The notes beneath the pieces are model-generated. The model saw nothing but the letters and a program-made list of their open reading frames with translations, made no database searches and was not told the origin of the DNA. A stretch of 62,000 nucleotides of DNA from Chiloscyllium plagiosum (Eukaryota): contig NC_057759.1 in the NCBI RefSeq assembly GCF_004010195.1, positions 4,990,657 to 5,052,656 on the forward strand, given 5' to 3'. Both the position numbers and the translations under genes were made by a program. This document shows, one piece after another, positions 1 through 62,000 of the stretch (position 1 is the first letter of the stretch; each line of letters starts with the position of its first letter).

Positions 1-49
1 AAGTCCTCAATTCTGGGACCCACGAAGCAACGGACTGCTGTCTAGTATA

Positions 50-788
50 GAGTCATGCAGCACAGAAACAAACTCTTCTGACCAACCTTTCCATGCTAAC
101 CAAGTTTTCCAATCTGAACTAGACCCACTGCCCTGTGCTTGGCCCAAGTCCATCCAAACATTTCTTATTCATCAACTTATCCAAATATCTTTTAAACATT
201 GTAACTGGACCACATTCAAAACTTCCTCTGGACGTTCATTCCACACAAGAAATGCTTTGTGTAAAGAAAACGTTGCCCTCATTTGTTTATTAGAATCATT
301 TTAGACCCACCTTTAACGTATGCCCCTAGTCTTGAAATCCCCCAGCCTAGGAAAAATCTGCATGCGTTATGATTTTATAAATCTTGATAGGGTCACCTCT
401 CAATCTTTCACAGTCCAATGCAACTCGTCCCAGTCTGTATTTATAACTCGAAACCTCTACTCCCAGTAACACTCCTGGAAATAGTTTTTGCATCTTTTCC
501 AATTTAATGATATCCTTCCTATAACATGGAGACCAGAACTACACATAATAATCCAGAAAGGGATCTCATCTCGTAGTGGAGCCACTATTTAAGAAGAGTA
601 ATAACGAAAAGGCAGAGAAATATAGACTCGTGAGCCTGACATCAGTGGTAGGCAATTTGTTGGAGCGAATCCTAAGAGGTAGGATTTATATATATTTGGT
701 CAGACGAGGACCGATTAGATATAGTCAATATGGCTTTGTGAGTGGGAAATCGTGTCTCACAAACTTAATTGTTTGTTTTGTCACGTGA
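50..788. mobile_element. CR1 LINE fragments: 3' end on minus (50-560), RT fragment on plus (576-788)
   Basis: ORF 576-788 has CR1 RT motifs YRLVSLTSVVG..LERI and GFVSGKSCLTNLI; the minus part resembles other CR1 3' ends in the window. Confidence 0.8.
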
Positions 789-1434
789 TCTGCCCTAGCC
801 TCTGTGCGTCGGGGGGGTTTCAGTATCAGAGAATCTTTTAAGCTACTGTGAGGCCATTGTTGAACATTTTCAAACTGTATTGTTGTCGCTACTCTGTCCT
901 GGTTTGCCCTATTTATACACTCAATACTCAATCGGTGCTGTCATCAGATAACTGCAGTGAACAAACCGAAAATGTCTGAATGGCTCATTTGGTTCTGAGA
1001 GTCTATGAGGATGGGACAGGGCAAATAAAGCAAAAGCTGGTTTCATTCATGTATTGCTGACTTGGAAAAATGCGAATTTTTGTTGCAGAGGTAGGAAATG
1101 GAAGGTGATTAAATGCAAATTCCATAATCTGCCTAAAGAAAATGCCTGAGACTTCGGAAGATTTCAGAATATCTGTTTTCGCTAGGTTTGCCCCAAGATC
1201 AAGTGTTAATGCAATACCAGCCTGACCTGCTGTGATTACAAATTGTGTGTTGACTACAAATAAAAGCAAACATGATCTGGGAGGATTCTTTGGAGCCTTC
1301 ATTGGAGAGGAAGATTCCTGCCAGATGTGTAGTATCCATTAGGGCCTTGGATAGAGCCACGTAAGGGGTCATACCAGTTTTGGAATTGTTTACTGCAAAA
1401 CAAATTTTACCTTGGTCAATTTTAGTTTTCTCAG

Positions 1435-1670
1435 TGCACACTTACATAAATCTGATGTCTTAACCTCACTACACTATGCGTCCATCCCTGGTAAGGTTTG
1501 GAACACATCATATGTCCTTGTAACTGTTTGGCTGAACATGTAGGTTCATCATATGATGTCTCATTAAAATACTTTCTAATCTATCTCTACTGAGCCAATA
1601 TTTAAAACAGAGGTATTGATCTGACGTTATTTGGAAATCCAAATATTCTTCTGTCTCTACAGGTCAATAG
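1435..1670 (+). CDS. Candidate terminal coding exons (1435-1490 and 1663-1670) encoding ...AHLHKSDVLTSLHYASIPGQ*
   Basis: Acceptor tttagttttctcAG (1434), donor GTAAGG (1491), second acceptor ttcttctgtctctacAG (1662); phases are compatible; ITIM-like LHYASI. No upstream exons found. Confidence 0.3.
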
Positions 1671-1671
1671 G

Positions 1672-3425
1672 GTCTGCAGATGCTAGAAGACAGCGTCAAA
1701 AATGTGAAGGTGGAAAAGCACAACAGGTCAGAGAACATCCGAGGAGCAAGAAGGGCAACTTTTTCGACTAAAATACTTTGTCGGGACTGAAAAGAGGGAG
1801 GAAAAACAGAAGTAGATAGATGGAAAGGGGTTGGGGTTGAGGGAAGGGTAGGTGGGATGGTGGTAGGTGGATGCACGTGGGGAGCTATTGTGATTGGTCA
1901 GTAGGAAGATGGACAGGTTAGGACAAGTCAGGGAGGCGTTGGAGGAGTGGCGATAGGGCTACACATGGAATAAAGCTGGAGAGGAGGCATTTTGAAGCTG
2001 GTGAAGTCGATGTTGAGGCCATTGTTTTGTGAGATTCCCAGGTGAAAAGTAAAATGTTGTTCCTCCAGTTTCTGTTGCCTCACTCTGACAGTGGAGGAGG
2101 CCAAGGATGGGCATATCACCGAAAGAGTGAGGGGGGAAATTAAAATGGATGGCAATTGGAAGATATGATTGGTAGAGCGCAGATGCTCCGTGAAAAAATA
2201 CCTGAGTCTGTATTTGGCGTCCTTGATAGAGAGAAGACCATATTGTAATCATGCATATAATAGATGAGATTGGATGACCTGCAGGTGAATCTCTGTCGGA
2301 TCTAGAAGGATTGTTTAGGGCCTTGAACTGAAGTGGGGGGGGGGGGGGGGTGGGTGCACCTCTTGTGGTTGCAGTGAATGGTACCAGGTGTGGTAGAGAT
2401 GTTCATGGGGTGGATAGAGTTGACACGTGATTAATGGAAGGAATGGTCCCTGTGGAATGTGGATAGTAGTGAGGAAGGAAATGTAGTTTTTGGCAGTGGG
2501 GTCTGATTGTAGGTGGTGGAATTGTCGCAGGACAATACATTAGATTCAAGGGTCGTTGGGGTGGCATGTGAGGTCTGATGGGACTCTATTGTTATTGTTG
2601 GGGGGTTGAAGGCAGAAATGTGGGGAATGGAGCAGATACAGTTGAGGGCATACTTAATTAAGGGAAACTACGGTGCTTAAAATAGAGGGATAACTGGAAT
2701 GTCCTGGAGTGGAAAGCCATATACTGGGAGGAGATGCAACAGACTTTAGGTGGAGAAAATGGAAGTATAGGATAACATTTTTGCAGCATGTGTAAGAAGA
2801 GATAAAGTCAGAATTAGTTGTAGAAATCAGTTGGCTTGGAATGGGTATTAGTGGTGAGTCAGTTTCCGGATATGAGGATGGAGAGGTCCTGGCAGATGAG
2901 GAAAGTGTGAGAAACCATCCAGATGAATTTGAGGGCAGAGTGGAAGTTATTGGCGAATTTGACGAACAGCTCGAGCTCCTCGCAGGTGCACGAGGCCGCA
3001 CCGATGCAGTCATAAATATGGGAGAGGAGAGATGAGGGATGGTGCCAGTGTAGTTATATAAGAGGGACTGTAAGTAGGTAGGCATAGTTGGACCTGTGTG
3101 GGAGCCAATGACCACCTCTTTGGTTTGCAGGAAGTGGGAGAAGTCAAAGGAAAATTGTTGATGGTGTGGACCAGTTCTGCAAGGTGAATGCAAATGTCAA
3201 TGAAAGGGGAATAGTTGGGCCTACAGAGAGGAAGAAGCGGAGGACTTTCAGGCCCTCTGTGTGGGCAATACAGGATAAAAGGCCTGTATGTTCATGGTGA
3301 AAATGAGGTGTTTGTTGCTATGGAATTAAAAGTTTAGCAAGAGGTGGAGGATATTGTTCATGTCTCGAATGTTGGTAGGTAGTTCCTGGACCAAAGCAGA
3401 AAGAATGGAGTCAAGGTATGACGTG
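1672..3425 (-). mobile_element. Penelope-like retroelement (Neptune-type), degenerate RT and GIY-YIG C-terminus plus pseudo-LTR
   Basis: FSFDFSHFLQTKEVVIGSHTGP (RT), HFNFPPHSFGDMPILGL and KLEEQHFTFHLG..NGLNIDF (GIY-YIG end) in broken frames. Confidence 0.85.
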
Positions 3426-3889
3426 ATGGGTTTATGTCCCCGCAGACTAACTTACTGAAATTAATATCTCAAGACATCCAGATCCCTCTATTTCACAGAG
3501 TCATCCAACATCTCTCCAGTTAAATTAAAGTCTCTTTATTGATTCTTCCTGATGACCATGACACTCCCGACTTTACAATGACTCAGAAAATGTTTTACCA
3601 TCTGCACATTGCCCAATCTGAAAACTGTTTACATCCTCTTCATAATTCACCTTCAAAACTATTTTCATACTTTAAACCAAAGACTGATCTATTTCAAAGA
3701 ATTTTGGAAATCTAAATATCCTTCTGCAGTTCTCTGCCCTTGGTCAGTGTGTCTATCTGCTTCTCTGTTCATTTCCAAAATAACTCAAATTACCACATTC
3801 ATCCATTAGCCTTTCTCAGTTGGTTTGTGGTGCCCATGTCTCCACACAATCACAGTAAGAAGGGTAACAGGGATAATCCAGGTAAATAT

Positions 3890-5480
3890 TATTATGACAA
3901 GCGGTAAACGCCTCTGCTAATTTAAACCTGACACACAGAGTAGCTCACCTCATGCCGTACTCTGTTAAATTTCAAGAGGCAAAGAACCATCCCAGATTTC
4001 ACAATTTAATGTAAAAATTAACAATTTTATTCTTTAAGCCAACGGCAAACATTAAGACATCAGCTATTTACAAATCCTTTCAACTCCCACTCTAGAATGG
4101 TGGGCAGAAAAATTACCTCTTCATTTTAAGGCAAAATCAATTTCAAACCCAGGTATAGTTTCAGATGCCTAACTTTCTCTGTAGATTCCTTTAGGTCGAC
4201 TTTGGTGTTCTGTCGCACAAAGTGCTTTTAGGCAGGTCCGTTTCAGAGAGATATCCAACTGGCCTTAAGTTGGTGCTTGCTTGGTTGCTCTTTGCTGTTC
4301 TGCTGCCAACTTTTCTAAATGTCCGGTTTTATACCCCAAAACGTCAGATCATTTCATTGGTTTAATTTTTACCCAAATAGCAAAATTCAAATTCGATTGG
4401 ATGTTGGTATCTGGAGCATAGTTTAAACTGATTGGTCGACTTTGAATTTGTTTTTGTTCCATGGCAACACAATTCCAGCTATTTAAAATATAACCCAATG
4501 TTATATTTTAAAATGGTCCAGCATACGCTGTTTTTTCAGTTAGTCCTTGCTAACTTTCTCTCTATCTTAGTTACAGTACACACCTGCACCTTCATAACAC
4601 CTCCTCCCTTAAGGAAAAATGAACCAACATAACGAAGAGATGGCTTCATTTTTTGAGTATTCCTTAAACACATTATCATGACATACATATGACTTTAAGC
4701 TAAATTCATGTTAACTTCTTCTGACATGTATATGACATTAAATAGATACCAATCTCATCTATACTTTATCAGTTAAATCTCCTATAAGGCATCTGCAATT
4801 ATATTCTTATGATGCACAACATGTACACTTTTTAAATTATCAGTCTGTAACATAAGACTCCAACGAAATAATCTCATATTCATGTCTTTAAAGCATTCTA
4901 AGAATGTAAGAGGATTGTGATCTGTGTACACAACCGTCTCTGACGCGTTGTTCGTGACGTACACATTAAAGTGTTGTAACACATGTACCAAACTCAACAG
5001 TTATTTTTTGATCATGGAGTGTTTCCTCTGGTGGATGTTGACTTTATTTGAAAAGTAACCAAATGACAGTTCAATCCCAACATTATCTTCCTGGTCCAAT
5101 TTCGACGGCAATAGCACTGATGGCAACTTTGAAGGGTTTCGAAAAGTTTGGTAAAACTCAAAATGGTGCAGACCTTTTAAATGATCGTTTGCCTCCTGGC
5201 ATTGTTCTGTCCACCGAAACATCGTGTTCTTCTTCAGTAAATTGGTTAACGATGCCAATACACTGCTGAAAGTCTGAAAATTCCAATAGAATTCCACCTC
5301 ATTCTTCAAGGTTGATAGTGGAAATTCCCCGATGGCCTTCAGCTTTGCATTCTGTGGGGTCAATGTTCCATGACCGATGTTATGGCCCATGAATGTTGTC
5401 TCTGTTTTTGCAAATGCAGTTTAATTAAAGTTTCTTACCAGTTTTGTTCTCATAGTTTTTCAAAGAGCTCTGCTGACTGA
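3890..5480 (-). mobile_element. Gypsy LTR retrotransposon remnant: RT/RNase H fragments, PPT and 3' LTR (3890-4599)
   Basis: VVYTDHNPLTFL, RLFRWSLMLQ, KNIIADAL; minus-strand PPT AAGGGAGGAGG at 4600-4610 abuts LTR start TGTTATGA; LTR ends TCATAATA. Confidence 0.85.
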
Positions 5481-5754
5481 ATCATGTGACCTTTCTAGGA
5501 CTTACTAAAGATCGTCCAAATAGACTGCACAGTTTGGTCCCCAGCGATAACTCTGTTCATGGGTCTTTGGAATGGGGCGGGTGCATTCTTCATTCCAAAA
5601 ATCATCATTTGTTAACCTTGTTACAGGAGCAGCATCAACACAGCAGACTTGTCGAAAAAGTAAAAGCTGATGGGATACAGGGTAATGTGTTTATTTGTAT
5701 CCGAAGTTAGCTGAGTAACAGGATACAAATGTTAATGGCAACGTAAACTATATA

Positions 5755-6350
5755 GTGGCTCGGTGGTTAAAAACTGCTGAATCATTGCGCCAGTGAACTG
5801 GGTTCGATTCTACTCTTGGGCGACTGTCTGTATGGAGTTTGCACGCCTGTGTCTGCGTGGTTTCTCTCCAGGTGTTGGGATTTCCTCCCACAATTAAACA
5901 TGTGCAAGTTAAGGCGATTTGGCCATGCTAAAATGCGCATAGGTGTCCGTGAAGTGTAGGTTAGATGCATAAGTTAGGAGTAAATGTCAAGTAATTGGGT
6001 AGGGGAATAGACTTTTTTGGGTTACTCTTTGGGAAAGCACGGTAGCTCAGTGGTTTACACAGCTGCCTCACAACGCCAGGGACTCAGGTTTGATTCCAAC
6101 ATCAGTTGAATGTCTATGTGGAGTTCAAATATTCTCCCAGTGTCTGCATGGGTTTCCTTTGAGTGCTCAGGTTTCCTCCCATAATCCTAGGATGTGCAGG
6201 TTACGTGAATTGGCCATGCTAAATTGCCAATAGAGTTCAGGGATGTATAAATAAAAGGTAGGGGGAATGGGTTTTGGTGTGTTTCTCTTCTGAGGGTCGA
6301 TGTGGACTTGTTGGGCCAAAGGGCCTGTTTTCACTCTGAAGGGATTCTAT
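5755..6350 (+). mobile_element. Two adjacent degenerate HE1-type (V-SINE) tRNA-derived SINEs
   Basis: A/B-box-like heads, the core tggagtttgcac..gtgtctgcgtgggtttcc, and a CR1-like 3' tail. Confidence 0.8.
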
Positions 6351-6649
6351 TCAATGTTTCTGATTTTTCATAATTGTCTAGGGCGCAGTATAGTAGCAAC
6401 CACATTGCTGTGGTTATGGAATCACCAGAAGGCCAGACCAAGTAAGGATGTCAGATTTTATTCCCTCAAGGATGAGGATGGAATTTTTTTTTCTCTTGTC
6501 AAGTATTATATTAGCTCTTATTTTCAAATTATTATTGAATTAAAATTGCACCCTCTGCCTTAATGCGATTAAATCCTGGGTCCACATAACATTACGTGAC
6601 TTTCTTGATTAGTAGTCCAGTGACAATAGCACCAGGCCTACTGCCTTCC

Positions 6650-8910
6650 CTATTCACATTCACGGAGCTGAACCTGACAGGTTCCGACTTGTAAGTACAC
6701 TATCAAAATCGGAGAGCAGAAACTGATAGGAACAGATCACTAACTGTTCTGGTCTGCTAATATGCAAAGGCACTTATCAATCTGCACCTGCCAGTTTTTG
6801 CAATTTGTAAAGTGCCTTTGCATATTAGCAGACCAGATACTGACAGGAAGGGATTAGTAATGAATTAACAATTTACTGCCGAAGCTTTGAGGCGTACACT
6901 GATAATCACACAAATATCTTCACTAAGCAGAAACTAGGGGGTACAGCTTGATAACCACACATTCATATTCTATTAACAGAAACTGACAGTAACAGAATGA
7001 TAACTACACTCACACAGTAACGCAACAGAAACTAGCCGGTTCAGATTGATAACAACTTTTTTATATTCATATTGCAGAAAATAACAGGCATGATGTAATG
7101 AATGTATTTGCATTTTTACCAGGAGAAACGTTCAAGGTTATATTAGTAACTACACTCACACATTCATTTAGCAGAAACTGACAGGTATAAATCAATAACT
7201 AAACTCATATATTGACGTAGCAGAAATTGAGAGGCATGGACTGACACCAGCATTCACATATACCGATAGCATAAACCGACAGGCTCAGATGGATAACTAT
7301 ATGCACATAGAAGAAACTGAAAAGAATGCTCCCACAGCATAAGCTAAGACGTAAAGATTTATAACTACGCTCTCCTAGTCACAGAAAAAAAATTGTCAAG
7401 CACAGTTTGATAACTATACTGAAACCATCACAGAGCAGATCTCACAGGTATATAATGGCAACTACGCGTTCACATTCACCTAGCAAAAATTGACAGACGC
7501 AGACTGTTAACTACACTGATACATTCACAGCACAAACTGACAGGAAGAGGTTGACAACTATCCTCATTCTTTCACGTAACAGAAACTGACAGGTACAGAT
7601 TGCAACTAGTCACATATTCAGAGCAGAAACTGACATTCATACACAGATAACTGTATCTACACATTCACATTACAGAATCTGATAAAATACTTGCATTCTC
7701 ATAGCTGAAACTACCAGGGACAGGTTTCATATCTAAACTTAAACACTCACATCTCAAAATCTGACAGGTACAAAATAGTAGTTGCATTCACACATTTACA
7801 AACCAGAAACTGATCTGGACAGATTAGTAAATACATTCACATGTGCACATCTCAGTAACTCTCAGAGAAAGGTTGATAACTACACTGTCATATCCACAAT
7901 GCAGAAGCTGAAGGCACTGATTGATAGTAACACTCCCAGTTGCACGTAGCATACATTGACAGGGATAGAAGGATAATTACACGTAAATTAACATTTATAT
8001 TTTGTAAAAGTAATCAAACATTCAAAAATAGGTTAATAATTGGTCTCTCAGATTCTAGAGCAGAAATTGACAGGATAACTGCATTCATACATTCACATTG
8101 CTGAATCTGACAGGTACAGGTTGATAACTAAGCTCACTTGTAGAGGTAGCAGAATCTGGTAGATATAGAATAATACCTGCATTCACAGAGTCACACAGCA
8201 GAAACTGAGAAGTACAGGTTGATCAAAAATACAGTCGATACATTCGCAGAGGAGAAAGTAACAGATACATTTTGATAACTATACTCTCATACTCGCAGGG
8301 ACAGATTGCTAATTGCATTCAAATAATCACAGAGCAGAAACTAACATAACAAAACTCACATATACACAGACCAGAATCTGACAATATCATATTGATAACT
8401 ACACTACACATTCACCAAGCAGGAACTCATTGTTGTAGTTCGATAACTAAATTGACATAGCAGATACTGAAGGCGAAGATTGAACTGTGCACTCATACTT
8501 TCTCAGCAAAAAATGTCAGACAAAGCTGGATAACTATTCACTCATTTTCACATAGCAGAAACTGAGAAGTGCATCTTGATAACACAGACGCACATTCTCA
8601 ATGAAGTAACTGAAATGGTCATATTGAGGACACACACTTGTTCACATAACATGTATTGACAGGAAGAGACTGATAACAACATTCTCTTAAGAAATTGTAC
8701 AGGTACAGATTGATAAACACATATTCAAAGTAGAGAATCTGACAAGAAAAGAATTGATAATTACACTCAAGTGTTGACAGCACAGAAACTGACAGTGAGA
8801 AACTGAATACAGCACTCACATTCTCAGAACTGAAACTGAGAGGTATAAGTTGATAACAGCATTCTCATATTCACAAAACAGAAAGTGAACAGAACAGATT
8901 ATTAATAACA
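6650..8910 (+). repeat. Degenerate ~49-bp minisatellite array, consensus approx. cacatagcagaaactgacaggtacagattgataactacactcacatatt
   Basis: The motifs gcagaaactgacagg and ttgataactacac recur about every 45-50 bp over ~2.2 kb. Confidence 0.85.
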
Positions 8911-8929
8911 TTCCTGGTTTCAGGGATCG

Positions 8930-10285
8930 TAAGGCTGGAAACCAGAGTCGAGATTAGAATGGTGCTGGAAAAGCACAGCAGGTCAGGCAGCATCTGAGGA
9001 ACAGGAAAATCGACATTTAGGGCAAAAGCCTTTCATCAGGAATGGAGGCAGGGAGCCTCCTGGGTGGAGCGATAAATGGGAGAGGGGTGGGGCTGGGGAG
9101 AAGGTGGCAAAGGGTAAAAGAGGTGGATGGGGTGGGGATGAAGGTGATAGGTCAGAGAGGAGGGTGGGGGAAGGTAGTAAAGAGTACAATGGATGGATGG
9201 NNNNNNNNNNNNNNNNNNNNNNNNNNNNNNNNNNNNNNNNNNNNNNNNNNNNNNNNNNNNNNNNNNNNNNNNNNNNNNNNNNNNNNNNNNNNNNNNNNNN
9301 NNNNNNNNNNNNNNNNNNNNNNNNNNNNNNNNNNNNNNNNNNNNNNNNNNNNNNNNNNNNNNNNNNNNNNNNNNNNNNNNNNNNNNNNNNNNNNNNNNNN
9401 NNNNNNNNNNNNNNNNNNNNNNNNNNNNNNNNNNNNNNNNNNNNNNNNNNNNNNNNNNNNNNNNNNNNNNNNNNNNNNNNNNNNNNNNNNNNNNNNNNNN
9501 NNNNNNNNNNNNNNNNNNNNNNNNNNNNNNNNNNNNNNNNNNNNNNNNNNNNNNNNNNNNNNNNNNNNNNNNNNNNNNNNNNNNNNNNNNNNNNNNNNNN
9601 NNNNNNNNNNNNNNNNNNNNNNNNNNNNNNNNNNNNNNNNNNNNNNNNNNNNNNNNNNNNNNNNNNNNNNNNNNNNNNNNNNNNNNNNNNNNNNNNNNNN
9701 NNNNNNNNNNNNNNNNNNNNNNNNNNNNNNNNNNNNNNNNNNNNNNNNNNNNNNNNNNNNNNNNNNNNNNNNNNNNNNNNNNNNNNNNNNNNNNNNNNNN
9801 NNNNNNNNNNNNNNNNNNNNNNNNNNNNNNNNNNNNNNNNNNNNNNNNNNNNNNNNNNNNNNNNNNNNNNNNNNNNNNNNNNNNNNNNNNNNNNNNNNNN
9901 NNNNNNNNNNNNNNNNNNNNNNNNNNNNNNNNNNNNNNNNNNNNNNNNNNNNNNNNNNNNNNNNNNNNNNNNNNNNNNNNNNNNNNNNNNNNNNNNNNNN
10001 NNNNNNNNNNNNNNNNNNNNNNNNNNGGGGATGGAGGTAATAGATCAGAGAGGACGGTGGGGAAGGTAGCAAATGTGTGATGGGGGTGGGATAAAGGTGA
10101 TAGGTCAGAGAGGAGGGTGGAGCAGATTGGTGTGAAGGAATATTTGCAGGTAGGACAGGTCATGAGAATGGTGCTGAGCTGCAAGTGTGGAACTTTGGTA
10201 AGCTGTGGGGCGGGGAAATGAGGAAACTGATGAAGTCCACATTGAGGGCCTGGGGTTGGGGTGTTCTGAGGCAGAAGATGAGGCA
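8930..10285 (-). mobile_element. Penelope-like element 3' end/pseudo-LTR spanning an assembly gap
   Basis: Same terminal sequence as 1672-2050 (gctggaaaagcacagcaggtcaggcagcatc...), continuing after the gap into GIY-YIG C-terminal sequence. Confidence 0.7.
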
Positions 10286-10301
10286 TATAGTACAGGAGGG
10301 G

Positions 10302-10435
10302 TCCTTTGCAGTGCTGAGAGAATGTGGCCCTCAGTTGAGGCATGGCTGACTGTAACAGCAATGTGCCGGTACCTAACCTCTCTACAGTCAGCCCTGCCTC
10401 AACTGAGGGCCACACTCTCTCAGAACTGCAAAGGA
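10302..10435. repeat. Inverted repeat with 53-bp arms and 28-nt loop
   Basis: 10302-10354 is the near-perfect reverse complement of 10383-10435. Confidence 0.85.
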
Positions 10436-10859
10436 ACATCTCCATGAGAAGGTGGTTTAAAAGAAGTTCTGGAATTTGCATATTAATGAACTGAAATTTG
10501 CAACCTATGCTAAAAGATGAAAGACTTCATCCAGATTTATTCACTGTCACCTTTTGCTATATATCCTATGTCTAATGATTCTGTCTCACCACTACCTGTG
10601 TTGGACCATAACCTGATGTTGCGTGATTTTTAACTTTGTGCACCTAACGTACACATCGCTGAACACAATTGTCAATTGAGCATGGAAAACGCTCCAAACC
10701 TGCACATCTTTGGATTGTGGGAGGAAACCCATGCAGACACGGGAAAATACGCAAACTCCAGACAGATGTTGCCCAAGGCTTGTATCGAAACCAGATCACT
10801 GGCACTGTGAGGCTGCAGGGCTATACACTGTGCTGCAATTTCTCATTCATCTAAACTCT

Positions 10860-11960
10860 AGCAAATATAATCTGAACTGACTCGATCTCCTTCATATGTC
10901 AGTCCTGCCATTCCAGGAATCAATCTGATGCACCTTTGCTGCACGTCCACTAGAGCAAGAACATCCTTCTTCAGATCAGGAGACCAAGACCTCAATCTTC
11001 CAACTGTGGCCTCAGCAATGCACTGTACAACTGCAGCAAGATATCCCTGCTCCTGTACTCTAATCCTCTCACTATGAAGGTCAATACCCAGTTTCTTTAC
11101 TGTCCTCTGCATCTGGACCTGGGCAGAATTTATCCAGTTAATGGTAGGATTCTGGGGAGTATTCCTGAACAAAGAGACCTAGAGGTATTGATGCATAGTT
11201 CCATGAAAGTCGAGTTGTACGTTGACAGGGTGGTAAAGAAGGTGTTTGGCAGACTTGCTTTCATTGGTCAGAATACTGAGTCAGTAAAGTAATTGGTGAC
11301 GCCACGTTTAGAATACTGCTTTCAATTCTGGTCTCCCTGCTAAAGATGTTGTTAAAATTGAAAGGGTTCAGGAAAGGCTGGCAGTGTTAAAGGAGCTATA
11401 GGTAGGATCTGAATGGACTGGAGCTTTATTGCCTGGAGTGTCAGAAGCTGAGGGGGATCAAAGAGCAGGAACAGGTCCTACGGCCCTCCACGCCCGTGCC
11501 AACACATTTTGCCATTCCGTACTAAAACTGTCTTCACTTACAAGAAACATATCCCTCTCTTTCCTCCAATTTCATGCATTTCTTATCACCAGGGTGACCT
11601 TCGTAGAGGTTTGTAAAATCATGAGGGCCATGGATAGGGTTAACAGCCAAAGTCTTTTTCCCAAGGTCGGGGAGATCGAACCCAGAGGGCAAGAGTTCAA
11701 TGTGAGGGGGGTAAAATTTAAAAGCGTGCTAAGGGGCAACGTTTTCATGCAGAGCGTGGTGACTGCAATGAATGAGCTGCCAGAGGAAATGGTGGACATG
11801 GTTATAATTACGACATTTAAAGGCTTCTAGATGGGTACATGATTAAAAAGGATTTCGAGGGAAATGGGCCAAATGCTAGTAAATGGGACGAGATCAGTTT
11901 AGGATGTTTGGTCAGCATGGATGAGTTGGATCAAAGGGTCTGTTTCTGTGCTGTATAACT
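10860..11960. mobile_element. CR1 3' fragments, minus (10860-11090) then plus (11100-11960)
   Basis: DVLALVDVQQRCIRLIPGM (minus); NGRILGSIPEQRDL and EVCKIMRAMDRVNSQSLFP (plus). Confidence 0.8.
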
Positions 11961-13661
11961 CTATCTGCATGCTTTCTTTCAATGACAGGTGTTCACGCAA
12001 ATCTGGTTTAACATTGCCTTTCTCAGATTTAGATTTTATTGTCACGTGTACTCAAGTACAGGAGTACAGTGGAAAGTGTATAATGGTGTTACGTGCGAAC
12101 GTTAGCTGGATTCTCCCATTCCATCAAAACAGCGGGTAATACATCAAATGATTTATTAAGTGTCTGAATTCTGGCACAAATTCACTAAGACAGATTGTCA
12201 GATGGTATAGCACTTCAGTGCTTTACTTGACCAATCTTTCATTAGAGTTGCAGTGTTCTGTTGTTGTCTAATTAGTGAATTTTCCTCATACACAGTTTAA
12301 GATTTAATGTTTGTGATTTGAATCTTTCTTACTTCTAAATCTCACTGATTGTAACTCCATTCTTAGCCCTACGTTTGGCAACAAATCCTTCCCAACCTAT
12401 AACATGAAGGTGATCATGCACATTAAACCTGGGCTCAGCAGTGATAGTGTTAATGAAATGGTGCAATTGTGATAGATGTGCACTCCTCTGTAACACTCCC
12501 TTAAACAATGATGTCTTTACTGCAACATAATTCAATCTTATAAAACCATGATGCTCAAAGTTTTACCAGGAAATATCTTATCTGTCTGTCTATCTATCTG
12601 ATTAATACTGTCCAAACTATCCATCAAACTTATCCATTCTGCCCTCACATACATTACTTCTTCACTGAGACTCCAACTAACTTGAAGTGTACATGAAATA
12701 AAAGGGTTGTTAATGACAGTTTTCTAGACCAGGAGTTAAATTACATTGTGTTGAAGCTGTCATTTACAGAAACAAAAATTTGTGCAATATCCTTACAGGA
12801 CAGACTTGCTACGATGAGGCCTGACTCAGACATTTCGAATCTTCAGTTCCTCCTTGAGACAAAGGACAGCTGGGGTCTAATCTCACACAGTACATTTTCC
12901 TAACCACAACATTCATTCAGAGAACAAGTCTTTGAGCTGACAAGTCTATGAATTGTGCATTTCCAAGGAGAGTTTCAAAATTAGGAATGGAAAGTACTTG
13001 AGTATAATTCGGAGAGAAAAGAAACAGGAAGTGCTGCTTTCCCAAGGCAGGAACGTTAAAACAGGAGTGGGCTATTCAGCCCCTTGAATCTGCCTTCCTA
13101 GTGAATAGGATCATGGCTGATCGAGCACTTCAATGCAATTTACACGCCTCATTCCCATAACCCAGTTAACGATTGGTAATCAGAAATCTCTCAGCCTCTG
13201 CCTTAAACATGCACATTGATGGAATAGCCTTAGCTCCCTGAATGTACAGAATTCTGAAGGACTATAATCTACTGAGCAAAACAAAATAAACTCTCATCGC
13301 GGACCAACATCCCACTTGTTTAGAAATCCCTGGCTCTAGTTACACCCAAACAGCAAACATTCAATCTGTATCAACCATATCCCTCTCTTTAAGGGTTGTG
13401 TTACTGTATATCAAATATATCATCGCTCATCTGTCCAATTCCTCAATAATACAGGCCCCGTTTGCCCACTCTCTCTTCATAGGATATTGCCCCATCCCAG
13501 AGACATGACTAGTGAATCTTCATTGTCCTCTCTCCACATGGAAATAACATCTTTCTGAGAAAAGGACACCCAATCTTCACACAGTCCTGCAGGTACCTAA
13601 CCAAAGTCCAGTGTGTTTAAAACAAGACTTCACAGCTCGTGTGCTCAAATACTCTTGTAAT

Positions 13662-13931
13662 AAATTCCTTTAGCCTTCCAAAAGCATGTTTTGGCTTTAA
13701 GCAAAGCATTAGAGAGTTTAGATTAGATTTAGATTAGATTTAGATGTAATCTAATGTAATCTAATCTAATCTAAATTCCTTTAGCCTTCCTACAAGCATA
13801 TTTTGGCTTTAAGCAAGGCATTAGAGAGTTTAGATTAGATTTAGATGTAATCTAATGCAATCTAATCTAATCTAAATTCATTTAGCCTTCCTACAAGCAT
13901 ATTTTGGCTTTAAGCAAGGCATTAGAGAGTT
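13662..13931. repeat. Three tandem ~58-bp units separated by palindromic (TTAGA)n/(TCTAA)n spacers
   Basis: The unit aaattcctttagccttcc..ttttggctttaagcaaggcattagagagtt occurs three times. Confidence 0.85.
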
Positions 13932-14619
13932 CTGCAGTAACGGTGCCTCTGTAATCCTGGGTGACTTTAATTTGTATTTGGATTGGACAAAACAAAGTGG
14001 TGGACTATCTGGGTGAGTATGTGTGTGTCTGGTATTTATTCATGTATAAGTTTTGGGTGTTGCTGGGTGGCCAGTATTTGCTGCCCAACCCTAGTTAATC
14101 TTGAGAAGGTGGTCGTGAGCTGCTTTCTTGAAGTTCGTGTGTGTGATTGAGAATGTGATTGCTCTTTAGACGAAAACTTTGAAGAACCAACTAGCCAACA
14201 GATCAATTAACAAGCTTGTCATGTACAAGCTTGTGGAAGAGTGACCATAATATGACAGCATTCTTCATCAAGATGAAGGGCCAACCAGGTGTTGGCACAT
14301 TCATGACAGTGTGGCCCTTAAGTGTCCATCATGTTAGCTGGTGGGTGCACATAGCCCCTTCCAAATAAGGGTGCTGGGTGCCTCCGCGTCTAGCGAATTA
14401 CTCGATGCTCCCGATTGTCCCGAGGGTGACATTCCATTGTCCCATTCAGTGTCCAACTCCAGGTTGCTGTCTGCAGCTGTCAGGTTTGTTTGCAAACTGT
14501 CTGTGGGCAGCTGCAGCCTGTCTGCATTCTGCAGCGTGTGGATTGAAAGTCACTTTAGTCAAGGCTGGTTTGCATTTCCGAGCATGCTTTAACTAATGGC
14601 CACCACATTGAAGTTCATC

Positions 14620-15570
14620 ATAAATAAATTATTTTGGACAGCCTGTCCAGTCACATTATCTTCCTACGCTGCCACCTTCAGTGATCTGTGGACCTGCACA
14701 CCCAGATCTCTCAAAATGTCAATACTTCGAAGGGTTCTGCCATTCACTGTATATTTTCCACTTCGACATAACATTCCAAAACGCATCACCCCACATTTGT
14801 CCAGATAAAACCCCATCTGTCAGTTTTCTGCCCATGCTTCCAACTGATCTATATCCTGCTCTATCCTCTGACAATCTTCCTCACTATCCGTAACTCCACA
14901 AAACTCTATACTGTCTGTAAACTTATTAATCAGACCAGTCACGTTTTCCTCCGACTCATTTGATGTAGATCACGAACAGCAGAGGTCCCAGCACTGATCC
15001 CTGTGGAAAACCAGTCGTCAACAGCCTCCAGTCGACAGGCATTCTTCCAACGCTACCCTTTGTCTCCTATGTCTAAGCCAGTCTGCATCCATCTTTCCAG
15101 CTCATATTTGATACCATTTGAACTAGTCTGCCATGAGCGATCTTGTCAAAGGCTTTACTGAAGTCCATGTACACAGTTTCAACTTCTCCCTCGCCAATCA
15201 TCTTTGTGTCCTTCTCAAAAATTCGATCAAGTTAATGAGGCATGACTATGGTTTCGATCGCTAAGAATTTGCTTATAAATGCATATAGATCTTGTCCTGG
15301 AGAATTGTTTCCAATAAATTCTCTACCATCAACATGAGATTCACAGGCCTGTAATTTCCTGGATTATCCCTGATACCCTTCTCAAACAATGAGATATAAT
15401 TGGCTATTCTCCAGTTCTCTGGAACCTTACCTGTGGCCAAAGCAGATACAAAGATAACTGTCAATGCTCCAGCAATTTGCTCATTGCCTGCCTCAATATT
15501 CTGGAATAGATCCATCAGGGCCCAGGGACTTACCTCCCTGATTACTTTTAAGATGCACAGCACCCCTTTT
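14620..15570 (-). mobile_element. CR1 RT fragment
   Basis: IAGALTVIF..GKVPENWRIAN..DNPGNYRPVNL in ORF 15273-15563. Confidence 0.85.
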
Positions 15571-15790
15571 TAATTAATGCTTATCTTCCAAAATTCTATA
15601 GGCTTTAGAGCATGTCCGATGGATTGCAACTCTCTTTCCTTTTTACATATCCACAGAAACTTGTTTAGTATATCTTTACTTTCACCATAAGTTTTCTCTG
15701 TTTTAAGCACCGTCTGTGTGTTTTTGAAAGATGTCCAAATCTCTGACTGACCTTTGTCTGCCGTAAGTTTTGAGTTGGACAGCACTCATT

Positions 15791-15917
15791 CCTGAAGAAG
15801 GGCTTATGCCCGAAACGTCGATTCTCCTGTTCCCTGGATGCTGCCTGACCTGCTGCGCTTTTCCAGCAACACATTTCCAGCTCTGATCTCCAGCATCTGC
15901 AGACCTCACTTTCTCCT
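15791..15917 (+). mobile_element. Short Penelope-derived insertion with minimal hammerhead motif and 11-bp flanking duplication
   Basis: CTGAAGA-A-GGGC-TTAT-GCCC-GAAACGTC at 15792-15819; cagcactcatt at 15780-15790 and 15918-15928. Confidence 0.75.
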
Positions 15918-16599
15918 CAGCACTCATTGACCGCCTTTCCCAACCATTGGTGGTACTGCCTTCTTGAAAAGTGTGGTGCTGGAAAAACACAGCAGGCCAG
16001 GCAGCACACGAGGACCAGGAGAATCGACGTTTTGGGCATAAGCCCTTCTTCCTGGTCTCCAACATCTGCAGTCCTCATTTTCTCCTGATTTTGCTTTCTT
16101 GTTGAGTTCTGCTTTATAACCTGAATTTTTTTTTTTAATTTTCACTGATAGTTTTGAAACATCTGTTTCTAAATCTGACACTGCTTATCCACCGAGATTC
16201 TCCTTGGTCTATTTTCGTAACCCCCTCCTATAACGATTAGAACGAGGTCAGCCAGGTCGACCTCATAGAATCTGAGTTCCCTGATTGGTCTGGTCCAATC
16301 TGGGAGTCCTGACTGACAGATATAAGCAGAAATATCAGATCTTCTGTTCACATTAGGTGGTGGTTCAGTTTAGCTGAGTCAGTGTCAAGTACTATGCCCA
16401 GTTAACTATTTCAGTGATGAAAAGGGAAAAACGCACTGCTGAAGTGATTCATTTGAAAGAGTTGTCTTTGAATTTGTGGCATCATGCCGTTATTAGGAAA
16501 GCATGACTTGTGAGTTCCTGCCAAAGACTGGGCCCAATATATCGAAAGAATGACATTGGGTCAGATGAAAAGCAATAAGCAATTCTCCTGACATGGATT

Positions 16600-18000
16600 T
16601 TACATTTTCATTTAGAACTTCACCCATCTCGTGTTGCGCTACACGTCGAGACCTTTTTAGTTATGAAGAGGCTCTCTTCTCTCCTTAATTACTCTTTTGT
16701 CCTTCATGTAGTTGGATTCTCCTTTACCTTATCTGCCAATGCCATCTTGTGTCCCCTTTATAAGCTGCTGACTTCTCTCTTAAGCACACTGTGACACCCT
16801 CTATAATCCTCAAGGAATTCACTGAATGACAGCTGCCCATACATGTCATATGTCTCCTTCCTTTCCAAGACCAGGGCCTCTATATCTCTAGTCATCCAGG
16901 GTTCCCTACTTCTTACTGGAACATGCTGGCCCTAAACGCTCATTAACTCACTTTTGATAGCGTCTCATTTATCAGATGTCCCTTTGCCTGCAACCAGCTT
17001 CCCTGAATCAACTCATGACAGTTCCTGTCAAAAACCATCGAAATTGGCCTTGCTCCAGTTGAGAAATTTAACTTGTGGACCTTTCCTCTTCCATAGTTGT
17101 CAAAAGTAATGGAATTATGGTCACCATTCACAAAGTGCTCACTTACTAACATTTCTGAGACTTGCCCTGCCTTATTTCTCAAGAGGAGGTCAAGTTTTGT
17201 GCCTTCTCTAAACGGGCCATATACAAACAGCATGAAAAATTCTTCCTGAGCACATTCACTTTTCTCTCCAACCAAGTCCTCAACGCCATAGCAGCCCAGG
17301 TCGATGTTAGGAAAGTAGAAGTCTCCTATTATTACCATTCTATTATCCTTGCAGCTATCTATGATCTCCTTACATATTTGCTCCTCAATCTCCCACTGTC
17401 TATTGGGAGAGGCCTATAGTAGAAGCGATTAAAGTGATCTTGCCCTTTTGATTTCTCAGCTCTACCCACATAGACTAAGTGAATCATCCCTCAAAAATGT
17501 CCTTTCTCAGGACTGCTGTGATGTTCTCCCTAATCAAAAATGAACTCTCCCTCCTCTCTTGCCTCCCTCTGTATCCTTCCTATAACATCTGTTCCCTCGA
17601 ACAATGAGTTACAAGTCTTGTCCCTCTCTCAGCCATGTTTCTGTAATAGCTGTAATATTCCAGTCCCATGTGACCATCCATGCCCTCAGTTCAGTTGCCT
17701 TACTTATCAGGCTTTCTACCTTGAAATAAGTGAAGTTTAACCCAGGCATCCCTTGCTTCCTGCCATGCCCGCATCTGTCCTGTCTAGTATTAGGATTACC
17801 AACACGCCTTTGTTTTTTAATTGCTGTCATTACCTTCTGTACTGACCTCCACATTCTCTTCCACCTCTCCAACGCTTTTCATTCCGTTTCCCTACTAGAC
17901 TAGATTAACGCCCCCCCCCCCCCCGAGTGGGTGTAGCAAAATCTTCCACCAGGATATCGGTCCCCCTCCAGCTTGAATGCAACCTGTCCCTCTTGTACAG
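16600..18000 (-). mobile_element. CR1 ORF2 5' part (APE endonuclease)
   Basis: WNITAITETWL, VIIGDFYFPNID, LDLLL..GDHNSITF motifs. Confidence 0.85.
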
Positions 18001-18485
18001 GAGATCAAACTGAGGGATGTAAGACGCTGAAGGAATGATTGACAAAGGAGATGGAGACAGAATGCTCCCTTACGTGGAACAATCTAAAACGGGAGGGTCA
18101 CTGTTTCAGGACAATGGAATTGGACAGATTGGAAACAGAGATGGGGAGGAATGGCTGATCCCGTTTCGTCCCAAGAACTGGATAGAGGGGAAGGGAGCTG
18201 AGCTGAGGTGTTTGTTTCTGTGCTGTCAGTGAGGGAGAATTTCTTCTCTCCAAAAGGAGTCAATTTGTGGAATTATTTACCACAAAGGGCTGTCGAGGCT
18301 GGGTCGAGGGTTGAGTGTATTGAAGGCTGAGACTTTTAATCAGTAGGTGGAATGGAGGGTAACGGGGTAGTGGTGGGTGAAGAAAGGTTCCCGTGACTGA
18401 CGACTGTGCCCCACCTCTATCTCTCTCAGATTCTCTGGCTGTGCAAACGTCGCCCAAATCCCGGCCATCAGCAGATTCAGACATG

Positions 18486-18507
18486 CAGGAAACACCAAAC
18501 TGAGTCA
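18486..18507 (+). promoter_or_regulatory. ETS-like (CAGGAAA) and AP-1 (TGAGTCA) motifs just upstream of the putative receptor ATG
   Basis: Perfect TGAGTCA at 18501-18507 and CAGGAAA at 18486-18492, 40-60 nt 5' of ATG 18546. Short motifs, so they could be chance. Confidence 0.3.
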
Positions 18508-18545
18508 CTGACTGAATACACACCCCGATCAGACAGGGCACTGCA

Positions 18546-18576
18546 ATGAAGATCTTCTCTGCTCTCCTACTGATCA
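18546..18576 (+). pseudogene. Signal peptide exon S1: MKIFSALLLI
   Basis: ATG plus hydrophobic run, 31 coding nt, phase-1 donor GTACGT at 18577. Confidence 0.65.
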
Positions 18577-18739
18577 GTACGTATCTCCAGCTTTTATCAC
18601 CATTTCATGCTGAGTGCAAGGACTATATCTCATTCAGCTCCTGCCCTCAGCTCAGTGTACAACGGGAATGTGAACAGAGGCACAATCCTACTGTGTACGA
18701 ACAGTAGTGTACATGTGTGCTGGCATTTCCCAGACTGTT

Positions 18740-20400
18740 TAACAAATACACACACATACAGACAGGCTCATGGACTCACTTTTACACATTCATACTCATC
18801 CTCACACGCACCCTCACATGCACACACTCTCTCACACACATTCACTTACATATTTCCTTATACTCTTAAACGCTTAGTTTCACACTCTCACGCTTACTGA
18901 CAAGCACTCACATACATTCTTTCTCTCACACACACACTTTCCAACACTGTTATTCTGTGTCACACACACACGCTCTCATATGCACTCTCACAAACTCATA
19001 CACTCTATCACTCTCACATACAATCTTTCTCACACACACTGTCTTTTTCATACACTCTCAAAATCTCTCACTCTCTCACGCACAGTGTATCTCTCTCATG
19101 TACGCTCTCTCTCATACCCTCTCTTACCCGTTCTCCTCACAATCTCTCGCAATCTTTCACGTACAGTCACCCTCTCTCACACTCTCTATTGCAATCTCTC
19201 TCTCTCTCTCACAAACAGACTCGTGTGGGAGAAAGAGAGAGTGAGAGTGCACGGGTGACAGAGAGTGAGAGTATGAGAGAGAGTGAGGGTGCGAGAGAGA
19301 GTGTGAGGGTGCGAGAGAGACCAACAGTGAGGGTGAGAGGGAGACAAAGACTGAGGGTGCGGGAGAGAGAGAGTTACACTCTCTATTACAATCTCTCTCT
19401 CTCACACAAACACACTTGTGCAGTAGAAAGAGAGAGTGAGAGTGCGAGAGTGACAGAGAATGACGGGGTGAGAGAGAGTGTGAGAGCACGAGATAGAGTG
19501 TGAGGGTGCGAAAGAGACAAAGAGTGAGGGTGCGGGGGAGAGAGAGAGTGACGTTGCGGAAGAGAGTGGGAGTGAGGGTGCAGGGGAGAGAGGGAGTGAG
19601 GGGCAGGGGAGAGAGAGAGGGTGAGGTGCGGGAGAGAGNNNNNNNNNNNNNNNNNNNNNNNNNNNNNNNNNNNNNNNNNNNNNNNNNNNNNNNNNNNNNN
19701 NNNNNNNNNNNNNNNNNNNNNNNNNNNNNNNNNNNNNNNNNNNNNNNNNNNNNNNNNNNNNNNNNNNNNNNNNNNNNNNNNNNNNNNNNNNNNNNNNNNN
19801 NNNNNNNNNNNNNNNNNNNNNNNNNNNNNNNNNNNNNNNNNNNNNNNNNNNNNNNNNNNNNNNNNNNNNNNNNNNNNNNNNNNNNNNNNNNNNNNNNNNN
19901 NNNNNNNNNNNNNNNNNNNNNNNNNNNNNNNNNNNNNNNNNNNNNNNNNNNNNNNNNNNNNNNNNNNNNNNNNNNNNNNNNNNNNNNNNNNNNNNNNNNN
20001 NNNNNNNNNNNNNNNNNNNNNNNNNNNNNNNNNNNNNNNNNNNNNNNNNNNNNNNNNNNNNNNNNNNNNNNNNNNNNNNNNNNNNNNNNNNNNNNNNNNN
20101 NNNNNNNNNNNNNNNNNNNNNNNNNNNNNNNNNNNNNNNNNNNNNNNNNNNNNNNNNNNNNNNNNNNNNNNNNNNNNNNNNNNNNNNNNNNNNNNNNNNN
20201 NNNNNNNNNNNNNNNNNNNNNNNNNCCCCCACACCCACACACACACACACTTACAGACACATGACCTCTCTCCCTCATGCACACTACCTCACACATGCAC
20301 ACACGCTCACTCTGTCTCGCTCTCACGCACACACATTCATACGCTGTTTCTCACGCACACACATTTTTTTTCTCTCACACACAAAAATGCACATGTGACC
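18740..20400. repeat. (CA)/(CT)/(GA) microsatellite-rich low-complexity tract with gap
   Basis: Dinucleotide runs flank N-gap 19639-20225. Confidence 0.9.
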
Positions 20401-20587
20401 TCAACAAATGAATCTGATTATGCATCACCACTGAACAAATTAAAGCAAGGCCCCTCATTTTAAGGTGTAGCATCACAAGAGACCATTCAGCCCTTTGAGC
20501 CAGCTCCGCCATTCAATGAGTTCATGACTGGTCTGGTCATCCTCAACTCCTCAAAGGTATTGATTGTGCCTAATTGTGTATTTTCAG

Positions 20588-20617
20588 AGCAAGTGATGAT
20601 TCTACAAATACGAGAAG
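20588..20617 (+). pseudogene. Signal peptide mini-exon S2 (30 nt): (K)QVMILQIRE(G)
   Basis: Acceptor tgtattttcAG, donor AAG|GTATGT; phase 1-1, in frame with S1 and the first Ig exon. Confidence 0.6.
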
Positions 20618-20844
20618 GTATGTTGCGATCCAGTGGGCCTTCCTTTCATGACTTGTTGAAGAACTCCACAGTGTCTGCACTAACATCAGTGTTTACATCA
20701 TGGAAAACAAAGTCACACATGTTTGGGAGATCTGAAACAAAAACAAAGTGTTGGATGAGCTCAGCAGCTCTGGCAGCATCTGTGGACTGAGAGAGAGAGA
20801 GAAAAACACAGTTAGTATTGTGTGTCCATCACATCCTGATTTAG

Positions 20845-23420
20845 AGTCATTGCGATGTATAGCACAGAAACAGGCCCTTCAGTCCAACTCGTCCACATGA
20901 CCATAGAACATAGAACATCACAGCGAAGCAGAAGCCCTTTTACCCTAGAGAATGCACCAACCTGTGGAACGACTCTTAAGCCCATCTATCCTACACTATT
21001 CCATTTTCATCCATATGTTTATCCAAAGACCATTTAAATGCCCTTAAAGTTAGCGACTCTACTACTTTTGTAGGCAGTGTATTCCATGCCCCATACTACT
21101 CTGAGTAAAGAACCTACTTCTGACATCTGTCCTATGTCTATCAACCCTCAATTTAAAGCGATGTTTCCTTCTGCTAGTCATCACCATTCGAGGCAAAAAC
21201 ACTCTCACTGTCCACCCTGTCTAACCCTCTGATTATCTTATATGCCACAATTAAGTTACCCCTCAACCTTATTCTCTCTTATGAAAATAGTCTTAAGTCC
21301 CTCAACCTTTCACCAGAAGACCTGCCCTCCAAACCAGACAAAATCCTCGTCCACCTTCTCGGAACCCCTTCCAAAGCTTCCACATCCTTCCTATAATGCA
21401 GTAACCAGAATTGATCACAATACTCCAAGTGCGGCCACACCAGAGGTTTGTACAACTGCAACATGACTTTATGGTTCTGAAACTCGATCCCTCTACTAAT
21501 AAAAGGTAACACACCGAATGCCTTCTTAATGATCCTACCAACCTGGGTGACAACTTTCAGGGATCTATGGACATAGACACTGAGATCTCTCTACTCATTT
21601 ACACTACCAAGAATCTTACCATTATCTCAGTACTCGTTATTCCTGTTGCTCCTTCCAAAGTGAATCATCTTATACTTTTCTGCATTAAACACCATTTGCC
21701 ACCTCTTAGCCCAGCTCTGATCGAGTCTACGCTGCAACCTGCAACATCCTTCACCACCATCCACAACTCAACCGATCTTAATGTCTTCCACAAATGTACT
21801 AACTCATTCTTCTGTGCCCTCATCCATGTCATTTATTAAAATAACAAACAGCAGTGGCCCCAAAGCCCATCCTTGTTGTACACCATTGCTAATTGAACTC
21901 CAGGATGAACATTTCCCATTAACCACCACCATCTTCTTTCAAGTAAACAATTTCTGATCCAAACTGCTAAATCATCCTTAATCCCATGCCTCTGTATTTT
22001 GTACAATAGTCCACTATGGGGAAACCTATCAAATGTCTTACTGCGATGCATATACACATCAACCGCTTTACCCTCATCCACCTGTTTGGTCACCTTCTCA
22101 AAGAACTCAATGAGTTTTGGGAGGCACAACCTACCTTTCACAAAACCGTGTTGACTATCCCTAATCAACATATTTCTCACCGGATGATTATAAATCATAT
22201 CTCTTATAAACTTTTCCAAAACTTTACCCAAAACCTAAGTAAAGTTCACTGGTCTGTGATTACCAAGGTTTTCTCTACTCCCCTTTTTCCACAAGGAGGC
22301 AACATTTGCTATCCAGATATCCTAAATTAATCAATCCATTTGCCAGGAGCTGGCTCATACCCTTCAAAATCTTTGCTATTCATAAACCCATCTAGATGTC
22401 TTCTAAATCTTGCAATTGAACCCATCTTCAACACTTCATCTGGCAGCTCATTCCATACATGCGTCACCCTCTGCATGAAAAAGGTGCCCCTTAGGTCCCT
22501 TTTGAATCGTTCATCTCATACTTTAAATCTATGCCCTCTTGTTTTGTACTCCCCTACCCTGGGGATAAGACCTTGGCTATTCACACTCTCTATGCTCCTC
22601 ATGATTTTATACACCTTTATCATAAACCTTCAGCCTCGAACGTTCCAGGGAAAATAGACCCAGCTCACTCAATCTCTCCACACAGCTTACACCCTCCAAC
22701 CCTGGCAGCATTTTTGTTAATCTTTTCTCAAATTTCTCAACACCTTGCGGATGTCAGTATTCTCAATGTGCTGAACCAATGTCCTGTATAGCCATAACAT
22801 GACAACCCAACTCCTATATTCAATGCACTGACCATTAAAGCCAAGCGTACCAAATGCCCTCTTCACCTTGTTCCCCACCTGCAATGCCATCTTCAATGAA
22901 CTCTAAACCTGCATTCCAAGATCTCTTTGTCTGACAATACTCCTCAGAACCTACCGTCAAGTGTATACGTCATTTCCAGATTTGTGTTATGAAAAAGCAG
23001 CACCTCACATTTATCTAAATTGAACTCCTTCTGCCACTCTTCAGCCCATCAAATCAAGGTCCTGAGATGACCTCATTCACTGTCCACTTTGCCATCAATT
23101 GTGCTGTTGTCTGAAAATTTCCAAATCATGCCTTTTATTTTCACATCCTAATCATTTACATAAGGAAAAGCAGTGGATGCAGCACCGATCCTTGTGGCAC
23201 CCTGCTGGCCCCAGGCCTTCTCTCTGAAAAGCAATCCACCACTGTCTGTCTCCTATCTTCTAGCCAATTGTGTGTCCAATGGCTAGCTCAACAGCCTACC
23301 ATGTGGAACCTTGTCAAACTTCTTGCTGACGTCTATATAGACAACATTCACCACTCTGCTTTTATCAATCTTCCTCTCTCACTTCTCCAAAAATTCAATC
23401 AAACTATTGAGGTACGATTT
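20845..23420 (-). mobile_element. Nested CR1 RT/3' fragments
   Basis: ORFs 21836-22231 (DSQHGFVKGRLCL..IEFFEKVT) and 21279-21512 (PHLEYCDQFW). Confidence 0.85.
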
Positions 23421-23439
23421 TCCTCACACAAAGCCATGT

Positions 23440-24230
23440 TGCCACTGCATTTTGTTGATATTGGACAGGCTTTGGGGAGTCCAAAGATGTGTTACTCACT
23501 GCACACTTCCCAGCCATTGATCTGCTCTTGTAGCTATTGTGTTTTCATGGTGAGTCTAATTCAGTTTCTGGTCAAAGGTAACTGCAGGATATTAATCGAG
23601 GGGGAATTCAGTAATGGTGTTAATATTGAGTGTCAAGTGCCGTTGGTTAGATTTTCTCTTAATGGTAACCCTCAGGATGTTAATCATGGGATGAATCAGT
23701 GATGCAAACACCATTGAGGGGCGATGATTAGATTCTTTTAATGATAACAATCCAGATGTTGTGGAGGGGGAGGATGGGTTCAGTGATGGTAGCGCCATTG
23801 AGCATTAAGGTGTCCATGGTTATGATCTCTCAACATAGCCTCCAGAATGTTGATAATGGGGAACATGAAGGAGATGATGGTTAAATTATCTCTCAATGGT
23901 AACCCCAGCATGTTGATAGTGGGGGATGTGGTAATAATACCACAACTGGACACCGAAGGGCGATGCTTTTATTCTCTCTCAATCGTAACTTCCACCCCCA
24001 ATGCTGATAGTGTGAGGGAATCAGTGATGGCAATATCTTTGAAAGTGAAGGTGCTGATGAGATTCTCTCTCACTAGTCACCCCAGGATATTGATATTGAA
24101 GCGATTCAAAGATGGTAACTCAACTGAATGTCAACAGGGTGATGGTTCAATTCTCTCTTATTGGAATAGTCATTGCCTGCAATTTGTGAGTGGGAATGTT
24201 ACTTACCACTCACCAACCCAAGACAGCTTG
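23440..24230 (-). repeat. LINE RT fragment locally amplified into ~70-85-bp tandem units
   Basis: Recurrent ggtaaccc.caggatgttgatagtgggg..gatggtaat..cattga..gttagattctctct; minus strand encodes INILRVTI..ESNH..LTLNINTITE. Confidence 0.65.
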
Positions 24231-24311
24231 AGTTGTCAGAGTGGCAAGCTACTGCAACATGCTGATTTCAGTTCTTTTCATTGTGGCTGTGTGTGTTTTT
24301 GTATGGATTAG

Positions 24312-24587
24312 GTTCCTCAGTGGAGACTGGAGCACCCGTACTAACGATGGAGCCAATGTGGAACAGATTCTTAACGGGCGACCGGATCACTCTTAGCTGC
24401 GATACCGGTCGGGAGCTTCATTTGACGACCTAAAACTGGATCAGAAACAACATTTTCAAAGATTTCAAGGGGAAATCGTTCGTCATTGAGGCTGCTGGAA
24501 AGAAGCGTGATGGGGAGTACAGATGCCAAGCTTCCACATCGACACATAAAACACCTTACAGTAATAGCATACTTGTGAGCATATCCT
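24312..24587 (+). pseudogene. Ig-C2 exon 1 (FcR/FCRL D1-like) with in-frame stop
   Basis: GSSVETGAPVLTMEPMWNRFLTGDRITLSCDTGRELHLTT*NWIRNNIFKDFKGKSFVIEAAGKKRDGEYRCQASTSTHKTPYSNSILVSIS. Cys at 24398 and 24524, Trp at 24437, TAA at 24431; 276 nt; donor position reads CTGAGT instead of GTGAGT. Confidence 0.85.
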
Positions 24588-25589
24588 CTGAGTCACATCG
24601 CTCTTAGATAAACCAAACTCTTTGTTGGGGTGTTTCTAATAATTCCTAAAGATAGACAAGGGTGGGAATAGTAAGGATATTCGTCTTCTCATGGGATAGC
24701 ACCAGTGCAGCTGTGATGCACAAAGGTTCATGAATATTCACTGAATCGATTGACAGTGACCTTCACCCATCTTGTCTATCCGACCCCCCAATCCTGTCTC
24801 AGGTATTGCTGCCACATTGTGAGCCACATGCCCTTGGACCCGGCAGCTTGCCCACTCGAAGTTTGGTGGCAATTGGATCTGGAAAGGCAAGGGGTAAGAA
24901 CAGGCAGTGGTCTCCAGGAAGGACTCTTCTGATGATGGCAAGTGGGTGGGTGGAATGGTTTTGACAGACACCATCTCATGTCCAGATCTCACGGAGACTG
25001 GATCACTATTACCCAGTGGCTCTCGAAGGAGATTCGAACCCATCTTGTGGATTGTCACCCTGGTCTGCTCGATTGCGAGTCTGTGATATGACCAGTACAT
25101 ATAAGCCTGCCCCCTAGGTTCAGATATAGTTCTTCACTAAACCATCAAAGCTGCAAACAAGGGACTGAGTGGGACTATTCCATTGAATGAGAGAGCTCTC
25201 TCAAAGGGCCGAATCGCCTATGCCTTCTTCTATTTTTGATATTTCTATCATCCTCACCCAACTCTTCAGCTTTCTACCGAACTGACTCCTTCCTTCCATT
25301 TCTGTCGTTTCAATGTCATGTTTCATCCACGTGCCTGTTTGTGTGACAGTCTCGCGATTTTGAGTGCATGAGTGTTTTTTTAAATATATATTTTATATCT
25401 CTGAGAATTTTAAGTTTCTATATCAAACTGTCCTGGTCTGGAGCCTTCACAAATTAAAAGAAAAACAAAAAGAAAACATCTTGCTGGTGCACTCCCAGAT
25501 GAAAAAAGTTCTGAACTGAAACAATTTCTTGCTAAAAGAAAACCTGGAAAGAGGAGTTCACGGTCGCAAGGGGCTGTACACGCGGTTGT

Positions 25590-26560
25590 GTACAGCTGAA
25601 GCTTCAGACACGGAGAAACCCGAGGAATCCCGGCCCGTGGGGAAACCATGGAATTGTGGTGTCTGCGGGAAAGGCTTTCGTGTCCTGTCTGCCCTGGAAA
25701 GTCATCGACGCAGTCACACCGGGGAGAGGCCGGTCTCCTGCCCAGAGTCTGGGAAGGGCGTAATACATGCGTCCACTCTCTGGGCCCACCAACGGGTCCA
25801 CAACGGAGAAAGACCCTGAATGCCCCAATGGAAGGTCCACACCGGGGAGAGGCCCTTCAGCTGTCCCGAATGCAGAAGGCCTTCACCGATTCCTCCGCCC
25901 TGCTGAAGCATCAGCAGGTCCACACCAGGGGGAGGCCGTTCTCCTGCTCCGTGTGTGGGATGGGATTCAGTCAGCTGGGCAACCTGCAGAGGCATGAGTG
26001 GGTCCACACAGGGGAGAGGCCCTTCTGGTGCCCTAAGTGTGGGAAGGGGTTCACTTGCTCGGCTAAGATGATGACCCACCAGCGGGTCCACACCGGAGAA
26101 AGGCCATTCACCTGCTCCGTGTGTGGGAAGGGGATTAGTAAGGTGGGCAAGCTGCGGACACACCAGCGGGTCCACACCGGGGAGAGGCCGTTCGCCTGCT
26201 CTCAGTGCGGGACAGGGTTAATCGATTCTTCCACCCTGCTGACCCACCAGCGGGTCCACACCGGAGAAAGGCCATTCACCTGCTCCGTGTGTGGGAAAGG
26301 ATTCAGTCAATTGGGCAACCTGTGGATACACCAGCGGGTCCACACTGGGGCGAGTCCTTTTACCTGCCCGGGTGCAGAAAGGGATTCATCGATTCTTCTG
26401 GCCTGCTGACCCACCAGCAGGTCCAAATCAGGGAGCAGCTGTTCACCTGCTCTGTGAGCAGGAAGGGTTCAGTCAGGTGGGCAACCTGCAGTTGCACCAG
26501 CAGGTCCACACCAGGGACAGCCCGCACACCTGCTCTAAGTGGGAAGGTGTGCGGAGGTAC
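25590..26560 (+). pseudogene. C2H2 (Kruppel-type) zinc-finger array, about 10-11 fingers, frameshifted
   Basis: Repeated FxCxxCGKGF..L..HQRVHTGERP across ORFs 25529-25819, 25648-26409, 26205-26708 and 26291-26566; stop at 25817 and several frameshifts. Confidence 0.9.
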
Positions 26561-27404
26561 CAGTGAGTTCATGTGCCATTGCAGGGGGACTGAAGGAGCG
26601 ACGGCCTCGTGCCGTTCATTGGCTGGACAATCGACCCAGATCTGGGGACTTCTGGGTTCAAATCCTACAGCGCAAGATGGCAGAATTGGAATTCAGTCAG
26701 AAATCTGAAATTCTGAATCTAATGATGAAAACATTTTTGGGGATGAAGAAACGCCTAATTCACTCATGTTCTTTTTAGGGAAGGAAACTGCCACTGCGGA
26801 ATGGATTCACTCAGTCATCCCAGCTGCATCCTTTACCTGGTCTGGCCTATGTGTGACTCCAGTCCCACAGCAGTGTGTTTGACTCTTGACTGCAACCTCC
26901 CACCCGCCACCCCAAGAAAATGAGCGGGGAGAAACTTACTTGGATACAGTGTATAGGTTGAAATTGCTGAGTGAGGCAACACTTCCTGCAGGTTAAGGCT
27001 ATCACAAGGATCCAATGACAATGGGACCATTCAGCTGACCAATAGCAAAGGAAGTGGGGTGGGGAGTGTGTGCGCTTTGACCTTGAGCAGTTTAAAACTT
27101 AAAGCTACTTTTTGTACACCTTTTTGTTGGGGAGATCTGAAGGAGTCACAAACTTGGGTCACAATAAAGGTTACCTGAACTTCTGTGATACTCAGACATT
27201 GAAATCTCTGAGATCTAACAGGTATTTCTTTTAAAGATGCTCTTTTCTTTCAGCCTCCAGCATTAAGTTTGCAATGTCGTGTGTCAGAAGCAGCGAATGA
27301 GTAGCTACTATCGTTAGAAATTGTAAATTTTTCAGGAGTGCAGATACTGCATTGTAAAGTTTCCTGGCAGCACCAGAAGGTATGGGCTGTCTTCACTAGA
27401 AATG

Positions 27405-28800
27405 ATATGGAGGAGCTCGTGTTGAACTGGTGTGGATAAAGTTAAAAATCACTCAACACCAGGTTATAGTCCAACAGGTTTATTTGGAAGCAGTAGCTTT
27501 CGGAGCACTGCTCTGTCATCAGGTAGCTGTGGTGAAGAATCATAAATACAGAATTTATAGCAAACGTTTATAGTTTCATGCCACTGAAATGATATATTGA
27601 ACAAACCTAGATTGCTGTTAAGTCTTTCATCTTTTAGAATGGGTTGCCAGTTTCAGTTCATTAATATGTAAATCTCAGAACTTCCTTCAAGGAACATTCT
27701 CTACGAACTTTAAGATTAGATTACTTACAGTGTGGAAACAGGCCCTTCGGCCCAACAAGTCCACATTGACCCGCCGAAGTGCAACCCACCCAGACCCATT
27801 CCCCTATACCCAACACTACGGGCAATTTAGCATAGCCAATTCACATAACCTCCGCATTTTTGGATTATGGGAGCATCCGGAGGAAACCCATGCAGACACG
27901 GGGAGAATGTGCAAACTCCACACAGAGAGTCGCCTGAGGCGGGAATTGAACCCGGGTCTCTGGCGCTGTGAGGCAGCAGTGCTAACCACTGTGCCACCGT
28001 GCCGCCCACACGCCACCGTGCCGCCCACAGCTACCTGATGACAGAGCAGTGCTCCGAAAGCTACTGCTTCCAAATTTAGCATAGCCAATTCACATAACCT
28101 GCGCATTTTTGGATTATGGGAGCACCCGGAGGAAACCCATGCAGACACGGGGAGAATGTGCAAACTCCACACAGAGATTCGCCCGAGGCGGGAATTGAAC
28201 ACGGGTCTCTGGCGCTGTGAGGCAGCAGTGCTAACCACTGTGCCACCGCGCTGCCCAAGGTTAAGGTTTTACATATTTTTAAAAAATGACATCTCAGCTC
28301 AGACAATGCATTAAAGGTGTCAGGTTTGAGTCTATCTGTATCCCAGTCTTGAGTCTGACTGGTTCTATTTCCAAAGTAGGAATTTAAAATATATTACATG
28401 GAATGAAAGTCTGCAGATTTTGTGCTTTTTGGGCAAAATACAATGTATCTGCAAATACAACTCCAGTAAATGCAAATTCATCCCATAGACTTATATGTGT
28501 GTATGCATGCATGAGAGAGAGAGTGAGTGTTTGTGTTTGCTTGGTAAAATGTGTGCGTGATGGAGTGTAAACCTGTGTGAGGATATGTGTGTGGGTGTGT
28601 GTGTGTGTGTGTCTGAGAGAGGGCATGTGTATGAGCGAGGTCTGCATGACTGTATGTATGTATATGTGCTTGTGTGTGTATGGGTGTGAGTGAATGTATA
28701 GTATATTGCGGTCACCTGTGATGTGACATGAATGCAAGGTCCCTTTTGGAAGCCATCCTCATGGGTTCTGAACTTGGCTATCAGCCTCTGCTCGGCCACT
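27405..28800 (-). mobile_element. Penelope-like element 3' end with hammerhead motif, interrupted by SINEs
   Basis: EQRLIAKFRTHEDG (GIY-YIG end, 28750-28799); minus-strand CTGATGA-CAGAGCAGTGCTCC-GAAAGCTA near 27493-27521. Confidence 0.8.
27716..28256 (-). mobile_element. HE1-type SINE with partial tandem duplicate
   Basis: Full copy 27716-28008 with (TCTAA) tail; second copy 28073-28256 shares the same internal deletion. Confidence 0.9.
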
Positions 28801-29414
28801 AGAAATTATTAAGCAGTTACACAACACAAATTGGAGAGGGCAGGGTGGGAGGTGTCTTTCGATTTGTGGAAGGTGGGAGGCTTTGGATGCTGTGACCCAG
28901 GGCAAACACATGCTGGAGGACGTTCGGCTCAGAGAGTTAGAGCTGGAAGCCAGGCTGCAGGCACGTTGGGGGGAAATGTGGAAAGTTAATCAGACACTTT
29001 ATTCCAGGAGATGGTCATTCCCCTCCAGACAGAGCCTTTTGATTGGTTCAGTGGACAGTATCAGAGTGTGAGCGCGAGTCAGGCAGATAAAAGGGATCGG
29101 AGAGAGAATGGCAGGGTGGAAGAGCTAACTAGCTGGGTGACGGGAGTAAAAAGAATGTTGGGCAGGGGGTGATGGTGGTAAGGGATAAAATAGTGACAGG
29201 GATTGTCTTCATTCTCTGCAGTTGGCATCAGGAGGCCAAATGGCATTGGTGTCTGCCTGACGCAAGATTTGGGAACCAATGTGCTCAGGGCTAGAAAAAT
29301 GGAAAAGGGAGGTTGCTGTGGTGTGGTCCAACAACATCAGGAGGACAGAGCTTCCGCTGAAGGCACATGAGAAGTTTGAAGCTCAAAGACTAAGCAAAGC
29401 CTCAAAGCTCTGAG

Positions 29415-29745
29415 GGACACGGTGGCTCGCTGGTCAGCACTGCTGCTTGACAGTGCCAGGGACCAGAGTTTGATTCCATTCTGAGGTGCCAGTCTGTGTG
29501 GACTTTAGCAAGTTGTGTCTGTATGGGTTACCTCTGTATGCTCTGGTGTCTTCCCACAGTTCAAGGATTAGCAGTGTAGGAAGGATCGGCTGTGCTGTAG
29601 TGTCCAGGCATGTGCAGGTTAGGGTGGATTAGTCATGGGGGACTGCAGGGCTGTCGGGTAAGCAGATGCGTCTGGGTGGGATGCTGTTCAGAAGGTTGGT
29701 GTGAATTCGGTGGGCAAAAAGCCTGCATAGACTATATGATTCTAT
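29415..29745 (+). mobile_element. Degenerate HE1-type SINE
   Basis: Head gacacggtggctcgctggtcagcactgctgc, plus core and tail similar to other copies. Confidence 0.7.
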
Positions 29746-31104
29746 ATTGAGAAATGATTGCCCCAAGTCTGCTGTGACAGGAGTAGATTCCAGTTCATGG
29801 GACACTGACACTAGTCCTGGAGAAGGTGGGATTTGTGCTGTCTCTCCCCCCACCCTCTGCTGACTCCTGTCTATTCTGTCTCTCCTTGCACTCTGCAAAC
29901 CCCATTCTCTCAACCCCCAAACCTTCTGTCCCCCATTCTCTCTCTGCTCCACCATTCCCCGCAGTGTTTCTCTTTGCCCCCATCCTCTGTACCCGTTCAT
30001 TTTCTCTTTCCCCCACCCTCTGCACTACCCCATTCTCTCTCCTCACACTCTGGCACCCCCATTCTCTTTCCCAAACCCTCTGCCTGCCATTCTCAGTCCC
30101 CTCATTCTCTGCCCCATTCTCTTATCCACCACCGCCTGTCCGCCCAGTGTTTCACTTCCCCACCACCCTCTGTCCCCCAAGTCTTTCTCTTTCCCCACCC
30201 TCTGTCCACTTGTCCATTTTCTCTCCCTCTCTCCCACTAGCATCTGACTGTGTCCATTCTGTTTCACTTCTCCCGCCCATACTACCCCAACATCCTTTCT
30301 CATGCCTCAAGCCCTCTTTGATCACTGTATCAAGCCCTTCTCAGAAGAGAGAGAGAATGGAATGATGATGACTCTACCTGGGAGACAGTGGTGGATTAGA
30401 AATGGCTGATGTTTAAAATTGAGAATGCCTAAAATGTATTCAGAAGCATCAGTAAAGTCTGAAAGCATGTTGAATTCCTTTAAAAAGCTGCAGGCATCTT
30501 TCTGAAACTTGCATTGAAATATGCAGAATTAGGTCACAATTGAGGACAGGCTGTAAGGGGTGAATGGTCTGGTGAAATTGATTCCGGTGATGTAAAAATA
30601 GTGTCAATGGAAACAAACATTTCGGTCAGTGCCGATCAGATATCCTAAATTAATCTAGTTCCATTTGCCTAAATTTGGTCCATAACCCTCTAAACCCTTC
30701 TTGTTCGGATATCCATGCTGACGCCTTTTAAGTGTTGGAATTATACCAGCCTCCACCACTTCCTCTGGCAGCTCATTCCAAACACTACCACCCTCTGTGT
30801 GAAAAAGTTATTCTTTAAATTCCTTTTAATTTTTCGCCTTTCTTTCTCAACCTATGCCCCTCCAGTTTTAAACTTCCTCTATCTTTGGGAAAATACCTAC
30901 AAAAGTTGAGCAGCCAGGCAAAGTGTAAAAGGAATAAAATGTTGACCCACAGTGGGTAACAAATTGTGGGTCCAACCATTCGTTTTTTGCTATTGGCATT
31001 TGGACACTTAAAATCTGTCAGTAACACCAGCATCGTCACATCGCATATTGCGCATGCTCCTCGGTGTCAGGAATTACTGCGCACGTTCACCGGTGTCTGA
31101 CTGT

Positions 31105-32665
31105 GTCCATGGGGTGGTTATGGTAGGGAATTGTAACTTTCCAAACATAGACTGGGACTGCCGTAGTGTTAAGGATTTAGATAGAGTGGAATTTGTTAAA
31201 TGTATACAGGAAAATTTTCTGATTCAGTATGTGGATGTTCTTGCTGGAGAAGGTGCAAAACTTGACCTATTCTTGGGAAATAAGGCAGGGCAGGTGACTG
31301 AGGTGACAGTAGGGGAGCACTTTAATAATTCTATTAAAGTTCTAATGGAAAAGGATAGACTGGATCTAAACATTAGGCAAAAGTGAGTACTGTCAATGCT
31401 GGAGATGAGATGAGAGTATGGTGCTGCAAAAGCACAGCAGGTCAGGCAGCATCCGAGGAGCAGGAAAATCGACGTTTCGGGCAAAAGACCTTTATCATCC
31501 TGATGAAGGGATTTTGCTGGAAATGTTGATTTTTCCTGCTCCTTGGATGCTGCCTGACCTGCCATGCTTTTCCAGCACCACACTCTTGGATCTAAAAGTT
31601 GTTTAGGAGAAGGCTAATTTTGACGGTGTTAGGCTAGAACTTTCAAAAGTTGATTGGTGACAGATGTTTGCAGGTAAAGCGATGGCTGGAAAATGTGATA
31701 CCTTCAAAAATTAGACAACGACAGTACAGAGACAGTATATTTCTGTTGGGTGAAAGTAAAGGCTGGTAGATAAAAGGAATGCTGGGTGACAAGAAAAATC
31801 GAGGTTTTGGTTTCAAAATAAGACAGAAGCATATGACAGGGATAGACAGAAGAGATCAAGTGAATCCTCAGAGTATAAAGGCAGTAGGAGTGTATACTTA
31901 AGAGGGAAATCAGGAAGGCAAAACAGGGAGGTGACATAGCTTTGGTAAATTGGAATGAGGAGTATCTGAAGGTTTTTATAAATACATCAAGGACAAATGG
32001 GTAACTAGGGAGAGAATAGGGCCCCTCAAAGAATAGCAAGGCAGCCTACATATGGAACTGCAGGAGATGGGGGAGATACTAAACAAGTATTTTGCATCAG
32101 TGCTTACTTTATAGGAGGGCATGCAAGTTTGACAATGTGGGGAAATAGATGGTGACATCTTGAAAAATGTCCATATTAGAGAGGAGGTCATGCTGGATGT
32201 CTTCAAACGCACAAACGTAGATAAATCACGGGACTTGATCAGGTGTACCTGAGGACTCTGTGGGAATCTAGGAAGTGATTGCTGGGCCTCTTGCTGAGAT
32301 ATTTCTATCATTGATAGACACAGGTGAGGTGTTGGAAGACTGGAGGTAAGCTACCATGGTGCCACTGTTTAAGAAATGTGGTAAGGAAAAGTCGGGGAAC
32401 TATAGACCAGTGAGCCTGATGATGATAGGTAAATTGGAGGGAATCCCAAGGGACACGATTTGCACGTATTTGGAAAGGCAATGACTTAGTTCAGATAGTC
32501 AGCATCGTTTTATGCATGGGAAATCATGTCTCACAAATTTGATTGAGTTTTTTGAAGAATTAACAAGGAGGATTGATGACGGCAGAGCGGTGGACGTGAT
32601 CTATATGGATTCAGTAAGGGGTTCGATAAGGTTCCTCATGGGAAACTGGCTAGCAAGGTTAGCAA
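31105..32665 (+). mobile_element. CR1 ORF2 fragment (EN to RT) with palindromic Penelope-derived insertion at 31371-31586
   Basis: VVMVGNCNFPNIDW and GKSCLTNLIEFFEE; insertion flanked by tggatctaaa on both sides. Confidence 0.85.
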
Positions 32666-32804
32666 CTTGTGGATCATTTCAGAGAATATCTCTGGGATAA
32701 CCACACCAAGCCACCCCATTGTCATGTGGCCAAACACTTTAACTCCCCTCCCATACCTGCAACGACATGTAGGTCCTGGGCCTCCTCCATCACCGAACCT
32801 TAAC

Positions 32805-34565
32805 TGAGAAAGTCTATAGCCTTAAAACTTGTCTTTAAACATTCAGACTAAAACGTAATGTTGAATTATAGAACATATTTACTGCACTAGAAAAATAGAC
32901 AGGCAGACGGCTCAGAAAAAGTGTGGGAAGGGGGGAGTCTCAAGGAATGCAGAAGATAGGGACCTCTGGTCTTACCAAGTGATACCAGGATGCTGTAAGG
33001 CAATTAAGAACATTTGTCTTAGCATCAGTGAATCTGTGTGAACAGGACACCAACTGATAACATTCACAGCTGTTCCCTTATGAAATTAATGTCAATGTTT
33101 TATTCTGACCCTGAAACGAAACTCAGTACTATCAAAAGCTTTGTAATTAACAATCAGATGCTGCCAAATATAATGGAATCTCATTACCCCTTGCAAGTGG
33201 GGAAGACAGAGGGAGAAAAAAAATCTTTGCTGACTTGAGTTCAAAAGGACATTAGGGGGATAGACATTTTAGTGCTGATGCTATTGGGGCCTGTAGAAAA
33301 TTAATTCTTAGTGCTTTTCTGCTATGGATTGAATTTAACTGCATTTTGGGAATCTATGATAATATTGAGTAGCCATTACTAGTTATCAAATACAAACTCT
33401 GCTAAAGGTAATATTAATGAAGCTTTAACTTGCTGTTCTTGCAGACCATACAGACTGCCCCATGGTCAATTCTAACTAGTCAGATCTTATGTCTTATTTG
33501 AATTTGAATCATAAACTTGAAAAGAAGGCAAGTTTAATCGAAGACTAATTAATCATTTTCAGTACAATCTTGCAGCTTCAGCTTCAGGCACAGAATGATT
33601 CTATGCTAAAGATAAAAAGCAGGAATCTGCTCATCAGCTTAAAATTATTCTGAACATAGCATTGAACAGATTCTGACACAACCTTTTAGGAAGCCACTTT
33701 ATGGTCAAAAGTTAGCCTTCCTTGCTAAGGAGCCATTTTCTAAAACAATGATATCAGACATGCGAGCTGTGCAAAGTTACCTAATGACACAGAGTCATCG
33801 AGATATACAGCATGGAAACAGACCCTTTGGTCCAACCCGACCATGCCGATCAGATATCCCAAACAAATCTAGTTCCATCTGCCAGCACCCGGCCCATATA
33901 CCTCCAAACCCTTCCTATTCATATACCCATCCAAATGCCACTTAAATGTTGCAATTGTACCAGCCTCCACCACTTCCTCTGGCAGCTCATTCCATACCCA
34001 TACCACCTTCTGTGTGAAAAAGTTGACCCATAGGTCTCTCCCACTTAATTTAGACTGGCACTTCTTTATAGGAACTTATCTCACAAGCAGATGCTTAACT
34101 CAGCTGGGTTTGTTTTTCCCACCTGATAGATAGCTGAAGTCCTGTAGGAGTGATTAGCCAAGCGTGCACAGATCTGTCAGTTAACTAGTCTCCCTTACGA
34201 ATTATTGTCTTTCACTGTTATCTGTCTAATTAAGAATATGCAATGTTTTTGTAAACTTTTGTATAAAGGAAGCCACTTTGAAGCAGTACATCAGAGTAGC
34301 CTGTTAGGGCACTTGAAGAGATGGTACTCTACTCTCCTAGTTTATTAGAACCTAGTTAGTTTAGCTTATAGGTATCAGTGTTATGTTGTAACAGCGATGC
34401 TATTAGTGAATAAAGGGGATGACTAAAATTAAACTAAACTGTCTGTAAGAGGTTCTTATTCCAGACTTCCAAAAAGTATGATCTCCGAGACGAACCAAAA
34501 GACAGGCTTTACAAGTCTGAGTCCTCAAGGGATTCCCTGGGCTGACTCAAATCTATACTTTAACA
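32805..34565 (+). mobile_element. Probable long solo LTR (with CR1 3' fragment inserted at ~33790-34040)
   Basis: Starts TG abruptly after a Penelope fragment; TATAAA at 34263, AATAAA at 34409, candidate CA ends at 34527 or 34565. TSD imperfect (taac/taaa). Confidence 0.4.
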
Positions 34566-34589
34566 TAAATAGCTGAATCCTGGAGGAAG

Positions 34590-37500
34590 AGCACCCATTG
34601 CGACAAGGATATCTGTCAGGGCCCCAGCTATTTCCTCTCTTGCCTCCTAGCAACCTGGGATAAATCCCATCCGGTCCTGGGGATTTGTCTACCTTAATAG
34701 CCTCTAGCCTATCCAACACATCTTCCCTACTTATGTCAACATGATCCAGAGTAATCGAGCTTCCACCTCTAATCTCAACAGACATCATATTCCTCTCCTC
34801 CGTGAATACTAATGCAAAGTAATCATTCAGAATCTCACCTGTTTTCTCAGGTTCGACACACAGCCTTCCTTCCTTATCTTTTAGTGGACCAATCCTTTCT
34901 ATAGTTACCCGCTTGCTCCTTACATAAGAATAAAAGGCTTTGGGATTCTCCATAATTCTGCTTGCTGAAGCTATTTCATGACTCTTTTTAGCCCGCTTGA
35001 TTCCTCGTTTAAGACTGGTCCTATTCTCCCGATATTCCTCCAGGTCCTGTTCTGTTCTTACCTGCCTGAACCTTATGTATGCTTCCCTTTTCCTCATGGC
35101 TAGTTGTACGATTTCTCCTGTCATCCATGGTTCACGATTCTTGCCGTTCCTATCCCTCGCTTTCAATGGGACATGCCTACCCTGCACTATCTTCAACCTA
35201 CCTTTGAAAGCCTCCTACATATCAAATAGCTGTGTCCAATCCCCATTTCACAGCTCCTGCCTAATTTTGATATAGGCCCGGTCTAGTACACTTCCCTTAG
35301 GACCATTCTCATCTTTGTCTAAGAGTATTCTAAAACTTACAGAATTATGGTCACTGTTCCCAAAGGAATCCCCCACAGCAACTTCTACCACCTGACCTGG
35401 CTCATTCCCCAAAACCAGGTCCAATAAGGCCCCTTCACTCGTCGGACTATTGACATACTGCTCTAGAAAACTCTCCTGGATGCGTCTTACAAATTCTGCC
35501 TCATCCAGACCTCTAACACTAAGTGTATCCCAGTCAATGTTAGGAAAATTAAACAGAGGTAAGGTACCGCAGGGCTGATCATGTTGACCACCTGTACAAG
35601 AAGGGTAGGGAAATTCCAGGTAACTACAGATCAGTGAGCTTGATGTCAGTGGTGGAAAGTTTCTGGAGAAAGTACAGAAGGATAAACTCTATATTTGGAA
35701 AAGAATGGGCTTATCAGTGATAGGTAACATGCTTTTGTGCGGGGAGATTGTGCCTTACCAACTTAATAAAGTTCTTTGAGGAAGTGACCAAGTTGTTAGA
35801 TAAAGGAAGGGCTGTACATGTCATACACATGGACTTTAGTAAGGCATTTGAGAAGGTTCCCCATGGTATACTAATGGAGAAAGTGAAATCACGTGGTATG
35901 CAAGGTGTTCTAGCGAGGTGGATAAAGAACTGGTTGAGCAACAAGAAACAGAGGAGTAGTAGTTGAAGGGAGTTTCTTGAAAAGGAGAAAGGTGACTAAT
36001 GGAGAAAGTGAAATCACGTGGTATGCAAGGTGTTCTAGCGAGGTGGATAAAGAACTGGTTGAGCAACAGGAAACAGGGAGAAGTAGTTGAAGGGAGTTTC
36101 TTGAAAAGGAGAAAGGTGACCAGTCGTGTTCCACAGGGGTCAGTGCTGGGGCCACTGCTGGTATGATCAGCAAGTTTGCAGATGGCACGAACATTGGTGG
36201 AGTAGCAGAAAGCATAGGGGACTGTCAAAGAATACAGGAGAATATAGATAGACTGGAGAGTTGGGTGGAGAACTGGCATATGGAGTTCAATCCAGGCAAA
36301 TGTGAGGTGATGCATTTTGGGAAGTCTAGAGCAAATTATACAGTAAATGGAAGAGCCTTGGGAAAAGTTGATGAGCAGAGAGATTTCAGAGTTCAGGTCC
36401 ATTGTACCCTCAAGGTTGCTGCATAGGTGGGGTAGAGTGGTCAAGAAGGCATATGGTATGCTTGCCTTCATCAAACGGGGTATTGAGTATAAGAGCTGGT
36501 GGGTCATGTTAAAATTCTACAAGACATTCGTTCGGCCGCATTTAAAATACTGTGTCCAGTTCTGGTTGCCACATTACCGAAAGGATGTGGACGCTTTAGA
36601 TAGGGTGCAGAGAAAGTTTACGAGGATGTTGCCTGGTATGGAAGCTGCTAGCTATGAAAAGAAGTTGAGTGTGTGCGTAGACGAGATACAAGTCGGTCTA
36701 GAGATTTGGGGGAGCTGAAATTATGTACAGAGATTAAAAATGTTACCGAAACGGAGAAAGGAGGGAACTACTCAGCACTGATGGCATGGGAGAACAGAAT
36801 GGCCCTTGATATGATTTTAGCAGAAAAAGGGTGTGTGTGTGTGATGTTAGGAGGAAGCTGTTGTACCTTTATTCCTAATAACACTGCACCTGATGGTTCA
36901 ATTACTCAGGCCTTAAGGGCATTGACTACTTTAGCAGAGGAACTGGCTGAGAATTCAGGAGTAGACACATCTCTCACGGGATGGCTTGAATCCTGGTTTG
37001 GAAGGTAGAAGGGGGTGGTAGTTTCCATCCTTACTTCCCTGATAATAGTAGTCGGGGTATTGGTGGCCATTGGCTGTTGTATCATACCCTGTGTATGAGG
37101 GCTCACCCAAAGACTGCTTGAGACAGCCTTAATGAAACAGATGCCCCGAAAAGGAAATCAGGCAGAAGAACTTTATTAGCTAAATAATGAGGGGATGAGT
37201 GAGACCAAGATGGATGAAATCTCCGGAATGATGCTTGCGAATTTCGGGGGTGATGCTTAAAAGAAAAATGCAGAAGATAACAAATGGTAATTAAAGAAAA
37301 AGGGGAAATTGTGGGATATAGGTAAATTAATGTTACTTCTGCAATTCTAATTGATTATATAAAAATAAAATGAACTCACATCAGTGTGTAATTGTTTCAG
37401 CCAGGAGCTGAGTCAACAAGAATGGAAACTATGTGGAGGAAATGCATAATTTTTTTTGTATTAGGTAAAAATGTATGCAAGAAAGAAACGGGACTGCAAG

Positions 37501-38400
37501 ACAATGGTAGAAATAGAGGCACTAGATAAAATACTGTGAAGAGAGGCAGTTAAATTCGATATGCCTGTATAAACAGTAGGTATAAACATCTGTTTCCCAC
37601 TTTTACAGAAACACAGGAACAAACCCCAATTAAAAGGGCTTAGTGATAAGATCTGTGAGGGGCAGCACAGATGGAGGGAGTAGATAATGGTAAGCAAAGG
37701 ATGGGATGAGGTCAAATGGCCTTGTGAGGTCAGAAATAAGCATTTTGTCACAGACAAGGCCGGATAAGACAAGTGATAAACAGGAGTAATGGGTACCGGT
37801 CTTAGGGAAGTGGAGGATGTAAACGGGGGGGTAAACAATGAAATAAGAAAAAAGTATGTAGGAACCAAATTATATAATATTGAGTATTTGTTGAATTCAG
37901 GTGTGTTTTGTCCCTGTCTTGTGGACATCACACCCACTTGCAAGTGTAAAATAAATGACACTACTGATTCAGATCTTGTCTCGGACTGAAATTATTGAAG
38001 TGAGTGAGCTTTGTTTCTCACAAGTAGGTTAGGATTGTTTCCATTAGAAGGTAGGAGATTGAGGGGTACCTGATTGAGGTCTACAAAATCATGAAGGATA
38101 TAGACAGGATTGATAAAGATAAGCTTTTTCCCAGGGTGACGCATTCAAGGGGAGAGGTGAAAAGTTTAAAGGGTAACACACGCAGCAATTAATTTACACA
38201 GAGGGTGGTAAGTGCGTGGAATGTGTTGCTAGCAGAGGTAGTACAGTCAGGCAGGTAAATTCATTTAAGATGCCTCTGGACAGATGCATGAGTAGGTGGG
38301 GATCAGAGGCTTAGGAATTGGGCGGCAGGTTTAGACAGTGGATTTCGATCAGCTCAGGCCTGGAGGGCCAAAGGGTTTGTTCCTGGGCCATAAATTTTCT
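34590..38400 (+). mobile_element. CR1 with inverted 5' segment (34590-35553 on minus), internal ~125-bp tandem duplication and ERV insertion
   Basis: Minus part: EN-to-linker (NPKAFYSYV, VDKSPGPDGIYPRLL). Plus part: RT (CLTNLIKFFEEV, SKFADGT, PHLKYCVQFW); resumes at 38023. Confidence 0.85.
36672..38022 (+). mobile_element. env: Endogenous retrovirus remnant: env TM subunit, PPT and 3' LTR (37310-38022)
   Basis: ISD WENRMALDMILAEKG, CX6CC motif CVMLGGSCC, hydrophobic anchor after stop at 37006; PPT aaagaaaaaggggaa; LTR TGTGGGA...TCTCACA with TATATAA (37871) and AATAAA (37950). Confidence 0.9.
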
Positions 38401-39088
38401 TTGTTTTTTAATACATTTGCCTTCCTAACCCCCAACTGAACCTGCCTGTTAACCTGAAGAGAATCCTGAACGCGGACTCCCAAGTCCCTTGGTGCTTCAG
38501 ATTCCCGAAACCTTTCCCCATTTAGGAAACAGTCTCCGCCTCTATTCTTCTAATCCCATTGCATACCCTCCCACACTCAACATGTCCCATTCCCGAGGGT
38601 CAGGATGGTGGTTATTGGGGGGTGGAGGGGGACAGGAGAGATTCTGTCCCCCTCCCAGTGAGGCATCTTGTACACACCGCGAGGTCTCTCTCCGTCTCCC
38701 TGTCTCTGTACACCTGTCTGATTGTCCATGACTTGCTTTAACTCTCTGATTATGTCGATTGATCATGTACAAACCGCGAGGTCTCTCTCTGTGTCTTTAT
38801 CTCTCTCTGTTTGACTGTCTATGACTTGTTTTAACTCCACGTCGATGAATCTCGTAACACTGTGATTTTGTGCCTCTTTCTGACTCTGACTAAATTTCTT
38901 TAAAACTCTGTGTCCCTGTGTGTGTCTATGTCTCTCTCTGTTTCTCCCTGCCTCTCTGTGACCCTCTGTCTCTCTCTGACTATCAGTGACTCTGTAACTC
39001 TGACTTTATGGTGAGAGTACTGTCTGTTGCTGAACACAACAACAACTCCTACCTTAGAAAAGTGCCTAACAGTTTGCTTTAATCTCAG

Positions 39089-39360
39089 GCATCCCTGTGT
39101 CAGTCCTAGAGCTGACTGCCCGCTCTGGAAATGAGGTAATGGAGGGAGACAGCACCTGTTAAACTGCTCTGTTCAACCCCAGTTGAATATATTTTCTACA
39201 AGGATGATGAAGAGATTTAGTGGGAATACTCCAACCACTGCAGAACCGTACACACAATCATCAACATCAGCAAACGTCAAGAGGGCAATTAGCACTATGC
39301 TGTTTCTAACCAGCAGGCAGAGTCTCTCCTGAACAGCAAATTTATTGCCATTTCACTGAG
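39089..39360 (+). pseudogene. Ig-C2 exon 2 (FCRL-like), heavily decayed
   Basis: Acceptor gctttaatctcAG; IPVSVLELTARSGNEVMEGDST/LLNCSVQP/VEYIFYKDDEEI*WEYS..TIINISKRQEGN*HYAVSNQ..NSKFIAISL. Two frameshifts, two stops, second Cys lost. Confidence 0.75.
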
Positions 39361-40179
39361 TTTTTAAGCAACTCTATACAAATCGACATTATCAGAGCAA
39401 TGTGATAGCACTGGGGAAGCATGCAGAGGGAGATTTACCAGGATGTTGCCTTGGGGGCTGGAAAGTTTGTGATGGAGAGAGATTGGACAGACTGGGGTTG
39501 TTTTCCTTAGAGCAGAGCAGATTGAGAGTGTGGGGACATGATTGAGATGTATAAAATGTGGACGTAGAGAGGAAGAAACCTCCCCCACCCTCTTGAAGGA
39601 GGGATCAATGACTAGGGCACGGGCATAGATTTAAGGTAAGAGGCAGGAGGTTCAGAGGAGGATGTGTTGGAAAACATTTTAATTCAAAGGGTGGGAGGGA
39701 ATCTCATCATGTCAAAGAACGATTTAGATGTGCACTAGCAATCCAAGGCTAGAGTCAGATTAAGTGGTCCTTGATGTTTCATATGTATATTGTTGCAGAA
39801 ATGGGGGCTTGGATATGGTGAATAGCCAAGGTCTTTTTCCCCAGGATAGGGAACCCAAAACTAGAGGTTTCGGGTGAGGGGAAAGATTTAAAAGCGACCT
39901 GAGGGATAACTTTTTCACACACAGTGTGGTGCTTATTTGGAATGAGCTGCCAGAGGAAGTAGTAGAAGTGGGTACAATAGCAACCTTTAAGAGAGATTTG
40001 GGAAGTTACATGGATAGGAAAGGTTTTGACGGATATGGGCCAAACACAAGCAAATGGGACTAGTTCCGTTTGGAGACCTGGTCAGCATAGATGTGTTGGG
40101 CTGAAGGGCCTATTTCCGTTCTGTAACCTTACGACTGGAAGTATGGTATTAGAGACCAGAGAGGTAGTTGCTTTTGACT

Positions 40180-40460
40180 GGCAAGGATGATGTTCAAAGT
40201 GGGGTGCGGGATGGGGACAGTGATGGTAACCCCCCAGGATGTGGACAGTGTGGTGGGGTGGACTGTGATAATAACCGCCAGGATGTTGACAGTGGGGTGG
40301 GCTGGGGACAGTGAAAGTAACCCCTGGGATGTTGATACTACGGGGGGTGGGAACAATGACGGTAACCACCAAGATTTGACACTGTCGGGGTTGGGGACTG
40401 CGACGGTAATACCATTGAACATCAGGAGGGCAATGGTTGGGTGATGTACCATTTGACCAT
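40180..40460 (-). repeat. Second tandem amplification of the same LINE RT segment (~35-45-bp units)
   Basis: Repeated ggtaacccccaggatgttgacagtgggg; minus ORFs give INIPGVT, VNILAVII and LMFNGITVA. Confidence 0.6.
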
Positions 40461-40651
40461 CCGTAGTTAACACAAATCTTTTGAAGTGTAGATTTTACAA
40501 CAGATGGAAACTTTGCAATGATGTGAAATCTCCGTTGTTTTATTTCTCCTTTCTGTCAGTTATTATCCTGTCATAGAAGATAACATCTGCGAAAAGAAAG
40601 ACAATTTCAACATCCAATATTTTATTTCCTCTTTGTCTTGTTTTGTTCCAG

Positions 40652-40937
40652 TTCCTGTTGCTGGGGTTTTCCTCACCCCCAGAGTCAATAAAATGGAGGT
40701 TCCACTTGGGAATAGTCTTGTTCGAGAGTGTGTATTGTGTCGAGGTACAGGACCGTACTTTCAATGCTAAGCATTAAACAATGCCAGCAGGAATTACAAC
40801 TTTAGCTCAGACAGGAGAGAGCTGGCCATTGAATCCTTCCAGTCCCAGCACCAAGGCAGACACCAGTGCGTCGCAATCAATAGGGGTTGGGACGATACTT
40901 AATGTGACCAGGAATTCCATCAACCTCACAGAGCCAG
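40652..40937 (+). pseudogene. Ig-C2 exon 3 (membrane-proximal FCRL-like)
   Basis: Strong acceptor ctttgtcttgttttgttccAG and donor CAG|GTAATT; PVAGVFLTPRVNKMEVPLGNSLVRECVLCRGTGPYFQC*..RELAIESFQSQHQGRHQCVAINRG/GTILNVTRNSINLTEP. Cys at 40729 and 40867, TAA at 40768, one frameshift. Confidence 0.8.
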
Positions 40938-42067
40938 GTAATTCATTCTTCATCTTTGATCTGTGCTCATTCTTCACTGGGGTCCAGCTGAAGTCTTGAC
41001 GTGAACACTAAAAATTTGCTTCAGAAACTCAGCAGGTCGGCAGCATCTGTGAGGTGGGGGGGAGAGAGAGAGAGAGAGAGAAATATCCTTTGTCAGATAA
41101 GGGAGGCCTTCATAGTGAGAGGATTCAAGTCCAAGTGCAGGCATGTCTTGCTACAACTGGACAGGGTGAGACCACACCCTGGAGAACTGTGTGCGCAGTT
41201 TAGGATTTTCTTATGTGAGGAAGGATATTGTGTGTATGGACAGAGTGCAGTGAAGGTCTCCCAGAGTGATTTCTGGGATGGTAGGATTGACTGATGGAGA
41301 GGGACTGGAACGGTTAGGATGACGTTCACTGGAGTTTAGAAGAATTAAGGGGGAATCTCATAGAAACCTATAAATTTGAACAAGGACGAGACAGAGTAAA
41401 CACGCGGAGAGTGTACCCGGTGACCAGGTGGAGAGTCCAGAACCAGGGGGTCACAGCCAAAAGGAAATAGAGTTGGACTGAGATGGGGAGAAATGTCTTT
41501 ACCCAGAGAGTGGGGAGCCTGTAGAATTCTCTGTCACAGAAAGCAGTCAGGGCCAGAATACTGAATGTTGTTCAGGAAGGAGTTGGATTGAGTTCTTTGG
41601 GGCTAAAGGGAGAATGCGGGGAGACAGGAGACTATGTTGGGTGATCAACCATGATCCCATTGAATGGGTGGAGCAAGCCAGAGGGGCCAAATGTTCTCCT
41701 GATGATATTTTCAATGTTTCTCTGTGAATGGCCCAGTTGCCGCTGACTGATGGAGGACAAAGGGAAGTTTTGCCTCAATATATGCAGGCCGTGAAAATGA
41801 AGGACAGTAATTTCTAGTTGACAATTTAGAGAGCGTGGGTGCAGAGCGATCTTTTGAGTTCAGCATGGAATAGTTTGGGTTGGATTGGTGGGATATTGTT
41901 AATGAAACAGCTTGCACAGAAACAATGATGTAACTACAATGGTGAGGGTTTGGAGGGAATTTTACAGACATGAGGGTTTCCCTCCAAAGGAACGAGTGTC
42001 GGCAGGGGGTCAGGGCGACAGGGAACACTGGCGTTAGTGTTTGCTGAAGGGATGATGTTATTGACAG

Positions 42068-42188
42068 GAAATCCCTCTCTGAATCCAACACAGGCAAACA
42101 GCACTGAGATGGCAGTACTCGTTGCCCCACTGTTTCTGATCCTTTCTCTCCTCACATTGCTTCCCATTAAACTCGAATTGGAAACAAG
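42068..42188 (+). pseudogene. Transmembrane exon: GNPSLNPTQANSTEMAVLVAPLFLILSLLTLLPI...
   Basis: Acceptor ttattgacAG is phase-1 compatible with the upstream Ig exon; 20-aa uncharged hydrophobic stretch; donor AAG|GTGGGT. Confidence 0.65.
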
Positions 42189-43135
42189 GTGGGTGAGACA
42201 CTCCAGCAGGTAACCCCGGCGATCATTCTCCAGTTGGCACTCGATGTGGGTTTCAAACTGACGTTGCTCACATAGTGCATGAGGGTTTGCGTATGAGAGA
42301 GTATGTGTGTGAGTGAGAGTATGAAAGTGTACATCTCTGCGAGAGAGAGAGAGAGAGACACACACGCATTTTCACTGACACGTACACAATTTCACATGCG
42401 CGCACACACTGACTCAGTCATGTCTACAGTGCACCTTGTAGACCACACTTGAGAAGCTGAACACCATCCACGGACAATGCAGCCCCTGCTTGATTGGCGC
42501 CACATCAACTCCATCCACCACCTGCGCTCAGCAGCTATGAGATGCCCTGCAGGAATTCACTAAAGATCCTCAGGATGAACCTTCCAAACCCACAACCATG
42601 TCCATCTCGAAGGACAAGCACAGCAGATTCATGAGAATACCATCTCCTGCAAGTTTCCCTCTGAGCCACTCACCATCCCAACTTGGAAATATATCAGCCA
42701 TTCATTTAGTGTTGCTGGGTCAAAATCCTGCCTAATAGTATCATGGGTCTACCTACAGCACAGGGACTGCAGTGGTTCAAGAAGGCACCTCACTACCTCC
42801 TTCTCAAGGGGCCAACGAGGGATGGATAATAAATTCTTGGCCTAGCCAGTGACTTTCACATCCCACAAGTGAATTAAAAAAAGAAATAAAGCACTATTTG
42901 GAAACGTGCTTTGTGAGGATGTCGGCAGGCTGAACAAGTGGCAGACAAAATTACTTGGGGAGACAAACAAAGTAATGTGCTGTGTTCAGAGGAATGGTCA
43001 GCACAGATATAAACTAAAGATTAAAATTGGAATAATTGTTGCTTGCGCATCAGTCAAAGAATCCAGATTCATTTGCTAGCAGGAGAAACTTTGCAGTAAA
43101 ACTTTCCAATGTTCTTTCTCTCTTATTTTCTCCAG

Positions 43136-43166
43136 CTGATTCTTCGAGCAGTTCCCGGTGACACAG
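43136..43166 (+). pseudogene. Cytoplasmic mini-exon 1: (A)DSSSSSR*H(R)
   Basis: Very strong acceptor ttctttctctcttattttctccAG and donor CAG|GTAAAT; 31 nt. Confidence 0.55.
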
Positions 43167-43634
43167 GTAAATTAGTGAGGTGGTTAGCAACTTCAAACAG
43201 CATTCAAACACTGTCTGAATGGGCTGTAAATCACTCTGGGATGCAAACCCAGCAATTTTACATTTGTTAGACAAATTGGAGCAAATGAACTGTGTCTGAC
43301 TCGTTTGCAAATCTAAAGCACAACAGTTCAAATTGACGACACACTCAATTTCCGTTAGGCAGTGAACTGAGCGTTGGTCAGTCCCATTAGCAGTGAGGTT
43401 ATCCATTGCAGTTGGAAGAATTGAAAAAGGGAACTTATCATCTGACTAGGAGAGAAAGTTCAAAATGTCAGTGCAAAGGCTACAGCAGGTCACAAGGAAG
43501 ACATTTATTGCAAAAGTAATTGAGTAGGGAAGTAGGTAATTGTTACTGCAACTGTACAAGGGATTTCCACATCCGGAGTACTGCAGACAGTTTTGGTCCC
43601 TTAAGGAGGGATGTAGTTGAATTGGAAGGAGTTC

Positions 43635-44266
43635 AAAATAGTGCGGTGAAGAAGGCATATGGCGTACTGGCTTTTATTGGTAGAGGAATTGAGTTCCGGA
43701 GTCCTGAGGTCATGTTGCAGTTGTATAAGATTCTGGTGCGGTCACATCTGGAGTATTGTGTGCAATTTTGGTCGCCATACTATAGGAAGGATGTGGAGGC
43801 ACTGGAACGGGTGCAGAGGAGGTTTACCAGGATGTTGCCTGGTATGGTAGGAAGATCGTATGAGGAAAGGCTGAGGCACTTGGGGTTGTTTTCATTGGAG
43901 AAAAGAAGATTTAGGGGTGACTTGATAGAGGTGTACAAGATGATTAGGGGTTTAGATAGGGTCGACAGTGAGAATCTTTTTCCACGTATGGAGTCAGCTA
44001 TTACAAGGGGGCATAGCTTTAAATTAAGGGGGGGTAGGTATAGGACAGATGTTAGGGGTAGCTTCTTTACTCAGCGAGTCGTGAGTTCATGGAATGCTCT
44101 GCCAGTAGCAGTGGTGGACTCTCCCTCATTATGGGCATTTAAGCGGGCATTGGATAGGCATATGGAGGATAGTGGGCTAGTGTAGGTTAGGTGGGCTTGG
44201 ATCGGCGCAACATCGAGGGCCGAAGGGCCTGTACTGCGCTGTATTCTTCAATGTTCTATGTTCTAT
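43635..44266 (+). mobile_element. Young CR1 3' end with open ORF2 C-terminus
   Basis: ORF 43520-44185: KKAYGVLAFIGRGIEF..HLEYCVQFWSP..TRGHSFKL..FFTQRVV; ttctatg tail. Confidence 0.9.
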
Positions 44267-45780
44267 CACTGAATTGATTGTCAAGATGAAAGTTTAATTT
44301 TGTGAGCAGAGACTGTTACAATTTTGATCTCTTTACTCGAGGACAGATGCAGTTTGTACTGGGGGTAGTTCAGAGGAGATTCACTCAATCATTTCCAGAG
44401 ATGAAGGGTTTGTCTTAGATGAGAGATTGAGCAGTTTCTCTGGAGTTTGTAAGAGAGGAGATCTAACTAAAGGTTATAAAATGCTAAAGGGAGTATTGAC
44501 GATGGAGAGAGGATGTTTGCTCATGTGGGAGTATGTAGAACAAGAGGTTGTCATTATAGCATAAGGGGCTGCGCAGACTGAAAACAGAGGTAAGGAGGAA
44601 TGAATTCTCTCAAATGTGGAGAGGGTTGTAAATCTGTGGGATCACTCCTCCCAACCCCAACACTGCATCAATTGGAGGAGGAGATTGTTATTCAGTGATG
44701 GGTCAAAGGGAGTGTTTGCTGGAAAGTGGAGTTGAGGCTGAGATGGGATCAGCTGCGATCGTATGGAATAGTGGAGCAGGTTCCTGATGGGCCAGATGGA
44801 CTCAACCTGATCCTAGTTATATTGTTAGTTTGTAGCAAAACCACAAGGAGGCAGAAAATTAAGTTTGATTTAACAAAATAGCTTTTAATTCGTGAACATT
44901 GGAAAATAAAGGCAAAAGTGATTCAACACAAATTTGGTGAAGGATGTTTTGAAAGAAACGAAGGGACAATACAAAGTAGGGGGTAAAATTCTAAAGAGGG
45001 TGCAAGAGCAGAGGGAGTTGGGGGTATATATCCACAGATCAGTGAAGGCGGCATAACACTGGGGACAGCAGTTAATAAAACACACAGCATCCTCAGCTTT
45101 ATTAATAGGGGCATTGAGCCAGAGAACAAGGAGGTGATTTTGAAGTTGTAAAAGACACTGGTGGACCTCAGCTGGAGTGTCAGAGAGAGAGGGCGAGAGG
45201 GCGACAGTACTTCTGTTGAATAAAGGGAACTATGGATCTATGAGGGAGGAGCTGGCCAAAGTTCAATGGTGCAATACCTTGGCAGGGATGACCGTGGAGG
45301 AACAATGGCAGATACTTCTGTGTATAATGCAGAAGTTGCAGGATCAGTTCATTCCTAAAAGGAAGAAAGATCCCAGGAGGAGGCATGGGCGGCCGTGGCT
45401 GACGAGGGAAGTTAAGAAACATACAAAGTTAAAAGAGAAAAAGTATAACATAGNNNNNNNNNNNNNNNNNNNNNNNNNNNNNNNNNNNNNNNNNNNNNNN
45501 NNNNNNNNNNNNNNNNNNNNNNNNNNNNNNNNNNNNNNNNNNNNNNNNNNNNNNNNNNNNNNNNNNNNNNNNNNNNNNNNNNNNNNNNNNNNNNNNNNNN
45601 NNNNNNNNNNNNNNNNNNNNNNNNNNNNNNNNNNNNNNNNNNNNNNNNNNNNNNNNNNNNNNNNNNNNNNNNNNNNNNNNNNNNNNNNNNNNNNNNNNNN
45701 NNNNNNNNNNNNNNNNNNNNNNNNNNNNNNNNNNNNNNNNNNNNNNNNNNNNNNNNNNNNNNNNNNNNNNNNNNNNNNNN

Positions 45781-46652
45781 CGGAGCACCCGGAGGAAACC
45801 CACGCAGACACGGGGAGAACGTGCAAACTCCACACAGTCAGTCGCCTGAGTCGGGAATTGAACCCGGGTCTCTGGCGCTGCGAGGCAGCAGTGCTAACCA
45901 CTGTGCCACCGTGCCGCCCACATGTTAGAGGGCTACAGCGATAGGGTTGGAGAGTGGGACTAGCTGGGTAGCTTGTTCAGGAGCTGGTACAGACACGAAT
46001 GGTCTCCTTCTGTACAGTAAAATTTTATGATTCAATGAACGTATAAGTTCTGAGCCACATTCGGGACAATTCCAGGAGGTAATTCTTTGGGACCTTGGCT
46101 CACTGACCTCGTTGCCAGGGAGTTTTGTACGCAAACCGCAGCAAATTGTTGTCACGAGCGGGATTGGAACTTGGTTGGGTCATGATCTGGAAATATTTGA
46201 TTTCAAGGGAGGCGATGGAAGAACAAGCTGAGGGTGCGAGTGAGGACAGACCTGCAAGAAATTTCGAATACACAGATCAGGTCAAGTCGATTAAAAGGTG
46301 AATATCATTCTGTGAGCTGCTGATCCTACACCATCACATATTTTAGATTAGATTAGATTAGATTAGATTACTTACAGTGTGGAAACAGGCCCTTCGGCCC
46401 AACAAGTCCACACCGACCCGCCGAAGCGAAACCCACCCATACCCCTACATTTACCCCTTACCTAACACTACGGGCAATTTAGTATAGCCAATTCACCTGG
46501 CCCTGCACATCTTCGGAGCACCCGGAGGAAGCCCACGCAGACACGGGGAGAATGTGCAAACTCCACACAGTTAGTCGCCTGAGGCGGGAATTGAACCCGG
46601 GTCTCTGGCGCTGTGAGGCAGCAGTGCTAACCACTGTGCCACCGTGCCGCCC
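45781..46652 (-). mobile_element. Two young HE1-type SINEs (45781-45921 partial, 46344-46652 with (TCTAA)n tail)
   Basis: Near-identical to 53006-53311; they flank cytoplasmic exon 2. Confidence 0.9.
46208..46297 (+). pseudogene. Cytoplasmic exon 2: (R)EAMEEQAEGASEDRPARNFEYT...
   Basis: Acceptor atttgatttcAAG; phase-2 start matches the previous exon; donor AAG|GTGAAT. A 2-nt restoration after YT would give FEYTEIRSSRLK and a phase-1 end (inferred). Confidence 0.55.
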
Positions 46653-48411
46653 ATATTTGTAAGCGTTCATGCTGGTACTTACCTGATTGGGAAGATCCGC
46701 AAAAACAAATCTGGTGTATTGTGTCCAGTTCTGGTTGTCCTGTTAGAGGAAGGACATTATTAAGCAGGAGACGATTCACAAAATATATAACAGGATATGG
46801 TTGGGAATGGAGAGTTTGAGTTATAAGGAGAGACTGGATGGACTGGGACTATTTTCACTGGAGAGTAGAAGTTTGAGAGGGAAAGAGGTTTATGAAATCA
46901 TGATGGGCGTAGATTAGATGAATGGCAGGTATCTTTTCCCTAGGTTGGGGGACTTCAAGACCGGGGACATATTTTTCAGTTGAGAAGAGAAACATTTTTT
47001 GACGGAGAGTGGTTCATGTGTGGATTGAACATTCAGAGGAAGTGGCGGATACGGGGGCAGTTACAATATTTAAAAGACATTTAGATTAGTACAAGAATAA
47101 GAAAGGTTGGAGAGATAAGGGCCAAGAGCAAACAAGTTGGACTAGTTTAGTTTGAGATTATGGACAGTATGGACTAGTTGGACCGAAGAGTCTGATTCCT
47201 TGCTGAATGACTCTACTATCATTTTAAAGTGAAGGGTAAGAGCTTTCGAGAGTGATTTGAGGATTGTTTCACCCAGAGGATGGTGGGGATCCGAAATGTG
47301 TGAAAATAAAATATTTGGACTTTCAGTTTCTATTTGAAATCACTAATTGCTCCGGTGTGTGGAAATTCCACTTTGTTCCATGATCTATTAATGTGGAATA
47401 TTCGTATAAAGGAGCAGGAGGCGGCCATGGAGGAGGCCCTTGAGCCTGTTCCACCATGCAATGGCTGATCTGTGACTTGACTCCACAGACCTGCCTTTGG
47501 CCCTTATCCCCTTAAGTTTTCTGTTCAGCAAAGTTTTTATCTTTCAGATTTAAAATTAACAACTGATCCAGCAATGCCTGCTGTTTGTGGAAGAGTGTTC
47601 CAAACCTCCCCCTGCCTGTGTGCATATTAGTACTTCCTAACATCTCTCCTGAACAGTCTGGTCCTAATTGTCCAGCTATACCCTCCCTATTTCTAGGATT
47701 ACCAAACAGTGGAAACATTTTCAATTTATCCAACCTGTCTTTTCCTGTTAATATCTTTGATCAAATCATCCCTGAACCATGTAAATTCTGGAGAGAACAG
47801 GCTTAATTTGTGTAATCTCTCCTCATAACTTAACCCCATGAAGACCAGGTATCAATCTTGTAAACTCACGCTGTACTCCCTCCCAGGCCAATCTATCCTT
47901 CCTCAGGTGTGGTGCCCAGATCTGCTCCAAGTGGGGTCTAACCAGGGCTTTGTATAACTGCCGCATCCCTTCTGCAATCCTGTACTCCAGCCTTCTCGAT
48001 ATTAAGGCCAGCATTCCATTAGCCTTATTCAGGCACTGTGTGTCAGAAATAAAAAGAAACACAGAAATTGTTGGAAAAACTCAGCAGGGACAGATTGTTT
48101 GCCACCAAGGGACTGACTGTTTACTGTTGAAGACAACTTTCCATCCAGTGTGTGTCTATCTACAGCACATGGACTGCAGCAGTTTAAGAAAGCAGCTCAT
48201 CTCTACCTTCTCAAGGGAACAAGTAGGAATGAGTTGGGCACTAAGTGCTGGGTCCAGTGGGTGATGCCCATGTGCCATGAGTGAGTAATGAAAAAAAAAA
48301 TGTAATTTACCCCAGGGCCTCCATCTTCCCTATGTGAGCTTGTTCTGGAAGGGGAGGTGGCACCTTTGTAGTGAATGTTGATGCAAAATACCCATTTGAG
48401 ATTATTGAGTC

Positions 48412-48606
48412 TGAAAAATGTGTTGCTGGAAAAGCGCAGCAGGTCAGGCAGCATCCAAGGAGCAGAAGAATCAACGTTTCGGACATAAGCCCTTATGCCC
48501 GAAACGTCGATTCTCCTGCTCCTTGGATGCTGCCAGACCTGCTGCGCTTTTCCAGCAACACATTTTTCAGCTCTGATCTCCAGCATCTGCAGTCCTCACT
48601 TTCTCA
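48412..48606. mobile_element. Palindromic Penelope-derived short element
   Basis: Inverted arms gctggaaaagcgcagcagg..cctgctgcgcttttccagc; flanked by gag(a/g)ttattgagtc duplication. Confidence 0.75.
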
Positions 48607-48807
48607 GAGGTTATTGAGTCACCTGGTTCATGAACTGCTTTGAAAAGGTTGATATACCGCCAACATCTTAGGTTTGTACTACTGCTAGGTTGGGTCTGTG
48701 ACCTTAATGATCACTCCGTATTTAATTTTGAGGCATCATTTGCTGTTGGTTTAACATTCTGATCTCTAACCTTTCGGTTCACTTTGCTTATTGTTTCTTG
48801 ATTGTAG

Positions 48808-48873
48808 ATGACTACGAAAAAGACAGCAGTTTGGTGTACTCAGTTTTCATCATCTCCAAACCAAGAAACGATG
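48808..48873 (+). pseudogene. Cytoplasmic exon 3: (D)DYEKDSSLVYSVFIISKPRND(G), ITIM-like
   Basis: Acceptor ttgtttcttgattgtAG, donor G|GTACAG; 66 nt, phase 1-1, open; LVYSVF motif. Confidence 0.65.
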
Positions 48874-49339
48874 GTACAGGATACAGTGTATATACTTTTA
48901 TAACATTTTTGGTTCAGAGAAATTGGAGATTTTCTCTATCTTAATCCTCAAAAACCCTGCCACTTCTAAACATCATTAGTGTTTCTTTTGCTTATAGCAT
49001 GGAGTGAAGGTTTGCTCACACTTTTTGAATCTTTTTACATCATTTGAATTTATTAATAATCATAGACATGTTCCATCTATGTCAACTAAATTAAGAACAG
49101 GGTAATGTGAATTGGAAGAGGGAATGTTACACTGATGGCTAATTACTTTTCCTTTCATCTTGTTTTGAGGGGATGCCTAAATTTTAGGGCCTGGGACATC
49201 AATCGGTTGATTGCCCTAGTACAACAACTTATTGTTTGAGAGTGGTCCCTTCTGGCCTTGGTCTTTTGGGCAAGGAGCCATTCACTGTCGGTCTAGCATC
49301 ATTCACATGAGGAGCATTGCCATTTCATTGTCCTGAGTG

Positions 49340-50210
49340 TTTCTTTGATGATACAAAGATAGGTGAAAGGACAGGCAGTGTTGAGGAAGGGGTAAGGCTG
49401 CAGAAGGATTTGGACAGGCCCGGAGAGTGGGCAATGAAATGGCGGATGGAATACAATGTGGGAAGTTGTGTACTGTAGTAGGAAGAATTGAGACAGAGAC
49501 TGTTTCCTAAATGGGGAAAGGTTTCGGAAATCTTAAGCACAAAGGGACTTGGGAGTCCGAGCTCAGGATTCTGTTCAGGTTAACAGGCAGGTTCAGTTGG
49601 CAGTTAGGAAGGCAAATATAATGTCAGCATTCATTTTGGGAGGTGTAGAATACAAGAGGAAGAATGTACTGCTGAGGCTGTGTAAGGTTCTGGTCAGATC
49701 ATGTTTGGAACATTGTGAGCAGTTTTGGACACCCTATCTAAGGAAGGATGTGCTGAACTTGGAAGGAGTCCAGTGGGGGTTTACAAGAAAACTCCCAGGG
49801 ATGAAGAACTTATATGAGGAAAGGTTGAGGTCTCTGAGTCTGGGGTCAATAGAGTTTAGAAGGGTGAGGGAGAATCTGATTGAAACTTGGAGAATACGGA
49901 GAGGCGCGGACATGGGAGAAGATGTTTCCACGAGTAGGAAAAACTAGGACCCGAAGGCACAGCCTCAGAGTGAAGGGAACTCTAGAACTGAGATGAGGAG
50001 GAATTTCTTCAGCCAGACAGGTGGGAAATCTGTGGAACTCATTACTGCAGACAGCTGTCGTTATATCTTTAAGACAGAGATAAATAGGTTCTTGATCTAT
50101 AGGAGGATCGACCTTTACAGAGAGACGGCAGGAGAATGGGGTTAACAAACATATCAGCCAAGACAGAATGGCAGAGCAGACTTGATGGGCCGAATGGCTG
50201 CTCTACCTTA
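49340..50210 (+). mobile_element. CR1 RT/3' fragment
   Basis: LVRSCLEHCEQFWTPYLRKDV..MKNLYEERL in ORF 49549-49947. Confidence 0.8.
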
Positions 50211-51257
50211 TGGTCTTGGCTATTATGTGACTAATGGCCTGTGATGCATCACACAGTTTAGGACCTCAGCACATGCTCATAAAGCTCTGTATCTATGAGG
50301 CACCCACACTAGAAAGTGCACAGGCAGTTGGACGACCAATAGAACATATGGGCTAGGAGCCCTCGGGAGCCAGCTTCCCTCATTTTATATGGCTGTGACT
50401 GTTCTCATGCCAGCCTCAACTCCAATTTCCTGCCCCTGCTCCCTTTAACCCCTCACTGATTGAATAAATTGAAGGAAGGGATAGAGAGATTGCCAGTGTC
50501 CTGACATGCCCCCTCATACACTGGGGAATGAATTCCCAGATATTCTCACCTCCTCTGCCTTGGAGAGAAGCCATTTCTCAACATCTTTCTTTTCGATCTG
50601 CCCCACCCCCTTCTCCTGAAACAGTGGCCCTCTCGTTCTAAATTGTCACACGTGAGGAAACATTCTCTCTGTCTCCTTTGTCAATCCCACCCCGTTTACC
50701 ACCCTACATCGCTCAGTTGGAACTCCCCTTGTTCCTCTAAACTCCAGAGCATATTGGCCTTAATTGCTGAATCTCTCTTTCGAAGACAAACCCCTCATCT
50801 CTGAACATGAAATGTACAAATGGTATCTTGGATGTAAAATACACATCTCAAAGTGAGTAAGTCATAGTTTCCGAGAGGTCTGCAGCCCAGAAAAAGGCCC
50901 ATCAAGCCTGTACTGGTCAGAAACAACCACCTCATTCTCTTATCCCATTTCCCCAGTACTTGGCCCCATAGCCTTGGCGTCACGAGTGCACATTGAAATC
51001 CTCCTTCAATGTGATGACTGTTTCTGCCTCTCCCACCCTTACAGGCAGTGACTTCCAGATTCTCCACCACCCTCTAGATGAACAAGATTTTCCTCACATC
51101 CCTTGCCATTGGGGGTATTCTACAGACCACCTAATAGCCGTAGAGAGATTGAAGATCTACGAGGCGGGTAGATTCTGGAAAAATGCAAAAGTAGCAGGGT
51201 CGGTGTTATGGGTGATTTCAACTTTCCCAATATCGACTGGAACCTCCTAAGTGCAGA

Positions 51258-51697
51258 TGTGGTGAAACGGTTAAACATTATGTCCCAATACATGTGTGAA
51301 TCTAACCGGAATGGAGGTGTTGCTTAGTCCCGTGTGAATCTTCTTATCTGTATGTAACCAGAATGGAATGTGTTTTTTAGCCTTGCTCTGCTGTTCACAT
51401 GAATGTTTATATCTGGAAAAGAGTATATCAGCTGGAAAAGTCTCCAGTTCGGTGAGTCTGCTCCGGGGTTACGTTTAACCGCCGAGCGTGGGTTGTTGGC
51501 AACCGCTCTACGAGAACTGACGGCTCCCAGTTTTTGTAACATGTAGAGTGAGTATAAGCCAGACCCGTTGTTTGGACCTGGTTGTGGCGACGATGCGGGG
51601 AATAAAATGCCCATATTCTAGCAGACTCGCCTCTTGGTCGTTTGTTCTGTGTCAGACTACTCTCCTACGAACCTGACCTTGAGAATTTTTTAAAACA
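51258..51697 (+). mobile_element. Probable solo LTR inside a duplicated CR1 fragment
   Basis: TG...CA ends, TATAA at ~51554, AATAAA at 51601; no TSD seen. Confidence 0.5.
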
Positions 51698-52059
51698 TGG
51701 GAGAGCACTTTGGTGAAAGTGATCACAACTACATCATATTTAGCATAATTGAAAAGTGTGGTGCTGGAAAAGCGCAGCAGGCCAGGCAGTCTCCTGGCCA
51801 TTACCTTCAATCTATACCCCTCCCCCCACCTCCGTCAAGGGGGGAATGTTTCTTCCTGCCTCCCCTATCTTCACCCCTCATCATTTTAAACAACCCTCTC
51901 TTTTAATTCACTCTGCTGTAAGGACAATCACCCCAGTCTGTCCAACCTCTCTCAATCATTGAAACTCTCCTGCCCCCAAGGCAATATGCTGGTAAATCTC
52001 CCTGTGCATCCTCTCACAATTCATTTAGATTCCATGAGATGAGTAACAGTCAGTCAGTG

Positions 52060-55000
52060 AATGCAGCTTAACACGTGGCTGCGAGGCTGATGCAGGAGGG
52101 AGGGCTTCAGGTACCTAGACCATTGGGATACCTTCTGGGGAGAAGGTGGGACCTGTACATGAGGGACGGGTTGCATCTGAACTGGAGGGGCACTAATGTC
52201 CTGAGTGGGAAATTTGCTCATGTGATTCGGGAGGGTTTAAACTAGTTTGGCAGGGGGTGGGAATCAGAGCCACTTGTCTGAGAGAGGGTCAGTTGCAGAC
52301 GGGACAGTGACAGGATATATTGAATCTATCAGGAAGGTTTCTCATGCGATGAAACAAAGGGATCGGTTAAAGTGTGTCATTAATGCAAGGAGTATCTGAA
52401 ATAAGAGTGATGAACTTAGAGCATGGATCAGTACTTGGGGACTATGATGTTGTGGTCATAAGGGAGACATGGGTTTCACAGGGGCAGGAATGGTTGCTTG
52501 ATGTTCCAGGGCTTAGAATGTTTAAAAAGAACAAGGAGGGTAGAAAAATAGGAGGGGGTGTAGCATTGCTAATCAGAGACTGCATCACAGCTACAGAAAT
52601 GAAGGTTGTTGAGGAAAGTTTGTCTACTGAGTTAGTATGGGTGGAAGTTAGGAATAGCAAGGGAACAGCCACCGCATTGGGGGTATTCTACAGACCACCT
52701 AATAGCCGTAGAGAGATTGAAGATCTACGAGGCGGGTAGATTCTGGAAAAATGCAAAAGTAGCAGGGTCGGTGTTATGGGTGATTTCAACTTTCCCAATA
52801 TCGACTGGAACCTCCTAAGTGCAGATGGTTTGGATGGAGCCATTTTTGTCAGGTGTGTTCAGGAGGGTTTCCTTACTCGGTATGTAGACAGACTGACGAG
52901 GGGAGAGGCCATTTTGGATTTAGTGCTTAGCAATGAGCCAGTACACGTGTCAGATCTTGCGGTGGGAGAGCACTTTGGTGAAAGTGATCACAACTGCATC
53001 ACCGTGTGGGCGGCACGGTGGCACAGTGGTTAGCACTGCTGCCTCACAGCGTCAGAGACCCGGGTTCAATTCCCGCCTCAGGCGACTGACTGTGTGGAGT
53101 TTGCACGTTCTCCCCGTGTCTGCGTGGGTTTCCTCCGGGTGCTCCGGTTTCCTCCCACCATCCAAAGATGTGCAGGGTCAGGTGAATTACTAAATTGCCT
53201 GTAGTGTTAGGTAAGGGGTAAATGTAGGGGTATGGGTGGGTTTCGCTTCGGCGGGTCGGTGTGGACTTGTTGGGCTGAAGGGCCTGTTTCCACACTGTAA
53301 TCTAATCTAATCATATTTAGCATAGTTGAAAAGTGTGGTGCTGGAAAAGCGCAGCAGGCCAGGCAGCATCCTGGAGAATTGAAGTTTCGGGCATAAGCCC
53401 TTCTTCATGAAATGCCTGAAACGTCAATTCTCCTGCTCCTCGGATGCTGTCTGGCCTGCTGCGTTTTTCCAGCAACACACTTTTCAACTCTGGTCTCCAG
53501 CATCTGCAGTCCTCACTTTCTCCTAGTTGACCATATTTAGCATAGCCTTGGAAAATGAAAGGAGTAGTTACCGAGGGAAGATATTTAACTGGGGAAAGGA
53601 AATTATGGCCCTATGAGACAGGAGTTGGGAAGAACAGACTGGGAGCAATTGTTCCACAGAAAGGGCACAGCAGACATGTGGATACTATTTAAAGAGCAGT
53701 TGTTGCGAGTGATGCACAAATTTGTTCCTCTGAGACAGGTAAGAAGGGGTAAGATGAAGGAACCTTGGATGATGAGAACAGAGGAACTTCTTGTCAAAAG
53801 GACGAAGACAGCTTACGTAAGGTGGAGGAAGCAAGGATCTAGCACAGCTTTAGAGGATTACAGGCTTGCGAGAAAGGAGCTCAGAAATGGACTGAGGAGA
53901 GCCTGGAGGGGGCACGAAAAAGGCTTGGCAAGAAGGATTAGGGAAAATCTAAAGGCATTTTATTCATATGTGATGAATAAGAGAATGATTAGGGAGAAGG
54001 CAGGGCCGATCAGGGATAGCGGAGGGAACTAGTGCATGGAGTCTGAGCAGCTTGGGGAAGCCCTAAATTAGTTTTTTTGCTTCAGTTTTCATCAAGGAAA
54101 ACTTGATGAAACTTGATGTTGCAAGTGAAAACTTAAAGGAGCTGGGACACATGCTTGACCAGATCAAGATTGATGAAGTTGATATGCTACATATTTTGGA
54201 AAACATTAAGATTGATAAGTCCCCAGGGCCAGACCAATTTACCCTAGCGAGAAAGGAGGTTGCTAAGCTACTGGCGAGGATATTTGCCTCCTCAGTCTCC
54301 ATGGGAGTCGTACCGGAGGATTGGAAGGAGGCGAATGTTGTTTCTCTTTTCACTTCTGTTGTGGGCAAAATCTTAGAGAGAATTGTAAGGGATAGGATTT
54401 ATGCACATCTGGATAGGAATAATGTGATCAAGGATAGTCAGCATAGTTTTGTGAAGGGCAGGTCGTGCCTCACAAACCTTATTGAATTCTTTGAAAAGGT
54501 GACAAAGGAGGTTGATGAGGGGAAAGCGGTAGATGTGGTATATATGGATTTTAGTAAGGCGTTTGATAAGGTTCCCCATGGTAGACCACTGCAAAAAATA
54601 CGGAGGTATGGCATTGAGGGTGAGTTGGAGGTTTGGATTAGGAATTGGCGGGATGGAAGAAGACAGAGGGTAGTAGTTGATGGCAAAGTTTCTTCATGGA
54701 GTGCCGTCACTAGCGGTGTTCCGCAAGGATCTGTTTTGGGACCATTGCTGTTTGTCATTTTTATAAATGACCTGGAAGAGGAGTTAGAAGGTTGGGTGAG
54801 CAAGTTTGCGGATGACACAAAAGTCGGAGGAGTTGTTGACAGTGAGGAAGCATGTAGCAGGTTACAGCAGGATATAGAGAAGCTGCAGAGCTGGGCAGAA
54901 AGGTGGCAGATGGAATTCAATGTAGCTAAGTGCGAGGTGATTCACTTTGGGAAGAATAACAAAAAGATGGGGTACTGGGCTAATGGTCGGATACTTGGTA

Positions 55001-55410
55001 GTGTGGATGAGCAGAGGGATCTTGGTGTCCATGTACACAGATCTCTGAAAGTTGCCACCCAGGTAAATAGTGCGGTGAGAAAGGCATATGGCGTACTGGC
55101 TTTTATCGGTAGAGGAATTGAGTTCCGGAGTCCTGAGGTCATGATGCAGTTGTATAAGACTCTGGTACGACCGCATCTGGAATATTGTGTGCAGTTTTGG
55201 TCGCCATACTAGTTAGGTTCTTCACTCAGCGAGTCGTAAGTTCATGGAATGCCCTGCCAGTAGCAGTGGTGGACTCTCCCTCTTTATGGGCATTTAAGCG
55301 GGCATTGGATAGGTATATGGAGGATAGTGGGTTAGTATAGGTTAGGTGGGCTTGGATCGGCGCAACATTGAGGGCCAAAGGGCCTGTACTGCGCTGTATT
55401 CTTCTATAAG
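52060..55410 (+). mobile_element. Near-complete CR1 (ORF1 3' end, EN, RT, 3' UTR) with internal deletions and nested insertions
   Basis: ETWV, GVFYRPP and GDFNFPNIDW (EN); ORF 54103-55212 with DFSKAFDKV, GVPQGSVLGP and FADD (RT). Confidence 0.92.
53006..53311 (+). mobile_element. Full-length HE1-type V-SINE
   Basis: tRNA-like head (TGGCACAGTGG A box, GGTTCAATTCC B box), V-core, CR1-like tail and (TCTAA)n. Confidence 0.9.
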
Positions 55411-55414
55411 AAGT

Positions 55415-56770
55415 GTAATATGGAAATTCCTGGCAATAACAGACCAGTCAGTCTTGCGTCTATGGTCAGCAAAGTTTTGGAAAGAATTCTGAGGGTTTGG
55501 ATTTATGACTAGTTAACAAAGTATAGTGTGATTAAATGCAGTTAGCATGGCTTTGTGAGGGGCAAGTCATGCCTTGCAAATCTTATTGAGTTCTTTGAGG
55601 AGGTGTCAAGACAGGTCAACGACGGTCGAGGAGTGGATGTGGAGTATATGGACTTCAGCAAGGCATATGATAGGTTTCCCCATGGTAGGTTCATTCATAA
55701 AGTCAGGAAGTATGGGATACAGGGAGATTTGGCTATCTGGATTCAGAATTGGCTGGCTGACAGAAGGCAGAGAGTGGTTGTTGATGGAAAGTATTTTGCC
55801 TGGAGGTTAGTGTTAAGTGGGGTCTCGCAGGGCTCTGTTCTTGGGCCTCTGGTCTTTGTAGTTTTTATAAATGGGGAGGTTGAGGGGTGGGTTAGTAAAT
55901 TTGCAGATGACACAAAGCTTGGAGGTGTCGTCAATGGTTATAGAGGGCTACTGTAGGCTGCAGCGCGACATAGATAGGATGCAGAGCTGGGTTGAGAAAT
56001 GGCAGATGGAGTTCAATCTGGATAAATGCAAAGTGATGCATTTTGGAAGGTCGAACTCGAATGCTGAATATAGGATTAAAGACAGGATTCTTGGCAGTGT
56101 GGAGGAACAGAGGGATCTGGGTGTGCAAATGCATAGATCCCTCAAAGTTGCCACCCAAGTGGATAGGGTTATTAAGAAAGCATATGGTGTTTTGGCTTTT
56201 ATTAACAGGGGGAATCGAGTTTAAGCACTGCGAGGTTTTGCTGCAGCTCTTCAAGTCCCTGGTGAGACCACACTTGGAATATTGTGTCCACTTCTGGTTG
56301 CCTTACTATAGGAAAGATACAGAGGCTTTGGTGAGGGTGCAAAGAAGGTTCATCAGGATGCTGTTTGGACTGGAGGGCTTGCCTTATGAAGAAGGGTTGA
56401 ACTTTTCTCTCTGGAGAGAAGGAGGAAGACAGGAGAACTGATTGAGGTGCACAGAATAATGAGAGGAATAGATAGAGTCAATAGCCAGAGACTTTTCCCC
56501 AGGGCAGATTGACTGGTACGAGAAGTCATACCTTGAAGATATTAGGAGGAAGGTATAAAGGAGACATCATAGGTAGGTTCTTTATGCAGAGAGTTGTGAA
56601 TGCATGGAATGCATTGCCAGCTGTGGTGGTGGAAGCAGAGTCACTGGGGACATTTAAGCGACTGCTAGACATGCACATGGATAGCAGTGAGTTGAGGGGT
56701 GTGTAAGTTAAGTTACTATATTTTACATGGGCCAAAGGACCTGTTCTGTGCTGTACTTTTCTCTGTTCTA
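55415..56770 (+). mobile_element. CR1 RT/3' fragment
   Basis: GKSCLANLIEFFEE, GVSQGSVLGP, SKFADDTK and PHLEYCVHFW. Confidence 0.88.
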
Positions 56771-56807
56771 TACGTACTGTTGGTAAAATGTCTTCTTTCA
56801 TTTACAG

Positions 56808-56839
56808 GTCACACTCATGGTGCAGCAGAAAAGAAACAC
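56808..56839 (+). pseudogene. Cytoplasmic mini-exon 4: (G)HTHGAAEKKH
   Basis: Acceptor tcttctttcatttacAG, perfect donor GTAAGT; phase 1 to 0, in frame with exon 48808-48873. Confidence 0.6.
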
Positions 56840-57119
56840 GTAAGTTGTATTGCAGAGAAAAAGACAGCAGTTAATTTTTAATCAGCAAAGTTATGTTTTT
56901 AGCAGGCGGTTAATGTAAGTTTGCCATTGTCTCATTAGAGAGAGGGAGAGAGAGGTGTGGGGGAGAAAGAGAGAGAAAAAGCAACAACTGTTTATGGTTT
57001 AACCTGAGGGTGACCACATCTAAGGCACAGGGAATGATCATTCACAGCAATCTCAACCAGAGCAGCAATTGAATTGCATGCTGTCAGCTGACCCCTACAT
57101 GGCCAGTGGTAAAATCATT

Positions 57120-57590
57120 GGGTGGCACAGTGGCTAGCATTGCTGCCTCACAGCACCAGGACTCAGGAACACTTCCAGCCTCGGGTGACTGTCTATTGGG
57201 AGTTTGCACATTCTCCCCTTCTCTGCGAGGGTTTTCTCTGGGTGCTCCGGTTTCCTCCCACAGTCCAAAGATGTGCAGTTTAAAATGATTGGCCATGCTA
57301 CATTGCCCATAGTGTGAGTGTTATGCAGGCTAGGAGGATTAGCCATGGTAAATGCAGGGTTACAGGGATTAGAGAGGGTGGTGGATCGGAGTGGGATGTT
57401 ATTCAGAGGGTCAGTATATGAACCCGATTGGCTGAAATGCCAGCTTCCATGTTGTAGGATTCTATGATGTACAGATTAGGGGGATTGGTCATGGTTAATG
57501 TAGGGTTGGGGTCTGGGTGGGATCCTCTTCACTGGCTTGGGACAGACTGGATGGGCTGAATGCTTTCTTTGCACACTACATGGATTCTGG
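57120..57590 (+). mobile_element. Degenerate HE1-type SINE with duplicated tail
   Basis: Head gggtggcacagtggctagcattgctgcc and V-core. Confidence 0.75.
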
Positions 57591-58329
57591 GGACATCAAT
57601 ATTTAACTAAATGGTGTGGGGCAATTTATTCTGATCTCAATTTTGAAGAGATTCACTTTGAGTTACTGAAATAATGGGGAAGCAAAATCCTATATTTTTA
57701 GCTCCCCAGGGTATGCCGTGCAGATGTGAATTTGAATTTTGCTGTGGCAGGTGTTGGATTTGGAATTTGATTTTAAACAAAACAGATCTGGAGTTAAGAC
57801 TCTAATGATGACTGTTGACAGGAACAAACAACCATCTGGTTCAAAATTGAAGACTGAGGTGAGGAGGAATTTCTTCTGAGGTTGAGAGTCTTTGGGATTC
57901 CTTGCAACAGAGAGCTGTGTGTGGGGACAGCGAATAGGTTTAAGGCTGGGATAGATAGGTTCTTGATCAGTCAGGGAATTGAGAGTTACATGTTAAGTGC
58001 AGGAAGGTGAGTGTGAGGAGTCGGGCATTAGCCATGATGTGCTTGGATAGCTGAGCAGGCTTGAGGGGCCGAATGGCCTTCTCCTGTTCCTATCTGTGAT
58101 TGTCCTTAAGGGAATGAAATCTGACCTCCTTACCTGGTCTTCTCTGCATTTGACTCCTAACCCTTTGCAAACTCTTCACTGCCTCTGGCTGAGCAAGTCG
58201 ATTGGTTCAAGGACGTTTCGCAATTGCATCCACTTCCCACCTTGGCAGAGATGGCCTTGTCCTGTTCAGAGTACAGAGAAATAACATTTGTCAGGGTCAG
58301 TTTTAAGCTTGTTCCAGTCATGAGCACAA

Positions 58330-58755
58330 TCTACAGGCAGTCAATCCATGTAATATTTTATAAATTCCTACTTTGGCAATAGAACCAGTCTGACTCAAGA
58401 TTGGGATACAGACAGACTCTAACCTCACACCTTTAATACATTGTCTGAGCTGAGATGTTACCTTTTTTAAATAAAATCTGAAGTCATCTTGTGAATGTGA
58501 TTTAAAAGAAGTTCCGGGATGTATGCATTAATGAACTGAAACCTGCAACCCATTCTAAAAGATGAACCACTGAATAGCAATCGAGGTTTCTTCAAAATAT
58601 CATTTCAGTTGCATGACACTATAATCTTTTGCGGTAGACTCTGTGTCTCATGATCCTGTTTCACAGCTACCTGATGAAGGAGCAGCGCTGTGAAAAATAG
58701 TACTTCCAAATAAACCTGCTGGACTATAATCTGGTGTTGCATGATTTTTCAATTG
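58330..58755 (+). mobile_element. Penelope-like element 3' region with decayed hammerhead
   Basis: Reverse-complement match to the Penelope sequence within 27420-28410 (excluding its SINEs); ctgatgaaggagcagcgctgtgaaa at 58671. Confidence 0.75.
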
Positions 58756-58944
58756 TGGTCAGCACATTACAGGAAGGACGTGAAGGATTTAGAGAGGGTG
58801 CAGAAGAGGTTTGCCAGAATGCTGTCTAGCGGGTATGAGCTATAAACAGATGCTAGAAAAACCCAAATAGTTTTTTTCTGAGCAGCAGAGACTGAAGGCA
58901 GACTTAACAGAAGTCTGTAAAATTTTAAGAGTTGTAGCTCAGGT

Positions 58945-59465
58945 TGAGGTTCTGGATCTGGGTTTTCTCGCAAAGCTGCAAGGTTCTTTTTCAGATATCT
59001 TGCCACCATATTAGGTACCATTATCAGTGAGCCTCTGGATGAAGCACTGGTGGTATGGTCTGCTTTCTATTTATGTGTCCACTACATTGGACAAACAGGC
59101 AGAAAACAGGATACATGAACTAGCCACAAAAAGGTATGACCCACTCTCACTAGTATCCTTACATGCAGATGAGGAAGGACACCACTTCAACTGGGACAAC
59201 ACATCCATCTAGGACAAGTCGAACAGAGACAAGCATGAGAATTCCAACCGGAATTCCACGAACAAACAGATTGACTTGGAACCCATTTACTATCCCCAGA
59301 GAAAATGAACACTAAACTACAGGAAATGACGTCACCAACCCAAAGAAACTGAAACATATAAACAGAAAGTGGGCTATACCACCAGTGCTTCATCCAGAGG
59401 CTCACTGATGATGTTACCTACAAAACGTCTGAAAGCAAACCTTCCATCTCAATGAGCAAACCTAC
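58945..59465 (+). mobile_element. Poseidon-type Penelope fragment with inverted pseudo-LTRs, inserted in a CR1
   Basis: RIHELATKRYDPLSLVSLHADEEGHHFNWDNTSI (GIY-YIG region); 59023-59078 is inverted at 59352-59409. Confidence 0.75.
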
Positions 59466-61013
59466 ATACAAAACTCTATAAAATTATGACATGCATGCTT
59501 AAGGTGATGGTCAGAATCTTTTTTCCAAGAGTTGAAATGTGTAAAACTAAGGGGCATGCATACAAGGTGAGACGGGGAAAGTTCAAAGGAGACAAAAGGT
59601 GCAGTTTCTTTTAACGTCGGAATGGAACGCACTGCCAGGGGTGGTATTGGAGGCAGATACAATAAAGGTATTTAAGGGACTTTAAAATAAGCAAATTAAC
59701 ATGCAAGAAATGGGGGGATATGGACCATGGGCAGGCAGAAGGGATTAATTTCATTCAGCGTCATGTTCGGCACAACATCGTGGGCTAAAGGATCCGTTCC
59801 TGTGCTGTACCGTTCTATGTTCAGATTTAATGCAGTGTATATTTCGGATGAGGATTCATTCAAATTGATTGGAAATGTGCAGCATTCATTGAGAATATAG
59901 ATAAAAAATATGAACTTTATTTCCTTGGTGGTGTTTGACTCTTGGTTTGAACATATCTCTCTGGAAATGGAGCTCCAAGTGAGTCTGACTCAATCCACTC
60001 TGTGACTGTGGAAAGGATGTTCTTCGCTCTGATAGCGGTAACATACCTGCTGTTTGTTTGAAGCAGCTGGTCACACTTGGCTCTGTACCGTGGGAATATT
60101 ACATTGTCTTGGTCCTTTGAGTACTTGCCTGGAGGAAGACAGAAGAGATACCTCCTGTAAATCAACATCAGTTGTGATTGGCAACATCAATGTAACATTC
60201 AGTTAATGATTATTAGGATTTGTTGTGTAAAGCCGCAATTTAAACAGAACCGCAGGTCTCATTCCACTCCTGCTCGGAGCTGCTCCTCGTCCATTTTTTT
60301 CTTTAAAATTCTAACACCAGTTGAGTGAGATTCCGAAACTAAACAATACCCATACATCTCCATGAATGGGGCCGCCTGATGCTAGTGACTATGTGGATGT
60401 GTGAGTTTAGTTATTGATCTATACCTGTCAGTTCCTGCTGGATGAATGTGTGGGTGTAGTTATCAAACTGTAACTTTCGGTATATGGTAAATTTATATAC
60501 ATATCCACACAGCAGGGACTGGTCTAGTCTCATCGATAACTAGAGAATCATAAAAATAATGCAGCATCAGTGGGGCGGGGGGGGGCGGCATTCTGCCAAT
60601 CTTGTCCATGCCAATGCCAACACACCCAGGTGCCCTTTCTCATCCCACCTTCCTGCCACAGCCCGTAACCTTGCAGTTCACATCACTTCAGGTGCAGTTC
60701 CAGGGAATTTTTGTTTAAAAAAATGCAAGGATGCCTGCATCACCAAATCAGGCAGCGAATTCTAGATACCCACCACACTCTGCATTAAAAAAAAAACATT
60801 TTTCCTCATATCATCTAATCCTACAACCACTGAGCTTGAAACAGTGATCCCTGGTTTTTGACCTCTCTGTCAAAGTAAACAGGTTCCTCCTGTCTAATGT
60901 CTCCCTCTCACGAGTTAGTTAAAAATCACACAACATCAGGTTATGATTCAACAGGTTTATTTGGAAGTGCACGCTTTCGGAGTGTTGCTCCATCAGGTAG
61001 GTCACTATTTAGT

Positions 61014-61220
61014 ACTGTAGACCCCCCGTACCTGTGGGGATATGTTCCAGGACCGACAGCGGAAACGCAAAACCGCAGATAGGTGCAAAACCATTAATTT
61101 AAATGCGAAATATGCCTTCCTGGCAGCCTCCTGGTCCTTGGTTCAGGAACATTCCCTTTGATATACTCGGACCACGGTAAACTGCTATAACCGGACTCGC
61201 AAATATGGAATCACCCAGTA
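61014..61220 (+). mobile_element. Tigger/pogo-like DNA transposon end fragment
   Basis: TA followed by ctgtagaccccccgtacctgtggggatatgttccaggacc, resembling Tigger/MER44-type TIRs; partner TIR not seen. Confidence 0.5.
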
Positions 61221-61975
61221 TTCCTTAATCGTGGCACCTTTGTTCCAAGGAATACATCTCCAATCTCTCCTGATAGCTACAATTCTGGCAACATTCTAGT
61301 AAATATCCTCTGCACTCTCTCCGCAGCAATGACGTCCTTCCTGTAATGTGGTGACCCGACTGCACACAATACTCCTGTTGTAGCCACCAGTGCCTCATAC
61401 AGTTTCATTGTTGTTTCCCTATTTTTGTATTCACCCCTCTGTCAATGAGGGAGAATATTCCATGTGCCTTCTTTACAACCCCATCTATCTTTAGGGACCT
61501 GTTCATTTAGACACTAAGATCTCTCACTTCACCTGCCCCTCTCATTATATTCCCATTTATTGTCTATTCCCATTTACTGTCTGACTTCCCAAAATGCATT
61601 CCCTGACACTTATCGGAGCTGAACTCCATCTGCCACTTTCCTGCCCACTCAACCAAACCATCAACATAGTTTAGGAGCTTACAGCTATCCTCCACACTAT
61701 CCACTACAAAGCCAATTTTTGTGTCGTTTGTTAATTTTACAAATTTGCCCAACATATGCAACTCCAAATCATTAATGTATAAAATGACCAGCAGAGGTCC
61801 CAACACTGCAGAGCACGACTTGTAACAGCTTTCCATGCACAAGCACCACCATTGACCATTATCCTTTCTTTCTTGTGACTCAGCCAACTTGGGATCCAAT
61901 TCAACACATTACCCTGTATCCCATGGGCTTTTACTTCTTGGACCAGTCTGCTGTGAGGCTGCTGCTCCTTTAACA
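61220..61975 (-). mobile_element. CR1 RT fragment
   Basis: VLGPLLVILYINDL..NDTKIG..WQMEFSSDKC in ORF 61564-61899. Confidence 0.85.
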
Positions 61976-62000
61976 TGCCTGTAAAAGAGACAGGCTCTGA

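Follow-up and report, generated by a model that had tools for sequence, protein, structure and literature searches.

We consider it likely that the ten small exons lying on the + strand at 18546..56839 of the window (the whole 62,000-nucleotide stretch of Chiloscyllium plagiosum DNA analysed here) form a non-coding chimera, in which a fragment of one FCRL-like gene (subfamily A) is joined to a duplicated unit of zinc-finger sequence and the tail of another (subfamily B), within a multi-megabase FCRL-like cluster. The window holds an ordinary dead locus inside an interesting and under-described cluster.

Ten exons drawn from two subfamilies

The exons follow the order leader 1, leader 2, three Ig domains, transmembrane (TM) and four cytoplasmic tail exons, as the earlier note had proposed; our equation of these ten with the ten of that note is inferred from order, count and end points. 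Its attribution of the DNA to a bamboo-shark type of shark was correct. Each exon aligns with its counterpart in an intact paralogue of the same genome, and because of this the set is not chance; a chance origin was ruled out, as was a single decayed gene, the exons being split between subfamilies A and B. The features are as follows.

16320..25542, +: collinear block from the 5' part of a subfamily-A FCRL-like gene, which may reach further upstream
18546..18576, +: leader exon 1, subfamily A, 31 nt; ATG start, phase-1 GT donor
20588..20617, +: leader exon 2, subfamily A, 30 nt; sites intact
24312..24587, +: Ig exon of FcR D1 type from subfamily A; carries a stop (24431-33) and has lost its donor GT (24588)
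25543..27700, +: decayed remnant of a C2H2 zinc-finger gene; begins the zinc-finger and B-tail duplicated unit and abuts the A intron
28305..38905, +: repeat-rich spacer, common to sister units and not derived from the intact B gene
39089..~39355, +: domain 4 (D4) Ig exon, subfamily B; deletions of 1, 10 and 7 nt, two stop codons, donor lost
40652..40937, +: domain 5 (D5) Ig exon, subfamily B; 12-nt deletion with stop, 5-nt frameshift
42089..42188, +: TM exon, subfamily B, uncharged; acceptor lost, 2-nt deletion
43136..43166, +: cytoplasmic exon 1, subfamily B, 31 nt; sites intact
46208..46297, +: cytoplasmic exon 2, subfamily B; Tyr motif altered, 2-nt deletion
48808..48873, +: cytoplasmic exon with ITIM, subfamily B; +3 residue now Phe, off consensus
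56808..56839, +: penultimate cytoplasmic exon, subfamily B, 32 nt; aligned to the intact paralogue
58318..60638, no strand: collinearity break with loss of the last exon, which carries two Tyr motifs and the stop codon and is retained in sister copies

Splice sites are mostly canonical (16 of 19), as had been described, the dead ones being the D1 donor (24588), the second-Ig donor (~39356) and the TM acceptor (42087-88); a paralogue's contig joins leader exon 2 to D1 at the window's site positions. The sequence motifs quoted in the earlier note are present, and its reading of the TM segment as uncharged and of the locus as decayed was borne out: stops, frameshifts, the three dead splice sites and the loss of the last exon leave no possibility of a protein from this locus, which has no open spliced frame, no single subfamily of origin and no terminal exon.

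Subfamily A accounts for the two leader exons and the first Ig exon, subfamily B for the other seven exons (domains 4-5, TM and tail). Window D1 matches an intact A protein at 73% identity and B D1 at 24%, while the values for D4 and D5 against intact B are 66-72%. The block 16320..25542 is collinear, at 80-85%, with an A gene at C50:5227-5238 kb; from 38906 to 58318 the introns are of B type and line up collinearly with an intact B gene. No A-type exon from D2 to the tail was found within the window. Three Ig exons are present, as had been claimed, but they are A-D1, B-D4 and B-D5, with the zinc-finger piece intervening, rather than the domains of one gene. Among the nine other A-type D1 loci on the contig, an A-type D2 follows within 4.0-9.4 kb in eight, and a B-type exon follows in none; conversely, only one of the 23 listed copies of B-type D4, that of the window, has an A-type D1 upstream. 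Intact paralogues do not carry this exon chain, and the description of the locus as one gene could not be upheld.

Family assignment

The earlier note had placed the exons in an FcR/FCRL-like family and, as judged from sequence comparison, that call holds. Window A-D1 finds FCRL5 and FcgRIII/FcgR D1 as its top matches, and falls in a starred clade with XFL, echidna, squirrel and teleost D1 domains (97/93). The best solved-structure relative of intact A, B and C proteins is FCRL5 (E 1e-45, 2e-49 and 1e-71, respectively), with FCRL4 and Fc receptors among the next-best matches. The window itself is without D2 and D3. In intact B and C, which have D3, this domain forms a starred clade (98/97) with sturgeon, gar, frog and mammal FCRL D3 that leaves out Siglec/CD22-like domains and the domains of contig C24, and a shark D3 profile scored 53.9 bits on FcgRI D3 alone. 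Intact B is collinear with FcgRI over D1-D3. The gene structure is of the same kind, with a signal peptide on two short exons (31 + 30 nt, which departs from the 30/21 rule), one phase-1 exon per Ig domain in the intact B gene and a multi-exon tail with Tyr motifs.

Other placements in the domain trees, which were built on 97 columns under a simple model, are less clear-cut. Shark second domains lie outside tetrapod D2, though intact B aligns to FcgRI D2. The membrane-proximal domains of D4/D5 type align with FCRL5 and FCRL4, but window D4 and D5 lie outside the mammalian D5 clade, a grouping that was nevertheless not rejected (p-AU 0.337), and window D5 clusters with a domain from frog (96/85). 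A sequence search of the PDB returned nothing significant for the broken window D5. Queried with the AlphaFold-predicted structure of intact B (mean pLDDT 68), Foldseek was not discriminating, ranking PirB/LILRB3, titin and Robo top and FcgRI 23rd and 40th, yet with the highest identity; the ESM Atlas gave just generic Ig, FCGR and FCRL clusters.

These placements leave some room for an expanded sister family of PECAM1/allergin-1/C17orf99 type, made up of inhibitory adhesion receptors and distinct from FcR/FCRL proper. Several members are called PECAM-like in RefSeq, the last A domain falls with C24 domains matching Pfam Ig_C17orf99 (97/99), window D4 adjoins one C24 domain (95/78), and the searches made found no activating member or FCRL-region marker. 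Moreover, the trees contain no PECAM1, three C24 domains standing in for PECAM1/MILR1, and the PDB comparison is unfair to PECAM1, for which solved structures are known only for the N-terminal domains. We nevertheless regard this relationship as improbable in view of the first-ranked FCRL5/FcgR D1 matches of A-D1, the collinearity of B with FcgRI, the D3 profile and clade, and the split leader.

The cluster and its intact members

Across ~7 Mb of the 8.08-Mb contig there are at least 10 A-type D1 loci, at least 23 B-type D4 copies and ~10 C-type loci. Intact paralogues encode type I membrane proteins that combine 3-8 C2 Ig domains with an uncharged TM segment and multi-ITIM tails. A single look-up found relatives in nine shark and ray genera, with FCRL names in RefSeq; the family is thus not hidden, as had been supposed, its intact members already being named FCGR1-like, FCRL2-6 or PECAM-like. 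None of 34 sampled shark and ray members with a TM segment has a charged core residue, a count limited by survey seeds that were all of ITIM type, and 33 of the 34 (isoforms included) carry an ITIM consensus. One TCR_zetazeta match (CD247 or FCER1G) was found in the genome, on contig C12.

Because of established ITIM biology, the intact paralogues are predicted to be inhibitory leukocyte receptors, which would recruit SHP-1/2 or SHIP after ligand binding and are probably carried by B cells. Of the inhibitory receptor that had been proposed, then, the inhibitory-type tail stands for the intact relatives, while the window itself yields no receptor. One study reports that bamboo shark B cells express genes named fcgr1a-like, fcrl3 and fcrl5, which may correspond to members of this cluster (PMC11372145); the two of 11 matches listed from its supplement were tongue-sole rows only, and shark gene identifiers may be missed there.

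In human and chicken, FcR/FCRL genes lie in a linkage neighbourhood defined by markers of 1q21-23 and chr25, respectively. No FCRL-region marker occurred among 300 of 429 ORFs in 20 samples of the contig end; in a stricter first look the VANGL family was found only on C12, and DPM3 lies on a different contig, C84727. A GPCR beside the cluster has no solved relative at E 1e-10. From ~2% of sequencing run X14, 168 reads fell on 20300-25890, the only region covered, which excludes the B exons; none was 99% alike and none lay on leader 2 or D1, a sample too thin to indicate silence. The sequencing-run search with the B block gave no RNA run among the matches listed.

The junction and the duplicated unit

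Homology of the window to the three A loci compared ends abruptly at 25542-25544, and the zinc-finger piece starts at 25543, with 2 nt of microhomology at the junction. The break coincides exactly with the acceptor of the zinc-finger exon, an observation that was counted against the chimeric reading.

The zinc finger and B tail constitute an already broken unit that is copied elsewhere on the same contig. In a sister unit at C50:6158-6192 kb the zinc finger begins at the identical base and collinearity extends as far as D4; the 7 kb inspected upstream hold no A block. The 10-nt deletion of D4 (11 nt in one copy) and its 7-nt deletion recur in 11 of 11 other aligned copies, and the D5 frameshift is present in eight of the 14 copies compared, figures biased upward because the copies chosen for comparison were the best matches to the window. 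The duplicated unit was broken before it was copied and, since the B-part frameshifts are common to copies without A-D1, these lesions are older than the join. There are 39 matches to the last exon in the genome; on the + strand none lies between the window and C50:5312 kb.

We propose that birth-and-death rearrangement within the cluster produced the chimera. The leaders and D1 of a subfamily-A gene are joined at 25542/25543 to a duplicated unit in which the zinc-finger piece and the spacer precede D4, D5, TM and tail, the 3' half of a subfamily-B gene. The join would have arisen by deletion or by non-allelic end-joining between neighbouring duplicates that used the 2 nt of microhomology; the last exon may have been deleted later in the window copy. 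Transcripts from the A start would stop at the D1 stop codon, and the locus yields no receptor.

Could the join be an assembly error between near-identical duplicated blocks, the fragments being real but not adjacent? The region is highly duplicated, none of the contig pieces listed for run X9 bridges 25542, with a depth of 2 in the preceding bin, and the best-matching sequencing runs share only 0.27-0.35 of B-block words. We think this very improbable, as the join contains no N gap, the sequences on either side of it are unrelated save for 2 nt and would not be merged by an overlap assembler, and X9 contigs are identical to the A side as far as 25356, with both the stop and the dead donor. 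Least probable is a once-working shuffled receptor, an A-D1 on a B stalk and tail that decayed afterwards: exon order and phase-1 Ig exons would permit it, the A and B tails are homologous and PMC2413239 describes intergenic exon recombination for Xenopus XFL, but the lesions older than the join largely refute it, a zinc-finger piece lies at the join, and the exon chain is unique among 23 listed copies.

Implications

The chimera is by itself minor, a remnant of turnover in the cluster, and it warns that a neat exon order may derive from two genes. The cluster outweighs it. Cartilaginous fish are described as without FCRL genes in a 2014 survey (PMC4016189) and in a review of June 2026 (PMC13337447), and both raise the question of antibody-based phagocytosis in sharks. 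The intact members of the cluster look like true FCRL genes, contrary to both reviews. Fc-receptor activity for shark IgM was reportedly described in 1988, and the cluster offers concrete candidates for it. Our literature search, with most subscription journals outside its scope, found no published description of the cluster; its novelty is tempered by the existing RefSeq names, by a single-cell paper that uses them and by a 2021 paper that is said to report two fcrl genes in elephant shark.

It is possible, though we think it rather unlikely, that sharks and rays keep the ancestral FCRL locus as a large, all-inhibitory cluster, with intact B or C proteins as candidate receptors for IgM, IgW or IgNAR; residues are only partly conserved between B and FcgRI, and any binding of Ig Fc is putative. 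On this reading, the family would already have sensed antibody in the first jawed vertebrates, as a B-cell brake, and its FcR-gamma-coupled activating partners would have come later, in bony vertebrates.

Comparison with known systems

The closest comparison is with the carpet-shark RefSeq models named FCGR1-like, FCRL4 or FCRL5 (subfamily A, P0006-P0018) and FCRL4 or PECAM-like (subfamily B, P0020-P0025), direct paralogues (73% for A-D1, 66-72% for B-D4 and D5) with the same exon borders as the window. These models are intact, with 3-5 domains from one subfamily each, whereas the window mixes two subfamilies and is without D2/D3, the last exon and an open frame.

With human FCRL5, FCRL4 and FcgRI the family shares, in B, the order D1-D2-D3 followed by D5-like domains, together with the split leader and multi-exon Tyr tail; leader exon 2, however, is 30 nt in shark A, not 21. 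In shark B, as in FcgRI, the first D2 Cys is followed by a Trp, and the two have an aligned basic FG-loop stretch, but the FcgRI linker Trp is absent from B. At ~25-30% identity to the human proteins, one-to-one orthology is not claimed.

Xenopus XFL, as described in PMC2413239, is likewise a large tandem cluster, in which there are many architectures as well as fragments and recombined exons, and has D1 and D3 types in common with the shark. The same source gives about half of XFL genes as activating, with a charged TM segment and FcR-gamma, unlike the 34 sampled shark and ray members, and states that the 30/21 leader rule holds for just a fraction of them. Teleost LITR, a label assigned to the tree rows by reading their sequence, have D1-type domains in the clade of window D1. 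LITRs are described in that paper as without D3-D5 types; shark B and C possess D3, so they depart from this D1/D2-only pattern.

Exon chain and its two sources

All ten exons of the chain were found on the + strand of the window, and each aligned to its counterpart in an intact paralogue, so none is a chance match. Splice sites were canonical in 16 of 19 cases; the three dead sites are the donors of D1 and of the second Ig exon, and the transmembrane (TM) acceptor. The earlier note's claims of ten exons with mostly canonical splice sites are thus borne out; its claim of one single gene is not, since the leaders and D1 derive from one FCRL-like subfamily (A) and the last seven exons from another (B).

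An open D1 paralogue used as query recovered 13 carpet-shark proteins, spread over four genera and annotated as FCGR1-like, FCGR3-like or FCRL3-5. They make up subfamily A, whose members have a leader on two exons, as many as four Ig domains, a TM segment and a three-tyrosine tail. Matches of the window to these proteins were confined to leader 1, leader 2 and D1 (73% for D1). With an open copy of Ig exon 3 as query, six other proteins came up (subfamily B), which have five Ig domains; the window's last seven exons match their domains 4 and 5, TM and tail, and the window's D1 matches B's own D1 at only 24%. A third subfamily, C, also lies on C50, the contig carrying the window; it is mostly open and has up to eight domains.

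Lesions of the exon chain
D1: stop at 24431; donor dead
D4: deletions of 1, 10 and 7 nt; two stops
D5: 12-nt deletion carrying a stop; 5-nt frameshift
TM exon: acceptor dead; 2-nt deletion
Tail: one exon frameshifted; remaining ITIM off consensus

The copies compared were those that match the window best. Among them, the 10-nt (11 nt in one copy) and 7-nt deletions of D4 recurred in every one of the 11 other D4 copies that aligned, the D5 frameshift in 8 of 14, and the loss of the TM acceptor in one of 11, the sister copy with the zinc-finger piece. The B half would thus already have been dead when A was joined to it, in which case the ten-exon chain would never have functioned as a receptor.

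The join

Measured against three A loci, A-type collinearity begins at or before 16320 and ends at 25542–25544. A decayed C2H2 zinc-finger piece begins at 25543, with 2 nt of microhomology common to both sides. The break coincides exactly with the splice acceptor of the zinc-finger exon, and a splice donor is absent on the A side. A sister unit at C50:6158–6192 kb has this very base as its first and is collinear through to D4. Homology with an intact B gene (C50:2503–2531 kb) extends from 38906 to 58318. Among 39 genome-wide matches to the B-type last exon, none lies downstream of the window copy until C50:5312 kb; the exon is retained in a sister at C50:169–186 kb.

Two observations concern the sequence between the halves.
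Window 25543–27700: zinc-finger piece, with many relatives at contig C44, 9.3–11.4 Mb, and 8 other copies within the C50 cluster
Window 36658–37008: short ORF, by its sequence putatively a piece of a retroviral envelope transmembrane protein

Sequencing runs were compared over 20300–25890 only, and none of the contig pieces listed bridged the join. RNA coverage of this stretch was thin. In run X8, a contig showed leader 2 spliced to D1 as predicted; with 4 mismatches to the window in 64 letters, it comes from a paralogue. Contigs of run X9 were identical to the window over 24371–24647 and 24959–25356, so the D1 stop and dead donor are present in that run too.

Linkage and cluster

The genome searched comprises 3.56 Gb and C50 8.08 Mb, of which the window occupies 4,990,657–5,052,656. 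A RefSeq protein assigned to Chiloscyllium plagiosum finds nearly all of its exon sequence in this genome, which points, at the level of species only, to a bamboo-shark-type genome. No intact paralogue shared the exon chain, the point on which the single-gene reading had been made to depend: C50 carries nine other A-D1 loci, of which eight have A-D2 within 4.0–9.4 kb and none has B-D4 within 30 kb, and among 23 listed B-D4 copies (from the 40 candidates scored out of 58) the window alone has A-D1 upstream. B-D2 or D3 lies within 10 kb of only two of the 23, so most B copies are 5'-less fragments. We consider it probable that this locus, which belongs to a known kind of family, is a dead chimera of two genes.

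The three subfamilies are interleaved, and it is this cluster, not the dead locus, that is worth pursuing.
C50:0–7.1 Mb: 10 A-type D1 loci, 5 of which match without a stop, one of the 5 with a frameshift; at least 23 B copies, mostly 5'-less and broken, with B-D2 at about 7 loci only; about 10 C loci, exons mostly open
C50:4,974,000–4,990,400 (L064/L065), same strand, directly upstream of the window: broken A-type gene with D1 frameshifted, a stop in D2 and the last exon present; matches to D3, D4 and TM were sought there and none found
C50:7.16 Mb (L110:7657–8589, − strand): rhodopsin-type GPCR, long single ORF
C50:7.26 Mb (L112:7479–9148, − strand), just past the cluster: two C2-Ig exons of another type, presumably LRC-like, resembling the Ig repeats of electric-ray P0121, an SRCR plus Ig-repeat membrane protein whose accession adjoins that ray's FCRL2-like model
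C50:8.05 Mb (L128:3484–3729, + strand): SPRY exon

Predicted signalling of intact members

We surveyed 36 proteins, counting isoforms, after setting aside nine models that were partial or lacked a TM. The 36 included an unrelated SRCR-Ig mosaic and one protein devoid of a TM. The TM was uncharged in all 34 remaining members, and at least one ITIM consensus was present in 33, the exception being a partial model. ITIM-bearing receptors are inhibitory, and the intact members are predicted to be so; activating members could be missed, because all seeds were ITIM-type. The genome holds a single TCR_zetazeta-family match (L108, C12:49.77 Mb), so FcR-gamma may be missing from the assembly or the lineage.

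Family assignment

Wang et al. in 2021 are said to have described two fcrl genes in elephant shark. PMC4016189 reports that no FcRL, classical FcR or FcR-gamma was found in sharks, and PMC13337447 restates this absence in 2026; PMC2413239 supplied our FcR/FCRL family criteria. We found no published description of the C50 cluster in a literature that included few subscription journals.

Among solved structures, FCRL5 and FcgRIII D1 were the first matches of the window's D1; intact A, B and C each had FCRL5 as best match, and FCRL4 and Fc receptors were among those ranked next. Against the assignment, Foldseek ranked PirB top, and the searches for synteny brought none to light. On FcgRI D3, a profile built from seven D3-type exons of sharks reached 53.9 bits. 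Sharks and rays of nine genera accounted for all ten of the best per-domain matches in a set of 150 representatives; these proteins carry FCRL, FCGR1-like or PECAM-like names. Ten further picked matches, mostly FCRL by name, came from bichir, sturgeon, paddlefish, gar, frog and mammal.

In a tree of 65 of the 111 extracted domains (97 columns, LG+G4, no PECAM1), the D3 domains of shark, sturgeon, gar, frog and mammal formed one group (98/97), and the window's D1 grouped with XFL, mammal and teleost D1 (97/93). Against the assignment, subfamily A's last domain joined C17orf99-type domains encoded on contig C24 (97/99), and the window's D4 and D5 fell outside the mammalian D5 group, though a placement inside it was not rejected (p-AU 0.337). 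Contig C24 carries three Ig exons (L102–L104, 48.07–48.10 Mb), two above the Pfam Ig_C17orf99 cut-off and two that fall with subfamily A's last domain in the tree; we take them to resemble allergin-1 (MILR1).

The earlier note's interpretation is supported in part: it holds as to a decayed member of an FCRL-like family and fails as to a single gene, A and B being fused.

The D2 Trp, the basic FG-loop stretch and the linker Trp of FcgRI have a role in IgG binding. Intact B aligns over FcgRI D1–D3 in one stretch; the D1–D2 linker Trp is not kept in B, whereas the BC-loop Trp after the first D2 Cys and the basic FG-loop stretch are (domain 2 of the subfamily B models P0020 and P0023).
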